A model generated the notes under the pieces. The model saw only the letters and a list, made by a program, of their open reading frames with translations, searched no databases and was not told the origin of the DNA. From assembly GCA_043815245.1 (NCBI GenBank), contig JBDRJD010000014.1, positions 14,986 to 78,985 on the forward strand: a DNA stretch of 64,000 bases. The letters run 5' to 3'. The stretch comes from an archaeon. Its GTDB lineage: Archaea; Nanobdellota; Nanobdellia; Pacearchaeales; GW2011-AR1. This document shows, in pieces, positions 1 through 64,000 of the stretch. Position 1 is the stretch's first letter. Each line of letters opens with the position of its first letter. Position numbers and translations under genes: made by a program.

Positions 1-56
1 ATTTTCTAGTGGCCCCAGTACCACTAGCTTGTCTTGAGAAACATTTATTCTTAATC

Positions 57-659
57 CTACGTACTCTGCCATTTTACATCCTCTGCATTAACAATCTTAC
101 TACTATCTAGATGAATTGCAGGGCAAGCCGTATTAATCCAGGATTCAATACTTGAAAAGTCATCCAGATTGTGTCCAGAAATCATGTTGCTAATAAATAA
201 ATAGGACTTTTTGCCTTTTATTTTTGATTTAATAGAAACAGCTTGCTTTAGATTGTACTGTCCAAGTTTAGTTGAAATAAGGACCCCTACTGAATCTGCA
301 TTTAGATACCTTAAGTAAGCTCCTTTTTTCTTTTGTTTAGCTTTTTCAACTTCTTCTGAGCCTACTTTCACTACTTTTGAGCCTTCGAGAGTATAGATAT
401 CTTGGGTTGAGGAAATTGCAAGTTGGATGGCATGAAATCTTCCAGAGCCTATTAGTAGGATTGGAAGGTGGGTCTTTAATTTTGAGCACCCAAGAACTTG
501 ATGAGAACCAGCTACCACCCCTCCTAATTTTTTCTTAATATGGCGCGCTAAATCCTTATACTGAATTGAATATGCGAGATAAACTTTTGTTGGAAGCTGA
601 GAGAAATCTATATCTATCTCAGAGGTTTTCCTTTTGGAGTCAACAAACATTATTTTCAT
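57..659 (-). CDS. Dph2-like (diphthamide synthase family) protein, unusually short at 200 aa
   Basis: Motif LLIGSGRFHAIQLA resembles the GxGRFH signature I recall from Dph1/Dph2. There is no room for an N-terminal domain because SepF ends at 692. Confidence 0.35.
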   Translation of the reverse strand: MKIMFVDSKRKTSEIDIDFSQLPTKVYLAYSIQYKDLARHIKKKLGGVVAGSHQVLGCSKLKTHLPILLIGSGRFHAIQLAISSTQDIYTLEGSKVVKVGSEEVEKAKQKKKGAYLRYLNADSVGVLISTKLGQYNLKQAVSIKSKIKGKKSYLFISNMISGHNLDDFSSIESWINTACPAIHLDSSKIVNAEDVKWQST

Positions 660-691
660 GTAAAGGAGAAACAGGAGGATAATTTAAAGCT

Positions 692-1069
692 TTAGATTTT
701 TTCCATTCTTGGAGGAGCAGAAGATTTCCAAATCTCTGCAAATTGAGGGGTTACTAAAAGAGTGTTCTCACCAAAACCTGCCAGGGATCCTTCTAAAGCG
801 TCGGCTGTTTTCTTAATTTTTGTAACTGCCCTTTTTAATTCGATTATGTCTTTTGTCTTTAAAGGTTTAATATCAATTACTGCAATAGTGTAACCTTCTC
901 TTAAAGCCTCAAGAATATGATTAACATCTTCAAATTTCTTAAGAACAAATGGTCTCACCACAACTTTAGCTTTTCTAGCTTCTGCACCTAAATCGATCTC
1001 AATATATTCAGGGTCTTCTTCACCTTTACCAAACCTAGAAAAACTTTCTCTTAGTCTTTTAATCACCAT
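692..1069 (-). CDS. sepF: Archaeal SepF-like cell division protein (DUF552)
   Basis: 125 aa with an N-terminal charged linker and a C-terminal VVVRPF...IAVIDI...TLLVTP core typical of SepF. FtsZ lies nearby. Confidence 0.5.
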   Translation of the reverse strand: MVIKRLRESFSRFGKGEEDPEYIEIDLGAEARKAKVVVRPFVLKKFEDVNHILEALREGYTIAVIDIKPLKTKDIIELKRAVTKIKKTADALEGSLAGFGENTLLVTPQFAEIWKSSAPPRMEKI

Positions 1070-1129
1070 ACTAAAATGAATACTGGCTGAGTTTATAAAG
1101 ATTTCGTTAAACTAATATGTATTTTACCT

Positions 1130-1462
1130 TTACCTGATTTTTTTTGTGAGGTTTGTCCTTAAATTAGTTAACCTTTTGTTAATAGACTCTTCCTGTTTCT
1201 CTATTGACGAAAGTCTTAGGGAAAGAATTTTCTTACGTTCTTCAAGATCTTTTTTTACGGACTCCTTATCAGTTTTAACCATCACCTGGCCGGTAATCTT
1301 GTACACTTCGTCCTCTTTTGACTTTTTTAGCTCGTATAATGCAGAATCGGTTTCGTTTAATTCCATCTGAAAAGCCTGTTTTTGCATCATAAATGCTTGG
1401 AGATTTTGCTCCAGAAGTTGTAATTCTTGCATTTCCTCAGCCATTTCTCGCTCTGCCATCAT
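1130..1462 (-). CDS. pfdB: Prefoldin beta subunit
   Basis: 110 aa with two coiled-coil arms flanking a central beta-hairpin region (KITGQVMVKTDKESV). The size and pattern are typical of PfdB. Confidence 0.7.
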   Translation of the reverse strand: MMAEREMAEEMQELQLLEQNLQAFMMQKQAFQMELNETDSALYELKKSKEDEVYKITGQVMVKTDKESVKKDLEERKKILSLRLSSIEKQEESINKRLTNLRTNLTKKIR

Positions 1463-1596
1463 ATGGCCTTGACCTTTGCAATATGCTTCCTAGGCTTATA
1501 GAAAATCTTACTACCACAAGTAGGGCAGGTGAACCTTTTTTCCAGCGCCTTATGAGACGCTTGTTTTCCGCATTGGAAGCATTTGTATACAGCCAT
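1459..1596 (-). CDS. rpoP: DNA-directed RNA polymerase subunit P (Rpo12/RpoP)
   Basis: A 45-aa ORF below the ORF-track cutoff, found by hand: MAVYKCFQCGKQASHKALEKRFTCPTCGSKIFYKPRKHIAKVKAI. It has a CxxC...CxxC zinc ribbon and the C-terminal VKAI. Its stop overlaps the prefoldin start (ATGA). Confidence 0.65.
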   Translation of the reverse strand: MAVYKCFQCGKQASHKALEKRFTCPTCGSKIFYKPRKHIAKVKAI

Positions 1597-1625
1597 TTTA
1601 TTAAATATTTCTTTAGTTTATAAAT

Positions 1626-1844
1626 TTAATCAATATAATAAGTGTTATGGGCGAACTTTTTTCCGCACTTTTTACATTCCCAAATACCTTTTGACGTGCG
1701 TTTTACAGGTTTTCTTTTACAGAAAGGACATTCTTGTTTTTTTCTTTGTTTAGATTCTACTTCAATAAGCTTCTTTCTTACTCGCTTTCCATAGCCTACT
1801 CTAAATCTTCCTGAATGTTTAACTTTCTTAGTTTTTGTTCCCAT
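1626..1844 (-). CDS. rpl37ae: Ribosomal protein L37Ae (eL43)
   Basis: MGTKTKKVKHSGRFRVGYG...CPFCKRKPVKRTSKGIWECKKCGKKFA carries the C4 zinc ribbon. The ORF-track start at 1895 runs into the tRNA, so the start was moved to the internal Met. Confidence 0.85.
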   Translation of the reverse strand: MGTKTKKVKHSGRFRVGYGKRVRKKLIEVESKQRKKQECPFCKRKPVKRTSKGIWECKKCGKKFAHNTYYID

Positions 1845-1855
1845 TTTCCTTAAAG

Positions 1856-1928
1856 TGGGGCTACCAGGATTTGAACCTGGGTCGCAAGGTCCCAAACCTC
1901 GAAGGCTACCAGACTACCCCATAGCCCC
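1856..1928 (-). tRNA. tRNA-Pro (anticodon UGG by my manual fold)
   Basis: Reverse complement is GGGGCTATGGGGTAGTCTGGTAGCCTTCGAGGTTTGGGACCTTGCGACCCAGGTTCAAATCCTGGTAGCCCC. It has a 7-bp acceptor stem, a CCAGG/CCTGG T-stem with a TTCAAAT loop, and an anticodon stem CGAGG/CCTTG around loop TTTGGGA. CCA is not encoded. Confidence 0.75.
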
Positions 1929-1952
1929 TTAAAGTAATTGTGTCGGAGAAGG

Positions 1953-1963
1953 TTTATAAATTT
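1953..1963 (-). promoter_or_regulatory. Archaeal TATA-box-like element (TTTATAAAtt) about 25-35 nt upstream of the tRNA-Pro 5' end
   Basis: The sequence ggTTTATAAAttt sits between the L11 stop and the tRNA. Position and composition fit an archaeal TATA box. Confidence 0.35.
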
Positions 1964-2618
1964 ACTTCTTGGGCTCTTCTTTTTTCTCTACTGTCTTTGG
2001 GGCGCCGGCAGCAGATTCTGCCTTCTTCTCCTCTTCAGCTTTCTTTTCCTCTTCTTCCTTCTTTAGAATGACATCTTGCTTTGATTTGACATCTTCAAAG
2101 AAATCATTCAATTGTTTTTTCTTTTCCTCAGATAATTCCGTTTTTTGTCCGTTAATTTCAGCATCATACTTCCCTTCATCTATTTCCTTTTCAACTTCTA
2201 GAGGATCTCTGCTTTCAACTAGTACTCCTAAGGATATACAGCTCCCCACAACAGATTTCACTGCGGCTTTAAAGCTACTGACAAGCATATTGGGCTGTTT
2301 TACTTTTGCAACAGAGATAATCTGTTCAATTGCAAGATTACCTATTTTTTGCTTTTTTCTTGCACCACTGCCTTTTTCGACCCCTAACTCTTTTTTAAGA
2401 AGCTCTGCCACAGGAGGGGAGTATACTTTGACACTAAATTGTTTATTAGAAGGGTTTACCTCTAAATCCACAGGAACCTTCATTCCCTTGAATCCTTTAG
2501 TTGTTTCGTTTACTTTTTGCATTACCTGCTGGATATTAATCCCCAGAGGTCCAAGTTTTTGACCCACTGCTGGGCCTGGTTTCATATCTCCTCCATCCAC
2601 TAGTAGTTTGATTATCAT
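1962..2618 (-). CDS. rpl11: Ribosomal protein L11 (uL11) with a lysine/glutamate-rich C-terminal tail
   Basis: An L11-like N-terminal MKPGPAVGQKLGPLGIN motif lies immediately downstream of spt5, in the conserved order. The C-terminus carries a KKEEEEKKAEEEKK extension. Confidence 0.85.
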   Translation of the reverse strand: MIIKLLVDGGDMKPGPAVGQKLGPLGINIQQVMQKVNETTKGFKGMKVPVDLEVNPSNKQFSVKVYSPPVAELLKKELGVEKGSGARKKQKIGNLAIEQIISVAKVKQPNMLVSSFKAAVKSVVGSCISLGVLVESRDPLEVEKEIDEGKYDAEINGQKTELSEEKKKQLNDFFEDVKSKQDVILKKEEEEKKAEEEKKAESAAGAPKTVEKKEEPKK

Positions 2619-2620
2619 TT

Positions 2621-3088
2621 CTAGTCCTCCACCTCTTCGTCTTCTTCTTTATCTTCTCTCCTTATGACCTTGATATTATCTAATTTGACTGTTACAGGTA
2701 TAGGTATTGCAGCCCCCAGTAGAGTCACTGTAGCTTCTTCTTTTTGTTTATCTACCCTTACCACTCTTGCTTTTTCTTTTTTAAATGGTTCAGAAATCAT
2801 CTCCACAATATCATTTTTCTCTATATTAATTTGCTCCACAGTAGGTTCTATCATATTTTTTATTTCAGAATATTCCACTGTTTTTCCCACTATACCTTTC
2901 ACATAAGGTAAGTTGAAAGCAGCTTCTTCTGCGACTTCTCTTTCAGGGGCCTCTAGAAAAACATATCCTCTTAATCCGTGAGGACGAGCAATTGAGTATA
3001 CTGGAAGTGCTTTCTTGTTTACTTTTTCAATTATCATTTCCATTGCTCTTTCTTCTTTGTTTGTTGTTACCTTGATTACATAAATCAT
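2621..3088 (-). CDS. spt5: Transcription elongation factor Spt5 (archaeal NusG)
   Basis: 155 aa with an NGN domain (MIYVIKVTTNKEE) and a KOW region. It sits in the conserved secE-spt5-L11 arrangement. Confidence 0.8.
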   Translation of the reverse strand: MIYVIKVTTNKEERAMEMIIEKVNKKALPVYSIARPHGLRGYVFLEAPEREVAEEAAFNLPYVKGIVGKTVEYSEIKNMIEPTVEQINIEKNDIVEMISEPFKKEKARVVRVDKQKEEATVTLLGAAIPIPVTVKLDNIKVIRREDKEEDEEVED

Positions 3089-3176
3089 TTTAACTTTCTA
3101 ACGAATTATCGCCCAACTAACTCCTAATTATTAGAATTAGTTGAAAATAATAAAATCAAGGGGTATTTAAATTTTC

Positions 3177-3344
3177 CTATTCAAAGACACTCATAATTAT
3201 CGCTATAAAAAATCCTAGAAGTCCGATTGCAAGAATGCCAATAGCTGAAACCTTTAAAATTGTAGTGAACTCTTTTTTGTCTGGCTTTCTAAGTACGTGC
3301 CATACTCTTTTACACTTTAATAAAAATGAGGTTAAAGCTTTCAT
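3177..3344 (-). CDS. secE: Protein translocase subunit SecE / Sec61-gamma
   Basis: A 55-aa ORF below the cutoff, found by hand: MKALTSFLLKCKRVWHVLRKPDKKEFTTILKVSAIGILAIGLLGFFIAIIMSVFE. It has one C-terminal TM helix and sits just upstream of spt5. Confidence 0.65.
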   Translation of the reverse strand: MKALTSFLLKCKRVWHVLRKPDKKEFTTILKVSAIGILAIGLLGFFIAIIMSVFE

Positions 3345-3374
3345 TATAGGAGTAAAGAATTTTAGTTTTTAAAT

Positions 3375-4490
3375 TTATTCTTCTAGAAATTCTATCCCTA
3401 GTTCTTCAGAAATGTCCTTTCTATGTTTTTCTTCTTTAGTCTCGCCCTTACCCAGTATTTGACTTGATTTCACACCAGTTACTATCAGCATTACACGGAT
3501 GGCCTTGTCCATATCCTCGGAAATTTGGGCGCCCCAAATCATCTTTGCATCCTCTCCAAGTTTTTGACCCACGTACTCAATAATACTTTTAGATTCGTCT
3601 AAGCTTAGGTCGGGGCCTCCGATTATGTTTACTAAGGCTCCTGAAGCGTTGCTAACATCTACGTCGAGCAGTGGATTTTGAAGAGCTTTTTCGACGGCCT
3701 CTATTGCCCTATTCTGAGAATCGGCTTCTCCCATCCCAATTAAGGAAACCCCTCCATCAACCATCACAGCCCTTATATCCGCAAAGTCAAGATTAACAAG
3801 CCCGGCCTTAGTTACTAGTTCAGTAGTTCCTTTTACAGCATTGGTAAGGATTTCATCTGCAACTTTGAATGCAGTGTGTAGCGGGAGTTCAGGGGCTAAT
3901 TCAAGAAGTTTATCATTTGGAATTACAATTAAGGTATCTACAGTTGCTTCCATTCTTTCTAAGCCATACACAGAGTTTTCAATTCTTTTACGGCCTTCGA
4001 TAGAGAAGGGCAGTGTGACAATCCCGATAGTTAAGGCACCTTGCTTTTTTGCAAGCTCTGCAGCTACTGGGGCTGCTCCTGTTCCTGTACCTCCTCCAAG
4101 CCCACAAGTAATAAAAATCATATCGCTTCCTGCTAGTCTTTTTTTAATTTCATGTTCTGATTCGCGGGCTGCTTCCTCCCCAACTTTAGGATTACTTCCT
4201 GCACCGAGACCTCTTGTGAGCTCTCTGCCAATAAGGATCTTATAGTCTGCAGAAGTGTATAGAAGATCTTGAGCATCTGTATTTATAGCAAGGAGTTCCG
4301 CCCCTTTAATACCAATTTCCTTCATTCTAGAAAGAGTATTTCCTCCGCCACCACCAACACCAACTACTTTCACCTTTGCTGTTTGCTTTTTTAAGAGCTC
4401 TTCTAACTCACGATCAATTTCAATAAGTTCGGGGTTTACATCGTCATTTATTGTAGGGGTTAGATCCTCTCTTTTAGTGAATTCTGCCAT
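3375..4490 (-). CDS. ftsZ: Cell division GTPase FtsZ
   Basis: Carries the tubulin signature GGGTGTG-like loop (VVGVGGGGGNTLSRM, ITCGLGGGTGTGAAPV) in a 371-aa protein. Confidence 0.95.
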   Translation of the reverse strand: MAEFTKREDLTPTINDDVNPELIEIDRELEELLKKQTAKVKVVGVGGGGGNTLSRMKEIGIKGAELLAINTDAQDLLYTSADYKILIGRELTRGLGAGSNPKVGEEAARESEHEIKKRLAGSDMIFITCGLGGGTGTGAAPVAAELAKKQGALTIGIVTLPFSIEGRKRIENSVYGLERMEATVDTLIVIPNDKLLELAPELPLHTAFKVADEILTNAVKGTTELVTKAGLVNLDFADIRAVMVDGGVSLIGMGEADSQNRAIEAVEKALQNPLLDVDVSNASGALVNIIGGPDLSLDESKSIIEYVGQKLGEDAKMIWGAQISEDMDKAIRVMLIVTGVKSSQILGKGETKEEKHRKDISEELGIEFLEE

Positions 4491-4572
4491 TTTAAACTAA
4501 ACTTTGACAAGTATTTAAGGATTATTGTGAAGTATAACAATTATTATAAACTGAAATGAATCTAGCTATTGA
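4491..4572. promoter_or_regulatory. Divergent intergenic promoter region (ftsZ leftwards, HAD gene rightwards) with A/T-rich TATA-like elements
   Basis: An 82-nt AT-rich spacer contains attattataaa at about -30 of the + gene and cttaaatac at about -25 of ftsZ. Confidence 0.25.
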
Positions 4573-5238
4573 ATGCCTGAAGTGGATTTAGCAGTATTTG
4601 ATTGGAACGGATGTATGCTCGCCGATACCCAACCTTGTTATGAGGCAGATTGTCATGCTATTCTAGAGTTTGGTGGCACGCCTCCAGATATGAATGAGTA
4701 TCGGAAAACAGTGATTATACCTGCAAATGACTTTTATGTGCTTTATGGATGCAATAGGGAGGAGCTTGAAGCAAATAAAGAGAGGCTTGGAAAGGTGTTT
4801 CACGATTTTTATGAACCAAGGGCTGGAAAGTGCAGGACAAGGAAAGGGTTAAGGGAAACGCTAGAGCACTTAAGAAATAATAAGATTGATTCAATTATAC
4901 TAAGTAATCATACTATTCCTGGGATTAATACCCAGCTAGAACGACTAAATCTTCAAGGTTATATTTCTGAAGTTTTGGCAAATGACTTATTGTATGGGAG
5001 TATGGAGGGGAGGAGTAAGTTAGGAAGGTTAAAACAGTTTTATGAAAGAAACAAGGGAATATATTCTCCAGATAGGTCGGTGATTATTGGTGATTCGCCA
5101 GAAGAAATAGAAATTGGGAAGGAGTTAGGAATGTTAACAGTAGCAATTGAGGGTGGCTATTATGATGAAAAAAGACTGGTTGCTGCAGAGCCGCACCACC
5201 AAATCAGAAGAATTAGCTGCTTGATCAATCTTGTTTAG
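4573..5238 (+). CDS. HAD-like hydrolase family protein (non-canonical motif I)
   Basis: Has an N-terminal VFDWNG pocket and a C-terminal IIGDSPEEIE that resembles HAD motif IV. The region is visibly more GC-rich than its neighbours. Confidence 0.35.
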   Translation: MPEVDLAVFDWNGCMLADTQPCYEADCHAILEFGGTPPDMNEYRKTVIIPANDFYVLYGCNREELEANKERLGKVFHDFYEPRAGKCRTRKGLRETLEHLRNNKIDSIILSNHTIPGINTQLERLNLQGYISEVLANDLLYGSMEGRSKLGRLKQFYERNKGIYSPDRSVIIGDSPEEIEIGKELGMLTVAIEGGYYDEKRLVAAEPHHQIRRISCLINLV

Positions 5239-5896
5239 GTTCTTTTTTCTTCTCAGGAGATTTTATTAGAACTTCTAGAGTAAGATCAAGTATTTCTTTG
5301 AATTTCTCTTTGAACATTGAAGCAAAGGCAACAATATTTTTATCACCTTCAATTACAAGTTTTTTATTTTCAATTTTGAAGGGGACATCTTGCCTAAACA
5401 AAAATTTTATAATCGCGCCCGCTTTCTCTTCCAGGGCCTCAATTTTTCTTTTAACTTTTAGATCGTAGATTACTTCCTTTCCAGCAAGAGGATTGTTAAA
5501 GTCAACTATTACTCTGCCTCCTGAAACAGTTGAGACTTTTCCCATCATTCCATCAAAATTGAAGATCATACCGGATTGAGGTCGAATATCCTGGCCCTTA
5601 AATACAGAAAGGGGCATTGTTTTTAGTAGTTCCCTTTTTCTTTGGCCAAATGCTTCTTCAGAAGATAGTTCAAGAGAGTATTCCTTGCCCTCTTCTTTGC
5701 CAATCAAGAATTTATCTATAGATGGGAGGATCATATTTTGGCCTAAACAGATTATTAAGGGCCTAGACTCAAAGTCAATTTCTAATTTAGTGGCTTCTTC
5801 TTTTATATTAGTATCAAATATTTCTCCTTCCTTGACTCTTCCTGTAAACTCAAGTTCTATAAAATCCTTTTCATTTAACATAAAAAATTCATTCAA
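5225..5896 (-). CDS. FKBP-type peptidyl-prolyl cis-trans isomerase (long archaeal/SlyD-like form)
   Basis: Has VDFNNPLAGKEVIYDLKV, which resembles the conserved FKBP motif DFNHPLAGK, with IF-domain-like insert. Confidence 0.7.
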   Translation of the reverse strand: MNEFFMLNEKDFIELEFTGRVKEGEIFDTNIKEEATKLEIDFESRPLIICLGQNMILPSIDKFLIGKEEGKEYSLELSSEEAFGQRKRELLKTMPLSVFKGQDIRPQSGMIFNFDGMMGKVSTVSGGRVIVDFNNPLAGKEVIYDLKVKRKIEALEEKAGAIIKFLFRQDVPFKIENKKLVIEGDKNIVAFASMFKEKFKEILDLTLEVLIKSPEKKKEPKQD

Positions 5897-5931
5897 GAAA
5901 GCTTTATAAATGTATTTCTTCTCTTCAATTT

Positions 5932-6321
5932 ATGGCTTTTAAACTTATTGATGCTACAGATGTTAGAAGTGGGACTGCAATCCTAGTGGATGGAGAGCCT
6001 TGTCTTGTAAGATCTATGGATAAGAGTAAGACTGGTAAGCATGGGGCGAGTAAGTGTAGGATTGAAGCTATAAGTATAATGAGTGGCAATAAGAAAATTG
6101 TTGCGGTTCCTGGATCAACGCGATTTGAAGTGCCAATGATAGAAAAAAACCGTGCGCAAATACTTTCTATTACAGAAGGCAATGCTAATGTTATGGATAG
6201 TGATAGTTTTGAGAATTTTGAAGTGGTAATTCCAGAAGAATTTAAAGAGGACATAAAAGAGGGAGATCAAGTTGAATATTGGAAGGTGAATGGTAAAAAA
6301 ATAATTAAGAGGAAGATGTAA
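5932..6321 (+). CDS. eif5a: Translation initiation factor 5A (aIF-5A)
   Basis: Has the hypusine-loop motif SKTGKHGASK, which corresponds to STGKHGHAK, in a 129-aa protein. Confidence 0.85.
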   Translation: MAFKLIDATDVRSGTAILVDGEPCLVRSMDKSKTGKHGASKCRIEAISIMSGNKKIVAVPGSTRFEVPMIEKNRAQILSITEGNANVMDSDSFENFEVVIPEEFKEDIKEGDQVEYWKVNGKKIIKRKM

Positions 6322-6485
6322 TGGCGAGAATACCTGCTGCACAGTCAAGATTATTTAAGAATGTTTTTGTGTGTAAAAGATGCGGAACTAAACAAAGATC
6401 TGAGCCTAGAAAAATAATCACAAAAAAAGTGGCGTGTAGAAAGTGTGGTAGGAAAAACTTTAGACCTCTTAAGAGTAAGAAGTAA
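6321..6485 (+). CDS. rpl40e: Ribosomal protein L40e-like zinc-ribbon protein
   Basis: Hand-found 54-aa ORF MARIPAAQSRLFKNVFVCKRCGTKQRSEPRKIITKKVACRKCGRKNFRPLKSKK. It shows the L40e pattern (MA.FP.A..RLF, C..C...C..CG). Its start overlaps the aIF5A stop. Confidence 0.6.
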   Translation: MARIPAAQSRLFKNVFVCKRCGTKQRSEPRKIITKKVACRKCGRKNFRPLKSKK

Positions 6486-6499
6486 TTTCAAAATTTAAA

Positions 6500-7885
6500 A
6501 TGAGTATAGTGTTTTATGACCTGAGTTTTCTTGTAATTTTTACTTTAGCTGTGGTTCTCTTTCTTTATAAAAGAAGGAGCAAGCTCGAGAGAGAAGGGAT
6601 ATTATATCTTTATAGGACCCAGATAGGAATAAAGTTTATTAATTATGTTGGGGGAAGATTTGAAAAGTTTTGGAGCAAGCTTGGGTATGTGGTGATATTC
6701 TCAGGATATGTTATGATGATTACGATGGTCTATTTGTTAATACAAATTCTCTACATTTACATTAAGCAACCATTGTTTGTGCAGGCGATAAAGATTCCCC
6801 CAATTGCCCCCTTAATTCCTTATCTTCCAAGTCTTTTTAAGGCCGATTTTCTACCGATGTTTTATTTTACATATTGGATAATAAGTATAGCAATAATTGC
6901 AACTGTGCATGAGTTTTCACATGGAATCTTCGCGAGGCATGCAAGATTAAAAATCAAGTCAACAGGATTTGGATTTCTTGGGCCACTGTTAGCAGCATTT
7001 GTGGAGCCTGATGAGAAAAAAATGCAAAAGATCGACAAAAAAAATCAACTTGCGATATTGTGTGCAGGAAGTTTTGCAAATTTGATCACAGCAATTTTAT
7101 TTTTCTTTATTATGTGGTTGTTTTTTATTGGAACATTTATACCTTCAGGAGTTATAGTTGGGGGGTATTCATCTACGCAAGTTAGCACGGCAGATATAAG
7201 CAGTATGGGTGGGGGGATTGGGATTAGTATTGACGGATTCAACCTTACTCAGATTGAGGTTGGTGAAAATATTTATTTCACAAACTTAGAAAAAGTAAAT
7301 TTAAGCTCAGAAAAAATTAATGTGTTTATAGATTCTCCGGCGTTGAGGGCAGAATTGATGGGAATCATCACCGAATTCGATGGGGAGGAGGTAAAAGACA
7401 GTTTTGATTTGAGTGAAAAGCTTTACAAACGAAATGTTGGGGACAAGATTGTAGTCAAGACCTTGCTTAATGACTCGAGGGAAGAGTATGAGATAACTTT
7501 AGGAAAAAATCCAATAAATCAAAGTCTACCTTTTCTAGGAATAGTTTTGGGAACTCAAGCGAGTCGTGGAGTTTTAGGCGGACTTAGAGAGACTATTTCG
7601 TTTTTTAAAGTTCCGGGGACTAATTACTTATCAAAGATAAACTGGGACCTTGGTGTATTCATATATAATTTGTTTTGGTGGATAATTTTGATAAATATCT
7701 CGGTCGCATTAGTAAACATGCTGCCTGTTGGAATCTTCGACGGAGGTAGAGTATTTTATGTTACAATGCTAACGGTTTTAAAATCAGAGAGGTGGGCTAA
7801 AAAAGCTTACTTAGCGGCAACTTATATAATAATACTCGTCTTTGTTTTATTAACAGTAATTTGGGGAGTTAATTATTTTAAGTAG
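6500..7885 (+). CDS. Site-2 protease family (M50) membrane metalloprotease with PDZ-like insert
   Basis: A multi-TM protein with an HEFSHGIF (HExxH) motif in a TM helix and a later LPVGIFDGG segment. Confidence 0.6.
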   Translation: MSIVFYDLSFLVIFTLAVVLFLYKRRSKLEREGILYLYRTQIGIKFINYVGGRFEKFWSKLGYVVIFSGYVMMITMVYLLIQILYIYIKQPLFVQAIKIPPIAPLIPYLPSLFKADFLPMFYFTYWIISIAIIATVHEFSHGIFARHARLKIKSTGFGFLGPLLAAFVEPDEKKMQKIDKKNQLAILCAGSFANLITAILFFFIMWLFFIGTFIPSGVIVGGYSSTQVSTADISSMGGGIGISIDGFNLTQIEVGENIYFTNLEKVNLSSEKINVFIDSPALRAELMGIITEFDGEEVKDSFDLSEKLYKRNVGDKIVVKTLLNDSREEYEITLGKNPINQSLPFLGIVLGTQASRGVLGGLRETISFFKVPGTNYLSKINWDLGVFIYNLFWWIILINISVALVNMLPVGIFDGGRVFYVTMLTVLKSERWAKKAYLAATYIIILVFVLLTVIWGVNYFK

Positions 7886-8143
7886 GTTTAAACGAAAGTT
7901 TTTTCTTAATCAAGCAAAAATGATTTGGGGCGAAAGGTATTTAAATAAAAAAATCTTGGTTTTAATAATAAAATTTAATTAAAAAAGAGGTTAAAATGGC
8001 AAAGAAAAAGAAAGCTGCAAAGAAAACAAAGAAGAAAGCTGCAAAGAAAAAGAAGAAGAGATAAGTAAGTTTTATTTTTTTTATTTTTTTATATATTCTA
8101 ATAATTTTTTCTATAGCTTTTAAAGGAAAGGTTTAAATTTTTA

Positions 8144-9118
8144 TTGTTTTTAACTTTTATAATGAACAAGAATTTTAAAGAAATTTTAAGGAAACAGCAC
8201 TATGCTTTAGTTGGAAATCATTCTGCAATCCAAGTGTGTAGATGGGCTAAAAAGTCTTTAATCGACGATGGAGAGTGTTATAAGGAAAAATTTTATGGAA
8301 TTAAAAGCCATCTGTGTTGTCAGTGCAGCCCGGCGGTAGTTTGGTGTCAAAATAAATGTTTACACTGCTGGAGGGCTATTGAGTATACTCTAGGTGAGAA
8401 AATTATCTTAGAATTGGATGATCCCAAAGATATTATTGACAAATTGATAGAAGCACAAAGAAAAATGCTTTCTGGGTTTAAGGGAAATAATAAGATAAAC
8501 ATGAAGAAGTTTAAAGATGCTCAAAATCCTAAGCATTTTGCAATCTCATTATCAGGCGAGCCCACAATTTATTCAAAAATTGGAGAATTGATTAAAGAGC
8601 TGAGAAAAAGAAAGTTAACTAGCTTTTTGGTAACTAACGGCCTGATGCCAAATAGATTAATGGAGCTCGGAAAGAAAAAGCAACTTCCTACGCAACTTTA
8701 TATTTCTCTTAATTATCCAAATGAAAAGATATTCCGGGAGATTACAAGAAATAAAAGTAAACAAGCTTGGAAGAATTTTAATAAAACCTTAGAGCTACTT
8801 CCTAAATTAAGAACTAGAAAAGTCTTAAGAATGACTCTTGTAAAAGACTTGAATATGTCAAATACCGACGATTACGCTAAATTAATCTTAAAGGCTTCAC
8901 CAGATTTTGTAGAAGTGAAAGGGTTTATGTCAGTTGGATTTGCTAGGAAAAGACTAGATTATGAAAGGATGCCTAATGAAAAAGAAGTAAAGGAGTTTGC
9001 AAAAAAGCTTTCTGAAAAACTCCCAGGTTATGAGGTTCTAGCTGAGAAAAAAGAATCAAGAGTGGTTTTGATTGGTAAGGATAAATGCAAGATGAAGATT
9101 AAACCTTCTGAGATTTAG
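8144..9118 (+). CDS. taw1: tRNA 4-demethylwyosine synthase TYW1/Taw1 (radical SAM)
   Basis: Has CYKEKFYGIKSHLCCQC followed by CQNKCLHCWR (CX3CX2C), plus SLSGEPTIY and a C-terminal wyosine-formation-like region. This resembles archaeal Taw1. Confidence 0.55.
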   Translation: MFLTFIMNKNFKEILRKQHYALVGNHSAIQVCRWAKKSLIDDGECYKEKFYGIKSHLCCQCSPAVVWCQNKCLHCWRAIEYTLGEKIILELDDPKDIIDKLIEAQRKMLSGFKGNNKINMKKFKDAQNPKHFAISLSGEPTIYSKIGELIKELRKRKLTSFLVTNGLMPNRLMELGKKKQLPTQLYISLNYPNEKIFREITRNKSKQAWKNFNKTLELLPKLRTRKVLRMTLVKDLNMSNTDDYAKLILKASPDFVEVKGFMSVGFARKRLDYERMPNEKEVKEFAKKLSEKLPGYEVLAEKKESRVVLIGKDKCKMKIKPSEI

Positions 9119-9455
9119 AGTATTTATCTAAGGCTGCTCTTTCATCTTCTCCGCTGAGAAAGCTGTTAGAACTATGTCTGAAATCTTCTAGGCCCTCAGC
9201 GAAATATAGGTCCATAAGTTTATCTGCCAATGTTAAATTAAAGTCTAGGGGATGATTTTTCAAAAGCGCGGACAACTCTGACTGATCTAAGACTCTTCCA
9301 TCGGGTAGAGCTACTCTGTCGGGAACATAATGTAAGTCGTGACAGTCAACTAAAAAAATAAATCCTCTATTTTCAATTGTACTTATCTCTCTCTTTAGCC
9401 GAGCTATGTATTCATCATAAGACTCTTCTGAATCTTCATTATAAGAGATATCCAT
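9099..9455 (-). CDS. Hypothetical acidic protein
   Basis: A 118-aa ORF with no recognisable motif. It lies in a locally GC-richer patch. Confidence 0.3.
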   Translation of the reverse strand: MDISYNEDSEESYDEYIARLKREISTIENRGFIFLVDCHDLHYVPDRVALPDGRVLDQSELSALLKNHPLDFNLTLADKLMDLYFAEGLEDFRHSSNSFLSGEDERAALDKYSKSQKV

Positions 9456-9473
9456 AATTATGAATTTTGAGAT

Positions 9474-9881
9474 TTAATCTATTAAGCCTTGCTTTAAAAG
9501 TTTAGGTATCAAATAGTCCTCATCAATTGACGCAACTGTGATTCCTTGAGATTTATATGCACTTGTGATCCATGCGATCTGTTCAATTCCTCCTGATTTC
9601 AAAGGAGTCCCCTCAATACTTACAAGATAAGTCTCCATCCTTACTACCTTACCTTCATCTCTAAAGTGGGGGGCTTCCCAAGTTCCGTAGGGGACGGGGT
9701 CCATGTGAACAAGACGCACATTAAGCTCATCTGATAGTTTTCTTCTTAAGGTGTCTTTTTTAGAATCTCTACCTGTAGCCCGCCCTCCTGGCATGATAAA
9801 ATGTGGCTCATTTTCCTTCCTAACCATTAGTAGCTTTTTATCCTTTAGAATTATTGCGGCAATCTTATGATGTAGAGACAT
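9474..9881 (-). CDS. Nudix hydrolase
   Basis: Has the Nudix box GGRATGRDSKKDTLRRKLSDELNV (GX5EX7REUXEEXGU-like). Confidence 0.6.
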   Translation of the reverse strand: MSLHHKIAAIILKDKKLLMVRKENEPHFIMPGGRATGRDSKKDTLRRKLSDELNVRLVHMDPVPYGTWEAPHFRDEGKVVRMETYLVSIEGTPLKSGGIEQIAWITSAYKSQGITVASIDEDYLIPKLLKQGLID

Positions 9882-9882
9882 T

Positions 9883-10233
9883 TTAAAAGTAGGCTATTCC
9901 GTCTTTAGTAAGAGCTACAAATCTTATCCCCACTGGGAGAGATAATAGGGCTGAGATTAAGGCCATATGCTCCTTACCATCACCCGAAGCAATACTCAAA
10001 GCCACTTCAGTTCCTTTTATTTTACCGTCGAGCTTCTTCATGATCTCTGACTTTAAGTCGATTAAGCCCTGACTCGTATTTACCTTGATGAAAGCATGCT
10101 TTTTAGAAACTGTAAATTTTTCTGCAAAATCACTGCCCACTAAAAAGATATCTTCCCAATCTCCATGATTAACTAAACCAGCTACTTGGCCCCAAGTTCC
10201 TTTTCCAGAAGAGAGTAATGCTACTAATTCCAT
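9883..10233 (-). CDS. Hypothetical protein
   Basis: The ORF was shortened to the internal Met (MELVALLSSGKG) to avoid overlapping the divergent neighbour. No recognisable family. Confidence 0.3.
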   Translation of the reverse strand: MELVALLSSGKGTWGQVAGLVNHGDWEDIFLVGSDFAEKFTVSKKHAFIKVNTSQGLIDLKSEIMKKLDGKIKGTEVALSIASGDGKEHMALISALLSLPVGIRFVALTKDGIAYF

Positions 10234-10290
10234 TTTTGTTTTTCTATGAAATGCAGTTATATTTATAAGCATTTATGTGCTAAGAGTGAT

Positions 10291-10746
10291 ATGGCGAGAG
10301 ATACACCCCTAGTTGAGATTACACTAAGGAAATATGAAAAACCCTATCAAAAAGATAAAAGAGAGGTTATGAAGAAGATTTGTTTATCTTTGGGACTGCT
10401 ACAGCCGGGGGATGGCCGGGATGTTGTTGTAGACATGCTCTTGGTATTAGAGAAGGCAAGGCGAGAGAAGAGACAACTTACAAGCGTGGAGATAGGTAAG
10501 CTTGTAGAAGAGTCTAGGAAGAGGTATAGCTTAGAGATGAAGGGCATAGCTGAAAGCAATATTCGTAGGCAGTTAAAAAGGTTAAGGGATTCTATGATAA
10601 TCGAGAAAAAAGAAAATCTTTACAACTTAACCGAATTTGGGAGTTTGAGTGAAATCTTCAATAGTAAGATTGAAAGATTCCTTATTCCTCAAACGGTCGA
10701 AAGAATAAAAGAATACCTTGAAGAACTGGAAAAGCAAGATTTATAA
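10291..10746 (+). CDS. Putative winged-helix transcription regulator
   Basis: Start moved to MARDTPLVEI. The protein is small and basic, with a helix-turn-helix-like centre (TSVEIGKLVEESRKRYSLEMKGIAESNIRRQLKRL). Confidence 0.35.
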   Translation: MARDTPLVEITLRKYEKPYQKDKREVMKKICLSLGLLQPGDGRDVVVDMLLVLEKARREKRQLTSVEIGKLVEESRKRYSLEMKGIAESNIRRQLKRLRDSMIIEKKENLYNLTEFGSLSEIFNSKIERFLIPQTVERIKEYLEELEKQDL

Positions 10747-10832
10747 ACCCTATTTAATTCGCAAATGTACCGGCAAACTACATCACCACAAGATATCTTC
10801 TAGGCTTGATGTGCATTATGTAGGAGGTAATA

Positions 10833-11468
10833 ATGAAGGAAGTTGTATTAAAGGCTCTTAAAGAGCTTAAAGATGAGAAGAATAATAAGAAAAGGAAATT
10901 CAATCAATCTGTAGACCTAATTGTAAATTTAAAAAATTTTGACTTAAAAAGAGAGAGTTTGAATTTAGTTGTAAACTTGCCTCACAAAATTAAAACTGCG
11001 AAAGTGGCTGCTTTTTTAGATAAGCGAAGTAGTTTGGTGGACACGATTACACAATCTGACTTTGGGAGATACAAGGAAAAAAAAGATATTAAAAAACTTG
11101 TAAAAAAATATGACTTCTTCATGGCTTCTGCAAAGTTAATGCCCCAAGTTGCTACAAGTTTTGGAAAATACTTGGGGCCTGTTGGAAAAATGCCCACGCC
11201 TCAATTGGGGATTATCAGTCAAGATAGTGAAGCTGAAATAAAGCAGGCTTTAGTAAAGTTTGAGAAGGTCTTGAAAATAAAATCAAAAGAGACAAGTATT
11301 AAGTTAAGTGTGGCTAGGGAGCAGATGAAAGATGAAGAAGTTTTTGAAAATATAGATATGGTCTATAAATCAATAGTGAATGCACTTCCAAGAAAAAAAG
11401 AAAACCTAAAGAGTGTTATGATTAAACTCACAATGTCTAAGCCAATAAAGCTGGAATTGGAAAAGTAA
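10833..11468 (+). CDS. rpl1: Ribosomal protein L1 (uL1)
   Basis: Begins MKEVVLKALKELKDEKNNKKRKFNQSVDLIVNLK..., is L1-sized, and sits upstream of L10/L12. Confidence 0.85.
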   Translation: MKEVVLKALKELKDEKNNKKRKFNQSVDLIVNLKNFDLKRESLNLVVNLPHKIKTAKVAAFLDKRSSLVDTITQSDFGRYKEKKDIKKLVKKYDFFMASAKLMPQVATSFGKYLGPVGKMPTPQLGIISQDSEAEIKQALVKFEKVLKIKSKETSIKLSVAREQMKDEEVFENIDMVYKSIVNALPRKKENLKSVMIKLTMSKPIKLELEK

Positions 11469-11469
11469 A

Positions 11470-12342
11470 ATGGTAGTAAAACATAGATCAAAAGACATTC
11501 CAGAAAAAAAGAAAAAGGTAGTTGATGAGCTAGTTAGACTAATGAAGGAAAGTAATTGCTTAGTTATCGCTTCGATTAAAGGACTTCCAGGAAGTCAGTT
11601 TCAAATAATTAAAAATAAAATAAAGGGCCATGCTAAAGTAAAGGTGGTGAAAAAAACTGCCACCCTTAGAGCAATAGATAAAATAGATGAGGCAACGATT
11701 AAAAACCTTAAGATTTTTATTAAAGAAGACATTGCATTGTTATTTTCAGATATGGATCCATTTGAGTTATCTGCAATTCTTTCTGAGAACACCACTCCTG
11801 CAAAGGCTAAAATAGGGCAAGCGGCACCGGAAGATATCCAGGTTGAAGAAGGACCTACGGAGCTTACACCGGGTCCAGTGATAAGTGAATTTGGAAATTT
11901 AGGGGTACAGATCCAGATACAAAATGGTAAGATTAATATTAAAAGTTCTAAGGTAATAGTAAAGAAAAATGAGAAGATTAACGAAGGCGCAGCTAGCCTG
12001 ATGGCTAAGTTAGATATTAAACCATTTCATGTTGGTTTTGAACCATTGGTGGCTTATGATAATAAGGAAAAGGTGATTTATCAAGGGATAAAGATTGATA
12101 GGGAGAAAACTCTAAAAGAAATCAAAAGTTCCTTTTCAAAAGCGCTTGCATTTGCAGTTTCAATTGCATATCCTTGTAAAGATACAATTTCATTTTTATT
12201 GCAGAAGGCGGGGGCATATGAAAAGGCCTTGGAAAAATTAGTGGGTGGAGAGAAACAACAGGAAAATAAAACTGAAGAGGGAAAACCCTTAGAAGAGACT
12301 AAAGAAGAAAATGTTCAAGAAAATAAACCGGAGGAAAATTAA
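11470..12342 (+). CDS. rpl10: Ribosomal stalk protein L10/P0 (uL10)
   Basis: The N-terminus is L10-like, and the C-terminal acidic E/K-rich tail is typical of archaeal P0. Confidence 0.85.
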   Translation: MVVKHRSKDIPEKKKKVVDELVRLMKESNCLVIASIKGLPGSQFQIIKNKIKGHAKVKVVKKTATLRAIDKIDEATIKNLKIFIKEDIALLFSDMDPFELSAILSENTTPAKAKIGQAAPEDIQVEEGPTELTPGPVISEFGNLGVQIQIQNGKINIKSSKVIVKKNEKINEGAASLMAKLDIKPFHVGFEPLVAYDNKEKVIYQGIKIDREKTLKEIKSSFSKALAFAVSIAYPCKDTISFLLQKAGAYEKALEKLVGGEKQQENKTEEGKPLEETKEENVQENKPEEN

Positions 12343-12636
12343 ATGGAATATGTATACGGTGCTTTACTCCTACATAAGACTGGACAAACAGTGAATGAAG
12401 AGAATTTGAAGAGAGTTATTTCAGCGACAGGTGCAGAGCTAGATGAGGCAAAAGTAAAAACTCTGATTGCAAGTTTGAAAGATGTGGATATTGACAAAGA
12501 GCTTGAATCAGCTAGTTTAGTTGCAGCCGCGCCAAGTGGAGCGGTAGGTGGAGAGAGCAAGAAAGAAGAGAAATCAGAAGCTAAAGAAGAAAAAGCAGAA
12601 GAAGCTGCTGAAGGTTTGAGTGCATTATTTGGTTAA
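12343..12636 (+). CDS. rpl12: Ribosomal stalk protein L12/P1
   Basis: Begins MEYVYGALLLHKTGQTVNEENLKRV and ends ...EAAEGLSALFG, the hallmark C-terminus of archaeal P1. Confidence 0.9.
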   Translation: MEYVYGALLLHKTGQTVNEENLKRVISATGAELDEAKVKTLIASLKDVDIDKELESASLVAAAPSGAVGGESKKEEKSEAKEEKAEEAAEGLSALFG

Positions 12637-12824
12637 ATTTTTAATTATTCGAAGCGCTCAGACCTTTAAGCCTAGTTCTAGGTACAACTTTTAGCTATTG
12701 GGATAATTTTATTTAAGTTCAAAAAATTTTCAACTTTTGAAGAAAAGAAAGTTCTATGAACCAAATAAACTGTAATAGCTATTAAAAGAGAATATTTAAA
12801 AGCATTAATTAATTGTCAATTCTA

Positions 12825-12904
12825 GCCCGCGTCGCATAATGGTATTGCACCGGCCTTGAGAGCCGGGCCCTTTGGGCCTCCAGGTTCGATTCCTGGCGCG
12901 GGCG
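12825..12904 (+). tRNA. tRNA-Ser (anticodon UGA by manual fold), class II with long variable arm
   Basis: GCCCGCG acceptor pairs with CGCGGGC. Anticodon stem CCGGC/GCCGG encloses loop CTTGAGA, there is a GCCC-TTT-GGGC variable arm, and the T-arm is CCAGG-TTCGATT-CCTGG. The discriminator is G. Confidence 0.75.
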
Positions 12905-12956
12905 TTTAAATAGCTCACAAATAACAGAAAAAAGTAAAGCTAATCAAAGGGTTCTC

Positions 12957-13235
12957 CTAAACGAACCAACCTTTAAATCTTGCCAAAAAACCTTTTTTTT
13001 CAACTGAATCTTCAATTGGTTCCACTTCATACTTGATTACTGGCTTTTCTATCATCTTAGGAGCAGACTTTGCTAAAGATTCGTTGGCAACTTTAATAGC
13101 CCTGTCAATTTCAGCTCTGGAATAGCCTTGATTTTGTAACGCAAATTTTAAAGAATCGGGAGTATAACCTTTTTGCAGATTTTTCACAATATAATTTGCA
13201 AGTTGTTGTATATAATCAGAATCTCTTAAAGCCAT
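12957..13235 (-). CDS. Hypothetical small protein directly downstream of the large surface protein gene
   Basis: A 92-aa ORF with no recognisable motif. Confidence 0.3.
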   Translation of the reverse strand: MALRDSDYIQQLANYIVKNLQKGYTPDSLKFALQNQGYSRAEIDRAIKVANESLAKSAPKMIEKPVIKYEVEPIEDSVEKKGFLARFKGWFV

Positions 13236-13271
13236 TTTTCCTAGATTATGAAGAAATGGAAGTTTAAAAAT

Positions 13272-16200
13272 TTACTTGTCCTTCTTTTTGAATATCTTAT
13301 CTTTATACTCTATACCTGCAAGTACGATTATAACTATTAAAACAATAATGATTGCGCCCCCTAAAATCCAGAGCAAGGTATTTCTTTTTGAGGCCTGTAC
13401 CTGGGCTTCAATATCTACCGTTTCGTTTCCTAAGGCATCACCAGTGGAAGAGTCATCATTAGCAGTATCCGAACTAACAACTTTTTCTGATATGGCGAAG
13501 TAGCTAAAACTCGTTACATTAGCCTCATAATAATGATAATTTCCAGATTTTTTCTTGTATCTTGTGGCAACTTCACCCCATTCTTCTGAGTCCTCATTAA
13601 ATTTAAAGATGGCTACGTTATCTTTGTCTCCTACCTCTTTTGTAACCCAGGTATCATTTAGTTTTAAAGTGATCATAGCTCTTGAAAGATTATCATCTAG
13701 ACTTACAGGTAATATCTGGATATAGCCATAGATCTTTCCTGGTTTTGGTTTAGAAACTACAGAAGGCCTAGAGGTGTATCCTGTAACAGTAATTTTTACT
13801 GAACTTGTATTTGAAGAAACCTCTAAATCAATTTTTTCTATTCCAATCTTAGCTGAATTCACACTCATAGAATAACTTTCACCACGGTACATATTAGTCC
13901 AACTTCTAACAACTTTTGTAGTATCACTTTCACTATCATCATCTCCCCCTCCACCACTGCTACTACTATCATCATCGTCTGAGGAACTTGAAACAGCTGG
14001 AGCTGCTCCAGTAACACTAGGGGATAGTCCTGAAAAGTGGGGAATTTCCATCTGTATTCTGTTGTTTGTAGTATCCATGTAACAAACAGCTGCTCCATTA
14101 CCCTTGTCGCATACAACTCCTGCAGAGGTTAAATAACCACTATAGCGAGAGTTATTATACTCAATAAACTGATCTGTTAGGTTGGTGTCTGTGTGTCCTG
14201 CAGAACGGTTCCAAGCAGTTGAGAATTGGTGAGGGTTGTTGGGATCTTCTTGATATAAAAGAGGAATGCTCATGTTGTAGTTCCAGCTTTCATTGACTAA
14301 AGAAGCATCGTAAGGAATAATTAGAGTTACATTATCATAAACATCTGAAGGGACAAAGTTACCAAACTCCCAAGTGCCTGTTGATGATGCAAGGGAAGCA
14401 TTATCAATTACAGCAAACATTGGAGGTTGTTTAGCCGAAAACATGTCAAAATTATTAAATTTCATTTTTACGCCTGTTGCAATTACTTCTATCTCTAAAT
14501 CTACGGAACCAGCTACAAGAGCCTTAAGCGGATTAAAATTAGTTGCATTCATTGAAGTAATAACTTGAGAAGTGCCTGCTCTGTAAAAAGTCATTAGAAT
14601 TGGCATAGAGGAAGCGTTTATTTCAACTAAATCCCCTGTGGAATTCATCTCTCGAAGTCCTTTATCTCCGCCTGCAGAAAAGTCAATGGATACTAAGGTG
14701 ATATTATGTTCTGATTTACTGAGATTGAGAACTTTCTCAATTGGCGGGCCATCATTTGAATAAACAGAAACCTCAACCCAATTAGAGTTATTTAAGATAG
14801 GTAGATAGAAGGTACCATTTGTGATGGTCTCGATTATATATGTTACTGTTCCGAATCCTGCTGCTGCATTTTTGACCTTAACATCTGCATTAAGACTGTT
14901 CGTAATTGCTCCTCCGGTTTCATTTTGTATATTTATTTGAAGAACAGAGGTGTTAACAGAAACTAACCCTCCTGAATAATAGCTTCCCAATAATTTGTAA
15001 AGAGTTATGTTCAATTCATCAGCTCCGGTAGTGTTTGTGGTAAGATTTGAAAATCCTGCGAGGTACAGCCCACCTTTTCCTGCTTCTGAAGAGGCATTCT
15101 TAGCATAAAACTCTAGCATATAAGGCACAGCCCCTAATAAAGAAATATTGTACCAAGCTATCCCATTTGTATGGTATGAAGAGTTACATTCTGGGTGTAA
15201 AGTGAGATTGTAACTTATGTCCGCAGTAAGATTTATATCCCCCTGGTCTGCATGGGCTGGAGGAATAAAGCCTGCCCAAGGTTGTAGTTTTGGGATTAAA
15301 CTAGTTAGATTGTATTGAGTTAATGAGGTCTCATTATAATTCGGAGAAATCTTAATACACCCAGTTAGTCTAATCCTGGTTATTGAAAGGTCTTGAGTGA
15401 CTTGGAGAACTTGGCCTTCACTGACAGATAAGGAAGAGTTCGATTTTGGAGGTGTGGGGCAGTTTGTATCATTCATAAATGTGCCGTCACAGTCCTGATT
15501 TCCTAAAAACTGGGAAAACTCTCTCACGAACATTACAGTATAGGATTTACCTGCGGGTACAACCACGTCTACAGTAGAAACACTTTGTAGCATTTGACTT
15601 TCAACTGGAAACCCCACCTTCTCATCATAAACCATATATCCAAACTTGTGGCTATCTCCTGTGCTATTAGTAACATTTAATCTAAGAGTTCCTGCAGCTT
15701 GTAGATAAAATGTAGATCCGTTTAAAGTCATATCAGAAAGCTCATTTGTAGCAGTAGGATAGTAAAGTGTAATGGGAAAAGCTGGCAAGATGGCGCCTAT
15801 TTTTGTGGCATAGCCTGATTGATTATAATGTATTAGCTTTAAAATGTACATTTGGGCTGAGCCATTTAAGCTCAAGAAGCTAAAAGAGCCGTTTTCATCA
15901 GTGAGGGTAGATGCTTCGAGAATTTCGCTTGGAGGGCCATTTTGTTGAAGAATAAATTGATATATAGAAATATTTGTACCATTTTGTAAGTTTCCAGATT
16001 CATTTTTTACATACCCATAAAAAGGAATATTTGCAGTAAGCCCAATAATAGAAGAATTTGAAGTGCCATCAAACGCTGTGGCGTTGATAGTTATGGTTAG
16101 GTCACCTATTCCCAAGCTTGTAATCCCAAACCAAAAGTCTTGCATGGTCTGATTTTCAATAATGCCCGAAGAGGTAGTATTTGTGAACATAATAATGCCA

Positions 16201-16457
16201 GAGCCACTAGAGGTAGTATTTGTGAAAGTAAAATCTGAAGCCGAACTACCGTTTGAATTTCCTACAAAATCTCCATCAAAAACAAAAGTGACCTGAGATA
16301 TATTTGCGTTTTCTGCTCCAATCGTGATATTAACAAAGTTGTTGCCAGTCATATTAACATAATCTGAACTTTGGATGGTAAAATTGGCTTCTAAGCCAAG
16401 GGAGCAACTAGGGAAGAAGATTAAGAAAAACAAAAATAATGTTAATTTTTTCACCAT
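13272..16457 (-). CDS. Large secreted surface (S-layer-like) glycoprotein with C-terminal membrane anchor
   Basis: 1061 aa with an N-terminal signal peptide (MVKKLTLFLFFLIFFPSCSLG). It has dozens of N-x-S/T sequons, an S/D/G-rich linker (SSSDDDDSSSSGGGGDDDSESD), and a C-terminal TM helix with a basic tail (LLWILGGAIIIVLIVIIVLAG...KKKDK). Confidence 0.6.
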   Translation of the reverse strand: MVKKLTLFLFFLIFFPSCSLGLEANFTIQSSDYVNMTGNNFVNITIGAENANISQVTFVFDGDFVGNSNGSSASDFTFTNTTSSGSGIIMFTNTTSSGIIENQTMQDFWFGITSLGIGDLTITINATAFDGTSNSSIIGLTANIPFYGYVKNESGNLQNGTNISIYQFILQQNGPPSEILEASTLTDENGSFSFLSLNGSAQMYILKLIHYNQSGYATKIGAILPAFPITLYYPTATNELSDMTLNGSTFYLQAAGTLRLNVTNSTGDSHKFGYMVYDEKVGFPVESQMLQSVSTVDVVVPAGKSYTVMFVREFSQFLGNQDCDGTFMNDTNCPTPPKSNSSLSVSEGQVLQVTQDLSITRIRLTGCIKISPNYNETSLTQYNLTSLIPKLQPWAGFIPPAHADQGDINLTADISYNLTLHPECNSSYHTNGIAWYNISLLGAVPYMLEFYAKNASSEAGKGGLYLAGFSNLTTNTTGADELNITLYKLLGSYYSGGLVSVNTSVLQINIQNETGGAITNSLNADVKVKNAAAGFGTVTYIIETITNGTFYLPILNNSNWVEVSVYSNDGPPIEKVLNLSKSEHNITLVSIDFSAGGDKGLREMNSTGDLVEINASSMPILMTFYRAGTSQVITSMNATNFNPLKALVAGSVDLEIEVIATGVKMKFNNFDMFSAKQPPMFAVIDNASLASSTGTWEFGNFVPSDVYDNVTLIIPYDASLVNESWNYNMSIPLLYQEDPNNPHQFSTAWNRSAGHTDTNLTDQFIEYNNSRYSGYLTSAGVVCDKGNGAAVCYMDTTNNRIQMEIPHFSGLSPSVTGAAPAVSSSSDDDDSSSSGGGGDDDSESDTTKVVRSWTNMYRGESYSMSVNSAKIGIEKIDLEVSSNTSSVKITVTGYTSRPSVVSKPKPGKIYGYIQILPVSLDDNLSRAMITLKLNDTWVTKEVGDKDNVAIFKFNEDSEEWGEVATRYKKKSGNYHYYEANVTSFSYFAISEKVVSSDTANDDSSTGDALGNETVDIEAQVQASKRNTLLWILGGAIIIVLIVIIVLAGIEYKDKIFKKKDK

Positions 16458-16477
16458 CTTTTATTGAATTAATTAGT

Positions 16478-16492
16478 TTTTGAGGATTTATA
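16478..16492 (-). promoter_or_regulatory. Strong archaeal TATA-box (TTTATAAAT) about 25-35 nt upstream of the surface-protein start
   Basis: The plus-strand sequence ggaTTTATAAATttt gives a consensus-like TATA on the reverse strand, at the expected spacing. Confidence 0.4.
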
Positions 16493-16496
16493 AATT

Positions 16497-18215
16497 TTAG
16501 CTGTGCTTTTCGGTTTTAGGGTGTTCATGACCCTGCTTTTTTCTTTCTGTTAATGTTTGAATATGCTTATTTTTTTCCTTATCAAACTTTTTTATATCGA
16601 AACCAATCCTCTGAATCATTTCAGAAGCATACTGCCCTCCGAGAAAGTGGGGGGTAAGCACATAGGAAGCACCGGCAGCATAAAGATTAAGAGACTCCTC
16701 AATTTGATGCGCCATCACCATTATAATTGAATTTTGATTTTTCTCTCTAACTTTATTTACGATTAGCATATTTGTATCTTGATTAGGAATTGTAGAGAGG
16801 ATCATCTTTGCCTTGTCTAAATTAATCTCCTTCAAGAATTCTACATCTTCTGCATCCCCATATACGCAGGGGATATTATTATCTACAAGCTTCCTAACCG
16901 TCTCAGGATTGAAATCGACGACTATGTATTTTTTATTTATTTTGTCTAGGGCGCCTAGCAGATTAAACCCTATTCGATTGTAACCGAAAAGGATTACTTC
17001 GTATTTTTGTTTAGCCAGATCTTTTTCCCGTAAAGTGCGTTTTCGCTCAAATAAGGAAAGGGGACTTGAAAGGAGAGGGTATATCTTCCTGGAGTAATTA
17101 ATAAGGTAGGTAGAGGAGATTGTAGTAAAAACAAATACAAGTGTCATCAGGGGAAGGATGTCATATGGTTCAGAGGAAAAGTTACTTAGGACGACTGGAA
17201 GGGAGATAAGAATTATAGAAAATTCAGAAATTTGGCCTAAGCTAATCCCTGTCAGAAAACTACTTCGCTTTTTGTAGCCTAATAACCCCATGGGTAGCAG
17301 AATTATTAATAGCTTGAATAGAAATACAAAAAAAGAGAAGATTAGTGCGGGAACAATCAATTGAGAAAGATTACCCAGTGGTATCTGTAGGCCTATAACA
17401 ATAAAGAAGATGATAATAAAAAAGTCGCGTAGGGGCCTGACTCTTGAAGATATTTCAAAGTGGTAGGGGGACATTGAGAGAGTTATTCCAGCTAGTAGGG
17501 CTCCAATTTCAATAGACTCAAATAAATAAAAGAATAGTGAAGCAAGCATAAAACACCATCCAACTGAAAATAAAAAGAGTAGCTCTTGGTTTTTTGCAAC
17601 AAACTTAGTTATGCCTGGAAGTATGTAAACACTTGCAAAAAACAAACCCAATAGTGTGATTATCCCATAAATAATTGAATTAGGAAGAGGTACATGGCTG
17701 GTACCATAGATTGTTGATACAATCATTAAGATAATAATGACTACTAAATCTTGAAGTATGAGGACTCCTGTTGAAATCTTACCATACATACTTTCTAAGT
17801 CCCCTTTGTCATGAAGAAGTTTCATAACAATTATTGTACTACTAAAAATTAGGGCAATCCCAATATAAGTAGAAGCCAAAAAAGAGAATCCTAAATAATA
17901 AGCAACTAAAAAACCAACTAAAGCGGTACATAGCATCTGTACAAAGGCCACGACAAATGATGCAAAACCAACCTCCTTAAATGAATTGGGGTCAAGGTGC
18001 AATCCTACAATAAATAAAAGGAATGCTACTCCAATATGTGAAAAAGTTAGGACAACTTCACTTTGTGAGATAATTTGTAAAAAGAATGGGCTAATTAATA
18101 TTCCGGTAAGAATATAACCTATTATCGCGGGCTGCTTTAATAATCTCATTAAGAAAGAGATTACAAGGGCGGTTACTAAAACTAAACTCAAGTGGAAAAA
18201 TATATCCTGTACCAT
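16497..18215 (-). CDS. Kef-type K+/H+ (CPA2) antiporter with C-terminal RCK/TrkA-N domain
   Basis: A multi-TM N-terminal exchanger domain is followed by a Rossmann region (ILFGYNRIGFNLLGALDK...VVDFNPETVRKL...YGDAEDVEFL). Confidence 0.7.
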   Translation of the reverse strand: MVQDIFFHLSLVLVTALVISFLMRLLKQPAIIGYILTGILISPFFLQIISQSEVVLTFSHIGVAFLLFIVGLHLDPNSFKEVGFASFVVAFVQMLCTALVGFLVAYYLGFSFLASTYIGIALIFSSTIIVMKLLHDKGDLESMYGKISTGVLILQDLVVIIILMIVSTIYGTSHVPLPNSIIYGIITLLGLFFASVYILPGITKFVAKNQELLFLFSVGWCFMLASLFFYLFESIEIGALLAGITLSMSPYHFEISSRVRPLRDFFIIIFFIVIGLQIPLGNLSQLIVPALIFSFFVFLFKLLIILLPMGLLGYKKRSSFLTGISLGQISEFSIILISLPVVLSNFSSEPYDILPLMTLVFVFTTISSTYLINYSRKIYPLLSSPLSLFERKRTLREKDLAKQKYEVILFGYNRIGFNLLGALDKINKKYIVVDFNPETVRKLVDNNIPCVYGDAEDVEFLKEINLDKAKMILSTIPNQDTNMLIVNKVREKNQNSIIMVMAHQIEESLNLYAAGASYVLTPHFLGGQYASEMIQRIGFDIKKFDKEKNKHIQTLTERKKQGHEHPKTEKHS

Positions 18216-18264
18216 CTTTTATTTTACCAATTTAAAAACTAATTGTGCTTTAAATAGGTTTTCC

Positions 18265-19122
18265 TTAGAATAAAATTGGGGTGATAAACACCTCTATTAG
18301 TGCTGCAAGAAACAAAATGACTACTGCAATTATTATTAGGTTAAGGGCATCTTGAAGGATATTCCAGAAGTATTCACTTCTGGTATCATGCTTTATAACT
18401 GCTACACTAACTATCCCGCCTGCAAGAGCTCCAATAAAGTAGGCTGCAATCTCAGGAAGGCCGTGAATCATGTATCTTGCGAGACCTATGGGCAAACTTG
18501 CAAGTGAGGACCTCGTAAATATGCCTATTGCCGCAGCAATTACACTTGCGTTCCATGCCAGCACAAAAATAGCTCCTGCACCAAATATGAGTGAGAATAC
18601 TAAGGTAAAGATTAACACATAAACATTATTTGCAAATATCATAAACAATTTTTCCTTAGCAGTTAGGAAAGCGGTAGTTCTTGATACTCCCTTCACCCCA
18701 TATTCTGCAACACACTCATTAAAATTTGCTGGCCTATTGATAACACAGTAAGTTTCAATCTGTGCTCTAAAGTTTTGATTTGAAGCAAGAACTATATACC
18801 AAAAGGAAAAGGCGACTATAAAACCGATAAAAAGCCACATTAAAATATGTAAGGCCTTGCTGTGCTCTTTTAGTATTCTGAGAAATCCAGAGTACTCGAG
18901 ATTTTTTTCTTCTTCGTTCTTTAAAACAGCATATACAAACGGTAGAGAGAACATAACAGTGAAGGTTACAATTATCATTCCCGAGTACTTTGCAAGAACA
19001 GCATCTTGACCAAAAATCCAGTTTACCAGGAGTACTGCAAGGGAAGCATAAAATAGTCCTACGAAAAACATTTCCCATGGCTCTCTCTCTGCCTTCTTTG
19101 GGCTCAAAAGCATCTCTAACAT
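18265..19122 (-). CDS. SpoIIM-like (DUF95) integral membrane protein
   Basis: A multi-TM protein with the conserved HGLPEIAAYFIGALAGG segment typical of the stage-II-sporulation-M family. Confidence 0.45.
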   Translation of the reverse strand: MLEMLLSPKKAEREPWEMFFVGLFYASLAVLLVNWIFGQDAVLAKYSGMIIVTFTVMFSLPFVYAVLKNEEEKNLEYSGFLRILKEHSKALHILMWLFIGFIVAFSFWYIVLASNQNFRAQIETYCVINRPANFNECVAEYGVKGVSRTTAFLTAKEKLFMIFANNVYVLIFTLVFSLIFGAGAIFVLAWNASVIAAAIGIFTRSSLASLPIGLARYMIHGLPEIAAYFIGALAGGIVSVAVIKHDTRSEYFWNILQDALNLIIIAVVILFLAALIEVFITPILF

Positions 19123-19185
19123 GCTCCAAGTAAGAAAAGCACATATTTAAACTTTAGTAAGTTTTTTATACACTAAAACATTATT

Positions 19186-19920
19186 TTGAATATGGGAAAA
19201 GAGGTAGCGATACTTATTGTACTTGTGATAGTTGTAATAGGGGTAGTACAATATTTTGTTTTATTTGGAAATGGGGAGGATGCTCCAACAATTAATCAGA
19301 GTGGGGGGGAGGAAATTCAAGTTTGGGATGTCAATTTGAGTGTTGAGGAAAATCAGACCGGAGCTGTAAACCAAACTGGGGGATCTAACCAGACACCCGA
19401 GTCTAATCAGACACTCCAAGAAGAAAGCGAGGTAATAGAAATAAGATACTTTTCCCTTTATCCGGGAGAGGGGAGCTATGAATACTTTATTATAAATAAC
19501 TCTGGGAAGTTTGTAGGAATAACTAGCAAACCTGCAAGAGTATCGGGGGGATCTGCGCCAAAAAAAGTATATAATATAACTTTTGATGAGCTTTGGAATT
19601 TATACCAGAGAATAGGGGGCAGAGGATTTTGGACATTGGATACTGAATATTGGCCTTCTTGGAATTCTAGTTATTCATTTGGGAATAGTTCTTTAATTAG
19701 TGTTAGGGGGGAAGGAGATTACAAGGAAGTGGATGTATTTGATGGTTTAGGGCCCGGAAGGTATTATGAGGTGGTTACTGAGATAATGGCAGAGTTTCCA
19801 ATGGAAGTAGACTGTGCATTAGAGCACAACGATGATTTCCCAAACGATAATCTAGATAATGCTCCTTGCCCTGATAACTGGTATTACTTTAGGTATAGAG
19901 GATATTGTGTTTGTCTTTAA
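19186..19920 (+). CDS. Hypothetical membrane-anchored extracellular protein with tandem NQT sequons
   Basis: Has an N-terminal TM helix, then ENQTGAVNQTGGSNQTPESNQT (four N-Q-T sequons with 5-7 aa spacing), and a Cys-rich C-terminus. Confidence 0.4.
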   Translation: MNMGKEVAILIVLVIVVIGVVQYFVLFGNGEDAPTINQSGGEEIQVWDVNLSVEENQTGAVNQTGGSNQTPESNQTLQEESEVIEIRYFSLYPGEGSYEYFIINNSGKFVGITSKPARVSGGSAPKKVYNITFDELWNLYQRIGGRGFWTLDTEYWPSWNSSYSFGNSSLISVRGEGDYKEVDVFDGLGPGRYYEVVTEIMAEFPMEVDCALEHNDDFPNDNLDNAPCPDNWYYFRYRGYCVCL

Positions 19921-19921
19921 A

Positions 19922-20731
19922 ATGAATAAACAAATGATTTTTGATGGGATTTGCAGAGATATTAAAAATGTGAAGATTCAGGGTGCAAGGAATATTGCTA
20001 AAAGGGCTCTTTATGCTTATAACTTGGTTCCTACAAAAGCAAGTAAAAAAAAGCTTATTTCACTTAGGCCTACAGAACCGATGTTAGAAAATGTTTTAGA
20101 TTTGGCTGAAAAAAAAGAGTATAGAGAAGTAAAGAAACATTTCGATTTTGCACAATCAAAAATAAATAATTATTTTTTAAAGTTAATAAGAAAGAATGAA
20201 ATTATTTTTACACATTGCCATTCTACAAACGTGATTAATGCGCTGGTTTATGCAAAGAAGAGGGGTAAGAGTTTCCAAGTGTATAATACTGAGACTAGAC
20301 CTTTACTCCAAGGTAGAAAAACGGCAAAAGAATTAAGAAAAGAGGGAATAAAAGTAACTATGTTTGTTGATTCTGCTATAGGGATCGCCTTAAGTGGAGA
20401 ACAAGGACTAAAAAAAGTTGACAAAGTCTTCCTAGGAGCAGATGCTATTTTACGAAAAGGTGCAATCAACAAAGTTGGAAGCGAGGTCATAGCTCAAGTT
20501 GCAAAAAACCAAAAAATTCCAGTTTACGTGGTGGCTGATTCATGGAAGTTCACTAAAAGAAAAGTTCCAATTGAGCAGAGAAAGTTGAATGAAGTGTGGG
20601 ATCTTGCCCCAAAAAGTGTAAAGATAAAAAACCCCGCCTTTGAATTTGTAGATAAGAAATACATTAAGAGCATTGTATCAGAGCTAGGTGTGCTAAGCTA
20701 CTCTAATTTCTTAAGTAAGGTTACTTCTTAG
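19922..20731 (+). CDS. eIF-2B alpha/beta/delta-family protein (candidate ribose-1,5-bisphosphate isomerase)
   Basis: Start moved to MNKQ. FDGICRDIKNVKIQGARNIAK and the C-terminal GADAILRKGAINKVGS fit the eIF2B-like / MTR-1-P isomerase fold. Confidence 0.5.
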   Translation: MNKQMIFDGICRDIKNVKIQGARNIAKRALYAYNLVPTKASKKKLISLRPTEPMLENVLDLAEKKEYREVKKHFDFAQSKINNYFLKLIRKNEIIFTHCHSTNVINALVYAKKRGKSFQVYNTETRPLLQGRKTAKELRKEGIKVTMFVDSAIGIALSGEQGLKKVDKVFLGADAILRKGAINKVGSEVIAQVAKNQKIPVYVVADSWKFTKRKVPIEQRKLNEVWDLAPKSVKIKNPAFEFVDKKYIKSIVSELGVLSYSNFLSKVTS

Positions 20732-21101
20732 CTGTTTGAGCTTTTTCTATTAGCTTTAGGAGCTCTGAATTCACTTTTTCAATTTCATTGAAAAGCTCAA
20801 CTCTTAAATTCCCCAATTTATTAACTTGATCTAAAACTATCTCTTTAGCTTCTTCTGGAGTTTTTTTAACTATTACCCCTGAGCCTATGTTAACAAATAA
20901 CTTTTTATCTTTAACTTCAGATTTAACAAAAACTCCCCGCCCTAATGGGGCGAGCATTTCTCCCTCTCCTTTAAACTTATCTAAATTCAAAGAAAAAATC
21001 TGCAATTCATTAATCTGCTGTTCAACTAGATTAATTTGCTTCTCAATCTCTTGGGATTGTTGTTCTAGGAGGCTTAATTGTAGGATATAGTTTTCTTCCA
21101 T
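20721..21101 (-). CDS. pfdA: Prefoldin alpha subunit
   Basis: 126 aa with coiled coils flanking two beta hairpins (GRGVFVKSEV...VNIGSGVIVKKT). Confidence 0.65.
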   Translation of the reverse strand: MEENYILQLSLLEQQSQEIEKQINLVEQQINELQIFSLNLDKFKGEGEMLAPLGRGVFVKSEVKDKKLFVNIGSGVIVKKTPEEAKEIVLDQVNKLGNLRVELFNEIEKVNSELLKLIEKAQTAKK

Positions 21102-21102
21102 T

Positions 21103-21651
21103 TTAAACTACTTTTAAAATTTTTCTTAAAAGGCTATTAAATATTATAGATGCGATAATATAAAACCATAGCCAGTGTAAAAATCCGAAGAATTTTGGAT
21201 TTCCGGCTGCATTAAAAAAGTCATGGAACCATCTAAAGAAGAGTATCAGAGGGATACTAGTAAATATGAGGGGACGCATAGTAAGTTGCATAGTTTTTGG
21301 AATTATTTCTAACTGCTTTTTTTGAATTTCGAGTAACTTTTCTGGATGACTTTTATACTTCTTCATTTCTTCTTGAAGGAGTTTTTGTTCTTTTTTTAGC
21401 TCGCGAAGGGTTTCCTGGTCAGTAGTGTACTTTTGAAATAAAACTATTACTAAAGCAATAATAAAAATAATTATCAACATGCCAATAGTGAGGTCCCACT
21501 CCAGAAGAATACCTACACTGGGATCAAGAGCTAAATGTGCAGTTTCCTTAATAATGGAAAAGTTGTTCCATAAGGAAGCTATAGCCAAGGATACAATCAT
21601 AATGATAAAAATGAGCTTGAAACTTCCTTCTTTTCCTTCTTTGTTCATCAT
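21103..21651 (-). CDS. DUF106-family membrane protein (archaeal Oxa1/EMC3-like insertase candidate)
   Basis: It has 3 TM segments with a central charged coiled coil (KKEQKLLQEEMKKYK...LEIQKKQLE) and sits immediately downstream of secY. Confidence 0.4.
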   Translation of the reverse strand: MMNKEGKEGSFKLIFIIMIVSLAIASLWNNFSIIKETAHLALDPSVGILLEWDLTIGMLIIIFIIALVIVLFQKYTTDQETLRELKKEQKLLQEEMKKYKSHPEKLLEIQKKQLEIIPKTMQLTMRPLIFTSIPLILFFRWFHDFFNAAGNPKFFGFLHWLWFYIIASIIFNSLLRKILKVV

Positions 21652-23042
21652 GCCATCACCTTCTTCAGAGCAGGGTGCATGTCTACGGCGTGCTGCTGAG
21701 CTATATTTTGGTAAAATTGATAGGATATCATCACTGCAAGTAAAATGGCGGTGCCACTTGTTAATGCCCCGAATAAGTCGGCTGCAGCTGCAAGTAATCC
21801 TATGGCGGCGCCGCCCATAATTGTAAGGGGCAAGATATATCTTGAAAGTACAGACTCCAGTATTCTTTCGTCTTTTCTAAATCCTGGAATTTGTAAACCA
21901 GATGACATAATATTATGTGCTTGAGAAGAAGCATCCATCCCAGAAGTCTTAACCCAGAAAATAGCAAAAACAGTTGAGAAAACCATGTAAAAAAGTATAT
22001 GGAAAATTCCTTGGAGTAACATTCTGGCTTGTAAGCTACCTGTTATAGCAGATTCAACTAGATTAGAATTTCCAATCCAGTAGGCAAATCCTGCAATAGG
22101 AGTTCCTTGAGAGAAAGTACCAAGAAAAGTTGCATGGCCAAGCCAGTTTTCTAAAAGGCCTGCAAAAAGTTGAAGGTTAGCTGAAAGAGCGGCTACTAAA
22201 ATTACAGGAATAACAGAAGCATAAAAAAATGCTAAAGGCCATTTTAAGCCGTATCCCCTTAGTCTATCGAAGCTTAATGGGACCTCTACTTTTAAACTCT
22301 GGGCCCATACAACAACTGCGAATATGATTACTGTGACTAAAATTACTGCAAAAGCTTTTAGTGCTTCTGTAGGTGCATTATTTACTACACTTTGTATAAT
22401 CACTAAGATCTTTCCTGCACAAGCGATACTTCCTTCTCCTGAGAATTTAAGGAGGCAGTTTCCGCCTTGCACCCCTATAAACTGGAAGAGACCTGTGAAT
22501 AATCTCCATCCTACTCCTGCAAGAATAAACAAGCTTACACCAGAACCAAAACCCCATTTAGTAGTTAACTCATCCATAAACACAATTGCGAGGCCGCCTA
22601 AAACCAGTTGGAAGATAACAATACCAGTAAAACCAGGCATGGCTTGTAACCCTCTCATTAAAACATATACTGCTGCCTCAAATAAAATAAAGAAGAATAC
22701 CATCAGCTTTTGTAAGCTTTGAAAGTATTTTTTACCTTCACTGGAGGTTAGATCAATATCTAAAATCTTACTTCCAACTAACAACTGAAGTATAATCGAG
22801 GCCATAACGATTGGGCCTATACCTAAGGAAATGATACTACCAAAGTCTGTTCCAAGAATAATCGCTAAGTACTGGAACCTTTCCAAAGTATTGGCCGCTA
22901 ATCCATAAAGGGGGATATTAGCAAGAATAAAAAAAGCGACTAGAGTTATAAGAGTCCACTTAAGCTTTACATTAAAGCTTAGCTTTTTTTCAGTGGGCCC
23001 CTTTACTTCAGGGAGATTGTGTAATATATCCTTAATAGGCAT
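21648..23042 (-). CDS. secY: Preprotein translocase SecY
   Basis: A 464-aa, 10-TM protein that sits at the end of the ribosomal protein operon after L15. Confidence 0.9.
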   Translation of the reverse strand: MPIKDILHNLPEVKGPTEKKLSFNVKLKWTLITLVAFFILANIPLYGLAANTLERFQYLAIILGTDFGSIISLGIGPIVMASIILQLLVGSKILDIDLTSSEGKKYFQSLQKLMVFFFILFEAAVYVLMRGLQAMPGFTGIVIFQLVLGGLAIVFMDELTTKWGFGSGVSLFILAGVGWRLFTGLFQFIGVQGGNCLLKFSGEGSIACAGKILVIIQSVVNNAPTEALKAFAVILVTVIIFAVVVWAQSLKVEVPLSFDRLRGYGLKWPLAFFYASVIPVILVAALSANLQLFAGLLENWLGHATFLGTFSQGTPIAGFAYWIGNSNLVESAITGSLQARMLLQGIFHILFYMVFSTVFAIFWVKTSGMDASSQAHNIMSSGLQIPGFRKDERILESVLSRYILPLTIMGGAAIGLLAAAADLFGALTSGTAILLAVMISYQFYQNIAQQHAVDMHPALKKVMA

Positions 23043-23043
23043 T

Positions 23044-23457
23044 TTATTTTACTAGAGTTATTTTGGCGCCAGCTTTTTCAATTTTTTGAATAGCTGATTT
23101 TGAAGCTGCCGAAGCAGTTATAGTAATTTTTTGCTTAATTTCCCCAGTTCCAAGTACCTTGTAACCCTTTAAGTTAACTTCAGTTGCACCTTTTTTTAAA
23201 TTTCCTTGAATTTGTTGAAGATTAATTGACTTAAACTGTTTTTTTCTAGCTTCTCTTTTTCTGATTTTAGAAGCTTTCTTACCAAAGTAAGGATATTCAT
23301 ATTTAAGAACATATGTTTTCTTTTGATCTCCTCTCTTGCCGGTGCCAGCCATGCCCTTACCCCCATGGCTCCCTTTACCCTTATGTTTTTTCTCAGAGTA
23401 TCCGTGCAATCTTGTCCCACGCATTCTTTTTGCTTTCTTTTTCTTTTTAAGTTTCAT
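23044..23457 (-). CDS. rpl15: Ribosomal protein L15 (uL15)
   Basis: Has KRMRGTRLHGYS and a G-rich loop (GKGSHGGKGMAGTGKRGD). Start set at MKLKKKK so that it abuts the L30 stop. Confidence 0.85.
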   Translation of the reverse strand: MKLKKKKKAKRMRGTRLHGYSEKKHKGKGSHGGKGMAGTGKRGDQKKTYVLKYEYPYFGKKASKIRKREARKKQFKSINLQQIQGNLKKGATEVNLKGYKVLGTGEIKQKITITASAASKSAIQKIEKAGAKITLVK

Positions 23458-23458
23458 C

Positions 23459-23881
23459 TTATAACATCCTTTCAATTAATTTATTTATCTCTTTATTTTC
23501 ACCTAAGACGCCTTTTGGGTAGTGGAGCTTACTCTTTATCCCTCCCCGGGGCGGATGAAGTCTAAAAAATGGTTTGAGGTTGTAGGTTTGCATTTTTTTG
23601 TCAACTTTAGCATTAAAGATCTCTTCAGAAAGCTTCTCAAAATCTACTTTCTTTTTTTTGTCAATGATCACTCCTCTCTTCTCCAGTAATTTTTTGAGAG
23701 TAGATTTATCAATCTTGCCATAAGAGACAAAGTCTCTTATCATCTTTAGCATCCCTAGAGTTTCTGGTTTTTCGTGTAAGATAACGCAAGTATATTTGTG
23801 TCTAAGTCTAAGTCTATAGAGTGTGTTCTTAACTTCTTCAGGAATTTTCACCCTTCCTCTAATCCTTATTATTGCAATCAT
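23459..23881 (-). CDS. rpl30: Ribosomal protein L30 (uL30)
   Basis: Begins MIAIIRIRGRVKIPEEVKNTLYRLRLRHKYTCVIL. Confidence 0.85.
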   Translation of the reverse strand: MIAIIRIRGRVKIPEEVKNTLYRLRLRHKYTCVILHEKPETLGMLKMIRDFVSYGKIDKSTLKKLLEKRGVIIDKKKKVDFEKLSEEIFNAKVDKKMQTYNLKPFFRLHPPRGGIKSKLHYPKGVLGENKEINKLIERML

Positions 23882-24585
23882 TTTATAAACTCATTAGTTT
23901 TCTTTAAAGCTTCCATTGTGGCTTTAGCCAAGTTTATGGTTGTTTTTGTCTGTCCAAAAGTTTTTCCGTATACATCTTTTATCCCTGCAAGCTTTAAGAT
24001 TTTTTTTACTTCGTCCCCCACAACTAAGCCAGTTCCTTGAGGGGCAGGTTTAAGAATTATTTTTGAGCTGCCACACTTTCCGCCAACTTCAAATGGAACG
24101 CTGTGAGGTTCACTACAAGAACAATCAAAGCTCCCGCAACCACGTTGGATTTTGATGATCCCTAATTTAGCATTTCTAAGGGCCTTATTTCTTGAAGGGA
24201 GGGTCTCTTTGGATTTTCCGTAGCCCAACCCCACATGGCCACTTTCATCCCCTACCACCGCCATTGAGGCAAATGTTGGCACATTGCCTTCTGCAGTTTT
24301 CTTCTGCGTCTGGCGCCAGATTCTCCTTTTTCCTCCGCCAAACTTGCCTTTAGCTTGTCCAATAAAGAGGAGCTCTGATTTTAGTTTTATAAGCGAGTCT
24401 ACGATTTCTGCCTCTAGTATTTTATAATTACCTATGACATAATCTATATCTGTAACTTTTTTCTCCTTCACAAGCTTGCCAATTTTAGTTTTTGGTTGCC
24501 AAGAAGCAATTTGGTCTTTCTGCCTTTCTTCTTCTTTCTTTTTCCTAGACTCTTCTCTCATCTTTCTTTTTTCTCTTTCATTCAT
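23878..24585 (-). CDS. rps5: Ribosomal protein S5 (uS5)
   Basis: The S5 dsRBD and C-terminal domain are present, and operon position fits. Confidence 0.85.
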   Translation of the reverse strand: MNEREKRKMREESRKKKEEERQKDQIASWQPKTKIGKLVKEKKVTDIDYVIGNYKILEAEIVDSLIKLKSELLFIGQAKGKFGGGKRRIWRQTQKKTAEGNVPTFASMAVVGDESGHVGLGYGKSKETLPSRNKALRNAKLGIIKIQRGCGSFDCSCSEPHSVPFEVGGKCGSSKIILKPAPQGTGLVVGDEVKKILKLAGIKDVYGKTFGQTKTTINLAKATMEALKKTNEFIK

Positions 24586-25075
24586 TTTTAATCTTCTCCT
24601 TTATTTTATTAAACTCGCTTGAGACGCCTTTCTTGAGGTGCTTCCCTAGAATTCTTTCTTCTGGAGGGAACTTCTCCTTATCACACCTAAGGTTTAACCC
24701 TCCATCTACAATTCCGTTTAGAAACGCAAAGACTCTGGACTTTTGGATATTTCTTATCAAACCAAGGTCAAATATGGCTTCAACCTCTCCATGCTTTTCT
24801 TTTATTTTTTTACTCAAAAGAAATCCGGTAAGATAACAAGCAGGAATAGATTTTAAGCTTCCTTTAGCCTCACTGGGCCACCCATAGGAGAGCAAGTCCT
24901 TAGAGGTCACGGACATGAGGACTGAATCCTGGGCGTTTTTGCTCTGGACATACTGGCCGTTAACATAGAGATTAGATTTTCTAAAAACTATTCTTGGAAG
25001 GGGAGATTTTAGTAAGTTGAGCCTAGCCCTATAATCTGTTTTACTTTCTCTCCTTCTTCTTTTGGTTACTCTCAT
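24578..25075 (-). CDS. rpl18: Ribosomal protein L18 (uL18)
   Basis: Begins MRVTKRRRRESKTDYRARLNLLKS. Confidence 0.85.
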   Translation of the reverse strand: MRVTKRRRRESKTDYRARLNLLKSPLPRIVFRKSNLYVNGQYVQSKNAQDSVLMSVTSKDLLSYGWPSEAKGSLKSIPACYLTGFLLSKKIKEKHGEVEAIFDLGLIRNIQKSRVFAFLNGIVDGGLNLRCDKEKFPPEERILGKHLKKGVSSEFNKIKEKIKNE

Positions 25076-25473
25076 TTTGACTTCATTACCTCCCTTAGAT
25101 GAGATTTGCTTCTAAATTGTTTGGATTTTATTTTTTTCCTAATTTCTGAAAGTTCTTCCTTACTTAACTTTCCTTGTTTTCTAAGCTCAGAAGAATAATT
25201 TCTTAACTTCCTAGTAAGTTTAACATAATCTTGCTTTTTTTTGTTTACTTTCTTTTTGATTTTTCCATCTCTTATTTTAGTTTTTCGCTTTTTATTTTTT
25301 AACCTTCCTTTTTTCTCCCTTATTTTGATAGCCCCAGACTTTTTTAAATCACGAATATCCTGGGCAGTAATTGCTTCTTTTATTTCTTCTAAACGTGAAA
25401 TATCTAAAATTACTCTTTTCAAACCCACATTAAGTACACTTGCAGCAAGCTCTTTCTTCTTTTTTAAATTCAT
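25072..25473 (-). CDS. rpl19e: Ribosomal protein L19e
   Basis: Begins MNLKKKKELAASVLNVGLKRV and has a basic tail. Confidence 0.85.
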   Translation of the reverse strand: MNLKKKKELAASVLNVGLKRVILDISRLEEIKEAITAQDIRDLKKSGAIKIREKKGRLKNKKRKTKIRDGKIKKKVNKKKQDYVKLTRKLRNYSSELRKQGKLSKEELSEIRKKIKSKQFRSKSHLREVMKSK

Positions 25474-25880
25474 TTCTTTTCCTCCTTCTTAACATCCTTA
25501 TTAGATTTTTTGTCTTTGATAGTTGAATCTTTCTTTTTGTTTTCTTCCTTTAATATTCTTTTAATATTTAAGTTCTGAATAATAAAGTTTTTTTGGGTTG
25601 CGATTCTAGCAATCTCAATTTTCTTCTTTTTACCCATTTTCCCCAGGTTCACCACTTGGCCCTTATTTATCTTCTGAGCCTCTGCTAAAGTTCGGATGGT
25701 TATTCTTTTCTCATTTGAATTTTTATTTTTATGCCCAATTGAAACTATTCCTGACTTCCCTCGGACCTTCTCACGCATCTTATTATCCCTCCCCTTTGGT
25801 TTTCTCCACTTCTGCATTTTTTTCCTACCTTTACCCAGTCTTGCATAATTTTTCCAGTTTCTTCTTAAAAACTTCTTCAT
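25470..25880 (-). CDS. rpl32e: Ribosomal protein L32e
   Basis: The L32e-like KFLRRNWKNYARLGKGRKKMQKWRKPKGRDNKMR is present. Confidence 0.8.
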   Translation of the reverse strand: MKKFLRRNWKNYARLGKGRKKMQKWRKPKGRDNKMREKVRGKSGIVSIGHKNKNSNEKRITIRTLAEAQKINKGQVVNLGKMGKKKKIEIARIATQKNFIIQNLNIKRILKEENKKKDSTIKDKKSNKDVKKEEKK

Positions 25881-26416
25881 TATAACTTCCTCCCGGGTTT
25901 TTCTGTAATAAATATCCCATCCTGGAAGATTCTCCTGTCCCTTCCTGTAACCCTTGTGGCTGTTTCTATATTTGCTGCTGTTTGTCCAGCTGGTTCTATG
26001 TTATTCGAGGATACTGTAATATTTTCATTCTCGACTTTTACTTCTACCCCTTCAATTATTTTTGCTTTTCTTGGAGTGGCTTCACCTAAGAAGTTTTTAA
26101 TTATAAAATTCGGTCCTTCAACTGTGGCAGTAATTGGAAAATGAACAGAACAAATCTTCAACTTGTAAACAAACTTTTCTGTAAGTCCTCGGACCATATT
26201 TTTTATATGCGCTTTAAAGGTCATAATGAGTTTTTTCTCTCTTTTTGTACCCTTCTCAGTGTACAAGATTAATTTTCCATTATTCCTTTTTATGGAGATG
26301 CCTTCAAATTTTCTTACAGCCTTATTCCCTTCTTTCTCGATAGTTATTTGGCCACCTTCAATTGAGACATTCACGCCTTCGGGAATTTCAAGTTCTTCAG
26401 TGATTTTGTGTTTCAT
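25880..26416 (-). CDS. rpl6: Ribosomal protein L6 (uL6)
   Basis: Two L6 repeats are present, and operon position fits. Confidence 0.85.
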   Translation of the reverse strand: MKHKITEELEIPEGVNVSIEGGQITIEKEGNKAVRKFEGISIKRNNGKLILYTEKGTKREKKLIMTFKAHIKNMVRGLTEKFVYKLKICSVHFPITATVEGPNFIIKNFLGEATPRKAKIIEGVEVKVENENITVSSNNIEPAGQTAANIETATRVTGRDRRIFQDGIFITEKPGRKL

Positions 26417-26417
26417 T

Positions 26418-26792
26418 TTAGTAAAAGTAAGCGATTAAGCTCCCTCCAAGATTTTTTTCATAAGCTTTTTGATGGACCATCAAACCCTGACTTGTAGAAA
26501 TAATAATAACTCCGAAATTTCTTGAGGGAAGGTATCTTCTAATATATTTATCAATCCCTTCTATCTTAACATTAAACCTTGGTTTGATCGCCTTACAGAA
26601 ATTAATCTTAGTAAAATCAATCCTTAAATTTGTCTGTTTGGTTTCAAAACTATCTATGTACCCTTCTTTTTTTGCAACTTCAAGTACCTTGAGAAGTAGT
26701 TTTGAATGCCTATTAACAGTTACTGAGTTCCTTCCTGCCTTTTTAGCATTCATTATTTGATTCAAAGCGTCTGCAACAATATCTTGACTCAT
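26418..26792 (-). CDS. rps8: Ribosomal protein S8 (uS8)
   Basis: Start moved to MSQDIVADALNQIMNAKKAG so that it abuts the S14 stop. Confidence 0.8.
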   Translation of the reverse strand: MSQDIVADALNQIMNAKKAGRNSVTVNRHSKLLLKVLEVAKKEGYIDSFETKQTNLRIDFTKINFCKAIKPRFNVKIEGIDKYIRRYLPSRNFGVIIISTSQGLMVHQKAYEKNLGGSLIAYFY

Positions 26793-26793
26793 T

Positions 26794-27024
26794 TTAACTA
26801 TATTTTTTAAATCCAAGTTCTTCTGCAATTTCCCTAAAACAGTGCCTACATAAATGCAGGCCATAGGACCTTATATGTGCTCCAAATCTCCCACATCTTT
26901 CGCATTTTTTAGATGCTATCCCAAACTTCCTATCCTTTGGTTTATTGTGTTTTAGGAACTTCTCCAAAACTAAAGGTTTTTTCCTTAGCTGCTTTAGAAG
27001 TTTCTTCCAGTCACTTGCAGTCAT
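26794..27024 (-). CDS. rps14: Ribosomal protein S14 (uS14, zinc type)
   Basis: Has the C4 zinc motif [25 protein letters not shown]. Confidence 0.85.
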
Positions 27025-27534
27025 TTATTTTACCTCCGTATTAAAATTTTGTTTCATGTAAACAATAATCTCTTCCCGGGTTACTTCCTGCCTTTTTGGG
27101 ATTTTACCTTTCTTTGATTTTCTAATCTTTACTCTCCTTCCAGCTCGACTAAATACCACTGTGACATTAAAACCTATGATGCCTATGTCTCTTTGATATT
27201 CAATTCCAGGAACTTCAATGTATTCTTCAATCCCAAATGAAAGGTGATTATCTTGAATTTGTTTCTGATTTAGCTGATCCTTGATGCCTTTTAGTAGTCT
27301 GCTTAGTAGGGGTATGCCTTTTTGACCTCTAAGGGTCACCTTGCATCCTATTTCTAGACCTGGACGGACCCCAAAAGTTGGTATTCTTTTTTTAGAGCTT
27401 GTCCTAATTGGTTTCATTCCGGTAACTATCTGAAGTAATTTTGTAGCCCTATCAAGCTTTTCAGCTGTGGCTCCAGCACTTATAATTACCTTTTCTATCT
27501 TAACTTCACGCATCTTATTACTTTCCATTTTCAA
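27025..27534 (-). CDS. rpl5: Ribosomal protein L5 (uL5)
   Basis: L5 family signature is present, and operon order fits. Confidence 0.85.
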   Translation of the reverse strand: MKMESNKMREVKIEKVIISAGATAEKLDRATKLLQIVTGMKPIRTSSKKRIPTFGVRPGLEIGCKVTLRGQKGIPLLSRLLKGIKDQLNQKQIQDNHLSFGIEEYIEVPGIEYQRDIGIIGFNVTVVFSRAGRRVKIRKSKKGKIPKRQEVTREEIIVYMKQNFNTEVK

Positions 27535-28171
27535 TTGCCATCAAGTTTAGTAATTTTACATTTAATTTTTTATCTTTGAAAATAACCTCGGCCATATTTT
27601 TTCCCTCTTCGATTTTTTCAACTGTTCCCTTTTTCCCTAAGTGTTTCCCACCAATAACGATAACTTTTGCCTTGTTGCTTAACTCAATTTTTTTAATAAT
27701 CTTATTTGACTTTAGCTCAACCAAGACGGAATTACCTGTTTTAATGTCTTCGTTAGTCAAGATTGTTCTGCCATCATTTAAAGACAGTTGTGTGGTCTTA
27801 CCCTTAAGAATTTTTTTTCCTACCACTTTTAAGATCTTACTATCTAACTCCTCTTTTGAAATTTCTTCTAGTTTGAATTTCTTAAAATCCGAGTAAGTTA
27901 ACCGATAGCATTTATCTCCCTTAAGAGAGAGGGTATCAAAGAACAGTAATGGGTTTTTTTCGGATCTCATAACCTTCCCATTAACAACTATACTGCCAAG
28001 ATTCAGTATTTGTTTTGCCTCTTTCCTATTTTTAGCAATTTTAAGCATATCCCTCAAAACAATTAACAGTGGGACTCCTTTCCTTTTATTATGAGAAGGT
28101 ACAACTATGTATTTAGTCCCTTTTCTTGTTAATGGCCATTTCCTAGGCATTTTATTTCTTTTTAAGTGCAT
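27518..28171 (-). CDS. rps4e: Ribosomal protein S4e
   Basis: Begins MHLKRNKMPRKWPL, with S4 and KOW regions. Confidence 0.85.
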   Translation of the reverse strand: MHLKRNKMPRKWPLTRKGTKYIVVPSHNKRKGVPLLIVLRDMLKIAKNRKEAKQILNLGSIVVNGKVMRSEKNPLLFFDTLSLKGDKCYRLTYSDFKKFKLEEISKEELDSKILKVVGKKILKGKTTQLSLNDGRTILTNEDIKTGNSVLVELKSNKIIKKIELSNKAKVIVIGGKHLGKKGTVEKIEEGKNMAEVIFKDKKLNVKLLNLMAIENGK

Positions 28172-28562
28172 TTTTATCCTCCATGTTTCTGCTAATGGCT
28201 TGTTCTCGCTTTTTATCTTCGAGGTTTAATTCTTGAATTTGAATTTTGCTTGGGCTGAACCATACATTTACCTTAGTCCCATCTTTCTTTTGGGCCTGTA
28301 TATTTTCGATGCTTACTCTCATCTTACTCCGGTTTACTCCAGACACTTTTCCTGATTTATTCTTAAACTTGCCTCTTAGAACTTTTACGGTATCTCCTTT
28401 CCTTAGTGGGAAGGATCTCCGTGAGTATTTTTTTCTAAGTTCCTTTGAAAGATTTGAGGATAGGAAAGCTTTTTTCAGGTGTTTGGAAATATTGGCTTTA
28501 TATTTTCTCTGCTTCCTCTTCAGTTTAGAGGATTTCCATTTGGTTGAAAATTTCTTTTTCAT
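28152..28562 (-). CDS. rpl24: Ribosomal protein L24 (uL24)
   Basis: Has a KOW motif (GDTVKVLRGKFKNKSGKV). Confidence 0.85.
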   Translation of the reverse strand: MKKKFSTKWKSSKLKRKQRKYKANISKHLKKAFLSSNLSKELRKKYSRRSFPLRKGDTVKVLRGKFKNKSGKVSGVNRSKMRVSIENIQAQKKDGTKVNVWFSPSKIQIQELNLEDKKREQAISRNMEDKNALKKK

Positions 28563-28564
28563 TT

Positions 28565-28966
28565 TTAAACGACTATTGAAGCTATTTTAGCTACCTCCTT
28601 CCATCTTTCTGATATCTCTCTCGGAACAGGCCCTTTAATTTGGGTGCCCTTAGGATTTCCTTTTTCATCCTTTAACAAAGCTACGGCATTATCAGTAAAG
28701 CAGATTCGCTCCCCAGTTTTTCTTTTCCAAGGCTTTCTTTGACGAACTATTACTGCATCAAATACATGGCCCTTCATGTCAGGTTGACCTTTTCTTACAC
28801 TTACTTTTACCCAGTCAGCTATTTTAGCTGATTGCTGTCTTCCTTTTTTTGATTTTCCTTTTTTTACCGCTACAATCCTCACAATCCTCGCTCCGGAATT
28901 ATCAGTGGCCACTAATAAAGATCCTATATTCAGCCCACGGGTTGCTCTTGCGCTAATTGATTTCAT
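28565..28966 (-). CDS. rpl14: Ribosomal protein L14 (uL14)
   Basis: L14 signature is present, and operon order fits. Confidence 0.85.
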   Translation of the reverse strand: MKSISARATRGLNIGSLLVATDNSGARIVRIVAVKKGKSKKGRQQSAKIADWVKVSVRKGQPDMKGHVFDAVIVRQRKPWKRKTGERICFTDNAVALLKDEKGNPKGTQIKGPVPREISERWKEVAKIASIVV

Positions 28967-29292
28967 TTTATTTTTTCGGTTACAACAAAGTGTATTAATT
29001 TACTCAGAGGTCTGCATTCTCTGACTTTTATGTAATCTCCAACATTTATCAGATCATGCATGCAACTTGGAAGCCGCGCATGTATCCTTGTCTTTTTCTT
29101 TGCATATCTCTCGTATTTCCTAACATAATAGGTCCACTCAAATTCAATCACCACTCTTCTTAAGAATTTCTTTGTAACATACCCTTCGAAGATTCTTCCT
29201 CTGGCTGAAAGCTGACCGTGCCTTGGGCAATGTATATCCGCGCAGCTAGCTTTTTCAGCTACATTTTTCTGATTTTCTTTATTTTTTTTCAT
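28963..29292 (-). CDS. rps17: Ribosomal protein S17 (uS17)
   Basis: S17 OB fold is present, and operon order fits. Confidence 0.85.
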   Translation of the reverse strand: MKKNKENQKNVAEKASCADIHCPRHGQLSARGRIFEGYVTKKFLRRVVIEFEWTYYVRKYERYAKKKTRIHARLPSCMHDLINVGDYIKVRECRPLSKLIHFVVTEKIK

Positions 29293-29298
29293 TTTGTT

Positions 29299-29598
29299 TT
29301 ACTCAGATATTGAGTCTTCTGAAAAGCCTAACTTTATCAGGGCTTGTTTTACTTTTTTCTTGTGGTTGCCTTGGAGCTCAATAACTCCTTCCTTCACTGT
29401 TCCACCGCAAGCAAACTCGCTTTTTAATTCTTTTCCAATCTCCTTAATGTTTACTCCCTCTCCAATTCCATGAATAAGGGTCATATATTTTCCGTATCTT
29501 CTCTTCACTAATTCTACTGTGATCTTTTGTTCACTTTTTGCGATGTCCTCACAAACACAAGCCTGTTTTGGCAGGCCACACTTTGGGCATATGTCCAT
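29299..29598 (-). CDS. sui1: Translation initiation factor 1 (aSUI1/eIF1)
   Basis: A 99-aa protein with an N-terminal Cys cluster (CPKCGLPKQACVC) followed by a SUI1 fold. Confidence 0.75.
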   Translation of the reverse strand: MDICPKCGLPKQACVCEDIAKSEQKITVELVKRRYGKYMTLIHGIGEGVNIKEIGKELKSEFACGGTVKEGVIELQGNHKKKVKQALIKLGFSEDSISE

Positions 29599-29600
29599 TT

Positions 29601-29774
29601 TTAATTTTTGGTGAGTATCCTGGCTATGGCCTTCTTAATTTCCTTAGCCTTTATTTTACTTGATTTATTGGCAGCTACATTTTTCTTAATAAGTTCCATT
29701 CTAAGTTCTTTTAACTTTTCTTGTTTTTCTTTTTCATTCATCTTCTTTATTTCTTTATTCTTTAGCACTGCCAT
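29601..29774 (-). CDS. rpl29: Ribosomal protein L29 (uL29)
   Basis: Hand-found ORF MAVLKNKEIKKMNEKEKQEKLKELRMELIKKNVAANKSSKIKAKEIKKAIARILTKN. The start may instead be the internal Met at 29741, because the longer form overlaps the S3 3' end by 20 nt. Confidence 0.6.
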   Translation of the reverse strand: MAVLKNKEIKKMNEKEKQEKLKELRMELIKKNVAANKSSKIKAKEIKKAIARILTKN

Positions 29775-30519
29775 CTGATTTTAACTCTTCTTCTTTAATT
29801 TTAGTTTCTTTTTTCTTAGTTTTTTTCTTGGGTTTTTCTTGTTTTGATTCGTCCAATTCTATTTTTCTTGCCCTGATTTTGCTTTTTAGTTCATCTGTGA
29901 CTTTAATTTGGTCGTGAATCTTTGCATCTGGAGGAAGAATTGCCACCTTTACCCCACTTATTCCGGGTTGAGTTAGTGCAGTGGCTTTTGCTCTCGAAAC
30001 TATCTTGGCTGTGTCTCCTGTTTTCTTAAGATAACCTGAAGTAAATCTCCAGGACCGGGATCTCTCGCTTGGCAATCTCCCAGATAGCTTTATCTCAACA
30101 CCCAGGGCTCCAGCTTTCATAATTCTTTCAAGAGCTTTGTAGGCGATTATTTTGAACCTTAGGTTGCCTAGTTTTTCTAAGGACAAAGCAATCTCATCAG
30201 CCATAGTCTGGGCATCGAACTCAGGACGGGTTATCTCTAGAATTTCAATATGTGGATTTTCTAACTTGAATTTTGCCTTGATAACATTAGTGATCTCATT
30301 AATCTTTTCCCCCTTCCTCCCAATAACAAAACCTGGTTTACTTGTGGAGATTATTATTTTTTCGCCGACTGGAGTGTACTCTATCTTAACAGAACTGATT
30401 CTTCCTTTTCCTAAAGACTTTTTGATAAATTCCTTTACATTAAATTCATTTTTCTTGAAGTCTACAAACTTTTTTTCTTCCATTTTAATTTTTATCCTTT
30501 TTGTCGGCCTCCCTTGCAA
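29755..30519 (-). CDS. rps3: Ribosomal protein S3 (uS3) with K/E-rich C-terminal tail
   Basis: Has a KH domain (GFVIGRKGEKINEI) and a C-terminal domain. Confidence 0.85.
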   Translation of the reverse strand: MQGRPTKRIKIKMEEKKFVDFKKNEFNVKEFIKKSLGKGRISSVKIEYTPVGEKIIISTSKPGFVIGRKGEKINEITNVIKAKFKLENPHIEILEITRPEFDAQTMADEIALSLEKLGNLRFKIIAYKALERIMKAGALGVEIKLSGRLPSERSRSWRFTSGYLKKTGDTAKIVSRAKATALTQPGISGVKVAILPPDAKIHDQIKVTDELKSKIRARKIELDESKQEKPKKKTKKKETKIKEEELKSDGSAKE

Positions 30520-31018
30520 TTAGAAGAATATGTGTTCTTTTAAACTTCATGGATCCAAATCTCTTTGATGGCTTGGAAGCTTGATTTGCTGTAGCCACTT
30601 TGATTGTGGGAGACTCTAACCCATTTACAGTTGAGTTTGCTGAAAGGGCGCTTATTAGTTTTATAAAGGCTTGGCTCGCTCTTAGAGGGTATCTCCCTCT
30701 TTCTATGCCCTTTCTGTGAGGTATCTCTCCTTTCATTGGGACTGCAAGTTTCTTGTTGACTACTTTCTTAAGATTTTCTATTGCTTGATCAGGAGATTTA
30801 TTTTTTATGAACCTGCAGATTGCAATCGAGTGCTTAGTAGATATCTTTAGGTCCCGGCCTCTAGCAATTGCCTCATCTTTCTTAATTGTTTCTTCTTTCT
30901 TTTTCTTTGGTTTCTTCTCTTCTTTCTTTTCTATAGGATTTACTTCTTTTGTGTCTGAAGCTTCAGCTAGTTTCTTCTCTTCTTTCTTTTCTATAGGATT
31001 TACTTCTTTATCTTCCAT
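30485..31018 (-). CDS. rpl22: Ribosomal protein L22 (uL22) with repeated N-terminal extension
   Basis: An L22 core (RASQAFIKLISALSANSTV...KRFGSMKFKRTHILLIARE) follows a duplicated KEVNPIEKKEEKK segment. Confidence 0.8.
   Translation of the reverse strand: MEDKEVNPIEKKEEKKLAEASDTKEVNPIEKKEEKKPKKKKEETIKKDEAIARGRDLKISTKHSIAICRFIKNKSPDQAIENLKKVVNKKLAVPMKGEIPHRKGIERGRYPLRASQAFIKLISALSANSTVNGLESPTIKVATANQASKPSKRFGSMKFKRTHILLIAREADKKDKN
30910..31009. repeat. Direct in-frame tandem duplication (40-nt identical core, 60-nt period) inside the rpl22 5' end
   Basis: gtttcttctcttctttcttttctataggatttacttcttt occurs at 30910 and again at 30970. It encodes the repeated peptide EVNPIEKKEEKK. Confidence 0.8.
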
Positions 31019-31019
31019 T

Positions 31020-31403
31020 TTATTTCACAGATAAGGCTGCTGAACTTCTGGTAGCTCCAATTCCCGGAGCTCCGTGCTGTACTTTACCCCTAGTTGGAGC
31101 AAACTCTCCTAACCTATGGCCTAGCATCTCTTCTGTTATGATAATTTTCGAAAATTCTTTACCGTTATGAACAGATATTGTGAGGCCAACCATTTTAGGT
31201 ACAATAACTAAATCCCTTAAATGTGTTTTTACTGGTTTACCTTTATCAATCCGTTTCTTGTTTTTTGTAATAAAGTTTTCAATAGTCTGAAAATTTCTTA
31301 GGATATACCTTCTCTGAGTAGACTTAACATATTTTGCAAACTCGCGAGTATCCAACTGCTTAAGTTCTTCTAATGATTTTCCTCTAAAATTGAAATCTGC
31401 CAT
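31020..31403 (-). CDS. rps19: Ribosomal protein S19 (uS19)
   Basis: S19 signature ([11 protein letters not shown]) is present. Confidence 0.85.
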
Positions 31404-32104
31404 TATCTTCTCTTACCCTTCCTTCTCCCAGTCCTTCTTGGTCTTAAATGTCCTACATTGGCTCCAGGAGGAGCATTTCTTTTAGCAATCTTGCTTTTAA
31501 TTCTTTTTCCTCTACCAGAACCAAATGGGTGATCTATAGCATTCATTTTTACAGCTGAAGTTCTTGGCCAAAGTTTGCTTTTTGCTTTTTTAATATAATA
31601 CTGTTTTCCTGCTTTAATAATCGGTTTTTTTACTCTGCCTGAACCTGCAATCTCCCCAACAGTTGCTCTACAGTGCCCTAAAAATAGGAGTTCTTTCCTA
31701 TTTGGAAGTAAAATTGTTACTTTTTCTGCTTTCTTAGTAATGACCCCGTATGACCCAGATGCACGCATTATTTTCCCTCCATCTCCTGGAGACCTTTCAA
31801 TATTGAAAACTCTCCTACCCGTGGGTATATCTTTTAATTGAAGTATGTTGCCCTCACTTAACTTACTCCCTAGTTCTATTTCTTGGCCTTCAAAAAGACC
31901 TTTTGCTGCAGGATTATAAAATACTTCATCATTGACTTTTATTTTTGCGAGTGGTGCAGAATGCCCTGCTGAGTTTAGGAGTTTTACAACCTTGGCTTTT
32001 CCGATAGATGCAGGATATTTTATCTTATATTTGAAAGCATTTCTACGAACTCTATAAGTTAGAGTTCCCCTTCCACGTCTCTGTTGAATAATTCGTTTTC
32101 CCAT
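31403..32104 (-). CDS. rpl2: Ribosomal protein L2 (uL2)
   Basis: L2 family signature is present, and operon order fits. Confidence 0.9.
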
Positions 32105-32105
32105 G

Positions 32106-32348
32106 TTATATCATACCCAATTTAGTGGCAATATCAATTGCTGGATTTTTTTTGTCGAGGGTTACGTAAGCGTTTTTCTTATTCCCCCTTACTAAGGTGT
32201 TCACACTTTTTACTTTGACCTTAAATGCGTCCTCAACTTGCTTTTTTATTTCAGCTTTTTTAGATTTCCTCTCTACAGTGAAAATAAGTGTGTTTTCTAA
32301 CTCAATTAATTTAACTGCTTTTTCTGTGGTGATTGGTTTAAGTATCAT
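32106..32348 (-). CDS. rpl23: Ribosomal protein L23 (uL23)
   Basis: An 80-aa L23-family protein. Confidence 0.85.
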   Translation of the reverse strand: MILKPITTEKAVKLIELENTLIFTVERKSKKAEIKKQVEDAFKVKVKSVNTLVRGNKKNAYVTLDKKNPAIDIATKLGMI

Positions 32349-33133
32349 TTTTCTTTAACTCCCTTTAGCTCCTCTATTGCTTTTTCTGTGTAGATCGTCA
32401 ATCTTCCCAGCGGCCAAAGGTCAGATATTTCCAAATCTGATATCTTTTTTATATCTATGCCAGAAAGCTTCTTTTGTTCTTTGCTACCAATAATAAGCAG
32501 GAGTCCCGCGTTTTTCTTGTACTTCCTCCCGCGTAATTTTCCTCGGCCACTCCTAACCTTTTTCTTTTGAATTGTTAGATCATTAAGACTGCCCAGAATA
32601 CTCCTTAAAACACCGAAGAACTCTTTGGATTTTAAGTTTAGGAGACTGCTTTCTACTATCAGAGGAAGTTCTATCTTTATTTCTTCTATACTCCCATATC
32701 TTTTGATTAAATGATCTTGAAACCCTGTTGAAGACAGTGCTGATTGGATTGCAATCTCAATCTCCTTCTTATTAATTTTCTTTTGCATTTTGAAATGTTC
32801 TGGTTTAGGAGCATGGGCTTTTCTTCCCCCACGAGTGGATGCAACGGTGGCGCCTACCCAATAAAAATGGTCTCCCCTTCTCCAGAGAATTTTCCTAGGT
32901 ATCCTGGAGATGCCATGCCCATAAGTAGTCTTCCACTTATGTCTTCGGTGTTTTAGTTTACCGCTGGCAGAGTATTTCATACCTGCGAGTGCATTTGGAC
33001 CGTATGGTTGGATTTGTTTTGTTGCTTCAAAATATTTTTGGCAGATATCTTCCCGGATTTTTTTATTAAACCAACTAGGAAGCTCTACTGAAGATTTTTT
33101 CTTGCCGTCTAGGGAGAGTATATTTGCTTTCAT
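32345..33133 (-). CDS. rpl4: Ribosomal protein L4 (uL4)
   Basis: L4 family signature is present, and operon order fits. Confidence 0.85.
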   Translation of the reverse strand: MKANILSLDGKKKSSVELPSWFNKKIREDICQKYFEATKQIQPYGPNALAGMKYSASGKLKHRRHKWKTTYGHGISRIPRKILWRRGDHFYWVGATVASTRGGRKAHAPKPEHFKMQKKINKKEIEIAIQSALSSTGFQDHLIKRYGSIEEIKIELPLIVESSLLNLKSKEFFGVLRSILGSLNDLTIQKKKVRSGRGKLRGRKYKKNAGLLLIIGSKEQKKLSGIDIKKISDLEISDLWPLGRLTIYTEKAIEELKGVKEK

Positions 33134-34074
33134 CTTAATTCCAAAAACTCAAAAGTTTTCTTTTCTTGTTTTCTTGTTTTTCTAAGAGGTTTAGTTAAGA
33201 GCAATTGCCTTTTCTGCGAACCCTGTACCGAACCCCTTAATATGAGATACTCATTTTTTATCTTGCCATAATGTTTAAATCCTTGAGGGGGATTAATATC
33301 TGTCTCAGAAATCCTCCCTATAAAGATAATTTTGTTGTTATAAACGATCAGGGAAAACATACCTAGTTTCCCTGCCATTGGAACTCTGAATGTCACCCTG
33401 GCGGGATGCCATGGTCCAAGGCTTCCAGGAAGTCTTCTCCCTTTTTCTGATTTGTGACCCTTCATCCCAATTCCAAATCTCTTCATAGGCCCAGATAATC
33501 CCTTACCTTTTGTTAAACCACGAACATCAACTAATCCTGAATCTTTTAACACGTCTGCTAAAAGGATTTCCTTTTTAGAATAATCTTTAACAAATTTTAT
33601 TTTTTCTTCCTTGTTGCCGCCAAGACCGAGTTCTATTAAGTCGGGGGTTTTCTTAATGGAAGTGACTTTCACTAAAGAGTAAACAAGAATTGTTAAATCG
33701 TCAAAGTCTTCTTTTTCTAGGGCTTCGAGACCCTTGAGCTGCTTGGGAAGTTTTAATTTCTTTTTAAGCTCTTTATCATTATTCAGAATTAGGTCATTTT
33801 TAACTAGGCCATTTTTATACAACCTTGCTGAGAATATTTTCATAGGGGGTGCTTCAAGAACAGTGACTGGGACGGAGATTCTTTTTCCCTTAGTCATTGA
33901 GTTAGGGGTGTTATCCTTAACCAGAGCAGATTTCATACCTACTTTATATGTGATAAAACCTAGAACTCCAAGATCTTTTATGGGGCTCCAGTTCACACTA
34001 GGAATAGCTTTCTTGGCTCTTTTACGAGGCCAATACTGAAGACTACCAAATCTTGGTCTACTTTGTTTTGGCAT
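33130..34074 (-). CDS. rpl3: Ribosomal protein L3 (uL3)
   Basis: L3 family signature is present, and it is the first gene of the conserved L3-L4-L23-L2 block. Confidence 0.85.
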   Translation of the reverse strand: MPKQSRPRFGSLQYWPRKRAKKAIPSVNWSPIKDLGVLGFITYKVGMKSALVKDNTPNSMTKGKRISVPVTVLEAPPMKIFSARLYKNGLVKNDLILNNDKELKKKLKLPKQLKGLEALEKEDFDDLTILVYSLVKVTSIKKTPDLIELGLGGNKEEKIKFVKDYSKKEILLADVLKDSGLVDVRGLTKGKGLSGPMKRFGIGMKGHKSEKGRRLPGSLGPWHPARVTFRVPMAGKLGMFSLIVYNNKIIFIGRISETDINPPQGFKHYGKIKNEYLILRGSVQGSQKRQLLLTKPLRKTRKQEKKTFEFLELR

Positions 34075-34174
34075 TTAATTAAATACATCATGCTAGCAAC
34101 CCCTAGCTAGTTTACATAATTAGAGTCCTAGGATTAATGCGAATTTAGGGTTTATAAAGCTTATTATGGACTGC

Positions 34175-35269
34175 TTAACCAAATCGGTCCTCTAAAAGAG
34201 GTTGGAGGGATTCTTTGTGTATTTCAATAATACTCTCTGCAACTTGCTCTGGAGTTCTGCCTAGGCCGGTACCTTCTAAAAAAGCTTGTGTAAAATCTGG
34301 GCCTATATGGGCTTGGAAAGATTGTTTGCTTAGTAACAAAGAAAGAAAACTGTGAAAAGTTCTTACTGCTCCTGGTTTCAGGCAATTAGCCCCAACAAAA
34401 TACCAATCTCTTCTTAAGGAATCATGATCTGTAATGGGGGTGGCGTCTTCAAAGTCTGCTAGCTCCCCTGCAAGGGTGATATTTCTAAGATTGGGGTATT
34501 TATGTATTAACCCTAGATGAATTAAAGCTGCGTAAGACTTGCCCCCTTCAAAAACTGCCTGTTCAAGCCTATCTTTTGGAATCTTGGTGTCATAATAAAC
34601 AATCCTGAATGGGCAACGTGAGGCTCTTACTAAGTATCCTGCTTTTTCTTTAATAATATATGGAAACTCTTTTTTTTCATATTTTAAGTCTCCTCCGGTC
34701 AGTTCTTCTAAAAGAGAGGTAACTTCTTCTAAACCCTCTTTTTCATAGATTCCAAAGATTAAGCTCGCATCTTCAGGTTTAGCTTGGCCGTTGGTTGCTA
34801 AAGATACCAAACCCAGAATGAGCTGCTTTTCAAATTCCTCTTTAGGGAACTCTAATAAGGAAAGAGGTTTTTGGGTCCTTATTTCTTGTGAATCCATAAC
34901 TTGTTTGAGTAGGAAGTACTCAGAGGCAGCATTTACAAAATACATCCCAAAGTTAAGGTCTCCTTCACTATGACGAAGAGGAAATAAATGTTTACCATCT
35001 TGCCCATAACCTTTAACTTCTCTATAAAAATTCTCCCCATCGACTAAAATGGGAGATGGATCAAATACCGTCCTCACACCCATAAAATTATAATGGGGGA
35101 CCAAAGTTTGGGCTTCAGTTCTTATACCTTTGGGGATGTATCCTAACTGCCTTCCAGCTTTGGTTGAATCAACAACTAATGCTCGCTTAGGGATAATCCT
35201 CTTTTTCCAATCTGATAATTCATGCACATGCTTACTAACCAACTCTTGAATCTCATTTGTATTTAACAT
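34175..35269 (-). CDS. Hypothetical protein (364 aa), compositionally atypical
   Basis: No confidently recognisable family. Codon usage and GC look higher than in the flanking ribosomal operon. Confidence 0.35.
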   Translation of the reverse strand: MLNTNEIQELVSKHVHELSDWKKRIIPKRALVVDSTKAGRQLGYIPKGIRTEAQTLVPHYNFMGVRTVFDPSPILVDGENFYREVKGYGQDGKHLFPLRHSEGDLNFGMYFVNAASEYFLLKQVMDSQEIRTQKPLSLLEFPKEEFEKQLILGLVSLATNGQAKPEDASLIFGIYEKEGLEEVTSLLEELTGGDLKYEKKEFPYIIKEKAGYLVRASRCPFRIVYYDTKIPKDRLEQAVFEGGKSYAALIHLGLIHKYPNLRNITLAGELADFEDATPITDHDSLRRDWYFVGANCLKPGAVRTFHSFLSLLLSKQSFQAHIGPDFTQAFLEGTGLGRTPEQVAESIIEIHKESLQPLLEDRFG

Positions 35270-35318
35270 TTTATCTTAGAACTCTTTTTACACTTAGGGT
35301 TTTATAAAACTTCGGAGT

Positions 35319-36134
35319 TTATTTGCACCCGTATATTGTAGTGAAATAATTGATTTTTTTGTAATAATTAACAAAACTTTTAATCTGAGGGGGGTTTATC
35401 TTTTTTTGTTTATCAACATCAAAAAGACTAAATTTATTTTTGAGGAGGGTATCTAGAAAATCCTGAGGGTTAGACCCAATTGAAGTTAAGTTTTCTGGGG
35501 AAAACTCCACAGTGAATTTTAGACCTTTATTTTTTAAAGTATTTTTCATGCCGTTAAATGCAAAAAGCTCTGCCCCTTGAATATCCATTTTAAAAAACTT
35601 AATTTTTTTTAAATTTTTTTTAAGATAGGTGTCTAATCTTACAGAATCAACTTCATACCTGCTTTCGCTCTCTCTTTCTTTATCATTAAACGTAGGATAT
35701 ATTCTTGTATCTCCTTTATTGATTTTCGACAAAAAGAGTTTAACTCTGCCATTTTTATTGGAAACTGCCTTATTCTCAAGAATAACATTTTTGTAGCCGT
35801 TTTCCTTTACATTTTTCTGCAGGACCTTGAAGTTTTCAGGATCTGGTTCGAATGAAAATACTTTGCCATTTTTACCAACAAGTTTTGCAAGAAGGAGAGT
35901 GTAGTATCCTATATGGGCTCCGACATCAAGAACATAGTCTCCTGATTTGATAGTTCTTTTGAGTAGGTCCACATGCCTCGGCTCATAATTTCTTCTTATA
36001 GAGAGCAATAAAGAATCTTTAGAATCTAAGAACATCTTATTCCCCTGTACATTTACCACCTTATTAGGGTTCACGAGATATTTTAGTGCTTGTCTCCAAA
36101 GGAAATTCTTTAATCTTATAGCTAAGTGGGCCAT
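35319..36134 (-). CDS. FkbM-family SAM-dependent methyltransferase
   Basis: Has VLDVGAHIGYYTLLLAKLV...VFSFEPDPENF...VDSVRLDTYL, the typical FkbM layout. Confidence 0.6.
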   Translation of the reverse strand: MAHLAIRLKNFLWRQALKYLVNPNKVVNVQGNKMFLDSKDSLLLSIRRNYEPRHVDLLKRTIKSGDYVLDVGAHIGYYTLLLAKLVGKNGKVFSFEPDPENFKVLQKNVKENGYKNVILENKAVSNKNGRVKLFLSKINKGDTRIYPTFNDKERESESRYEVDSVRLDTYLKKNLKKIKFFKMDIQGAELFAFNGMKNTLKNKGLKFTVEFSPENLTSIGSNPQDFLDTLLKNKFSLFDVDKQKKINPPQIKSFVNYYKKINYFTTIYGCK

Positions 36135-36205
36135 ACGGGGAATTGTTTTTATTTATTTATAAATGTTTGGACAAAAATTTAGGCATAATAAAAAGCAGAT
36201 ATTTT

Positions 36206-36853
36206 TTAGACTTCAATATCCTTTTCTTTCCTTTCCTTAACACCATCGACTTCAATTCTTCTAGTTAACTTGCCCTTTCTTTTGCTAAGAATACGAATTT
36301 TTTCAAAGTCCTTTTCATTTTTAGGACGGATTATATCCGTTATTTCGTAGTCATGTAAGATTCTTACTTTTTTACAATCTCCTATATCCCAAAAAAATGA
36401 CTCTTTAATCTTCTCCTTATGTTTTAAATCTGATTCTAATTGGCAGAACTTGTCATCTACTTTGGATTCCGCTTTTGATGAAGGTCTTGGAAGCTTTTTC
36501 TTCATCTTTATGAAAAAAGTATGTGCCTCAACGTCGGCAAGGATACAGTAAGAATTTTCAATTAATTCCTTTAGTTCTGAGGAGGTTAGATCTTTATTTA
36601 TTTCTTGTTTTCCTATTTTATTACCTAATTTTTTGAATACTACCCCTGAAACCTTCCCCCCTCCAAGTTCAGATGCTAAGCGAAGAAAGTCGGTTGAGTA
36701 CTCATAAGTACCTTTAACTTTAATCTTTGAGGTAATATGTAAGTTTATAACTGCTTTATTTTCAAATAGGCCCTTAGAAAATCTAACAAATTGGGAATGG
36801 ACAGCTTCATCCAGTTCTTCATTAAATATTTTTTTTATAAAACAATCTACCAT
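36206..36853 (-). CDS. Hypothetical protein
   Basis: A 215-aa ORF with no recognisable motif. Confidence 0.3.
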   Translation of the reverse strand: MVDCFIKKIFNEELDEAVHSQFVRFSKGLFENKAVINLHITSKIKVKGTYEYSTDFLRLASELGGGKVSGVVFKKLGNKIGKQEINKDLTSSELKELIENSYCILADVEAHTFFIKMKKKLPRPSSKAESKVDDKFCQLESDLKHKEKIKESFFWDIGDCKKVRILHDYEITDIIRPKNEKDFEKIRILSKRKGKLTRRIEVDGVKERKEKDIEV

Positions 36854-36930
36854 CTTATCGTCTAAAATTTTGATAACTTCAATTAAGATTGAAGAGAAAG
36901 TTTATAAATCTTATCAGTCTCTTTTAAGTA

Positions 36931-37962
36931 ATGATAAGCGAAATGAATTTTAGGAGGATTGCATTTTTAGGCATTGCGATTGTGCTAGCCGTTCTTGTGA
37001 TTCTTGTAGTTCGGCCGATTGCGGCGGCGATTGTAGGAGGATTGCTATTAGGTTATATGTTTTACCCAATATATAAGTATGTTTTGAAGGTTGTCAAGGA
37101 GAAAAATGTATCTGCTTTTATAGTCGTTGTATTAACTGTAATAATAATATTCTTACCATTCTGGTTCTTGTTTCCATTAGTAGCTAGGGAGATATTTAGT
37201 ATTTATACAATGTCACAACAAATAGATTTTCTGTCAATAATAAATACAATTCTGCCGCAACTTTCTGGCGATGAGGCCTTAACAAGGGAATTAGTTATCC
37301 TTTTCAATAATTTTGTCTCAAAATTTGCTAATTTGATAATATCTGAGTTTTCAGATACACTTTTGAACCTGCCAAATATTCTACTTCAAATGGTTGTAGT
37401 ACTGTTTGTTTTTTTCTTTACAATGAGAGATGCAGAAAAACTTAAGGGCTATATCAAAAGCCTGTCTCCATTTAACAAGAGGGTAGAAGAGGAAGTTTCT
37501 CAACAATTTAAGGATATTACAAATTCTGTTATTTATGGATTTGTTGTAGCGGGTATAATTCAAGGACTGTTAACCGGGGTGGCGCTTTTTGTTTTGGGAG
37601 TTGATAATGCTTTGTTGTTGACGGTCCTAGCGATACTTGCGGGGATATTCCCCTTGATAGGATCTTGGTTGATCTGGTTCCCGGTAACGGTTTACCTATT
37701 TTTTACAGGAAGAGTCGCGGCAGCTATCGGGCTACTAATTTATGGGGCTATATTTGTTTCTTCTTTAGACAATTTCATAAGACCTTATATTGTAGCCAAA
37801 AAAGTGCATTTATCTTCAGCAATTGTCTTTATAGGGATGATTGGAGGCCTGATTGTTTTTGGAATTTTAGGATTGATCATAGGCCCCTTAATTATCTCTT
37901 ATTTTATGGTCATCTTAGATGCTTATAGAAATAAAAAATTTGAAAGTTTCTTTTCACAATAA
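36931..37962 (+). CDS. AI-2E family transporter (UPF0118/PerM-like permease)
   Basis: An ~8-TM protein with a topology and length pattern typical of the AI-2E family. Confidence 0.45.
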   Translation: MISEMNFRRIAFLGIAIVLAVLVILVVRPIAAAIVGGLLLGYMFYPIYKYVLKVVKEKNVSAFIVVVLTVIIIFLPFWFLFPLVAREIFSIYTMSQQIDFLSIINTILPQLSGDEALTRELVILFNNFVSKFANLIISEFSDTLLNLPNILLQMVVVLFVFFFTMRDAEKLKGYIKSLSPFNKRVEEEVSQQFKDITNSVIYGFVVAGIIQGLLTGVALFVLGVDNALLLTVLAILAGIFPLIGSWLIWFPVTVYLFFTGRVAAAIGLLIYGAIFVSSLDNFIRPYIVAKKVHLSSAIVFIGMIGGLIVFGILGLIIGPLIISYFMVILDAYRNKKFESFFSQ

Positions 37963-37968
37963 AAGAGG

Positions 37969-39435
37969 ATGGAGCTAAGAGTAAAACTTCTGAAGTGGAG
38001 TGCTGGAAGGCCTGTTGTAATCCTGCATAATAAGTTAGCTAGGCGGATGTCTCTCCATCTTAGTGATAGGATACTCATACGAAAAGGCTCAAAAAAGATT
38101 ATCTCTATTGTAGACTTTTCGCAAGACTTGGTTAAGGAAAACCAAATAGCTATTTCTATAGAAGTGTGTAAAAAACTAAGATTGAGTTCTGGTGAGAAGG
38201 TTAAAATTGCTTCAACTAGTTCGCCTGAAAGTATTAAATTTATAAGTGAAAAATTAAAATGCAAGCGGTTGAAAAAGAGAGAGTTAGAAGTAATAGTGAG
38301 AGATATAGTGACTAATGCCTTGACTGAAGCTGAAGTAGCTTACTTTGTTTCTTCGATTTACCGGTGTGGAATGACTTTGAAGGAAATTAAATACCTTACT
38401 GAGGCAATGGTCTCTTCTGGAAAGAAGTTAAAATTAAAGGGTAAACTCATAGCAGATAAACATAGTATCGGAGGGGTTGCGGGGAGGACTACGCCCATTG
38501 TAGTCTCCATATGTGCGGCTGCTGGTATTATAATCCCAAAAACTTCGAGTAGAGCGATTACCACTGCAGCTGGGACGGCTGACGCGCTGGAAACAATATG
38601 CGGAGTAGAGTTTTCAATTAAAGAAATTAAAAAGATTATTAGGAAAGTTGGGGCGTGCATGGTGTGGGGGGGGAGCCTGGGACTAGCCCCGGCAGATGAT
38701 AAAATAATCCAAGTTGAAAAACTGCTTAAACTTGATCCGGAACCACAGCTTATAGCGAGTATTATGGCGAAAAAGCTTGCTGTAAGCTCAAAGTATGTTA
38801 TTTTACATATTCCCTATGGTAAAAATGCAAAGGTTGATAAAAAGGGGGGTTTATCTTTAGAAAGAAAATTTAAAAAGCTGGCAAAGAAATTTAGAATAAA
38901 GGTGAGATGCATACTCACAAAAGCAGAAGAACCTTATGGAAAAGGAATTGGACCCGTTTTAGAGATGAGAGATGTAATCCAGGTATTAAAAAGAGAGGAC
39001 CCGTGCCATATGCTTGAGAAAAAGTCTTTATTATTGGCAGCGGGATTACTCGAACTTACAGGCGTAGCTAAAAGGGGAGGGGGATATAAGCTAGCCTATA
39101 AAATCTTAGACTCCAAACTAGCTTTAAAAAAGTTTAAAGAGATAATTAAGGCCCAAAAAGGTAAAATTGTAAACTTAGAAACTTCTGGATTAAAAAAAGA
39201 TATAAAATCTTTGAGGGAGGGGATAGTTAAAGAGATAGACAATAAAAAAATTAATTCGGTTGCAATTGCCTCTGGCTGCCCATTAGATAAAGGATCAGGG
39301 GTCTACTTACATAAACATATTGGAGATAAAGTGAACAAGGGGGAGAATATACTCACGATATATGCAGAGTCTAGAAGTGAATTAAACGAGGCAGTAGAGG
39401 CTTATTCTAAATTAAAACCACTTAAAATTTTGTAA
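37969..39435 (+). CDS. deoA: AMP phosphorylase / thymidine phosphorylase family (archaeal DeoA-like with N-terminal extension)
   Basis: Has KHSIGGVAGRTTPIVVSICAAAG (the phosphorylase KHSTGG motif) and SLGLAPADDK. The ~488-aa size fits archaeal AMPpase. Confidence 0.65.
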   Translation: MELRVKLLKWSAGRPVVILHNKLARRMSLHLSDRILIRKGSKKIISIVDFSQDLVKENQIAISIEVCKKLRLSSGEKVKIASTSSPESIKFISEKLKCKRLKKRELEVIVRDIVTNALTEAEVAYFVSSIYRCGMTLKEIKYLTEAMVSSGKKLKLKGKLIADKHSIGGVAGRTTPIVVSICAAAGIIIPKTSSRAITTAAGTADALETICGVEFSIKEIKKIIRKVGACMVWGGSLGLAPADDKIIQVEKLLKLDPEPQLIASIMAKKLAVSSKYVILHIPYGKNAKVDKKGGLSLERKFKKLAKKFRIKVRCILTKAEEPYGKGIGPVLEMRDVIQVLKREDPCHMLEKKSLLLAAGLLELTGVAKRGGGYKLAYKILDSKLALKKFKEIIKAQKGKIVNLETSGLKKDIKSLREGIVKEIDNKKINSVAIASGCPLDKGSGVYLHKHIGDKVNKGENILTIYAESRSELNEAVEAYSKLKPLKIL

Positions 39436-39485
39436 ATTGGAATAATTAGCAATACCTTTAAATATCAGTTAAAATTGATAAAAAC

Positions 39486-39638
39486 ATGACAAAGTTTAAT
39501 TGTAAAGGATGCAATTATAGGTTTGAACTTAACAAAGAGGAATCCCCTGAAAGATGTCCTTACTGTGACATGAAAGGAAGTGTAATGAAAGAACAAACGG
39601 CGGATGAAATCCTGGATGAGATAGATAACATTAAATAA
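39486..39638 (+). CDS. Small zinc-ribbon protein (CxxC...CxxC) upstream of aglB
   Basis: Hand-found 50-aa ORF MTKFNCKGCNYRFELNKEESPERCPYCDMKGSVMKEQTADEILDEIDNIK. Confidence 0.45.
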   Translation: MTKFNCKGCNYRFELNKEESPERCPYCDMKGSVMKEQTADEILDEIDNIK

Positions 39639-39659
39639 ATTAAGGGAATTTTTATTTAT

Positions 39660-42380
39660 ATGGGTGAAGACAAATTTGAGAAAGATGGGAATCTCTTAAT
39701 AGAAAAGAGGAAAAAAGATATTCTGAAGTTTCTAAAAAGCAAAGGTAGCCTCTTAGTTATATTGGGGGTGATTATCTTAATTTTCTTAACTTGGCATACA
39801 AGAACTGTAAACCTGGAGCAGTTAAAAGATATAACTACGGGGGATTATACTTTGGGGCCGGACCTAGACCCTTTTTTGTTTTTGAGATATGCGGAAATGA
39901 TCTTAGAAACTGGAGATCTAGTGGAAGTGGATTACATGAGATATGTCCCCCTTGGGTATAATACTGCAGGAGAGACGCGGTTGCTACCTTACATGATTGT
40001 CTACCTTTATAAGGTCTTAAATTTTTTTAACCAGTCAACACTAAGTTACGCGGCAGTGATATTTCCCGCATTAATGTTTTTGTTAACTGCAGTGACTTTT
40101 TTTCTTTTTGTAAGAAAAGTTTTTGATAAGCATAAATATATGGACTGGATCTCATTAATAGCTACCGCCTTCCTTATTGTTTCGCCTTCCTTATTGTCTA
40201 GGACAGTGGCTGGAATTCCTGAGAAGGAATCTGCAGGCTTTTTCTTTATGTTCCTTGCTTTTTACTTTTTTATCTATGCTTGGAGATGTCAGAGTCTAAA
40301 AAAGAGTTTGATATTGGCTGTTCTGGCCGGAGTGTCTACTGCATTAATGGGTTTGATTTGGGGGGGTTGGATATATATCTGGGTTAGTATTGCTCTTTTT
40401 GCCTTTGTTGTTTTTATAATTGGGGGGGTGGGTAAAAAGGAAGCGTATGTTTATGGTTTGTGGTGGGTGTTTTCTGTTTTGGGGGTCATGGTTTTCTCAA
40501 CGAGATTTTCTCTGGCAGATTTGATATATTCAACTTCGACAGGAATAGCTTTTGTGGTGCTTTCCTTGATTATTGTGGACTACATAGTTTTTAATACAAA
40601 GATCAAAGAAATTAAGAATATAGTAAAAATGAGGTCAAAAGTTCCAGATCGCGTCATTTCGATAATCTTATTAACCATACTGGGAATAGCAGCCTCAACT
40701 ATCTTTTTAGGAATTTCTTTTATTCCAAATTTCGTTAGCCATATATTTTTCTCTTTAACACAACCATATACTGATAGACTTTCATTCACTGTTGCTGAAA
40801 ATAGACAGCCTTATTTTAGTGAATGGGCTGGGAGCTTTGGACCAATAGTTGGAAGCATACCTTTATTTTTCTGGTTATTTTTCTTAGGCTCTATATTGTT
40901 ATTTTATGACTCTGTAAAAAAGTTAGAGAAAAAGAGGAGGGGGATGCTTTTAGCAGGATACATTCTCTTTTTATTTGCCCTGATCTTTAGTAGATATGGC
41001 TCTAACCATATTATGAATGGAATGAACAATCTTAGTAAGGGCGTTTACTTCGGAGGATTTATAATTCTGGGAGGTATTGGAAGTTATATATATTACAAAT
41101 ATTATAAAGAGGGGGAATTAACTGAACTTAAAAAAATAGATACCTCTTATTTATTTTTGATAGCTTTTTTTATTGTAAGCTTAATAGGTGCTAGAAGTGC
41201 AGTTAGACTGATTATGGTTTTGTCACCTCCTGCTGCAGGGATAGTCGGTTTTTTTACAATGGCTGTTATTGAAAGGGCTAGAAAGGAAAAAGAAGAGACC
41301 TTGAAAATGGCCTTGGTAGTGGGGGCCATAATTATAGCGATCCTCTCAATATACGCATTTTACTTTAATTATCAGGTTACAGTGGCTCAGGCGAGGGGCA
41401 TGGTGCCTTCTTCATATACAAACCAGTGGCAAAAAGCAATGGAATGGGTAAGAACTGAAACCCCTGAAGAGGCGGTGTTCTCACATTGGTGGGATTACGG
41501 TTATTGGGTTCAAACAATTGGTGAAAGGGCGACTGTTTTAGATGGAGGGAACTCGCTCCCTTATTGGAATCATTTGATAGCACGCCACGTACTAACGGGT
41601 AATGATGAAAAAAATGCATTAGAATTTTTATATACGCACGAAGCCACGCACCTTTTAATTGACTCAACAGACGTTGGAAAATATCCTGCATATTCTACAA
41701 TTGGTAGTGATGAAAATTACGACAGAGCCAGTTGGTTGCCTGTAATGCAGAGAAGAGAAGATTTAATGAAGGAGACTAAGAACGGAACAGTACACTATTA
41801 CGAGGCCAATTTTGGATTAGATGAGGACATACTTTGGGAGATAGATGGTGGGCAGGTGTTACTCCCAGGAGGAGTCGCAGGCGTGGGAGCCATCCAACTG
41901 AAGATTGAGAATAATGAGTTGAAACAGCCAGAGGCAATTGTGATAGATAGGGGGAAACAGTATAACCTCCCCTTAAGATATGTTTACTATAAGGGAGAAC
42001 TAATAGATTTTGGCGGTGGGTTAGAGGCGGGAATATTCGTATTCCAGAGACTTATAAGTGATGGAAGTAGGATAAATGGAGTAGACGAAATTGGGGCAGC
42101 CATCTACCTTAGCCCTAGAACGATAAGAGGGTATATGGCTAGACTGTATTTGCTGGATGAACAAGATACTCCATTCAAGCTGGTCCATGTAGAAGAGAAC
42201 TTAATAGTTTCTCAGCTGAGAGCTCAGGGACTGCAGCTTGATTCTTTTGTATTATATGGTGGCCTGCTTGGCCCAATTAAAATTTGGGAGATTGAGTACC
42301 CCGGAGATATCACAGTAAATGGGACTTATCTTGAACTAGACTTTTCAAATGAGGAGTTAAAAATATCCAGGAGCGCATAA
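39660..42380 (+). CDS. aglB: Archaeal oligosaccharyltransferase AglB (STT3 homologue)
   Basis: A 906-aa protein with ~13 N-terminal TM helices and the diagnostic WWDYGYW motif (FSHWWDYGYWVQT), followed by a soluble C-terminal domain. Confidence 0.9.
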   Translation: MGEDKFEKDGNLLIEKRKKDILKFLKSKGSLLVILGVIILIFLTWHTRTVNLEQLKDITTGDYTLGPDLDPFLFLRYAEMILETGDLVEVDYMRYVPLGYNTAGETRLLPYMIVYLYKVLNFFNQSTLSYAAVIFPALMFLLTAVTFFLFVRKVFDKHKYMDWISLIATAFLIVSPSLLSRTVAGIPEKESAGFFFMFLAFYFFIYAWRCQSLKKSLILAVLAGVSTALMGLIWGGWIYIWVSIALFAFVVFIIGGVGKKEAYVYGLWWVFSVLGVMVFSTRFSLADLIYSTSTGIAFVVLSLIIVDYIVFNTKIKEIKNIVKMRSKVPDRVISIILLTILGIAASTIFLGISFIPNFVSHIFFSLTQPYTDRLSFTVAENRQPYFSEWAGSFGPIVGSIPLFFWLFFLGSILLFYDSVKKLEKKRRGMLLAGYILFLFALIFSRYGSNHIMNGMNNLSKGVYFGGFIILGGIGSYIYYKYYKEGELTELKKIDTSYLFLIAFFIVSLIGARSAVRLIMVLSPPAAGIVGFFTMAVIERARKEKEETLKMALVVGAIIIAILSIYAFYFNYQVTVAQARGMVPSSYTNQWQKAMEWVRTETPEEAVFSHWWDYGYWVQTIGERATVLDGGNSLPYWNHLIARHVLTGNDEKNALEFLYTHEATHLLIDSTDVGKYPAYSTIGSDENYDRASWLPVMQRREDLMKETKNGTVHYYEANFGLDEDILWEIDGGQVLLPGGVAGVGAIQLKIENNELKQPEAIVIDRGKQYNLPLRYVYYKGELIDFGGGLEAGIFVFQRLISDGSRINGVDEIGAAIYLSPRTIRGYMARLYLLDEQDTPFKLVHVEENLIVSQLRAQGLQLDSFVLYGGLLGPIKIWEIEYPGDITVNGTYLELDFSNEELKISRSA

Positions 42381-42381
42381 T

Positions 42382-43401
42382 ATGGAAGCTTTATTAATAA
42401 TTCCTTTGGTTCTGAGTTTCTTTCTTACATTCTTTATTCTCCCACCATGGATAAAAAAAGCGGGCGTGATAGGTTTTAAGTGGGAGGACATGAACAAGAC
42501 AGACCGACGAGAGGTTGCAGGGGGAGGGGGAATAAGTGTAGTCACAGGGTTTATTTTTGGAGTCTTGATTTACATTGCAATTCAAACTTTTTATTTTAAC
42601 AGTGCGGAGAATATTATTGAAATTTTTGCAATGATTTCCTCTATCCTAATATTAGGGTTTATTGGTCTAATCGATGATATGTTTGGGTGGCAACATGGGG
42701 GGTTAAGTAAAAAGTTTAGGGTGATAATGTGTTTGCTAGCCTCAATTCCTTTAGTAGTCATAAATGCTGGAACATCTGCGATTTCGGTGCCATTTATAGA
42801 GGGAATTAATCTGGGGCTAATTTATCCTTTAGTAGTCATCCCAATTGGGATAACAGGTGCGGCAACAACTTTTAATTTTCTTGCAGGATTTAATGGCCTG
42901 GAGGCTAGCCAAGGTATACTTTTAATAGCCTCCTTGGCTGTGGTGAACTACTATACTGGAAATATCTGGCTAGTGATTATATGCTTAGTAATGGTGGCAA
43001 GCTTGTTGGCATTTTGGGTTTTCAACAAGTACCCTTCAAAGGTGTTTCCAGGAGATAGTTTAACATATTCCATAGGGGGATTAATAGCAATAATTGCAAT
43101 TTTGGGGAATATAGAAAGAATTACTGTCTTTTTCTTCATACCTTATATCTTTGAAACGGTTTTGAAGGTTAGAGGGGGGCTTAAGAAGCAATCCTTTGGC
43201 AAGGTAAATGAAGATGGAAGTCTAGGGTTACCATATGAAAAAATATACGGACTTGAACATTTGGCAATCTATATAATTAAAAAGATGAAAAAGTCCGGGA
43301 GGGCATATGAGAGAGAAGTAGTTTATTTAATCTTATTTTTTCAGATGGGTATAATCGTGTTGGGGTTTATATTATTCAATAAAAGTATTTTTGGAATATG
43401 A
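42382..43401 (+). CDS. GPT/MraY/WecA-family polyprenyl-phosphate HexNAc-1-phosphate transferase (AglH-like)
   Basis: A multi-TM protein with typical GT4 (glycos_transf_4) features, including DDxxG-like IGLIDDMFG and NFLAGFNGLEAS. Confidence 0.65.
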   Translation: MEALLIIPLVLSFFLTFFILPPWIKKAGVIGFKWEDMNKTDRREVAGGGGISVVTGFIFGVLIYIAIQTFYFNSAENIIEIFAMISSILILGFIGLIDDMFGWQHGGLSKKFRVIMCLLASIPLVVINAGTSAISVPFIEGINLGLIYPLVVIPIGITGAATTFNFLAGFNGLEASQGILLIASLAVVNYYTGNIWLVIICLVMVASLLAFWVFNKYPSKVFPGDSLTYSIGGLIAIIAILGNIERITVFFFIPYIFETVLKVRGGLKKQSFGKVNEDGSLGLPYEKIYGLEHLAIYIIKKMKKSGRAYEREVVYLILFFQMGIIVLGFILFNKSIFGI

Positions 43402-44624
43402 TTAAAAGAATTTTATCAAATGAACTGGCCAAGGGAAGTTTTATCCTTTTGATTCTGATTAATGTTTTTAATATAATAAATTATTTGTTTCAATTTAGTA
43501 TGGCAAGGCTTCTTGGGCCGGCGGATTTTAGAATCATAGCTGCAATGATGTCCTTAATTTATATCTTTTCAGTTCCTTCAGAAGCTATCCAGACAATAAT
43601 CTCCAGGTATGCTTCCAAGTATAATCTTAGTAGAGAACTCGGAAGGATGAAGAACTTATTAGTAAAGGGTTTAAAAAAGGGGTTCTTGTTAGCTTTAGTA
43701 AGCTATCTTATATTTTCAGTTTTGGCTATTTTTTTAGCAGAGTTTATTAGAGTAGACTACTGGATTATTGAACTCACGGGCATTGTCATTTTTGGTAGCT
43801 TTTTGATGCCTGTGTTGAGGGGGGTGCTTCAAGGGCAAAAAAAGTTTGCTTCTCTTGGGGGGAGCTTGATTATTGAGGCAGGCATAAGATTGGTTCTGGC
43901 TGTTTTGCTGGTTGTGGCTGGATTTGGAGTATTTGGAGCGGTATGGGGAATTGTGATTGCAACTGTTTTAGGTTTTTTAGTTATATTTGTATTTATGAAA
44001 AGAGTGATTAGAAGTGATCTGGTAAGTGAGAAGGTTGAAGGAATCTACCGCTACAGCCTCCCTGTATTTATAACTATTTTAGTGATCGTTCTTATGTATA
44101 GTTTAGATGTTTGGTTTGCGAACAGATTTTTTTCTGTTGAAGAAGCGGGAGTATACGCAGTAGTATCAACTCTTGGCAAGATGATTTTCTTTGGTACCGT
44201 TGCTATAAGCAAGGCAATGTTTCCCTTGGCTAGTGAAGGCCATGAAGCGAAAAGGAATACTAAAAGAATATTAAAGAAAGCGCTCATTATAATAGTGGGT
44301 ATAAGCTTAGTGGCAATATTCCTTTTTTTAGTCTTTCCAAAATTAATAATAGGTATCCTGTTTGGAGAGGACTATATCTCCGGATATAGTATCTTAGTAT
44401 ATATTGGAATAGGATTTAGCTTGCTTTCGATAACAAATCTAGTTTTGATGTATGGGCTTTCCACAAATAAAGTTAATTTAAATTCGCTAATATTGTTCTT
44501 GTTTTTGTTAATTCAAATATTACTGTTTCTCCTATTTCATGGGAATCTTTTTGAGTTTTCGATAGCTTTTTTAAGTTCAAATATTCTAATGCTTATAGGA
44601 AGTTTGGTGATTACTTGGAAATAA
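43398..44624 (+). CDS. MOP-superfamily (Wzx/AglR-like) oligosaccharide flippase
   Basis: A 408-aa, ~12-TM polysaccharide-biosynthesis-protein-like protein that is translationally coupled to the GPT gene. Confidence 0.5.
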   Translation: MIKRILSNELAKGSFILLILINVFNIINYLFQFSMARLLGPADFRIIAAMMSLIYIFSVPSEAIQTIISRYASKYNLSRELGRMKNLLVKGLKKGFLLALVSYLIFSVLAIFLAEFIRVDYWIIELTGIVIFGSFLMPVLRGVLQGQKKFASLGGSLIIEAGIRLVLAVLLVVAGFGVFGAVWGIVIATVLGFLVIFVFMKRVIRSDLVSEKVEGIYRYSLPVFITILVIVLMYSLDVWFANRFFSVEEAGVYAVVSTLGKMIFFGTVAISKAMFPLASEGHEAKRNTKRILKKALIIIVGISLVAIFLFLVFPKLIIGILFGEDYISGYSILVYIGIGFSLLSITNLVLMYGLSTNKVNLNSLILFLFLLIQILLFLLFHGNLFEFSIAFLSSNILMLIGSLVITWK

Positions 44625-44637
44625 AGATTAAGGGAAA

Positions 44638-45411
44638 ATGAGAGTTAGCATTATAATTCCAGCATATAATGAAGAGGAAGCCATAGGCAGGATCCTAGAA
44701 GAATATTGTAGCTATCTAAGAAAGCAAAGAGCGGGTTTCGAGGTCTTAGTGGTAATCAATAACACAAATGATGGAACGGAAAGAATAATCAAGGAATACC
44801 AAAAAAAATACCCTGAGATTAGATATTTAAACCTAAGAGAAGGTGGCAAGGGTTTTGCAATAATTGAGGGTTTTAAGGACGCTCTAAAAAGAAAGAACAA
44901 CGACCTAATTGGGTTTGTAGATGCAGATCTTTCAACATCTGCAAAGGAATATTACAAATTAATACGGCAATTAGGATCGTATGAAGGAATAATTGCTAGT
45001 AGGTGGTTAAAGGGGGCAAAACAAAATTACAGTTTTACTAGGAAGGTTACAAGTAGGGGTTTCAATTTTATAGTAAGGAGTTTGTTTTTGTTTCCCTATC
45101 GGGACACACAATGTGGCGCAAAAGTTTTCAAGAGGCACGCAATTGAAAGCATAGCAGAAGAAATCAAAATTACAAGATGGGCTTTTGATGTGGAATTGCT
45201 GTATAGAATAAGGAAAAAAAATTATAGGGTGAAGGAGATCCCAACATGCTGGGAGGAAAAATTAAGAAAGTCTAAATTAGATTTGAGAATAGTGCCATTG
45301 CAAATGTTTTCAGCAATGGTACGATTAAGACTGTTAAACTCCCCATTTAAATTTGTTGTGAGATTTTATGATAAAATGCCAGAGTCATTAAAGATTCACC
45401 ATAGAAGATGA
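44638..45411 (+). CDS. GT2 glycosyltransferase (dolichyl-phosphate hexose synthase-like)
   Basis: Has SIIIPAYNEEEAI...DADLS (a DxD motif) and a C-terminal amphipathic region. Confidence 0.6.
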   Translation: MRVSIIIPAYNEEEAIGRILEEYCSYLRKQRAGFEVLVVINNTNDGTERIIKEYQKKYPEIRYLNLREGGKGFAIIEGFKDALKRKNNDLIGFVDADLSTSAKEYYKLIRQLGSYEGIIASRWLKGAKQNYSFTRKVTSRGFNFIVRSLFLFPYRDTQCGAKVFKRHAIESIAEEIKITRWAFDVELLYRIRKKNYRVKEIPTCWEEKLRKSKLDLRIVPLQMFSAMVRLRLLNSPFKFVVRFYDKMPESLKIHHRR

Positions 45412-46328
45412 AGTTAAGTTTTCTGATAGCGGTGCATAATGAAGAGAAGATTTTAGCTAAAAGCCTGAGAAATTTGGTCAATTTACCTTATGAAGACTAT
45501 GAAATTATTTTGGGATTGGATGGGTGCACAGATGGTTCTGAAAATATAGTGAAGGATTTTCAGAGAAAGTATAAAAATATTAAGTACAGTAAATTGAATT
45601 TGAGGCAAGGAAAGCCGGAGGTAATAGACCATATAGTGAAACTTGCAGGAGGAGATATTCTAATTGTTAATGACGCTGATTGGATATTTAAGGTAAGAAA
45701 TAAAAAAGAACTGGAAGATTTTATTTCTGTTTTTAAAAACCCAAAAATCGGGGGAATTGCTGAATCATTTCCACTGGAGTGGGACCGGGAAAAAGTAAAG
45801 AAGGGAAATTTAGGATATAAAATGATTGCATATAGTGGGTATTTTTGGTTTAAATATCAAAGAGAAAAATTCACTTCAAGAGGGGATGGATTGATTTACT
45901 TAAAAAAACCGACAATGTTTTTAACAAACATTTATAGAAGGGAGTTGTATAAAAAGAACTTTTCATTAGGTGATGACTTTGAAAGAACAAAGAATATAAT
46001 GGATAAGGGATATAAAGTAGTTGTGTTCTCGAATGAAAATATTCCAAGGATGATAGCAGTGTATAATGAAGTATCCCTGGGGGACCTCTTTAAACAGAAG
46101 TTACGAACAGCGGTAGCAAGGGATCAGTTGAAGTGGGAGCAGGAAATAAGTATAAAAGATTACTATTTGCCAGTTGTATGGGATATATTTATAAAATCTT
46201 GGAAAAAGAGTATTAAGGTGGGATTAATAGTAAGTTTATGGATTGTTATAACTTTAGTGGGCACGGTTCTCTCAAAGTTTAAAAAAATTGACACACGGGA
46301 GGGGTGGAAGTTACGTATGAAAAGATGA
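45408..46328 (+). CDS. GT2 glycosyltransferase with C-terminal TM
   Basis: Has SFLIAVHNEEKIL...LGLDGCTDGS...NDAD. Confidence 0.5.
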   Translation: MKLSFLIAVHNEEKILAKSLRNLVNLPYEDYEIILGLDGCTDGSENIVKDFQRKYKNIKYSKLNLRQGKPEVIDHIVKLAGGDILIVNDADWIFKVRNKKELEDFISVFKNPKIGGIAESFPLEWDREKVKKGNLGYKMIAYSGYFWFKYQREKFTSRGDGLIYLKKPTMFLTNIYRRELYKKNFSLGDDFERTKNIMDKGYKVVVFSNENIPRMIAVYNEVSLGDLFKQKLRTAVARDQLKWEQEISIKDYYLPVVWDIFIKSWKKSIKVGLIVSLWIVITLVGTVLSKFKKIDTREGWKLRMKR

Positions 46329-47479
46329 AAATTTGGTTAGTTTATGACTATCTGAGTGAGGTGGGAGGGGTGGAAAGAGTAATGGCTACTCACGCACGAT
46401 GGTTCCAAGGGCAAGGACATGAAGTAAGTTTAATATTTAGTTATGTGGATGAAAAAACTAGAGAATATAGTTTTTTAAATGGGCTAGATATAAAGGAGAT
46501 GTCATCTTTTAAAATCAAAAGCGAGCCAATAAAATTATTTTCTTCGCTATTGGGTTTTAATAACTTTAAGAAACATAAAGTAGACTTTGTTATCTGTTAC
46601 TCCTTCCCTTCATTGTTTAGCACGAGGGGTATGGATTGTAAGAAAGGATTCTATTATCTTCCAATGGAGTTTGTTTATTTTCCGCTGAAGAAAAAAATAG
46701 AATGGGCCAATGACATAAAAAGGAAGCTGGCGGTTATAGGAAGTTTTTTTCTTTCTCCGGTTTTAAAAAGATGGGATAAAAAATTAATAGAGAATAAGCT
46801 GGTAATAGCCAATAGTGAGTTTACTAAAAATGAGATTAGTCAGAGGTATGGGGTGGAATCATTTGTGTCCTACCCCCCATTAAATGACGTATTTAAGCCA
46901 GAAAAAGATTACGGAAGTATTTTGGAGAAATATGGAATAAAGAAAGATTTTATACTGACGGCCGGCAGGATAATTCCTGATAAAAAAACAGATTGGTTAA
47001 TTGAAGTTTTTTCAAAAATAAAGGGAGAAATGGATTTTGTGATAGCAGGAGAGATAAGTGGAGAACACAAAGAAGAGCTTTTGAGGTTAGGTGAAAAACT
47101 GAACCTAAAAGGTAGGATTAGGATACTCGGATTAGTAAACCAAGAAGAATTAGTAAAACTTTACACAGCGGCGAAGGTATTTGTTTTTGCTTCACCAAAA
47201 GAAGCATTTGGATTAGTTCCAATTGAAGCAATGGCGTGTGGTACTCCAGTGGTAGCTTGGGACGATAAGGCTGGTCCGAATGAGTATGTGTTAAATAAAA
47301 TTAATGGATATTTAGCCAAACCCTATTCAACAATAGACTTTAAAGAAAAAGTTGAAAATGTTCTAAGGTCGGACTTTAAGAAGAAAAATAAAGTGAAGAT
47401 AATCAATTCAATAAAAAAATTTTTAGAAAAGTCTCAAGCAGATTTATTTTTAAGGAAAGTGGAGAATTATATTCAGTAG
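46304..47479 (+). CDS. GT4 (GT-B) glycosyltransferase
   Basis: Has the C-terminal EAFGLVPIEAMACGTPVVAWD (E-x7-E-like) retaining GT-B signature. Confidence 0.6.
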   Translation: MEVTYEKMKIWLVYDYLSEVGGVERVMATHARWFQGQGHEVSLIFSYVDEKTREYSFLNGLDIKEMSSFKIKSEPIKLFSSLLGFNNFKKHKVDFVICYSFPSLFSTRGMDCKKGFYYLPMEFVYFPLKKKIEWANDIKRKLAVIGSFFLSPVLKRWDKKLIENKLVIANSEFTKNEISQRYGVESFVSYPPLNDVFKPEKDYGSILEKYGIKKDFILTAGRIIPDKKTDWLIEVFSKIKGEMDFVIAGEISGEHKEELLRLGEKLNLKGRIRILGLVNQEELVKLYTAAKVFVFASPKEAFGLVPIEAMACGTPVVAWDDKAGPNEYVLNKINGYLAKPYSTIDFKEKVENVLRSDFKKKNKVKIINSIKKFLEKSQADLFLRKVENYIQ

Positions 47480-48933
47480 TGCCCCGAATATGCTTCCTTT
47501 AAAAAAGACCAAAACTTCCACTCATAGCCAAACGAAAAAAAACGAAATCTCCACCTGAGCAAGGCCGAAACTCTATAAAGGTTATTGAAAATAAAGTAGG
47601 GCAAATATAGGAACTTTGAAGGGAGGTTTTGATAAGCCATTTTAGTCTGATTGAAATAATTATATCTCACGATTGCTGAAGCGGTTTCAAGCCAGGATTT
47701 ATACCGCTTGTCTAACCAAATCTGAGATGCAAGGGTGGAAAAATTGTATTCAGACCACTCTTCAAGATTTTGAGGAAGTTTTGAGTTGAGCTTAAGACTT
47801 TCTTCAAATAAGGGGGTCCCGGGGTAGGGGGTAAATCCGAATAGTCCGTTGATGTGAGCTTTAGGATTTATTTTGTGTATCTTATCAATTGTGTTCAGAG
47901 TTTGAAGGATATCTTGTTTAGTCTCGTAGGGAAATCCACACATAAAGCTGATTACGGGAACAATGCCTGTTTGTTTGCACTTGGCTACAGTTTTTAACAT
48001 ATCATCTATTGTAATATCTTTTGTAATCATTTCTAAAACTTTTTTTGAGCCCGACTCTCCTCCAAAAGAAAGAGTGCTACAACCACTATTTTTTACGAGT
48101 TTGATAAAATCCAGGCCATATTTAGCAAAGTAATCAAATCTACAAGAAGTGGTCCAGTCTATCTTGATGTTCTCATCAATTAACCCTTTGGATATTTTTT
48201 CAACTCTACTTTTATCAACAAAAAACTCATCTTCTGTAAACTCTAAACCTTTTGTATTAGTTAAGTTAATTATTCTCTTGATATCTGCTAGCACCTTATC
48301 AGCATCGCGGGCACGCCATCTCCTCTTGTTAAAGGCAGTGTTGTAACAGAACTTACATCTGTGAGGGCAACCTCTGCTGGAATTATAGGGGAAATGGCCT
48401 AGGGTTGTTTTTGATTTGTTAGAGTCATAAAGCTCGTAAGCCATGGGGGGAAGGTCATTTAGATTCATAAAGGGCCTGTCAGAATTAGAGATGACTTGAC
48501 CTTTTTTGTCCTTATAGGTAAGCCCTTTAATTTTGCTTAGCGAAGTTTTTTTTACTAAAGCCTTGGCTAATTCAATGGCTGTGATCTCCCCTTCACCTCT
48601 TACAACAATATCCACGTTTTTGTTTAAAACAGACTGTGTAGGAAGTAGTGTAACATGAATGCCCCCCCAAACAACAGGAATTTGGGGATACTTTCTTTTG
48701 ATATATTCTGAAAATTTTAAGGCATATTTAAGTTGTTTTCCAGTTAAGGTGGATACCCCAACAAACACAGAATCCGAATAATCAAATTTCGTGTAATCTT
48801 GAAAGCGCAAGTCTATAATTTTAACTTCAAAACCGTTCTTAACAAGAACTGAACCGATAGCTAATAGTGAAAGGGGTAGCCTTGTTAAGTGAGTTTTTTC
48901 GTCTGGATAAACTAAAAATATTTTCCGGCCCAT
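47473..48933 (-). CDS. B12-binding radical SAM (class B) enzyme
   Basis: Has an N-terminal cobalamin-binding Rossmann region and CPHRCKFCYN (CX3CX2C). Confidence 0.6.
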   Translation of the reverse strand: MGRKIFLVYPDEKTHLTRLPLSLLAIGSVLVKNGFEVKIIDLRFQDYTKFDYSDSVFVGVSTLTGKQLKYALKFSEYIKRKYPQIPVVWGGIHVTLLPTQSVLNKNVDIVVRGEGEITAIELAKALVKKTSLSKIKGLTYKDKKGQVISNSDRPFMNLNDLPPMAYELYDSNKSKTTLGHFPYNSSRGCPHRCKFCYNTAFNKRRWRARDADKVLADIKRIINLTNTKGLEFTEDEFFVDKSRVEKISKGLIDENIKIDWTTSCRFDYFAKYGLDFIKLVKNSGCSTLSFGGESGSKKVLEMITKDITIDDMLKTVAKCKQTGIVPVISFMCGFPYETKQDILQTLNTIDKIHKINPKAHINGLFGFTPYPGTPLFEESLKLNSKLPQNLEEWSEYNFSTLASQIWLDKRYKSWLETASAIVRYNYFNQTKMAYQNLPSKFLYLPYFIFNNLYRVSALLRWRFRFFSFGYEWKFWSFLKEAYSGHY

Positions 48934-48969
48934 TTAAAATTAGATTTAGAAAGTAGGTTATAAAGATTG

Positions 48970-50049
48970 TTATGTTTTAGAATATAAGAGATAGAGGATC
49001 TTTTTACTCGCCTTTCCGTCACCAAATGGGTTTTCCCAATTCTTTTGCCTGGAAATCATTAATTTAGTGCAATCTAAAATTTTCAGAGGGTCATAGCCGG
49101 CCAAAAGATTACCCCCAGCATCAATAGTTTCTGGACGCTCAGTATTTTCCCTAAGAGTTACGCAAGGAATTTTCAGAATGCAAGTTTCTTCTTGAATGCC
49201 TCCTGAATCTGTTAATACAAGTCTTGAATTTGTTAATAACTGCAAAAAATCAAGGTAGCCAAGAGGTTCAATTAGTTTTATGTGCTCTGAAACTTTAAGG
49301 CCAAATTCAGAGACCATTTTCTTTGTACGCGGATGGATGGGATAAATCAAAGGTAATTTAAACTCTTCGTATACAAGACTTAATCCTTGTAGGATTTTTT
49401 TAAGTCTTTCTTTATTATCCACATTTTCTTGCCTATGCATGGTGACTAAAAAATATTTATTTTTTTGTAGGTCGAGCTCAGAGAGAATGTTTGACTTTCT
49501 TTGAGATATCTCTAGATTTTGATGTAATGCATCAACAATTGTGTTTCCAGTCACAAATATCTTATCCCGGGGTATGCTCTCCCGGAGTAGTATCTGTTTT
49601 GCATTTTCAGTTGGAGCAAATAAATAATCTGAAATGTGATCAGTTACGATTCTATTAGTTTCTTCTGGCATGCTCCGATCATAGCTTCTTAAGCCCGCTT
49701 CAATATGTCCTACTTGAATCCCGAGTTTGCTTGCAGCAAGTGCTCCTGCAAGAACGGTATTTGTATCCCCTTCTACTAAAACAACCGCGGGATTCTGAGA
49801 CTTAAGAACTTTCTCAATTTCTATAAGCATCTTGCCAGTTTGTTCTCCATGGGGGGCTGACCCAATATTGAGATTGAATGTTGCGGGTGGTAAGTCCAGT
49901 TCCTCAAAAAATATTTTATCCATATTTTCAGAGTAGTGTTGATTGGTATGGATAATTAGGTATTCTTTTTCTAAAGAAGAAAGTTCTCGGATAAGGGGAC
50001 TAATCTTGATAATTTCGGGACGTGTGCCAAGGATTATAGCTATTTTCAC
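48970..50049 (-). CDS. wecB: UDP-N-acetylglucosamine 2-epimerase (non-hydrolysing, WecB-like)
   Basis: Begins MKIAIILGTRPEIIKISPLI, with HIEAGLRS and a DSGGIQEE-type C-terminus. Confidence 0.7.
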   Translation of the reverse strand: MKIAIILGTRPEIIKISPLIRELSSLEKEYLIIHTNQHYSENMDKIFFEELDLPPATFNLNIGSAPHGEQTGKMLIEIEKVLKSQNPAVVLVEGDTNTVLAGALAASKLGIQVGHIEAGLRSYDRSMPEETNRIVTDHISDYLFAPTENAKQILLRESIPRDKIFVTGNTIVDALHQNLEISQRKSNILSELDLQKNKYFLVTMHRQENVDNKERLKKILQGLSLVYEEFKLPLIYPIHPRTKKMVSEFGLKVSEHIKLIEPLGYLDFLQLLTNSRLVLTDSGGIQEETCILKIPCVTLRENTERPETIDAGGNLLAGYDPLKILDCTKLMISRQKNWENPFGDGKASKKILYLLYSKT

Positions 50050-50050
50050 T

Positions 50051-51679
50051 TTAGTTTCTTAAAATTTCATATACAAAAACACCGTCAAATATTTGCGACA
50101 GTTTAAAAGTTAGGCTGCCATATGATTTTTCTTGTTTTATGTCTTGTTGACCTGTATTAAAGTCTATAGTAGTATCCATAAAAGGAATCTCCCATTTTTG
50201 TTGAGATTCACGCTTCATCCAATCTGGATGGTTTGGTTCCCAAAATGAGATTAATAGAAATCTAATTGCTGGGTCTTCCTCTATTTTAGGTAGTACTTCT
50301 TCGAAAGTTGTATCTTGATTGTACTGCACTCCTACAAGCTCAGCAGGGCTAACCATCTGCCTTTCAGCATAGTAGGAGAATTGAGGAGTTAAAACAATAA
50401 GAGTTTTGTCTGATGGAGAGGTCCGATCCTTAATGTAAAATGAAGCGTCCTTAACCCCGTTGAAACTACTTATTTTAGACTTGATAATCGTATCAGCATG
50501 CTGAACTTCATAGAAAGCACCATAGGCTAGCAATACAAGGATAATGACCAGAGCAATCTGTTTATTATATTTTTTAAGGTTATCATAAATAAATATGGCC
50601 CCCTTTGCAAGGCAAATTAAGGAACCGAAAAGCAGCGGGAAGAACCATCTCGGCTCACCAATGTCAGTTGGATGTCTTTGGTAAAACAAAAAGTAGGACA
50701 ACACAATGATTATTGATAAAACTGCAAATAATTCACTTTTAATCTCACTTTTACCAACCTTTCTAAAGTAATCAAGTGATAAAAAAGTATTTATTAAAAG
50801 CAAAATGAATCCAAGCCAGAATAAATAAAGTAAAATGCTAAGTGTGGAACTGGTAAATGAACTAAAATATGCAGGAAATATTTGGAAGGGGAAGAGATTA
50901 AAGGGAATTTCAGTATGTAGATAGATTCCAGCCACCTCAGTAATATTAGAGGCAAATACAAATTTCTCTAAAAGAGAGAAACTTACTATAAACACGGCTA
51001 AAGCTATCCAGTTGTACTTATCCTTTAAGAGTGAAGACCACTTACGAGTAATTAGCATATAAAAAAAGAAAAAGAAACCAAAAAGAAAATACCCTCTCCT
51101 CATAGAGTAGGATAAAACGACAAATAATACAGTTAGTGGAACTGCCCAGTTAGGATTAATCTTCCCAAATATTTTTTCTCCGCCTTCGTATCCTTGCCAG
51201 AAGACATAGATCGCTAAAAGACCGAAGAATAATCCTGGGACACCTAAATGGAATCTCATTGAGTTAAATAACACTACCCAGAAAGTGGCCATTAAAAACG
51301 AGGCAATTAGCCCCACCTTTTTATCTTTAAACATTAAAACGGCAGTTGCATAGGTGAGCCAGATAAGTAGGATGGAAGGTAGAATCTCTAATATAAATTT
51401 TATGGCAGGGTCAGAGAACCCTATCTTAAATAAAGCCGCTACAAAATAAATAAATAGAGAATTATGGGCATCGGAAACCATCCAGTAGGTAGTGTACCCT
51501 CCAAGAGCTTTAGCATAGGCCATATAGTCCCCTTCATCCCACCATATTGCCTGGTCCTTTGTGAGAAAAAAATAATAAAGCCTGATAGCTACGCCTAAGA
51601 TAAATATTCCCAAAAAAATTCTATTATAGGGATCTTTTAACCAATTTCTGACACTCTCTTTTATTTTACTAATTTCCAT
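50051..51679 (-). CDS. GT-C fold glycosyltransferase (ArnT / PMT-like, GT39/GT83)
   Basis: A 542-aa polytopic protein with an N-terminal WWDEGDY loop motif after TM1 and a soluble C-terminal domain. Confidence 0.5.
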   Translation of the reverse strand: MEISKIKESVRNWLKDPYNRIFLGIFILGVAIRLYYFFLTKDQAIWWDEGDYMAYAKALGGYTTYWMVSDAHNSLFIYFVAALFKIGFSDPAIKFILEILPSILLIWLTYATAVLMFKDKKVGLIASFLMATFWVVLFNSMRFHLGVPGLFFGLLAIYVFWQGYEGGEKIFGKINPNWAVPLTVLFVVLSYSMRRGYFLFGFFFFFYMLITRKWSSLLKDKYNWIALAVFIVSFSLLEKFVFASNITEVAGIYLHTEIPFNLFPFQIFPAYFSSFTSSTLSILLYLFWLGFILLLINTFLSLDYFRKVGKSEIKSELFAVLSIIIVLSYFLFYQRHPTDIGEPRWFFPLLFGSLICLAKGAIFIYDNLKKYNKQIALVIILVLLAYGAFYEVQHADTIIKSKISSFNGVKDASFYIKDRTSPSDKTLIVLTPQFSYYAERQMVSPAELVGVQYNQDTTFEEVLPKIEEDPAIRFLLISFWEPNHPDWMKRESQQKWEIPFMDTTIDFNTGQQDIKQEKSYGSLTFKLSQIFDGVFVYEILRN

Positions 51680-53069
51680 TTTTTATTTTTTCTATAATCT
51701 TTGATGTAGATTTGCCAGTTGTTAATGGGACAAATTTAAACTCTCCGCAATATGACTCTACAGCTCTTCGCTCTTTTTGGTCCATAAGTTCAAGATTATA
51801 ATCTGAACCTTTTACATATATGTCAGGATTTAGTTCTATTAAGTACTTTTCTACAGATGATTCTGGGAATATGAGAATGTAATCTACAAATTCTAGGGAA
51901 GAAAGTATCTCGGCTCTTTCACTTTCAGACTGTAGGGGGCGTGAAGGACCTTTTAAAGCTCTGACAGAAGAATCAGAATTAAGACCAATAATTAATAAGT
52001 CTCCTAGCTTTTTTGCGTCTTGTAAGTATCTTACATGACCTACATGCAGTAAATCAAAACAACCATTGGTCCAGACTATTTTCCTTCCTTTTCTTTTTGC
52101 ATCTTGAGCTTGCTTTTTTAGCTCTTCGAGACTAATTACTTTCTTGAATTCTGAGAGAAACTTGTTTTTTAACTCACTGGAACTTACTGAATATGTGCCT
52201 TTCTTCTCTACAGCAATTCCAGCAGCATGATTAGCAATAATTGCTGCTTCTTCTAATGGGGAACTAGTTGCAAGCGCAAGTGCAAGTGTAGCTATAACTG
52301 TGTCCCCAGCGCCAGTTACATCATAAACTTCTTTTGCAAAAGTTGGAATCTCGGTAGTTTTATCTGAAAAAAGAATCATTCCTCTCTCTCCATGAGTTAT
52401 CAAGATGTTTGAGTTAAGCTCTTGTCTTAGCTTTTCTCCGGCCTGATAAATGTCTGAGCAGCCAGCCATTTCGAGGGCTTCTCTTTCATTTGACTTTATG
52501 AGTAAAACTCCATTGTATAGATTTTTATTTTTTGGCTTTGGATCTACAATAATCTTGCTTTTAAAATTAGATATTAAGGAGATAAGCTCTGAAGATATGG
52601 CACCTTTTGCATAATCTGAAAGGATTATTATATCAGATTCTGAGGCGTATTTAATTAATTGTTGTTTTACCTGATCTGAAAAGCTTTTTTCTGCGAATAT
52701 TTCTTTATCATACCTCAGTAATTGCTGGCCCTTTCCTATAATTCTTGTTTTTTGGATTGTGTCATATCTGTTGTCTAGAAGGTGTTTTATGTTTTTCCCA
52801 TCCATTAGCGTTTTCAGAATTTCGGATTCAGAGTCATTTCCACAAAAAGAAACAATAGTTGCTGATCCACCCAATGAAGCAATGTTGGAGGCAACGTTTC
52901 CGGCCCCTCCAATCTCGTGAAATTCTTTTTTTATATGAACGATTGGAACTGGCGCTTCTGGATTTATTCTTGTAACATCTCCTTCAAAATACTTGTCAAG
53001 CATAATGTCTCCTATGACTAGTACTCTTTTTTCTTTAAACTGATTAACGACCTCACTAAGCGCTTTCAT
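51669..53069 (-). CDS. hldE: Bifunctional D-glycero-beta-D-manno-heptose-7-phosphate kinase / heptose-1-phosphate adenylyltransferase (HldE/RfaE)
   Basis: Has an N-terminal PfkB ribokinase-like domain (VLVIGDIMLDKY...GAGDT) and a C-terminal cytidylyltransferase-like domain (WTNGCFDLLHVGHVRYL). Confidence 0.75.
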   Translation of the reverse strand: MKALSEVVNQFKEKRVLVIGDIMLDKYFEGDVTRINPEAPVPIVHIKKEFHEIGGAGNVASNIASLGGSATIVSFCGNDSESEILKTLMDGKNIKHLLDNRYDTIQKTRIIGKGQQLLRYDKEIFAEKSFSDQVKQQLIKYASESDIIILSDYAKGAISSELISLISNFKSKIIVDPKPKNKNLYNGVLLIKSNEREALEMAGCSDIYQAGEKLRQELNSNILITHGERGMILFSDKTTEIPTFAKEVYDVTGAGDTVIATLALALATSSPLEEAAIIANHAAGIAVEKKGTYSVSSSELKNKFLSEFKKVISLEELKKQAQDAKRKGRKIVWTNGCFDLLHVGHVRYLQDAKKLGDLLIIGLNSDSSVRALKGPSRPLQSESERAEILSSLEFVDYILIFPESSVEKYLIELNPDIYVKGSDYNLELMDQKERRAVESYCGEFKFVPLTTGKSTSKIIEKIKNGN

Positions 53070-53583
53070 TTTCTTGAAGTATTACCTTAACAGACTCATA
53101 TAAATCTTTTGTTTTTTGAATAGATAGTTTTTCGGTGTAGCGGGATTCGATTAGTACCGCCTTGCAACCTAACTTTTCGGCTGGTTTTATGTCTGTGAGT
53201 TTATCTCCAACAATCCAACATTTCTCGGGGGAGAGGCTAAATTTTTTTATTGAATCTAAAAATAATTTAGTTGAGGGTTTCCTACAATCACAGTTTTTAT
53301 CTGGATCATGCGGACAGTACAGAATATCATCGAATTCTATATTTTGTTTTTTGAAAACTTGGACCATATTCTCTGTTATTTTTAGGTAGTCCTGCTCTGA
53401 GTAGTACCCAAGGCCTATACCTGACTGATTTGTGATAATGATAAGTCTATAACCGGCTTTTTTAATTTTTTTCAGAGCCTCAAAAACTCTAGGAAGAATT
53501 TTAAAATCTTCAGTTTTATGGACATAGCCTCTATCTTCGTTAATCACACCGTCACGGTCTAAAAATACAGCTTTATTTTCCAT
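53056..53583 (-). CDS. gmhB: D-glycero-D-manno-heptose 1,7-bisphosphate phosphatase (GmhB, HAD-IIIA)
   Basis: Has VFLDRDGVINED and a CxC...C zinc site (CPHDPDKNCDCRKP). Confidence 0.7.
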   Translation of the reverse strand: MENKAVFLDRDGVINEDRGYVHKTEDFKILPRVFEALKKIKKAGYRLIIITNQSGIGLGYYSEQDYLKITENMVQVFKKQNIEFDDILYCPHDPDKNCDCRKPSTKLFLDSIKKFSLSPEKCWIVGDKLTDIKPAEKLGCKAVLIESRYTEKLSIQKTKDLYESVKVILQENESA

Positions 53584-53597
53584 TTTTAATAATTAGC

Positions 53598-54170
53598 TCA
53601 ATTAGCAACAAACTCATCTTCTATTAATTTAGCTAGAATATGAAGAATCAAAATATGAACTTCTTGAATCCTTGCAGTGTTTTGAACAGGAACAATTAAG
53701 TCTACTTCCCCTAAACCCTTCATTTTTCCACCGTCTCTTCCTAACAAGTTGATGACTTGCATGTTCCTTTCTCTTGCCTTTTCTATTGTTCTTAGTATAT
53801 TACCTGAATTACCAGAGGTACTAAGTCCAATAAGGATGTCTCCGGGGTTGCCAAGTGCTTCAACTTGCCTTGCAAAAACCACCTCATAGCCATAATCATT
53901 TGACAGGGCTGTAAGGTTGGAAGTGTCTACAGTCAAAGAAATGCAGGGAAGTCCTTTTCGCTCTGCTTCAAATCTTCCAACCAGTTCAGCAGTAAAGTGT
54001 TGAGCTTGTGCGGCGCTGCCACCATTACCACAGATAAGTAATTTATTCCCCTTTTTAATTGCTTCAATGATCATGTGGGATGCCTTTTCAATCAAGGGGA
54101 TAGAATCATAGATGGATTTTTGAGCTCCCAGGCTATCATTAATTAAACTTCTTATAATCTCTTGAGACAT
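53598..54170 (-). CDS. gmhA: Phosphoheptose (sedoheptulose-7-phosphate) isomerase GmhA (SIS domain)
   Basis: Has ICGNGGSAAQAQHFTAELVGRFEAERKGLPCISLT...STSGNS. Confidence 0.75.
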   Translation of the reverse strand: MSQEIIRSLINDSLGAQKSIYDSIPLIEKASHMIIEAIKKGNKLLICGNGGSAAQAQHFTAELVGRFEAERKGLPCISLTVDTSNLTALSNDYGYEVVFARQVEALGNPGDILIGLSTSGNSGNILRTIEKARERNMQVINLLGRDGGKMKGLGEVDLIVPVQNTARIQEVHILILHILAKLIEDEFVAN

Positions 54171-54183
54171 AAATATGTAAGAA

Positions 54184-55284
54184 TTAGAGGTTATTTAAAA
54201 TTTCTTGTGCTGAAATGCTACCTGCTAATTCTTCTGAATATTTCATAGAAAAAAAGTATTTTTCTAATAAGGGGGAAACAAGTTTCTTAGCAATTCCATA
54301 ATCTTCAATTTCCCAGGGGGGAGTTGAATAAAACAAGGCCACTGTTGGCTTTTTCAATAGGAGGGATAAATGTAGGGCTAGGGAATCTGTGGTGACAACT
54401 TTTTCGCATAAGTTGATTACTGCTGCAAATTCTCCAACTGTATTATCTGGATTATTTGAAGTAACTACTATCCCTGTAGATTTAAGCTCATTAATTAACT
54501 CGGGGATTTTGCCTCTTTCTTCTGGACCTCCTAAAAGTAAAACTTTATAGTTTTTGTTTAGCCCATTGATTAGTTCTTTAAGTTTCTCATTTGAAATGGC
54601 CTTAGAAGGCCATCTTTCCCCTGCTGAGAAATTTATTCCAATTAGTTTATCGGAGTCTGAGAGATTATTCATTTTCCTGAAATTATTAGCATACTGCTTG
54701 TCCTTGGTAGTCGCATGGAATACCATTTCTTCCCCATTGTATTCCAAATGACAGGCTTGAAAGATTAGCTGTTGGTATGTCTTTCTGTTAGACAGCTTAA
54801 CGTTGTGTAAAAAGGCAGTTTCAAGGTACTCTTCACTCCCTACATTAAAACAGGAAGTAGCCGCATTGTCAAAGTAATATCCATACTTTTCCTCAGCTTG
54901 AACAATATTTGCTAGAAGTGTCGCTGGAGTGGTTATTTCTAGTGAGAAAAGGATATCAAATTTTTCTTGTTGAATTCTTAGGATGTTTTCAGGATTGTAT
55001 GTCAGGAGTTTATCAATATGGGGGTTGTTTTCAAGTAGTTCTTTAGATTCTAGCATTGTAAACCAATAAATTAAGGCTTCATCACCGTATTTCTTTTTTA
55101 GGGCTTCTAGAATTGGGGTGGTTCTAAGAACGTCTCCCATAGCTCCTAGTTTAATAATGAGTATTTTTTTGGAGTGTGGAGAAGAGAATTTGCATTCTTC
55201 ACAGGACTTATAGCCTTCGCTAGTTAAGGTATCGCATGCATACTTCTCATTAAAAAACCTACATCTCGAGTTCCACTTAGTCAT
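54184..55284 (-). CDS. GT9 heptosyltransferase with N-terminal Cys-rich extension
   Basis: Has ILIIKLGAMGDVLRTTPILEAL, typical of the ADP-heptose:LPS heptosyltransferase family. About 40 N-terminal residues carry four Cys (CRFF...C...CEEC). Confidence 0.6.
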   Translation of the reverse strand: MTKWNSRCRFFNEKYACDTLTSEGYKSCEECKFSSPHSKKILIIKLGAMGDVLRTTPILEALKKKYGDEALIYWFTMLESKELLENNPHIDKLLTYNPENILRIQQEKFDILFSLEITTPATLLANIVQAEEKYGYYFDNAATSCFNVGSEEYLETAFLHNVKLSNRKTYQQLIFQACHLEYNGEEMVFHATTKDKQYANNFRKMNNLSDSDKLIGINFSAGERWPSKAISNEKLKELINGLNKNYKVLLLGGPEERGKIPELINELKSTGIVVTSNNPDNTVGEFAAVINLCEKVVTTDSLALHLSLLLKKPTVALFYSTPPWEIEDYGIAKKLVSPLLEKYFFSMKYSEELAGSISAQEILNNL

Positions 55285-55354
55285 GGGGATACTATATTTG
55301 GAGTGTTTAAAAATTTATGGAAAAGCTTAAAATAAGCTTAGATATAGGAGATAC

Positions 55355-55759
55355 ATGAAAAAAATATACATTGCGGGAAAATTATGTTCAGAAGAGGAAA
55401 GAGCCCTACTTGAGGGGGTGGATAAGTTCTGTAAGGCAGAGGGATTTGACACCTTTTTACCTCACAGGGATGTAGGGGTGATAGCGTTTAAAGAAGAGAT
55501 AAAAAGAGCGTTTAAAGAAGATGTAAAAGCTTTAGATGAATGTGATTTTGTACTTGCAGTATTAAACGGGAAACCTGGAAGCGGAACAGTATGGGAAATA
55601 GGTTATGCCTACTCAATCAAAAAGCCGATTATAGGATTAAAAACAGATAAAAAAGTTGAAGATTCAATACCGGAACTAAGTGCGATGGTTTTAGGCAGTG
55701 TTAAAATTTTACAAAGCTTTGAAGAGTTAAAAGAAGAGCTGTTCAATCTAAAGGGCTAG
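55355..55759 (+). CDS. Nucleoside 2-deoxyribosyltransferase-like protein
   Basis: Has IYIAGKL...FLPHRD...GTVWEIGYAYSIKKPIIGL, which fits the NDT fold motif. Confidence 0.45.
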   Translation: MKKIYIAGKLCSEEERALLEGVDKFCKAEGFDTFLPHRDVGVIAFKEEIKRAFKEDVKALDECDFVLAVLNGKPGSGTVWEIGYAYSIKKPIIGLKTDKKVEDSIPELSAMVLGSVKILQSFEELKEELFNLKG

Positions 55760-56651
55760 TTGATTTTGTTTTTTCTATACGCCATCCATCTTGATAGCCT
55801 TTTTTCCGGATTTTTAGATCATAAAAAGCAGTTAGATAAATGCAGAGTCTAGCTAAAAAAAGCAGGCATGTCCAATAAAACTCTTTTATGCTTCTGGGGT
55901 AGGATAAAGCAAAAAAAGTACCTTCTTTTATCTCATTAAAAAAAGACTTTGTTCTAGGCATATTTTTGGCAATTTTATTAAGATTTTCATGGGCTTTAAT
56001 ATTCCTAATTTTTTGAACCTTCCACTCTTTCCAATTATCAGGAGAAACAACATAAACTTTCGCCTGGGGAACATACTTTATTTTGTAGCCTTTTTCCCAA
56101 AATAAGTGAGGGATAATGCTATCTTCTGAAGTTTCTAAAGGAAACCCCTGCAATGCCCCATTTCTTATTGCAAACAAATAACCAGAACACTCAAAAAAAG
56201 CTCTTTTTTTAGAGATCTTCTCTCTTACTCTATGGATACCGTCAAACAATAAGTGGCTCCAAAAACCAAGAGCACTATTTTTTTTGTTTAAAGAAACAGG
56301 TCGGCCAGTTATGCAACCAATTTTTTTATCTTTAAATGCCTCGAAAATTGAAGCTACTGAATTTTCAGATACATAAACGTCTCCATCTGTGAGAATAATT
56401 AGATCAGATGTATCTTTAGAGTATATTTGTTCAAATAGAACATTTAGAGCATAACTTTTTCCTTCACCAGGATCCAAAAAAAACTCAACTTTCTTGTTTT
56501 TTATATTTTTCTTAATAAACTTTTCAGTTTCTGGAAAAGGGTCTACTACAATTATTTTAAAGGGTTGGTTGATCTTTTGGGATAAGAAGGAATTAATCGA
56601 CTTAAGAGTGGATTTCGGTTCCCCATATGCGGTTATGATTATGTGGATCAT
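55743..56651 (-). CDS. GT2 glycosyltransferase
   Basis: Begins MIHIIITAYGEPKSTLKSI, with ILTDGDVY (a DxD-like motif). Confidence 0.5.
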   Translation of the reverse strand: MIHIIITAYGEPKSTLKSINSFLSQKINQPFKIIVVDPFPETEKFIKKNIKNKKVEFFLDPGEGKSYALNVLFEQIYSKDTSDLIILTDGDVYVSENSVASIFEAFKDKKIGCITGRPVSLNKKNSALGFWSHLLFDGIHRVREKISKKRAFFECSGYLFAIRNGALQGFPLETSEDSIIPHLFWEKGYKIKYVPQAKVYVVSPDNWKEWKVQKIRNIKAHENLNKIAKNMPRTKSFFNEIKEGTFFALSYPRSIKEFYWTCLLFLARLCIYLTAFYDLKIRKKGYQDGWRIEKTKSTSPLD

Positions 56652-56707
56652 TTGTAAGACACCTACGGTTTCTTAACAATCAACTTCCCTTAAATATGTT
56701 TTGGGAA

Positions 56708-56911
56708 CTAAGGGGTATTAGCGTACTCTGTAACTAGCCGGATTATTACTTTTTCTTCTCCTGTTTTTTCGTTTTTTGCAGATACCCGGCATTTAGCTTT
56801 TCCTTGTTTAAGTCCTTTTTCTGAGAATTCTATTTGATTTACTATCAAAGTATCTCCGAATAGTATAATTTTATCTCCTGTTTTTATCTCTTTAAATTGT
56901 TTTTTATTCAT
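56708..56911 (-). CDS. Hypothetical small protein
   Basis: A 67-aa ORF with no recognisable motif. Confidence 0.25.
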   Translation of the reverse strand: MNKKQFKEIKTGDKIILFGDTLIVNQIEFSEKGLKQGKAKCRVSAKNEKTGEEKVIIRLVTEYANTP

Positions 56912-56961
56912 GCATTGCTGAACTTAGGAATATATATAAAGTTTTTTATATAGAAAGGTAG

Positions 56962-57654
56962 ATGAAGGAAGCAATTATTCTTGTTTCAGGTGGACTTGAC
57001 AGTTATGTTACTGCGTGGTATGCTAAAAAGGTAGGCAAAAGAAAAGTTAAGCTCTTATTTTTTGATTATGGGCAGAAGGGAATAGAAGAAGAGCTGTTTT
57101 GCACTCAAAAGCTAGCAGGAGAGTTAAAGGCTAGATTAAAGATAGTTGACATAAAATGGTTGGGAGAAATCAGCACTTCTCTGATAAATAAAAACAAGAA
57201 AACAGGAAAAACAGAGATAATTAAGTGGTATGTTCCGTGTAGGAACGCGGTATTTTTGACTGCTGCACTTGCATATGCTGAGTCAGAATTTCTGTCAAAA
57301 AACAAGAAGAGTGATATCTACCTAGGGGTAAAGTATGAAGGGGAAATAAGTTTTAATGACACTAAAGAGGCTTTTATAAGAAAAGTAAATGAATTAAGCA
57401 AGGTGGCTACACAAAAAGGAAGTTACAAGATAGTGACCCCCTTTATAAAAAAGGATAAAGAAGAAATTATAAATCTGGCAAAGAAAATGGGCCTTGATTT
57501 GGAGCAAACTTATAGTTGCTACAGGAGTAATGAGTTTGCGAGGGTTAACAATAAGAAAATTCCAATTCATTGTGGGGACTGTGCTGGTTGTAAGGCAAGA
57601 AAGAAAGGATTCAGGTTCTCAGAAATAAAAGATCCGAGCATATATGTAAAATGA
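56962..57654 (+). CDS. QueC/ExsB-family PP-loop ATP pyrophosphatase (QueC or WbpG-like glycan amidotransferase)
   Basis: Has an N-terminal ILVSGGLDSYV PP-loop and a C-terminal zinc site (CYRS...HCGDCAGCKARKKGF). Confidence 0.55.
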   Translation: MKEAIILVSGGLDSYVTAWYAKKVGKRKVKLLFFDYGQKGIEEELFCTQKLAGELKARLKIVDIKWLGEISTSLINKNKKTGKTEIIKWYVPCRNAVFLTAALAYAESEFLSKNKKSDIYLGVKYEGEISFNDTKEAFIRKVNELSKVATQKGSYKIVTPFIKKDKEEIINLAKKMGLDLEQTYSCYRSNEFARVNNKKIPIHCGDCAGCKARKKGFRFSEIKDPSIYVK

Positions 57655-58148
57655 ATGAAAAAATAGTTATTGTAAATAAAAAGGATGAAGTTATAGGTTA
57701 CAAAGACAGGGAGCTGGCTGAAAAAGATATCTACAGGGTTTCGGCATTATGGATTAAAAATTCTAAAAACGAGTTTTTATTAGCCAGAAGAGCTTATACA
57801 AAAAGCCATAGTCCAGGAAAATGGGGGCCAGCTGTTGCAGGAACTGTTGAAAAGGGGGAAACTTATAAAAAGAATATGATTAAAGAAGTTAAAGAAGAAC
57901 TTGGATTAGAAAGTTTAAATCTAGTAAAAGGTCCAAAGTTATATCATGAAAAAGAGCATAGGTATTTTGTGCAGTGGTTTTTATTAGTAATTGATAGAGA
58001 AATTTCCAAGTTTAGATTTGATAAAAAAGAGGTGGCTGAAATAAAGTGGTTTTCTAAAAAAGAATTTTTAAATCAAATAAATAGTAACCCGGAAGAGTTT
58101 ATCCCAAGTATTGAGGGATACTCCCATTTGTTTCAAGATGAAATTTGA
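57651..58148 (+). CDS. Nudix hydrolase
   Basis: Has the Nudix box GTVEKGETYKKNMIKEVKEELGL. Confidence 0.6.
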   Translation: MNEKIVIVNKKDEVIGYKDRELAEKDIYRVSALWIKNSKNEFLLARRAYTKSHSPGKWGPAVAGTVEKGETYKKNMIKEVKEELGLESLNLVKGPKLYHEKEHRYFVQWFLLVIDREISKFRFDKKEVAEIKWFSKKEFLNQINSNPEEFIPSIEGYSHLFQDEI

Positions 58149-58983
58149 CTATAAAAAGTACAATGAGGAAAAGTACGAGCAGGATTTTTGGACGATTAAT
58201 AGGTCAAAATATAAGTGGTTTAGCAACTATGTGAGACTGAAGATATTTAAAAAGTGGTGTTTAAGTGTAAAAAATAAAGGGGCATTTCTTGATGTTGGAG
58301 GAGGTGTAGGAAACTGGGCATTTCATTTTTTGGATTATTTTGAAAAAGTGATTGTGCTCGATATTTCAAAGAAAGCTCTGGAAAAAATTCCTGAAAAAGA
58401 GATAATAAAAAAGCAGGGGAGTGCTGATAAGATTCCTTTAAAGTCCAAGACAGTGGACTGCATTCTTTTAGCAGATGTATTGGAACATATACATCCTTCT
58501 GATTTGAATAAAGTTATGAAAGAGCTAAAAAGAGTTTTAAAAGATAATGGGAGGATAGTGATTCAAACTTCACTCTATGGTTATGGGATAGGGTTGGTTT
58601 TTAAGCGTGTTTTCAAAAAAATGAACGGTAGGTTGATGAAGTCTGAGATGAAGGAGGGGCATTTAAACAGGCTGAAATTTAATGAGATTAAAAGCCTTGC
58701 AAAAAAGAATGGGTTAATAATTGAAGACTATCTTTTTTACAGTATAATTTTTCAGCAACTAACTGACTTTATCAAAGACTTAACAGCAAAAGCCATGAGC
58801 AAGGAGAGTAAGCATATAAGAAAGGGTCAGGAATTAAAAGATAGGTTGAAAAAAGTTGAAAAACCAAGTAAGGTATTTAGAATGATATTTGGAACTTTCT
58901 CAAGAATATCTTACTTAGATATCATACTATTTGGGAAAATTTTGCCAGGACAGGGAATCTTCTTAAAACTAAGAAAGAATTAG
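58111..58983 (+). CDS. Class I SAM-dependent methyltransferase
   Basis: Has FLDVGGGVGNW (motif I) and ADVLEHI. The start may be the internal Met at 58138. Confidence 0.6.
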   Translation: MRDTPICFKMKFDYKKYNEEKYEQDFWTINRSKYKWFSNYVRLKIFKKWCLSVKNKGAFLDVGGGVGNWAFHFLDYFEKVIVLDISKKALEKIPEKEIIKKQGSADKIPLKSKTVDCILLADVLEHIHPSDLNKVMKELKRVLKDNGRIVIQTSLYGYGIGLVFKRVFKKMNGRLMKSEMKEGHLNRLKFNEIKSLAKKNGLIIEDYLFYSIIFQQLTDFIKDLTAKAMSKESKHIRKGQELKDRLKKVEKPSKVFRMIFGTFSRISYLDIILFGKILPGQGIFLKLRKN

Positions 58984-60096
58984 TTTCTCTATTTTGCCGA
59001 TTAGAATATCCCATCTAAACTCTTCAGCTTTTATTCTCGCTTGTTTTTGTATTTCTTTTATTCTTCGTAAGTTTTTTTTAGCTAAAATAAATAAAATCAC
59101 TTCAGATAGATTTTTTTCATCTCCGGTTTTAAACAAAAAACCGTCTTTCTTATCAGAGATTATCTCCTTTCCTGCTTTATTATCTGAAGAGATGACTATT
59201 TTACCGACAGCCATTGCTTCCACTAGGGCTTGGGGCATTGCCTCAGAAATAGATGGTAAAACAAAAATGTCAGTATTCCTCAAGGCATCAACACGCTCCC
59301 GTAGGGAGTATACTGGGGGGAAGAACCTTAGATTCCTGATTTTTAATTTGGAGGCTAAATTTTTAAGGTTACTAGTGCAAGGCTGTTCTTGGGGCCCAGT
59401 TATTTTAAGCTTTAGTTGGGGATACTCGGTTGAAACCAATTTAAAGGATTTGATAAGTGTTTCAAGATTTTTTATGTTTGCTATTCTTCCAAAAAATAAA
59501 ATTGAGTCCCCATTAAATTGCGAAATTTTTGGTTTAAAAAATTCTTTTGGGATGCCATTTGGAACATAACTTATTTTTTCTTTCTTTGCTCCGAGAGCCA
59601 AGAGAAAGGGGGCCTCCCACTTAGTAATTGTGATAATCCTGTCAAACTCATTTAGTATTCTCCTAGCAATAAATTTATCATAAATTGAAACTGCCACTTT
59701 AGAAAAAAATGAACGTGTTGAGTTCCCTTCAATAAATGGGGCGTGCGTCACAAGAAAAACTTTGGCATTTATTTTTTTCGCTATTTTTAGTGCTTTAGTA
59801 GTATGCAGGTGCCTGTAACTGTGGGCAATGATGATATCCGGCCTTAACTTAATTGCTTCTGCAGTAAAGTCCCAGGACATAAAACTTTCCCCCCCTAATT
59901 TTTTAGTTGGAAATCGCTTTATTTTAACTCTTCCTAGAGTATCTTCAGGTAAAGCAAGCTCGCCAGAACCTTTTGTAATATCTGAGGAAAAAATATAAAC
60001 CTCATATTTTTTAGATAAAAGCTCTGCTTCTTGTTTGACTCTTTGCCAAACACCGCAAACTCCTGCTGAATAGTTGGTTAGTTCTAAAATTCTCAT
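58969..60096 (-). CDS. GT4 (GT-B) glycosyltransferase
   Basis: Has the C-terminal SEAMPQALVEAMAVGKIVISSD motif. Confidence 0.6.
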   Translation of the reverse strand: MRILELTNYSAGVCGVWQRVKQEAELLSKKYEVYIFSSDITKGSGELALPEDTLGRVKIKRFPTKKLGGESFMSWDFTAEAIKLRPDIIIAHSYRHLHTTKALKIAKKINAKVFLVTHAPFIEGNSTRSFFSKVAVSIYDKFIARRILNEFDRIITITKWEAPFLLALGAKKEKISYVPNGIPKEFFKPKISQFNGDSILFFGRIANIKNLETLIKSFKLVSTEYPQLKLKITGPQEQPCTSNLKNLASKLKIRNLRFFPPVYSLRERVDALRNTDIFVLPSISEAMPQALVEAMAVGKIVISSDNKAGKEIISDKKDGFLFKTGDEKNLSEVILFILAKKNLRRIKEIQKQARIKAEEFRWDILIGKIEKLILS

Positions 60097-61161
60097 TTAT
60101 GATTCTCCTTTTAATAATGCATCTATCGCTTTTTTAACTTTTTCTGTAGGTATTTTTCTGACTTTTTTGTTAAAGATAAGGGTATAGTTATGGGGGTGCT
60201 GCCAGGGATGCCATGTTTCAGGATAAGTGCAAAATAATGCAACTGTTTTAGTTTTAGATGCGGCTGCGAAATGGATAGCTGAAGTATCTATGCTGACTAG
60301 AATTTTAGACTTTGAAATAAGGGAAGCATATTCATTAATTTTTAACTTCCCGGTGAAGTCATAAACTTTTTCAGTTTTGTCTAAATTACTAATTATATTT
60401 TTAGCAATAAGTGAATCTTCGCTTGAACCGCCGATTATTACTGGGAGGGCATGTTTTTTGTTAAGATGATTTACAATTTCCGCAAACTTTTTCTCGTCCC
60501 ATAAATAATTTTTCCCTGCCAAGGAACGCTTGCCCGGATGAATTATTGCAAAATTCCTAATTTTGTTTTTCCTGAGGAGCGAGTCAACTTTCAGCCCATC
60601 TTTTTTAGAAGGAAAAGTCTCCATTAAAATATCTTTGGAGGTAACCTTCAAGTACTTAGCAGGAAAAAGATTCTCTTTAACTTTGTGAACTTCACGTAAA
60701 GAAGGAAAGATACACCTAGTTAAAAAGAAGGAGTTAATATTAGCATAAGCGGTCTGAGCGTAACCAATTCTGTAAGTAATCTTAGCTTTGAGAAGTGTTA
60801 TAAACATTTTAAGTGAGCAGGGGTAGATCGTAATTGCTAATTGATATTTTTGATGAATCTTCTTTTCAAAAGCGGGATAGTTCTCAAAAACTAGTATTTT
60901 GTTAATATGAGGATTATTTTGAAGGATAGTCTCCATTCCGGACCTTACAGCGACATCGATTTTATAACTTTTGGAGAGGCACTTGATTAGGGGGGTTGTC
61001 GCGAGTAAGTCACCTATAAAACCAAGATTAACAATTAGAATAGACTTGATTGGACTTTTAGAAATTTTTTTGAACTTAAATGGAGAGAATATAAGCCATA
61101 CTAAGTAGTTAATTAATTGGAAAGTCTTTCTTCTTATTTTTTTAAGTGTCTCGGGGGACAT
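60097..61161 (-). CDS. GT9 heptosyltransferase (second copy)
   Basis: Has ILIVNLGFIGDLLATTPLIKCL and IDTSAIHFAAASKTKTVALF. Confidence 0.6.
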   Translation of the reverse strand: MSPETLKKIRRKTFQLINYLVWLIFSPFKFKKISKSPIKSILIVNLGFIGDLLATTPLIKCLSKSYKIDVAVRSGMETILQNNPHINKILVFENYPAFEKKIHQKYQLAITIYPCSLKMFITLLKAKITYRIGYAQTAYANINSFFLTRCIFPSLREVHKVKENLFPAKYLKVTSKDILMETFPSKKDGLKVDSLLRKNKIRNFAIIHPGKRSLAGKNYLWDEKKFAEIVNHLNKKHALPVIIGGSSEDSLIAKNIISNLDKTEKVYDFTGKLKINEYASLISKSKILVSIDTSAIHFAAASKTKTVALFCTYPETWHPWQHPHNYTLIFNKKVRKIPTEKVKKAIDALLKGES

Positions 61162-61215
61162 ATATGTTCGAATGTGATAAGGTTTATATAGGTTTTTAGT
61201 ATCTGCCTTTTATAA

Positions 61216-62322
61216 ATGGTAGAAAGATTCTATAATCTAGATCCGAGAAAAATAAAGATAGTTAACTTGATTCCTATTGGGCGATCCAGCTCTATATTTT
61301 TACAAGGCTTATTGGATTGGCATCCAGAAATAATCACAATTTTAGGAAATTTCTATCCTGAGAAAAGTGACTTGCAGAGTAGACGGTTTGAGGTTATTGC
61401 CAAGAAGATATATGGGAAGATAAATGCGATGACTAAACATTATAATACTACCTATGATTTGGGAAGAAACTTTCCTGAGGGGAAATTTGCCGGTTACTTG
61501 AAAGAGTATACAGATGTCTTTGGAATGAGTATCGGGTCTTTGTTTATTGGGGCACACTATGCATATGCTAGGCATTATAAAAGGGATATTTCCAAGATAA
61601 AGTATATTCTTGCCCATGCGCATGGGGCGACTTTATTTCACCAAATTGTAAAAGACTTTCCCAAGCAGAAACTGATTTTTACAATAAGAGATCCTAGAGC
61701 TAATTACCTTTCATATAAAAAAATTGGAATATTGGTTCACGGAACACTATATCAATATGAAAATTATCTTTTGTATAGAAAACTAAAAAAAATAGGATAT
61801 CCAATAATTATAATTAGGCATGAGGATATGCATACAAAATATGAAGAGGTTAAAAAGGGACTAATTGAATTTTTAGGTATTAAAAAGTCCAAGAGTTTAG
61901 ATTCCTGTAGTTTTTTTAATCTGGCTTATGATGGTAGTGAGAGTAAAATAAGCTCAAGTCAAAATCTTTCTGATACGCGGCCTAATAAAAAGTTCGTGAA
62001 TGAGAAGTGGAAATCAGATTTGTCTACCTCAGAATTAAACCTAATTCAGTTTATTTTTCGTAAAATGATGGAGGAATTTAAGTATCGGAAGTATTATTCA
62101 GGGGGGGAAATAGTAATAAAATTTCTTAATACTGATGTTAGGAGCTTATCGAGAAGCAATTTAGAATCTAAAAAAGGAATAAAAAAATTTCTGCTCACTT
62201 TTGCAAGGTTTATTTATCAAATTCCCATACTTGGAATAATATTAATTGATATTAGTTTATTGCTGTACTACTTTTTTATGATCATTCTAGCAATTCTAAA
62301 AGTTATTGTGAAAAAAGTTTAG
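61216..62322 (+). CDS. Sulfotransferase-family protein with C-terminal TM helix
   Basis: Has a 5'-PSB-like IPIGRSSSIF and a 3'-PB-like FTIRDPRANYLSYKK. The C-terminus is hydrophobic (ILGIILIDISLLLYYFFMIILAIL). Confidence 0.45.
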   Translation: MVERFYNLDPRKIKIVNLIPIGRSSSIFLQGLLDWHPEIITILGNFYPEKSDLQSRRFEVIAKKIYGKINAMTKHYNTTYDLGRNFPEGKFAGYLKEYTDVFGMSIGSLFIGAHYAYARHYKRDISKIKYILAHAHGATLFHQIVKDFPKQKLIFTIRDPRANYLSYKKIGILVHGTLYQYENYLLYRKLKKIGYPIIIIRHEDMHTKYEEVKKGLIEFLGIKKSKSLDSCSFFNLAYDGSESKISSSQNLSDTRPNKKFVNEKWKSDLSTSELNLIQFIFRKMMEEFKYRKYYSGGEIVIKFLNTDVRSLSRSNLESKKGIKKFLLTFARFIYQIPILGIILIDISLLLYYFFMIILAILKVIVKKV

Positions 62323-63769
62323 AGATAAGCTTTTCATTAATATAATCTTCACATCCTGCTCTTTCAGGATGCCACATTACACCTAAGATGTCTAGGGTGG
62401 GGTGATAAACTCCCTCTATATATCCGTCGGAAGTTGTTGCAAAGCTTCTAAGCTCTCTTGAAAGTACTTCTGTAGAAACGCAATGATTATGAAAAGAGTT
62501 TACTGTAAAATTTTCATTGCCTAAAAATGTCTGAAATCCGGAATCGGCTATTTCTATAGGATGTGTTTTAGCGACATGATCTTCTTTACCAGCTCCTTGC
62601 AGGAGTTTTCCCCCAAAATAAACATTAAGAAATTGCATTCCTCTGCACTGGCACAGAACAGGTAACTTATGTTTAATTGCAAAATCTAGAATTTTCTTCT
62701 CTGTTGAATCGCGAAAATCTGAATGGTCAGAAGATTCAGATCTCAGACCATGGTATAAAGTGGGATTTACATCATTGCCTCCAGAGAGGATAAACCCGGA
62801 AACATCCAGTTCCTTAAGATATTCTTCTACATCTTGAAGAGTATTTGGTACAGGAATGAGGATCAATCCGTATTTAGAGTAATATTTTGCATAGTCTTGT
62901 TCTAAAGCATCTTTATCAGCCCCTTTATCGGCGCGGACTACTCTTTGAGAGATAGCAATTTTTTTTGTTGTGTTTTGTATCTCATCTAACTTAACAAATC
63001 TTTTTAAGATACCTTGTTGCAGCCATTTTGTATAGTTTTCATAGTCCTCATTTGTATCAAACTCCAGCCAGCCGCGCTTAATCAAAATTGGTGAAACTTT
63101 GTAACCCTCATTAACCAAGGCTTGAAGTATGCAGGTCATATAAGCTTTTTTAAATGACTTGGATCTTAACCAGGGGGAGTCTTTATCCCAAAATTTTTCT
63201 CTATTCTTATGATAAACTTTTTTTAGGGCTTCTGCTCCAGATTTTGAGAATTTGATTAGGCCCACATAACGCACTTTAGCTTGGCTTCTTGAGCAAGAAG
63301 TGTTCCCAAGGTCTACAACCTCTCCATCTCTATCAATGATAAGACTTTCCATATCTTCTTCTGGGTTTGGCATCCTAGCACTCCAATAGTCCCAGTAGTC
63401 TTCATCGATTGTAACACCAATATCTACTTTTGAGGCTAGTACTTTATCAAGAACTTTTTTTTCGTAGAGGATATCAGAGTAACAAACTAAAATATCATCA
63501 TTAAACTCAGGCTCGGCTTGCATTAAGGAAGCTACCATGTTAGTTTCTTCATAAAGAGGGTTATGGTAGTATTTTACTCCAGAAATCTGGATTTTCTCTT
63601 TCATATATCCTGTAACAATGATAATGTCCTTTATGCCCGCTTCACGAAGAAGCTCGACCTGCCGTTCAATTAGAGGCTGGCCATTAAAGTTTAGCATGCC
63701 TTTTGGGAGATTTTCTGTGTATTTGTTTAATCGAGTTCCCTTACCTGCTGCAAGAATTATTGCTTTCAT
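62303..63769 (-). CDS. Fusion protein: N-terminal sugar-phosphate nucleotidyltransferase + C-terminal class-I glutamine amidotransferase (peptidase C26/PuuD-like)
   Basis: Has N-terminal MKAIILAAGKGTRLN. The C-terminus has ILSGGNDVNPTLYHG...LCQCRGMQFLNVYFGG...VNSFHNHCV (a Cys-His GATase1 triad pattern). Confidence 0.55.
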   Translation of the reverse strand: MKAIILAAGKGTRLNKYTENLPKGMLNFNGQPLIERQVELLREAGIKDIIIVTGYMKEKIQISGVKYYHNPLYEETNMVASLMQAEPEFNDDILVCYSDILYEKKVLDKVLASKVDIGVTIDEDYWDYWSARMPNPEEDMESLIIDRDGEVVDLGNTSCSRSQAKVRYVGLIKFSKSGAEALKKVYHKNREKFWDKDSPWLRSKSFKKAYMTCILQALVNEGYKVSPILIKRGWLEFDTNEDYENYTKWLQQGILKRFVKLDEIQNTTKKIAISQRVVRADKGADKDALEQDYAKYYSKYGLILIPVPNTLQDVEEYLKELDVSGFILSGGNDVNPTLYHGLRSESSDHSDFRDSTEKKILDFAIKHKLPVLCQCRGMQFLNVYFGGKLLQGAGKEDHVAKTHPIEIADSGFQTFLGNENFTVNSFHNHCVSTEVLSRELRSFATTSDGYIEGVYHPTLDILGVMWHPERAGCEDYINEKLISKLFSQ

Positions 63770-63770
63770 A

Positions 63771-64000
63771 TTAACTTATCCCTGTAATTTGCTGAGTAGC
63801 ACAATTTAATTCAATTTTTTTAAAATTACGAACATAATCGAAAATTGTAGAGCCACAACCAATGGCTGCTGGAAGGTTGAATTCTGCGCATCTAATTGAC
63901 ATGTGAGAGGCCACACCCCCATATTTTGTTAATAATCCTTTGATGTTATGGCCAAACACCCAGTCATAACCAGGATCGGCGTTGGTAATTAGAACAATCT
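63771..64000 (-). CDS. PEP-utilising-enzyme swivel-domain protein, C-terminal end (5' partial; gene continues past window end)
   Basis: Ends ...YGGVASHMSIRCAEFNLPAAIGCG, which resembles the phospho-histidine mobile domain (GGRTSHAAIIARE.GIPAVVG) of PEP synthase / PPDK / RPH-like enzymes. Confidence 0.4.
   Translation of the reverse strand, partial: IVLITNADPGYDWVFGHNIKGLLTKYGGVASHMSIRCAEFNLPAAIGCGSTIFDYVRNFKKIELNCATQQITGIS

Follow-up and report, generated by a model that had tools for sequence, protein, structure and literature searches.

A predicted membrane-anchored, sequon-rich envelope protein with a PGF-pre-PGF domain in a Pacearchaeota-like archaeon

Results

In the present study, one gene was analysed together with its surroundings in a window of 64 kb, the whole stretch of archaeal DNA that was available (Table 1). 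Its product is acidic (pI 4.58) and identical to GenBank MFH1500676.1, 'MAG: PGF-pre-PGF domain-containing protein [archaeon]'. The consensus promoter that the initial annotation had placed upstream corresponds to the TATA-like box TTTATAAAT, which is preceded by A-rich bases. This sequence occurs 11 times in the window against 4.6 copies expected, and just 39 nt separate the gene from its upstream neighbour. In the four further loci that were examined (L003-L006), the homologue is also preceded by a TTTATAAA box, which together with the query locus makes five of five. The homologue is present as one copy per locus, often in housekeeping neighbourhoods beside ribosomal operons. The 92-aa gene on the downstream side is matched by no Pfam or NCBIfam model and shares 60% identity with an 89-aa gene in the same position in L005, the closest long-contig relative; it is possibly co-transcribed with the surface-protein gene.

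Table 1. Positions in the window of the surface-protein gene, its parts and its neighbours
Feature	Position	Strand	Basis or remark
TATA-like box TTTATAAAT	16486..16494	minus	29-37 nt upstream of ATG
Coding sequence, complete	13272..16457	minus	ATG start, 1061 aa + stop
Signal-peptide-like segment, Sec-type, residues 1-22	16392..16457	minus	hydropathy; layout common to family
All-beta ectodomain, conserved, residues 23-820	13998..16391	minus	AF2 model, family alignment, Foldseek
CarboxypepD_reg-like (transthyretin-like) beta-sandwich, weak, residues 148-198	15864..16016	minus	Pfam PF13620
P-H-F-S-G motif, residues 806-810	14028..14042	minus	alignment and AF2; candidate HF↓S self-cleavage site
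Ser/Asp/Gly-rich linker AVSSSSDDDDSSSSGGGGDDDSESDT, residues 821-846	13920..13997	minus	predicted disordered, pLDDT <50
PGF-pre-PGF domain (TIGR04213), residues 855-990	13488..13895	minus	NCBIfam and AF2
Second spacer, acidic and Ser/Thr-rich, residues 992-1026	13380..13484	minus	pLDDT <50
C-terminal TM helix, single, TLLWILGGAIIIVLIVIIVLAGIE, residues 1027-1050	13308..13379	minus	hydropathy
Basic cytoplasmic tail YKDKIFKKKDK, residues 1051-1061	13275..13307	minus	basic tails family-wide
92-aa gene	12957..13235	minus	36 nt downstream of surface-protein gene; without signal peptide
AglB (STT3-type oligosaccharyltransferase)	39660..42380	+	Pfam STT3, STT3-PglB_core

The protein begins with MVKK; residues 4-22 form a hydrophobic stretch, and the small residues SLG come next. 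The signal segment was judged by hydropathy and its cleavage site was placed by homologue alignment; the same n/h/c layout is shared by every one of the 44 first-round homologues and, among 136 representatives that are more distant, by 109. A possible lipobox (FPSC) was rejected, as it does not fit the pattern [LVI][ASTVI][GAS]C and the homologues have plain VSA-type sites. The ectodomain of about 800 residues was modelled by AF2 as a chain of beta-sandwich domains (pLDDT mostly 70-93, pTM 0.60), and its cysteines C783 and C792 are invariant in the family alignment. The PF13620 match within it (E 0.002) does not reach the curated cutoff and recurs in 8 of 39 family members. Foldseek related the ectodomain to pilin/adhesin Ig-like, CnaB-like and macroglobulin-type domains, and a search of the PDB by sequence with the family profile gave nothing meaningful (best E 0.37). 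The second spacer separates the PGF-pre-PGF domain from the membrane. The signal peptide, the Ser/Asp/Gly-rich flexible linker and the C-terminal TM helix with a KKKDK tail, all named in the initial annotation, were thus recovered by hydropathy and disorder prediction. The layout is that of a type I membrane protein destined for export.

The PGF-pre-PGF domain scored 66.6 bits against TIGR04213 of NCBIfam (cutoff 28), covering model positions 15-152 of 153, and in this way passes the same curated cutoff as the TIGR04213 proteins of Methanosarcinales, ANME and haloarchaea. The model shows an 11-strand beta-sandwich (AF2 pLDDT >90) that ends with the turn T-S-F-S and the last strand Y-F-A-I-S; the segment alone had no match in the PDB by sequence. 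The name and description of TIGR04213 imply that the domain precedes a PGF-CTERM signal. Unlike that arrangement, the anchor is without PGF in the query, where the sequence before the helix reads KRNTLLWILGG, and in 135 of 136 relatives, with a PGF in the last 40 residues of only one. The other PGF-CTERM feature, a helix followed by a basic C-terminal cluster, is present. The domain has been described as common in methanogen and ANME surface proteins, and the PGF motif as required for archaeosortase A processing of PGF-CTERM substrates. Since no PGF motif precedes the helix, neither processing by archaeosortase nor lipid anchoring is predicted here. No exosortase or archaeosortase family match was obtained among the window proteins scanned, which were a part of its ORFs.

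This C-terminal arrangement is found in a minority of the family. The PGF-pre-PGF domain is carried by just 4 of 39 aligned members, and the others have a different membrane-proximal module of about 100 aa; when the C-terminal 216 aa were used in a word-index search for homologues, a single match (P0226) was returned. Kinship between the last ectodomain domain (690-822) and the PGF-pre-PGF domain was considered and dropped at a profile comparison probability of 0.2%.

The family as a whole is a large, unnamed Pacearchaeota/Nanoarchaeota group, with 5587 clusters at 50% identity, 1078 of them scoring E<=1e-30, and its ectodomain is matched by no Pfam or NCBIfam model. The 136 distant representatives have a mean of 4.93 sequons per 100 aa, and 111 of them a C-terminal TM helix. 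Ectodomain identity among relatives is 40-55%, and some members bear extra N-terminal extensions of 200-400 aa. Conservation falls on structural residues (F, P, G, Y, the Cys pair and sequon Asn), and no catalytic constellation is apparent in the family alignment. Matches of family members to RIFIN, STEVOR and EssA were set aside as artefacts of a TM helix with a basic tail.

The very high density of N-x-S/T sites that had been claimed for the protein was confirmed by counting: there are 52 sequons (24 NxS and 28 NxT), that is 4.9 per 100 aa, whereas the other 72 ORFs of the window have 0.46 (86 in 18,834 aa). All 52 fall between residues 25 and 1011, hence between the signal segment and the TM helix, 47 of them in the ectodomain, and 58% of the Asn residues of the protein are part of sequons. 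Composition-preserving shuffles give an expectation of 17.3 +/- 3.6 (z 9.5-9.8 for the observed number), whereas the control registers are at expectation, with z of 0.4 for [ST]-x-N, -0.5 for N-[ST] and -0.8 for N-x-x-[ST]. Furthermore, the sites are conserved. In the homologue alignment, 38 of the 52 are kept as sequons in >=50% of 38 homologues and 21 in >=80%; the conservation of sequon Asn is 0.76 versus 0.36 for other Asn, at an overall identity of 0.46.

The AglB gene, which the initial annotation had located about 23 kb downstream, is 23.2 kb from the surface-protein gene, and its motifs are intact (WWDYG at 610, DxD at 68 and DxxK at 671). A glycan-biosynthesis island lies in the same window at 39.6-56 kb. 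Functional-looking AglB is therefore encoded in the same genome as a protein whose sequons lie in the part predicted to be extracytoplasmic, and the 1061-aa protein is very likely an AglB-glycosylated envelope glycoprotein. The proposal that it is the substrate of the glycan island is weakened, as the link to the island is not syntenic and can be argued in trans only. No STT3/AglB gene was found within 10 kb of the homologue in 6 related loci, and one homologue sits among other glycan-synthesis genes. The surface protein is not the sole AglB acceptor to be expected, because a second protein with a large external part by prediction, the only one besides it in the window, is encoded at 19192-19920 and is also rich in sequons (4.1 per 100 aa).

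Discussion

Because Pacearchaeota, Woesearchaeota and related DPANN archaea have for the most part not been cultured, their cell envelopes have hardly been characterised. We consider it probable, at roughly three chances in four, that the product of the gene described here is an envelope glycoprotein of a Pacearchaeota-like DPANN archaeon, is exported by Sec and anchored as a type I membrane protein, and serves as a structural, glycan-displaying coat. In the mechanism that we propose, the signal peptide would send the protein out of the cell, where the beta-sandwich chain of about 800 residues would fold, and AglB would place the lipid-linked glycan made by the island on up to about 50 Asn, approximately one per 15 residues. 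The acidic Ser/Gly linker, the PGF-pre-PGF beta-sandwich and the second spacer may keep the ectodomain off the membrane, and anchoring would be by a simple C-terminal TM helix and the basic tail that follows it in the cytoplasm, in place of an archaeosortase-type PGF signal. Such a coat could form a glycocalyx-like or S-layer-associated layer, shielding and hydrating the cell surface. The reading as a major surface glycoprotein and AglB acceptor is sound because of the architecture, the excess and conservation of sequons, the gene's own TATA-like box, and the presence of AglB and the glycan island. In a cultivated DPANN archaeon, however, several proteins of this architecture were not highly expressed; architecture alone is therefore no proof of the word 'major', and the protein may be abundant.

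Proteins of comparable design have been described in other archaea. The S-layer glycoprotein of Haloferax volcanii (csg), an ArtA/PGF-CTERM substrate, resembles the query in its signal peptide, Ig-like beta-sandwich chain, AglB N-glycosylation, Ser/Thr-rich C-terminal spacer and C-terminal hydrophobic helix with a charged tail. The two proteins have no sequence or profile similarity, the query lacks the PGF motif, and its sequon density is far higher than that of csg, which has 7 sequon sites. Putative surface proteins of DPANN archaea, including MJ1_0160, MJ1_0707, MJ1_0299 and others of Nanobdella aerobiophila and NEQ300 of Nanoarchaeum equitans, were reported to have a signal peptide, 4-7 Ig-like folds and 13-49 N-glycosylation sites, and several of them, MJ1_0160 not included, a C-terminal TM helix. 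These are likened to the query by description only, and the organisms that encode them are thermophilic Nanobdellales, not Pacearchaeota.

The initial annotation had expected an S-layer or major surface glycoprotein, and it is the S-layer part that was not supported. At E<=1 in Pfam and NCBIfam, the protein has no match to the S-layer families TIGR01564 and PF05123/PF05124, and neither a PDB profile search nor Foldseek revealed similarity to solved S-layer structures. When the family was compared with S_layer_MJ-type profiles by hhalign, the only match was of 53 columns at 43% probability, in a C-terminal module that is absent from the query. Moreover, related DPANN genomes encode a separate S_layer_MJ-type protein (PF05124), of which P0209 from Woesearchaeota passes the TIGR01564 cutoff. 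The name 'the S-layer protein' is doubtful because this canonical protein is also encoded in related genomes. Both families consist of putative secreted, glycosylated DPANN envelope proteins of similar size, the S_layer_MJ family including the S-layer protein of Micrarchaeum harzensis. They share a clade and, in at least one case, a genome, but are unrelated in sequence. The S_layer_MJ-type proteins of the clade (about 860 aa, with a signal peptide) have no TM helix and 1.1 sequons per 100 aa, whereas the query has a TM helix and 4.9. Hence, the 1061-aa protein is probably not a classical S-layer protein itself, and more probably accompanies an S_layer_MJ-type lattice protein than replaces it.

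A lattice anchored by its own TM helix has a precedent in thinking, as the Haloferax S-layer glycoprotein was once assumed to be anchored directly in this manner. That the present protein forms such a lattice is unlikely in our judgement. Its size, acidic pI, signal peptide, sequon load with heavy predicted glycosylation, and linker with a C-terminal anchor would all suit an S-layer protein; the gene is conserved, single copy and provided with its own TATA box in a large clade-wide family, and the pTM of 0.60 suggests a defined multi-domain body. Against this, the protein resembles no S-layer family and no S-layer structure solved so far, and its relatives have a separate S_layer_MJ-type protein, one of which is encoded 3 kb from P0019 (L004), itself one of the 4 aligned homologues with the PGF-pre-PGF C-terminus of the query. 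In addition, the abundant S-layer candidates of other DPANN archaea carry TIGR01564-type S-layer domains: the candidate of Micrarchaeum with such domains is the most abundant protein of the organism, and in Woesearchaeota, genes with an S-layer annotation rank with the most strongly expressed.

The protein might instead act as the membrane stalk or anchor of a TM-less S_layer_MJ-type lattice protein, by analogy with SlaB of Sulfolobales, an idea to which we give equally little credence. The S_layer_MJ-type proteins of the clade combine a signal peptide with the lack of a TM helix, and the authors of the Micrarchaeum study expressly postulated a TM-bearing partner of unknown identity; the family studied here is TM-anchored with long spacers, and in one genome both genes are 3 kb apart. 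Tight linkage of the two was rejected as a general rule, since it is seen in L004 only and not in L007 or L008, the genes being non-adjacent in these two other S_layer_MJ loci and in the other family loci. A glycan-covered ectodomain of 800 aa is also large for a mere stalk, and the profile match between the two families does not exceed the 53 columns given above. SlaB is, as would be the query in this reading, a TM-anchored, glycosylated beta-sandwich stalk under a lattice protein, but it has no homology to the query and trimerises by a coiled coil, which the query lacks.

For the preferred reading, a glycan-displaying coat protein beside the lattice, the wider meaning is as follows. Few proteins predicted in prokaryotes appear to be as densely N-glycosylated as the members of this family, in which about 40 sites keep their position, and DPANN envelopes could be studied through them by glycoproteomics and cryo-ET. 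A sequon-rich anchored protein should not be named 'the S-layer' on that ground, since the clade also has a canonical S-layer family.

The P-H-F-S/T turn, together with the GAIN/ZU5-like predicted fold that contains an S-F-S turn, raises the possibility of self-cleavage. P-H-F-S-G is the most conserved motif of the family and directly precedes the linker. In about 171 family sequences reaching it, F is invariant, S/T is present in all but one and H in all but two, an order (F > S/T > H) that matches the reported functional importance of residues in self-cleaving domains. The turn P806-H807-F808-S809 lies between the last ectodomain strands 800-805 and 810-818 (pLDDT ~89-93), so that, as in HF↓S self-cleaving domains, a tripeptide of the form [HS]-F-S occupies a tight turn ahead of the terminal strand of a beta-sandwich.

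In the PGF-pre-PGF domain, F and S of the turn S983-F984-S985 are invariant in 5 sequences. The best Foldseek matches of this domain in the PDB were five GAIN structures and ankyrin ZU5, led by BAI3 (4dlo, E 1e-3, probability 1.0) and CD97 (9mqr, 5e-3), then BAI2, CD97 and GPR110; the Foldseek E-values are marginal (1e-3 to 0.2), with a TM-score on query of 0.33-0.39 and rmsd of 4.5-5.9 Å for the GAIN structures. Like GAIN of adhesion GPCRs, the domain would lie on the extracellular side of a membrane anchor, from which a spacer of 35 residues separates it. The cleavage site is H-L/I↓T/S in GAIN and HF↓S or SF↓S in the ZU5-like domains of Nup98, PIDD and FIIND; the query has a turn at the end of the ectodomain that is near-invariant as H-F-S/T and an S-F-S turn in the PGF-pre-PGF domain, and shows no sequence-level similarity to these GAIN/ZU5-type modules. 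To our knowledge, self-cleaving families of the GAIN, Nup98, PIDD or FIIND type are not known in archaea. The GPS tripeptide H-L/I-T/S is not found at the last turn, where S983-F984-S985 is without His; an atypical S-L-S site in GPR125 is nevertheless cleaved.

A self-cleaving two-part envelope protein, formed by an N-O acyl shift between F808 and S809 as in Nup98, PIDD, FIIND and GAIN, appears rather improbable, more so than the two lattice-related readings; the S-F-S turn of the PGF-pre-PGF domain might also self-cleave. If true, one gene would supply the equivalent of a lattice protein and its stalk: an outer, glycan-covered subunit of about 790 residues would attach by its last beta-strand, with no covalent bond, to a short stalk anchored in the membrane. 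The PGF-pre-PGF domain, which is widespread in archaea, would then be a prokaryotic counterpart of the eukaryotic GAIN/ZU5-type autoproteolytic modules, and cleavage at HFS would extend their chemistry to archaeal surface proteins.

Least likely of all is a role as an adhesin by which an episymbiotic DPANN cell would attach to its host. In its favour the best structural matches (the Gram-positive pilins/adhesins TIE, SpaC, RrgB, UafA and PrgB), the dependence of DPANN archaea on host contact and the N-terminal extensions of some members could be cited, but those matches reflect generic beta-sandwiches (TM-scores on query 0.07-0.13), the ectodomain is rather well conserved, single-copy and in housekeeping contexts, and one glycan per about 15 residues would mask most of the protein surface.

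Codon adaptation, taken as a proxy for abundance with ribosomal-protein genes as the reference, was of no use for this purpose: the gene ranked 20th of 73, and values for the reference genes were scattered across the full range (0.69-0.80).

Layout and fold of the surface protein

The 1061-aa surface protein is very probably an exported, transmembrane-anchored envelope glycoprotein that is glycosylated by AglB, and we put the probability of this reading at about three in four; to that extent the earlier designation as a major surface glycoprotein is retained. The signal-like N-terminus, linker, C-terminal transmembrane helix and KKKDK tail described in the initial annotation were all found in the predicted product. 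The protein is acidic (pI 4.58), contains few Cys residues and is identical to MFH1500676.1 ('MAG: PGF-pre-PGF domain-containing protein [archaeon]'), located on a 95,967-bp contig; GC is ~35%.

Features of the surface protein, the window and related loci (window positions unless a locus or residues are given)
Feature	Position	Strand	Description
Surface protein gene	13272-16457	-	ATG start, 1061 aa
Signal-like N-terminus	residues 4-22 (hydrophobic core)		MVKK, core, then SLG; from hydropathy
Ectodomain	~800 residues		predicted all-beta
Linker	residues 821-846		AVSSSSDDDDSSSSGGGGDDDSESDT
Further domain	residues 855-990		then second acidic spacer
C-terminal helix	residues 1027-1050		TLLWILGGAIIIVLIVIIVLAGIE; single, strongly hydrophobic
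Tail	after helix		YKDKIFKKKDK
Promoter box	16486-16494	-	TTTATAAAT
Box on both strands	16486-16495; 36155-36164	both	near-palindromic
Further box copies (examples)	5903; 36901		before gene starts at 5932; 36931
tRNA-Pro(TGG)	1855-1928	-	close to left end of window
tRNA-Ser(TGA)	12825-12904	+	between P1 stalk-protein gene and 92-aa gene
92-aa gene	12957-13235	-	36 nt downstream of surface protein gene
Same-position gene	L005 7508-7777		60% identity to 92-aa gene
242-aa protein	19192-19920	+	one N-terminal TM helix
AglB	39660-42380	+	first gene of glycan island
B12-radical-SAM gene	47473-48933		within island
542-aa protein	50051-51679	-	~8 TM segments, mid-island
ADP-heptose route	51669-55284	-	HldE (444 bits), GmhB (178), GmhA (229), GT9 heptosyltransferase-like
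Upstream short protein	L003 8358-9854		498 aa; 56% identity over 175 aa to C-terminus of homologue P0011
Upstream short protein	L005 2890-4314		474 aa; 45% identity over 105 aa to homologue P0005
Upstream short protein	L006 7462-9822		just ~40-55-aa stretch in common with the family's module/anchor
S_layer_MJ-type gene	L004 16110-18749	-	879 aa
S_layer_MJ-type gene	L007 10001-12595
S_layer_MJ-type gene	L008 10001-12649

AlphaFold2 with a 39-sequence alignment (the protein and 38 homologues) gave a mean pLDDT of 70.4 and a pTM of 0.60. Residues 23-820 were mostly modelled at pLDDT 70-93, nearly all as beta-strand, and residues 822-1026 were poor because most aligned sequences bear a different C-terminal module. 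Foldseek against the PDB returned Gram-positive pilins and adhesins (TIE, SpaC, RrgB, LrpA, EbpB, UafA, PrgB), cohesin modules and the macroglobulin-type CD109, alpha-2-macroglobulin and C5, all with low TM-scores on the query (0.07-0.13). What the predicted model reveals is no more than a string of Ig-like, CnaB-like and MG-like sandwiches, a make-up that is typical of surface proteins. Invariant in the alignment were F, P, G and Y residues, sequon Asn and the Cys pair C783/C792, and no catalytic residue set was evident there.

Family and membrane-proximal modules

A word-index search retrieved 44 relatives (33-56% identity, most spanning ~77% of the protein), and when 1.84 billion cluster representatives were searched with the family profile, 5587 clusters scored E<=1e-3, 3743 of them 1e-10 or better and 1078 of them 1e-30 or better. 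Every name retrieved was 'hypothetical protein', and the named relatives belong to Candidatus Pacearchaeota, 'Nanoarchaeota archaeon' and archaeon BMS3Abin17. In Pfam, nothing matches the ectodomain except a sub-threshold CarboxypepD_reg-like hit at residues 148-198, seen in 8 of the 39 members, and a PDB sequence search with the family found nothing related. Judged from these searches, the family is large, has an ectodomain without any Pfam or NCBIfam match and is apparently confined to DPANN archaea. In it, an ectodomain without relation to known S-layer families and a conserved HFS turn occur together with a sequon load that is both extreme and conserved and with membrane-proximal modules that are interchangeable.

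In all first-round members the N-terminus is signal-like, sequons number 4.0-6.7 per 100 aa, and the C-terminus consists of a helix with a basic tail. Among 136 more distant representatives the mean was 4.93 sequons per 100 aa (range 2.55-7.16); the helix was present in 111 and PGF close to the end in one. Many members of ~880 aa lack the first domain, since they start at profile position ~150, and others bear N-terminal extensions of 200-400 aa.

The domain that follows the linker scores 66.6 bits with TIGR04213 (PGF-pre-PGF), above its curated cutoff of 28, and just 4 of the 39 aligned members have it. The remaining members carry a different membrane-proximal module of ~100 aa with the consensus ...HYVG...VSSxPQxATLxxGExKKF.... 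In three relatives (L003, L005 and L006) the gene immediately upstream of the family gene encodes a shorter sequon-rich protein; those of L003 and L005 bear this HYVG-type module and the helix, and that of L006 shares just a ~40-55-aa stretch. These TM-anchored proteins have 3.8-8.3 sequons per 100 aa and ectodomains unrelated to that of the family, which suggests that module and anchor form a reusable stalk cassette. The family anchor is a plain helix, often with W-x-W at its start, followed by the basic tail. Archaeosortase A requires a PGF motif, and this motif is absent from the anchor of the surface protein. Its membrane-proximal module is PGF-pre-PGF without PGF-CTERM: the domain is present, yet the predicted sequence lacks the feature that defines PGF-CTERM substrates.

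Sequons and the AglB island

The very high sequon density first noticed was confirmed by counting. The protein has 52 N-x-S/T sites (24 NxS, 28 NxT, no NP[ST]), all within residues 25-1011, against 17.3 +/- 3.6 in composition-preserving shuffles (z 9.5-9.8). Reversed (z 0.4), adjacent (z -0.5) and +3 (z -0.8) control registers were at expectation, so only the glycosylation motif is enriched. The density is 4.9 per 100 aa, compared with 0.46 in the other 72 ORFs of the window (86 in 18,834 aa). Furthermore, in the 39-sequence alignment the Asn of ectodomain sequons is conserved at 0.76, other Asn at 0.36 and all ectodomain residues at 0.46, and the +2 position is S/T at 0.81. Thirty-eight of the 52 sequons are retained by half or more of the homologues, 21 of them by 80% or more. 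At the sequence level, this positional conservation is a signature of purifying selection on glycosylation sites, from which we infer glycan occupancy.

WWDYG (610), DLD (68) and DVGK (671) are all present in AglB, which hits Pfam STT3 as well as the STT3/PglB/AglB core. The island that it opens is genuine: it contains a GT4-family polyprenyl-phosphate sugar-phosphate transferase, a flippase-like protein, two GT2 and one GT1 glycosyltransferases, a B12-radical-SAM enzyme, a UDP-GlcNAc 2-epimerase and an unassigned 8-TM protein, as well as HldE, GmhB, GmhA and a GT9 heptosyltransferase-like protein. Because the whole ADP-heptose route lies within the AglB island, its gene content suggests that the glycan contains heptose. 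The 8-TM protein (542 aa) had no match in Pfam or NCBIfam and could be a GT-C glycosyltransferase or polymerase that has escaped recognition.

The protein had been proposed as the acceptor of AglB ~23 kb away. The presence of AglB with its motifs and the conserved sequons speak for this proposal; the linkage is not syntenic. No STT3/AglB gene was found within 10 kb of the family homologue in six related loci (L003-L006, L009, L010), so that 'substrate of the island' stands as a sound argument in trans, without synteny.

Besides the surface protein, only the 242-aa protein has a large predicted external part in the window. Among its 10 sequons (4.1 per 100 aa) are repeated G-x-N-Q-T units, and its C-terminal part is rich in Cys; it gave no match in Pfam or NCBIfam and is likely a second AglB acceptor.

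Relation to S-layer proteins

Taken as a whole, the first interpretation is partly supported, and the part that is not justified is the expectation of an S-layer protein: proteins of the S_layer_MJ type, the canonical S-layer family (TIGR01564/PF05123/PF05124), coexist with the family in relatives, and the two families are unrelated. Related locus L004 encodes P0019, one of the four aligned homologues with the PGF-pre-PGF C-terminus of the surface protein, and an S_layer_MJ-type gene 3 kb away. The product of the latter carries a signal peptide and a Pfam S_layer_C region, lacks a TM helix and has 1.1 sequons per 100 aa. Among its 43 matches are Woesearchaeota and Aenigmarchaeota proteins that NCBI names 'S-layer protein', together with proteins from Pacearchaeota, and one of the matches lies above the TIGR01564 cutoff. 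Such proteins (PF05124, ~860 aa) occur in Pacearchaeota and Woesearchaeota-like genomes, and a small HVO_A0114-family gene adjoins the S_layer_MJ-type gene in L004 and L008. Profile comparison by hhalign gave 43% probability over 53 columns, within a module that the surface protein does not have, and no solved archaeal S-layer protein was among the best 50 Foldseek matches.

The largest share of our estimates, which are not strictly exclusive, goes to a glycan-displaying coat protein coexisting with a lattice of the S_layer_MJ type. Several proteins of the cultivated Nanobdella have the same architecture (signal peptide, Ig-like folds, many sequons and a C-terminal helix) and are not highly expressed. 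That the protein itself forms the lattice is unlikely. The S-layer protein of Micrarchaeum harzensis, the most abundant protein of that organism, has TIGR01564-type domains, and S-layer-annotated genes are in the top ten expressed Woesearchaeota genes of a lake metatranscriptome. An anchor for the S_layer_MJ-type lattice is equally doubtful. The Micrarchaeum protein has no clear anchor and its authors propose a TM-bearing partner, as the surface protein could be; regular adjacency of the two kinds of gene was not seen (L007, L008).

Possible self-cleavage

Residues 840-1061 were modelled again with the five sequences sharing the PGF-pre-PGF domain, which gave an 11-strand sandwich with pLDDT >90 for residues ~849-990. 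The best PDB matches of this model are GAIN domains of adhesion GPCRs, at marginal Foldseek scores (BAI3 4dlo, E 1e-3, probability 1.0; CD97 9mqr, E 5e-3; further BAI2 8oek, CD97 8ikj and GPR110 8hc0); the ZU5 domain of ankyrin (6m3p) was also matched at probability 0.69-0.85. In GAIN domains cleavage takes place at H-L/I|T/S, in the turn that precedes the last strand, and the fragments remain associated; GPR125 is cleaved at an atypical S-L|S site, and CARD8 and NLRP1 at S-F|S in a ZU5-like domain. The PGF-pre-PGF domain ends with the turn T982-S983-F984-S985 and a last strand Y-F-A-I-S-E, in which all five sequences agree at F984, S985, F987, I989 and E991; homologue P0036 reads PGFSMFAIT there.

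In addition, [IVL]-P-H-F-[ST]-G (residues 805-810) stands at the end of the ectodomain throughout the family. It lies in the turn that joins strands 800-805 and 810-818, the last two of the ectodomain (pLDDT ~89-93), 14 residues past the invariant Cys pair and just before the linker. Among ~171 sequences reaching this region F is invariant, S/T is found in all but one (D) and H in all but two (K, Q). This order of conservation is the order of residue importance in Nup98 and PIDD, which cleave at HF|S with F and S essential and H largely dispensable. Such a conserved turn can be purely structural; no relation between its domain and the PGF-pre-PGF domain was detected by profile comparison, and neither the protein nor family members showed sequence similarity to autoproteolytic families. 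From these models we consider self-cleavage improbable, somewhat more so than lattice formation, and the interest of the family would rise sharply if either were true.

Promoter and gene neighbourhood

The upstream consensus promoter of the initial annotation is present, 29-37 nt before the ATG within a 39-nt intergenic gap, and a TTTATAAA box lies upstream of the family gene at each locus. As several further copies of TTTATAAAT sit 20-30 nt before gene starts, this box would appear to be a general strong promoter element of the source genome.

A single family copy is present at every locus. In L003, L004 and L005 the homologue is preceded by the ribosomal L3 operon and by genes for an AI-2E-family transporter and a PYNP-type phosphorylase, and in L003 and L005 it also adjoins a convergent P1-L10-L1 operon, as the surface protein gene does in the window. 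There the AI-2E/PYNP pair is followed by AglB instead, and ribosomal operons occupy the intervening 23 kb. The 92-aa gene lies on the same strand as the surface protein gene and is absent from the loci other than L005; its product has no family match and no signal peptide, and its C-terminus is hydrophobic and basic. At L009 (1-23072; homologue P0015) the family gene stands amid NTP-transferase/GHMP-kinase, epimerase, PMT_2, B12-radical-SAM, GT2 and polysaccharide deacetylase genes, of which the B12-radical-SAM gene parallels that of the window.

What the first reader, a model, noticed from the sequence alone, without database searches (positions are those of the whole stretch)
39486..64000. 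~25-kb archaeal surface-glycan island built around AglB
The island combines a GPT initiator, flippase, GT2/GT4 enzymes, a second GT-C enzyme, WecB, a B12-rSAM, an ADP-heptose pathway, GT9 x2, a sulfotransferase and amidotransferase-like genes. Genes are back-to-back and often overlap by 4 nt, so this is a co-ordinated module, not scattered genes. Archaeal N-glycosylation (Agl) clusters are known, but the pairing of AglB with an LPS-inner-core-style ADP-heptose/GT9 set, plus a sulfotransferase and a WbpG/QueC-like enzyme, is not a described Agl pathway as far as I know. It predicts a heptose-containing, possibly sulfated and amidated N-glycan on the S-layer-like protein at 13272-16457.
Basis: partly seen in the sequence, partly recalled or inferred. 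Interest (0 to 1): 0.85.

Follow-up and report, generated by a model that had tools for sequence, protein, structure and literature searches.

The report
DPANN archaeal heptose N-glycosylation gene island
A tightly packed set of about 24 genes in an uncultivated DPANN archaeon encodes the machinery to build and attach a surface-protein sugar chain. The chain probably contains heptose. A gene cassette at the island's end looks like the rare phosphoramidate pathway of Campylobacter, not an amidotransferase.

Summary

Corrections:
- The "second GT-C" is real (AF2 pLDDT 90; Foldseek matches STT3, ArnT and ALG9).
- The "amidotransferase" is an NTP-transferase fused to a C26 hydrolase. Together with the truncated PEP-utilising enzyme at the window edge, it matches the Cj1416/Cj1417/Cj1418 cytidine-diphosphoramidate trio.
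- The "sulfotransferase" keeps the PAPS-type motifs, but its donor is unknown.
- The host is a DPANN (Woesearchaeota-like) MAG.

Seven related DPANN loci share parts of the core AglB-GPT-flippase ... GT-C-GT9/GT2-GT4. The GT9 and GT2 genes are fused in three of them. The distal arm varies: phosphoramidate genes here, phosphonate genes in L001, sulfation genes in L083.

No characterised Agl pathway uses ADP-heptose and GT9. However, a heptose N-glycan is known in Thermoplasma, archaeal NDP-heptose enzymes have been described, and phosphoramidate genes have been predicted in archaeal Borg elements.

Verdict: a new variant of a known kind, of moderate interest. Every function is inferred from sequence.

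The parts
39660..42380 (+). AglB/STT3 oligosaccharyltransferase, 906 aa
   Evidence: Pfam STT3 69 bits and STT3-PglB_core 24 bits. TIGR04154 gives 111 bits, below its cutoff. WWDYG at residue 610, DLD at residue 68, and 14 hydrophobic segments. PDB hits to Pyrococcus AglB and to yeast and human STT3, E about 1e-10.
42382..43401 (+). Polyprenyl-phosphate HexNAc-1-phosphate transferase (GPT, AglH/WecA/MraY family)
   Evidence: Pfam Glycos_transf_4 110 bits. 8 hydrophobic segments. Orthologs 53-60% identical lie next to AglB or the flippase in L001, L081, L083 and L084.
43398..44624 (+). Wzx/AglR-type flippase (MOP family)
   Evidence: Polysacc_synt_3 62 bits and Polysacc_synt 47 bits. 10 hydrophobic segments.
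44638..45411 (+). GT2a glycosyltransferase, AglJ / Dol-P-hexose transferase-like
   Evidence: Glycos_transf_2 76 bits. Weak NCBIfam hits to AglJ, ArnC and Dol-P-hexose transferase. Conserved at 43-51% identity in all seven related DPANN loci.
45408..46328 (+). GT2b glycosyltransferase with a C-terminal membrane segment
   Evidence: Glycos_transf_2 68 bits. Transmembrane segment at 266-292. Orthologs in L001, L083 and L085.
46304..47479 (+). GT4a (GT-B) glycosyltransferase
   Evidence: Glycos_transf_1 121 bits.
47473..48933 (-). B12-binding radical-SAM enzyme, probably a methyltransferase; substrate unknown
   Evidence: Radical_SAM 83 bits and B12-binding 49 bits. No NCBIfam equivalog cutoff is reached. 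Relatives at 26-30% identity sit in other DPANN glycan loci: L021, L024, L084 and L086.
48970..50049 (-). WecB, non-hydrolysing UDP-GlcNAc 2-epimerase (makes UDP-ManNAc)
   Evidence: TIGR00236 444 bits, cutoff 210. Pfam Epimerase_2 389 bits.
50051..51679 (-). GT-C fold glycosyltransferase (GT39/PMT/ArnT-like), conserved across DPANN
   Evidence: No Pfam hit for the window protein itself. Over 230 homologs at about 50% identity, many with precomputed PMT/PMT_2 domains and the NCBI name 'glycosyltransferase family 39'. AF2 model pLDDT 90.4. Foldseek PDB hits to STT3, AglB, PglB, ArnT, ALG9 and Pmt4, E 3e-10 to 1e-5. The first-loop motif WWDExDY is invariant.
51669..53069 (-). HldE, bifunctional heptose-7-phosphate kinase and heptose-1-phosphate adenylyltransferase
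   Evidence: NF008454 444 bits (cutoff 521). rfaE_dom_II 183 bits (cutoff 181.5). rfaE_dom_I 315 bits (cutoff 345). Closest relatives are Woesearchaeota MAGs at 62% and 53% identity.
53056..53583 (-). GmhB, heptose 1,7-bisphosphate 7-phosphatase
   Evidence: TIGR00213 157 bits (cutoff 149.6). NF006506 178 bits (cutoff 178).
53598..54170 (-). GmhA, sedoheptulose-7-phosphate isomerase
   Evidence: TIGR00441 229 bits (cutoff 209).
54184..55284 (-). GT9a, heptosyltransferase-family GT-B enzyme
   Evidence: Glyco_transf_9 56 bits, cutoff 22. Scores fall below all LPS heptosyltransferase equivalog cutoffs. Orthologs lie beside the GT-C gene in L001, L081 and L082, and are fused to the GT2c ortholog in L084-L086.
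55355..55759 (+). Nucleoside 2-deoxyribosyltransferase-like protein (NDT/Rcl fold); role unexplained
   Evidence: Nuc_deoxyrib_tr 67 bits. PDB hits to NDTs and a CMP N-glycosidase. Sits between GT9a and GT2c in the window, L001, L081 and L082.
55743..56651 (-). GT2c glycosyltransferase with a C-terminal membrane segment; functional partner of GT9a
   Evidence: Glyco_tranf_2_3 52 bits. Orthologs 40-64% identical in all seven related loci. Fused to GT9a in L084-L086.
56708..56911 (-). Conserved 67-aa ORF, KOW/EF-P N-terminal-like; function unknown
   Evidence: ORF listed. Weak EFP_N hit, E 6e-4. A 71-72 aa gene occupies the same position in L081 and L082; the L082 copy is 46% identical.
56962..57654 (+). 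Divergent QueC-family PP-loop ATPase; role unexplained
   Evidence: Pfam QueC 161 bits. TIGR00364 132 bits, below the cutoff of 150.3. Only 45 bits to B. subtilis QueC, yet SGGLDS and C...CGDCAGC are retained. Syntenic in L001, L081 and L082; absent from L083-L086.
57651..58148 (+). NUDIX hydrolase, overlaps the QueC-like gene by 4 nt
   Evidence: NUDIX 65 bits. Not present at this position in L001, L081 or L082.
58111..58983 (+). Class I SAM-dependent methyltransferase
   Evidence: Methyltransf_11 65 bits.
58969..60096 (-). GT4b (GT-B) glycosyltransferase
   Evidence: Glycos_transf_1 106 bits. Best NCBIfam hit is Agl16, 68 bits, below its cutoff. Homologs in L001 and L081-L083 at 27-29% identity, L085 at 49%.
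60097..61161 (-). GT9b, second heptosyltransferase-family enzyme
   Evidence: Glyco_transf_9 68 bits. RfaQ/heptosyltransferase III-like, about 99 bits, below cutoffs. PDB hits 3tov and 1psw.
61216..62322 (+). Membrane-anchored sulfotransferase-fold enzyme from a rare family; donor unresolved
   Evidence: Sulfotransfer_1 22.5 bits (cutoff 22) and Sulfotransfer_3 20.7 bits. Only 5 clusters in the 5.8-billion-protein index. Invariant GRSxS (5'-PSB), H136 and RDPR (3'-PB). The family profile hits sulfotransferase 5x2b, E 4e-4, with the His and 3'-PB motif aligned. C-terminal hydrophobic helices.
62303..63769 (-). Fusion of a LicC-like NTP (cytidylyl) transferase and a C26 gamma-glutamyl hydrolase; Cj1416 plus Cj1417 analogue
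   Evidence: NTP_transf_3 60 bits and Peptidase_C26 123 bits. The best NCBIfam hit for the C26 half is gamma-glutamyl-CDP-amidate hydrolase, 107 bits (cutoff 250), against 49 bits for PuuD. The N-terminal half matches LicC 1jyk, E 1e-17. JGI names homolog P0129 'L-glutamine-phosphate cytidylyltransferase'. The two domains are separate adjacent genes in L074 and L076.
63771..64000 (-). C-terminal 75 aa of a PEP-utilising, PPDK-like enzyme (Cj1418 L-glutamine kinase-like); cut by the window end
   Evidence: Translation contains GGVASHMSIRCAEFNLPA. Its only NCBIfam hit at E <= 1e-6 is NF004508/PRK05849, 125 bits, profile positions 715-786 of 789. It is 62-64% identical to the C-termini of the 980-992 aa proteins of L076 and L074, which score 862 and 854 bits against a cutoff of 501.
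13272..16457 (-). Candidate acceptor: 1061-aa secreted, C-terminally anchored surface protein
   Evidence: Signal-peptide-like N-terminus. 52 N-X-S/T sequons against 17 expected from composition. C-terminal transmembrane segment plus a basic tail. Only a weak CarboxypepD_reg hit.

Best explanation
This is the protein N-glycosylation (Agl-type) locus of a DPANN archaeon related to Woesearchaeota and Pacearchaeota. It has a conserved core plus add-on modules.

Inferred mechanism:
1. On the cytoplasmic face, the GPT primes dolichyl phosphate with a HexNAc-1-phosphate.
2. Soluble GT2, GT4 and GT9 enzymes extend the chain. They draw on UDP-ManNAc from WecB and on ADP-D-glycero-beta-D-manno-heptose made by GmhA, HldE and GmhB. 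No HldD epimerase is present, so the heptose stays in the D,D form.
3. The B12-radical-SAM and SAM methyltransferases decorate the sugars.
4. The Wzx-like flippase moves the lipid-linked glycan across the membrane.
5. AglB transfers it to Asn sequons of surface proteins such as the 1061-aa protein at 13272-16457.
6. The conserved trio of GT9a, GT2c and the GT-C enzyme probably adds a further residue outside the membrane from a lipid-phosphate sugar, as AglD/AglS or ArnC/ArnT do.
7. The distal cassette makes cytidine diphosphoramidate: a Gln-kinase-like enzyme, then a cytidylyltransferase, then a gamma-glutamyl hydrolase. This supplies a phosphoramidate decoration. The transferase for that step is unidentified.

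Shown here: family memberships, the GT-C fold, synteny and motif conservation. Inferred: every substrate, the order of steps, and that all genes serve a single glycan.
For: - Families are confirmed by Pfam/NCBIfam. AglB carries WWDYG and has STT3 hits in the PDB.
- GmhA and GmhB score above their equivalog cutoffs, as does the HldE adenylyltransferase domain.
- The GT-C fold was modelled at pLDDT 90.4 and matches STT3, ArnT, ALG9 and Pmt4.
- AglB-GPT-flippase lies within 10 kb of the GT-C gene in L081, L083 and L084; L085 has AglB and the flippase but no GPT gene. GT9a/GT2c lies next to the GT-C gene in L001, L081, L082 and L084-L086, and the two are fused in L084-L086.
- HldE, or a related PfkB kinase, sits between the GT-C gene and GT9 in the window, L001 and L086.
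- The phosphoramidate trio is conserved as neighbouring genes in L074, L076 and the P0129 locus.
- Housekeeping genes in the first 39 kb are archaeal: L10/P0, Spt5-NGN, TYW1 and diphthamide synthesis.
- The nearest HldE and GT-C relatives come from Woesearchaeota, Nanoarchaeota and Pacearchaeota MAGs.
- The candidate acceptor carries three times the expected number of sequons.
Against: - There is no experimental data; the organism is an uncultivated MAG.
- AglB is not within 10 kb of HldE in 15 other archaeal-labelled HldE loci. There the heptose genes sit with GT9 and GT2 genes elsewhere. The link between heptose and N-glycosylation therefore rests on this window and on the GT9-AglB synteny.
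- L081 and L082 have the GT9 gene but no heptose-pathway genes nearby.
- GT9a and GT9b score below every LPS heptosyltransferase equivalog cutoff, so their donor sugar is assumed, not shown.
- The C26 domain scores 107 bits against a 250-bit cutoff for the Cj1417 family.
- No Cj1415-like kinase and no Cj1421/Cj1422-like transferase was seen. The source contig continues beyond the window and could not be fetched.
- The link between NF004508 and Cj1418 rests on domain architecture and on my recollection of the literature, not on a direct alignment.
Confidence: 0.62

Rival explanations
1. There are two or more separate pathways that are only neighbours. AglB, GPT, the flippase and the first GT2/GT4 genes make the N-glycan. 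The heptose genes, GT9 enzymes, the GT-C enzyme and the distal cassette build a different surface glycoconjugate, such as a glycolipid, lipoglycan or capsule-like polymer, or an O-linked or other GT-C-dependent protein modification.
For: - The island has seven strand switches.
- The heptose genes are not near AglB in 15 other archaeal-labelled HldE loci.
- Canonical GT9 acceptors are lipid-linked (LPS inner core; established knowledge).
- The GT-C enzyme resembles ArnT and PMT, which modify lipid A or Ser/Thr.
- CDP-alcohol phosphotransferase and TagF-like genes accompany the phosphoramidate trio elsewhere.
Against: - AglB-GPT-flippase and GT-C-GT9/GT2 stay within about 10-12 kb of each other in DPANN genomes whose orthologs are only about 50% identical.
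- Only one GPT and one flippase are present in the island.
- No second initiating enzyme, polymerase or export system was detected.
Confidence: 0.22
2. The protein at 61216-62322 is an ordinary PAPS-dependent sulfotransferase and the glycan is sulfated. Its position next to the phosphoramidate genes is a coincidence.
For: - The 5'-PSB (GRSSS) motif, 3'-PB (RDPR) motif and a His aligned with the SULT catalytic His are invariant in the family.
- Its closest homologs (P0002, P0004) sit in a glycan cluster without the trio.
- The equivalent island in L083 carries an ATP-sulfurylase fusion and a Sulfotransfer_3 gene, so sulfation does occur in such islands.
- Sulfated archaeal N-glycans are well known (PMC11407970).
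Against: - No ATP sulfurylase or APS kinase is present in the 64-kb window.
- A sulfotransferase-family gene again lies two genes from the Cj1416-18-like trio in an independent locus.
Confidence: 0.5
3. The QueC-like, NDT-like and NUDIX genes are housekeeping genes for archaeosine/preQ0 synthesis and nucleoside salvage. They are embedded in the island and play no part in glycan synthesis.
For: - The QueC-like protein aligns end to end with QueC and keeps the PP-loop and the zinc-binding Cys cluster.
- The window also holds tRNA-modification and nucleoside-salvage genes: TYW1, an AMP-phosphorylase-like gene and an IF-2B family gene.
- These genes are absent from L083-L086, where GT9 and GT2 are directly fused.
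- The NUDIX gene is present only in the window.
Against: - The interleaved order GT9, NDT, GT2, small ORF, QueC, GT4 on alternating strands is kept in four genomes whose orthologs are about 40-60% identical.
- The QueC-like protein is divergent: it is below the TIGR00364 cutoff and scores 45 bits to B. subtilis QueC.
- No QueD, QueE or tRNA-guanine transglycosylase gene is in the window.
Confidence: 0.5
4. The distal trio does not make a phosphoramidate. The LicC-like transferase activates another phospho-compound, such as phosphocholine or a phosphonate. The C26 and PPDK-like enzymes then serve an unrelated reaction.
For: - The NTP-transferase domain's best PDB match is CTP:phosphocholine cytidylyltransferase, and NCBI names homologs 'phosphocholine cytidylyltransferase family'.
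- The C26 domain scores below the Cj1417 family cutoff.
- In L001 a related NTP-transferase domain is fused to PEP mutase, i.e. it belongs to a phosphonate pathway.
- The PPDK-like proteins of L074 and L076 carry an extra cytidylyltransferase-like domain that I recall is absent from Cj1418.
Against: - The three gene types co-occur as neighbours or fusions in at least four loci.
- The PPDK-like protein falls in one specific NCBIfam equivalog family rather than with PEP synthases.
- The Cj1417 family is the best C26 match by about 58 bits.
- The JGI annotation of P0129 independently gives L-glutamine-phosphate cytidylyltransferase.
Confidence: 0.2

Closest known systems
Haloferax volcanii Agl N-glycosylation cluster (AglJ/G/I/E/D/R/S with AglB)
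   Same: A gene cluster built around aglB. It contains GT2 and GT4 enzymes, a Wzx-like flippase (AglR) and methyltransferases. A Dol-P-sugar synthase works with a GT-C-type enzyme (AglD/AglS) to add a final sugar outside the membrane.
   Different: The Haloferax glycan is built on Dol-P from hexoses and hexuronic acids. It has no GPT-type initiator, no ADP-heptose pathway, no GT9, no B12-rSAM and no phosphoramidate or phosphonate cassette. No window protein reaches an Agl equivalog cutoff.
Bacterial LPS inner-core ADP-heptose pathway (GmhA, HldE, GmhB, HldD; WaaC/WaaF/WaaQ, GT9)
   Same: GmhA, GmhB and the HldE adenylyltransferase domain pass their equivalog cutoffs. HldE has the bifunctional architecture. 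Two GT9-family enzymes are present.
   Different: There is no HldD epimerase, no Kdo or lipid A genes and no outer membrane. Both GT9 proteins score far below the WaaC/WaaF/WaaQ cutoffs. The context is an archaeal AglB/dolichol pathway.
Campylobacter jejuni capsule O-methyl phosphoramidate (MeOPN) pathway, Cj1415-Cj1418 with Cj1421/Cj1422
   Same: It has a PPDK-like enzyme with a phosphohistidine domain, a cytidylyltransferase and a C26 gamma-glutamyl hydrolase as neighbours. It sits in a glycan cluster that also makes a heptose. In C. jejuni, MeOPN is attached to a heptose (PMC11800397). SAM methyltransferases lie nearby.
   Different: Here the cytidylyltransferase and hydrolase are fused. 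No Cj1415-like kinase or Cj1421/Cj1422-like transferase was seen. The host is an archaeon, and the heptose donor is of the ADP type rather than the GDP type. Scores for the C26 domain are below the equivalog cutoff.
Thermoplasma acidophilum N-linked glycan containing a heptose
   Same: An archaeal N-glycan with a heptose otherwise known from bacterial LPS (PMC11407970). This shows that heptose N-glycans exist in Archaea.
   Different: The review passages found name no biosynthetic genes for it. Thermoplasma is a euryarchaeon unrelated to DPANN. Its glycan carries sulfofucose and is not known to carry phosphoramidate.
Predicted MeOPN and phosphonate gene cluster of Borg extrachromosomal elements of Methanoperedens (bioRxiv 10.1101/2024.11.05.622173)
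   Same: An in-silico prediction of Cj1416/Cj1417/Cj1418-like genes, and of a PEP mutase-cytidylyltransferase fusion, next to N-glycan genes in an archaeal context.
   Different: The genetic element and lineage differ. There is no ADP-heptose/GT9 module, and that inference was based on predicted structure. Here the phosphoramidate (window) and phosphonate (L001) cassettes occupy the same position in orthologous chromosomal islands.
ArnC/ArnT and GtrA/GtrB/Gtr* three-component glycan modification systems
   Same: A membrane-anchored GT2 is paired with a GT-C enzyme. The GT-C model matches ArnT with E 6e-7.
   Different: The GT2 partner is coupled, and in three genomes fused, to a GT9 domain. 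I know of no such coupling in Arn or Gtr systems. The donor and acceptor are unknown.

Membership tests
AglB/STT3 oligosaccharyltransferase | STT3 N-terminal multi-span membrane domain | tested here: met
   Pfam STT3 69 bits, cutoff 24.5. 14 hydrophobic segments in the first 570 residues.
AglB/STT3 oligosaccharyltransferase | WWDYG catalytic motif in the C-terminal domain | tested here: met
   WWDYG at residue 610. That region aligns to Pyrococcus AglB and eukaryotic STT3 structures, E about 1e-10.
AglB/STT3 oligosaccharyltransferase | DxD in the first external loop, and a DK or MI motif | tested here: inconclusive
   DLD at residue 68 and DVGK at residue 671 were found by pattern search only. 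They were not verified by structural alignment.
AglB/STT3 oligosaccharyltransferase | Transfers a lipid-linked glycan to Asn | not testable with these tools
   Needs biochemistry.
ADP-heptose biosynthesis pathway | GmhA sedoheptulose-7-phosphate isomerase | tested here: met
   TIGR00441 229 bits, cutoff 209.
ADP-heptose biosynthesis pathway | Bifunctional HldE (PfkB kinase plus cytidylyltransferase-like domain) | tested here: met
   PfkB 138 bits and CTP_transf_like 67 bits. rfaE_dom_II 183 bits against 181.5. rfaE_dom_I 315 bits against 345, slightly below. Full-length model 444 bits against 521.
ADP-heptose biosynthesis pathway | GmhB bisphosphate phosphatase | tested here: met
   TIGR00213 157 bits, cutoff 149.6.
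ADP-heptose biosynthesis pathway | HldD ADP-heptose 6-epimerase (for the L,D-heptose of LPS) | tested here: not met
   No NAD-dependent epimerase is present among the island ORFs. L001 has an SDR epimerase, but its best hits are dTDP-glucose dehydratase and GalE.
GT9 heptosyltransferases | Glyco_transf_9 domain | tested here: met
   56 and 68 bits against a cutoff of 22.
GT9 heptosyltransferases | Orthology to LPS heptosyltransferase I, II or III (WaaC, WaaF, WaaQ) | tested here: not met
   The best scores are 64 and 99 bits, against cutoffs of 134-569.
GT9 heptosyltransferases | Uses ADP-heptose as donor | not testable with these tools
   Inferred only from the adjacent GmhA gene (13-nt gap, same strand) and from HldE.
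Cytidine diphosphoramidate (MeOPN-type) pathway | L-glutamine kinase (Cj1418 type: PPDK-like ATP-binding domain plus phosphohistidine domain) | tested here: inconclusive
   Only the last 75 aa lie in the window. They hit NF004508 alone (125 bits) and contain the GGxxSH motif. Full-length orthologs in L074 and L076 pass the cutoff at 854 and 862 bits against 501. That NF004508 contains Cj1418 is my recollection, not a test.
Cytidine diphosphoramidate (MeOPN-type) pathway | CTP:phosphoglutamine cytidylyltransferase (Cj1416) | tested here: inconclusive
   NTP_transf_3 domain, LicC-like. JGI names homolog P0129 L-glutamine-phosphate cytidylyltransferase. No direct comparison with Cj1416 was possible.
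Cytidine diphosphoramidate (MeOPN-type) pathway | Gamma-glutamyl-CDP-amidate hydrolase (Cj1417) | tested here: inconclusive
   NF045546 is the best hit at 107 bits, but the cutoff is 250. GATase-type Cys (CRGMQ) and HPE motifs are visible in the sequence.
Cytidine diphosphoramidate (MeOPN-type) pathway | Cytidine diphosphoramidate 3'-kinase (Cj1415, APS-kinase-like) | tested here: not met
   No APS-kinase-family hit appears among the window ORFs scanned. About 32 kb of the source contig lies outside the window.
Cytidine diphosphoramidate (MeOPN-type) pathway | Phosphoramidate transferase (Cj1421/Cj1422) | not tested
   No reference sequences were available in the tools.
PAPS-dependent sulfotransferases | 5'-PSB and 3'-PB nucleotide-binding motifs and a catalytic base | tested here: met
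   GRSxS, RDPR and H136 are invariant in the 5-member family. The His and 3'-PB motif align with sulfotransferase 5x2b. Pfam Sulfotransfer_1 22.5 bits against 22.
PAPS-dependent sulfotransferases | PAPS supply (ATP sulfurylase, APS kinase) in the genome | tested here: inconclusive
   None is present in the 64-kb window. The rest of the MAG is not available.
QueC (7-cyano-7-deazaguanine synthase) | PP-loop SGGxDS and C-terminal zinc-binding Cys cluster | tested here: met
   SGGLDS at residues 9-14, and C186 followed by CGDCAGC at residues 204-210. Full-length alignment to 3bl5.
QueC (7-cyano-7-deazaguanine synthase) | Score above the equivalog cutoff | tested here: not met
   TIGR00364 132 bits against 150.3. 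NF008317 60 bits against 378.
GT-C glycosyltransferases | GT-C membrane fold with an acidic motif in the first external loop | tested here: met
   AF2 pLDDT 90.4. Foldseek hits to STT3, AglB, PglB, ArnT, ALG9 and Pmt4. W46 W47 D48 E49 D51 Y52 are invariant.

The most novel reading that the evidence does not exclude
The surface N-glycan of this DPANN archaeon carries a phosphoramidate (P-N) group, possibly on heptose as in the Campylobacter jejuni capsule. The group is installed by the neighbouring sulfotransferase-fold enzyme. That enzyme would use 3'-phospho-cytidine diphosphoramidate, a PAPS look-alike, instead of PAPS. This would be a new activity for the sulfotransferase fold and the first phosphoramidate-bearing glycoprotein in Archaea. 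A related point is that orthologous islands swap phosphoramidate, phosphonate and sulfate cassettes at the same position, which would make this arm an anionic-decoration hotspot. A sulfotransferase-family gene lies beside or two genes from the Cj1416-18-like genes in two independent loci (window).
Probability: 0.15. Interest if true: 0.8.

Novelty: new variant of a known kind. Interest (0 to 1): 0.55.

Why it matters
Surface glycans are the interface through which DPANN episymbionts touch their hosts, yet none of the papers found describes their N-glycosylation pathway beyond gene presence.

This locus gives a concrete gene-level model with four useful consequences:
- It offers an answer to the question left open by the work on archaeal NDP-heptose enzymes: what the heptose is for (PMC11461863). 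The proposal is an AglB-linked glycan built by GT9 enzymes.
- It defines a conserved DPANN module (GT-C, GT9 and GT2, with GT9 and GT2 sometimes fused) that can be tested in vitro.
- It suggests that phosphoramidate chemistry, so far established in Campylobacter capsules and a few LPS, extends to DPANN archaea. Phosphoramidate genes have previously only been predicted for archaeal Borg elements.
- It shows that phosphoramidate, phosphonate and sulfate cassettes replace one another at the same locus position.

The enzymes are soluble or of standard membrane types, so heterologous assays are feasible without cultivating the organism.

Tried and rejected
- **Fetching the rest of the source contig.** Exact look-ups with three window proteins and with P0001 found nothing. 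GmhA returned only contigs of 1.5 kb or less. The genes beyond position 64000 therefore remain unseen.
- **Single-sequence AlphaFold of the sulfotransferase-like protein.** The model was unusable (pLDDT 41). I used motif and profile evidence instead.
- **Sequence searches of the GT-C protein.** phmmer and a 25-sequence profile found nothing in the PDB, and Pfam found nothing for the window protein. Only the structure search resolved it.
- **Hidden sulfotransferases near the trio.** I tested whether the unknown ORFs next to the phosphoramidate trio in L074 and L076 belong to the sulfotransferase-like family. The A1 profile found only the known L077 paralogs. By eye, the two L074 ORFs look like histidine-phosphatase-type proteins.
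- **AglB near HldE elsewhere.** AglB was not found near HldE in any of the 15 other archaeal-labelled HldE loci that could be checked; L001 ends right after the GPT gene and cannot be scored.
- **Methyltransferase orthology.** The window SAM methyltransferase has no ortholog among the methyltransferases next to the trio in L074 and L076 (no hit). An O-methyl phosphoramidate is therefore not specifically supported.
- **WbpG-type amidotransferase reading of the C26 gene.** Rejected because of its NTP-transferase fusion and its PPDK-like partner.
- **Primary literature on Cj1415-Cj1418.** The Raushel-laboratory papers are not held in the library, and a search for 'PRK05849' found no paper.
- **HldE nucleotide specificity.** HldE has LTTGKSTS rather than (F/L)xxGxSTT, with no Arg upstream. 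I could not apply the published specificity rule with confidence.
- **Composition.** GC content across the island (0.33-0.38) does not differ from the rest of the window, so there is no sign of recent transfer.

Full report
**1. What is in the sequence**

Between 39660 and 64000 there are 24 ORFs. Gaps between them run from -38 to +70 nt, three junctions are exact 4-nt overlaps, and 98.7% of the DNA is coding. GC content is the same as in the rest of the window.

- AglB/STT3, with WWDYG at residue 610 and STT3 hits in the PDB.
- A Glycos_transf_4 phosphotransferase and a Polysacc_synt flippase.
- Three GT2 and two GT4 enzymes.
- A B12-binding radical-SAM enzyme.
- WecB (444 bits, cutoff 210).
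- GmhA, GmhB and HldE, at or just around their equivalog cutoffs.
- Two GT9 proteins.
- A QueC-family protein.
- A borderline sulfotransferase hit.
- A Peptidase_C26 protein.

AglB starts at 39660, not 39486. No HldD epimerase is present, so the predicted donor is ADP-D-glycero-beta-D-manno-heptose.

**2. Whose genome it is**

The first 39 kb carry archaeal housekeeping genes: ribosomal L1, L10/P0, L11, L3 and L4, plus SecY, Spt5-NGN, FtsZ, TYW1 and a diphthamide-synthesis gene.
- The exact proteins are on record as 'MAG... [archaeon]', locus tags ABIE22_02130 and ABIE22_02195, on a 95,967-bp contig.
- The nearest HldE relatives are in Woesearchaeota MAGs, at 62% and 53% identity.
- The nearest relatives of the GT-C protein are from Nanoarchaeota and Pacearchaeota MAGs.

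The host is therefore a DPANN archaeon. The contig itself could not be fetched.

**3. The 'second GT-C enzyme'**

The 542-aa protein at 50051-51679 has no Pfam or PDB sequence hit of its own. It does have more than 230 homologs at about 50% identity across DPANN. Many of these carry PMT/PMT_2 domains and the NCBI name 'glycosyltransferase family 39'.

An AlphaFold model built on 25 homologs reached pLDDT 90.4. Foldseek matched it to STT3, AglB, PglB, ArnT, ALG9 and Pmt4, with E from 3e-10 to 1e-5 and TM-scores of 0.5-0.66. The first external loop carries an invariant WWDExDY motif. The GT-C claim is confirmed. The protein lacks WWDYG, so it is not a second oligosaccharyltransferase.

**4. The island is a conserved DPANN locus**

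I examined the gene neighbourhoods of seven GT-C homologs: L001 and L081-L086.
- AglB lies within 10 kb of the GT-C gene in L081 and L083-L085, always beside the flippase; the GPT gene sits between them in L081, L083 and L084 but is not called in L085. L001's contig ends right after the GPT gene, so its AglB is unseen; no AglB-type STT3 lies within L082 or L086.
- Orthologs of GT2a occur in all seven loci and of GT2b in three (L001, L083, L085), between the flippase end and the GT-C gene.
- Orthologs of GT9a and GT2c lie on the other side of the GT-C gene in six of the seven loci. L083 has GT2c but no GT9. A GT4b homolog follows in L001 and L081-L083 (27-29% identity) and L085 (49%).
- In L084, L085 and L086, GT9a and GT2c are one fused protein of 628-634 aa. 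This argues that they act together.
- HldE, or in L086 a PfkB kinase 41% identical to the HldE kinase domain, sits between the GT-C gene and GT9 in the window, L001 and L086.

The pairing of AglB with GT9 is therefore not a peculiarity of this window.

There is a counterpoint. In 15 other archaeal-labelled HldE loci, the heptose genes lie with GT9 and GT2 genes but not within 10 kb of AglB. L081 and L082 have the GT9 gene without nearby heptose genes.

**5.

The 488-aa protein at 62303-63769 is a fusion.
- Its N-terminal half is a LicC-like NTP transferase (PDB 1jyk, E 1e-17).
- Its C-terminal half is a C26 hydrolase. The best NCBIfam match is gamma-glutamyl-CDP-amidate hydrolase (107 bits, cutoff 250), against 49 bits for the next C26 family, PuuD.

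Immediately downstream, cut by the window edge, are the last 75 residues of a PEP-utilising enzyme carrying the phosphohistidine motif GGVASH. Their only NCBIfam hit at E <= 1e-6 is NF004508/PRK05849, at 125 bits over profile positions 715-786 of 789.

In metagenome loci L074 and L076 the same three functions are neighbouring genes (adjacent in L076; three genes intervene before the transferase in L074). The PPDK-like proteins there are 980-992 aa and score 854-862 bits against a cutoff of 501. About ten protein clusters show the fused NTP-C26 architecture. JGI names one of them, P0129, 'L-glutamine-phosphate cytidylyltransferase'.

This trio corresponds to Cj1418 (L-glutamine kinase), Cj1416 and Cj1417 of Campylobacter jejuni. 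[quoted passage not shown] I recall from the literature that Cj1418 is 779 aa with a catalytic His737. That position agrees with the His in the profile alignment, but it is a recollection and not a test.

No Cj1415-like kinase is in the window. No reference sequence for the Cj1421/Cj1422 transferases was available to the tools.

**6. The cassette position is variable**

In the syntenic island of L001 this arm instead holds two phosphonate-pathway genes. One is a PEP-mutase/NTP-transferase fusion (TIGR02320 336 bits, cutoff 320). The other is a 2-aminoethylphosphonate transaminase (TIGR03301 364 bits, cutoff 361). In L083 the arm holds an ATP-sulfurylase fusion and a Sulfotransfer_3 gene. Orthologous DPANN islands thus appear to exchange phosphoramidate, phosphonate and sulfate modules.

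**7. The sulfotransferase-like gene**

The gene at 61216-62322 belongs to a very small family, with 5 clusters found.
- The family has an invariant GRSxS (5'-PSB) motif, an invariant His, and an invariant RDPR (3'-PB) motif.
- Its profile reaches sulfotransferase 5x2b in the PDB at E 4e-4, with the His and the 3'-PB motif aligned.
- A hydrophobic C-terminus probably anchors it in the membrane.

It is a genuine member of the sulfotransferase fold, but its donor is open.
- For PAPS: its homologs in L077-L080 sit in a glycan cluster without the trio, and L083 shows that sulfation occurs in islands of this type.
- For a PAPS-like 3'-phospho-CDP-amidate: the gene abuts the trio here, and an unrelated Sulfotransfer_1/3 gene lies two genes from the trio in the P0129 locus. 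No sulfate-activation gene is in the window.
- L074 and L076 carry TagF-like phosphotransferases instead. Such enzymes could use CDP-amidate directly.

I rate the phosphoramidyl-transferase reading as possible but unproven, at about 0.15.

**8. QueC-like, NDT-like and the small ORF**

The order GT9a, NDT-like, GT2c, 67-72-aa ORF, QueC-like, GT4b, on alternating strands, is kept in the window, L001, L081 and L082 (in L001 an SDR epimerase gene also sits between GT9a and the NDT-like gene, and no small ORF was detected). It is absent from L083-L086.

The QueC-like protein keeps the PP-loop and the zinc-binding Cys cluster. It is nevertheless divergent: TIGR00364 gives 132 bits against 150.3, and it scores only 45 bits to B. 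subtilis QueC. I cannot decide between a housekeeping role in preQ0 synthesis and a glycan-related amidation or nitrile chemistry.

**9. Candidate acceptor**

The 1061-aa protein at 13272-16457 has a signal-peptide-like N-terminus and a C-terminal transmembrane segment with a basic tail. It carries 52 N-X-S/T sequons against 17 expected from its composition. It is a credible heavily N-glycosylated surface protein, like those proposed for cultivated DPANN (bioRxiv 10.1101/2023.10.27.564410).

**10. Comparison with what is known, and verdict**

Clustering of Agl genes around aglB is well known. So are sulfated and otherwise exotic archaeal N-glycans, including a heptose in Thermoplasma acidophilum (PMC11407970). 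NDP-heptose enzymes have been shown to work in archaea, with their purpose left open (PMC11461863). MeOPN-like genes have been predicted in archaeal Borg elements.

I found no paper describing an AglB-linked ADP-heptose/GT9 pathway, the DPANN GT-C-GT9/GT2 module, or interchangeable phospho- and sulfo-decoration cassettes.

This is a new variant of a known kind of system. Its gene content is well supported, but its chemistry is entirely inferred. Interest is moderate (0.55). It gives testable functions for archaeal heptose and for a possible archaeal phosphoramidate, but it rests on a single MAG window plus synteny.

Noticed in passing
window 56708-56911 (-): A 67-aa ORF with a weak KOW/EF-P N-terminal-like hit. 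A 71-72 aa gene sits at the same position, upstream of the GT2c ortholog and divergent from the QueC-like gene, in L081 and L082. Its function is unknown.
   Followed up: partly
L084 2894-4798, L085 8069-9955, L086 7150-9036: Natural fusions of a GT9 domain and a GT2 domain (628-634 aa). They are orthologous to the separate window genes GT9a and GT2c, and they lie beside or near the GT-C homolog (adjacent in L085; one gene away in L086, several in L084).
   Followed up: yes
L001 574-3483: In the syntenic Woesearchaeota island, a PEP mutase-NTP transferase fusion and a 2-aminoethylphosphonate transaminase occupy the arm where the window has the phosphoramidate genes. Both score above their equivalog cutoffs.
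   Followed up: yes
L083 4116-7922: An equivalent DPANN island carries a 734-aa fusion of pyruvate-kinase-like, PUA_2 and ATP-sulfurylase domains. It also has a CDP-alcohol phosphotransferase and a Sulfotransfer_3-like gene in the variable arm.
   Followed up: partly
L074 3962-6940; L076 7053-9995; P0129 locus: The glutamine-kinase-like proteins of these loci carry an extra N-terminal cytidylyltransferase-like domain of about 170 aa. That domain resembles HldE domain II and the Fom1 cytidylyltransferase domain. As I recall, Cj1418 lacks it. Whether the window protein has it is unknown, because the gene is cut by the window end.
   Followed up: no
L074 7623-9888: A HIT-family gene and two ORFs without Pfam hits lie between the C26 hydrolase and the NTP transferase of the trio. 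One of the two begins with an RHA-type histidine-phosphatase-like motif.
   Followed up: partly
window 34175-36853 (-): An FkbM-family methyltransferase lies about 3 kb upstream of AglB, flanked by two ORFs without Pfam hits (364 aa and 215 aa). An AI-2E transporter gene and an AMP-phosphorylase-like gene separate it from AglB. It may be an outlying part of the glycan locus.
   Followed up: no
window 37969-39435 (+) and 19859-20731 (+): A thymidine/AMP-phosphorylase-like gene sits directly upstream of AglB, and an IF-2B-family gene (ribose-1,5-bisphosphate isomerase-like) lies further upstream. Both fit the archaeal AMP/nucleoside salvage route.
   Followed up: no
loci L003-L011: The closest non-archaeal relatives of the window HldE, at about 38-42% identity, are from Campylobacterales, Spirochaetota and Leptospirales. 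This hints at an old inter-domain transfer of the heptose genes.
   Followed up: no
P0146, P0147, P0203: Close homologs of the NTP-transferase domain are fused in other organisms to a type-I phosphodiesterase domain (PF01663) or to a TagF-like Glyphos_transf domain.
   Followed up: no
window 62303-63769: The public annotation of this protein is 'gamma-glutamyl-gamma-aminobutyrate hydrolase family protein'. It ignores the N-terminal nucleotidyltransferase domain and the phosphoramidate-pathway context.
   Followed up: yes
window 1855-1928 (-), 12825-12904 (+): tRNA-Pro(UGG) and tRNA-Ser(UGA) are the only RNA genes found in the window by ARAGORN and Rfam.
   Followed up: yes
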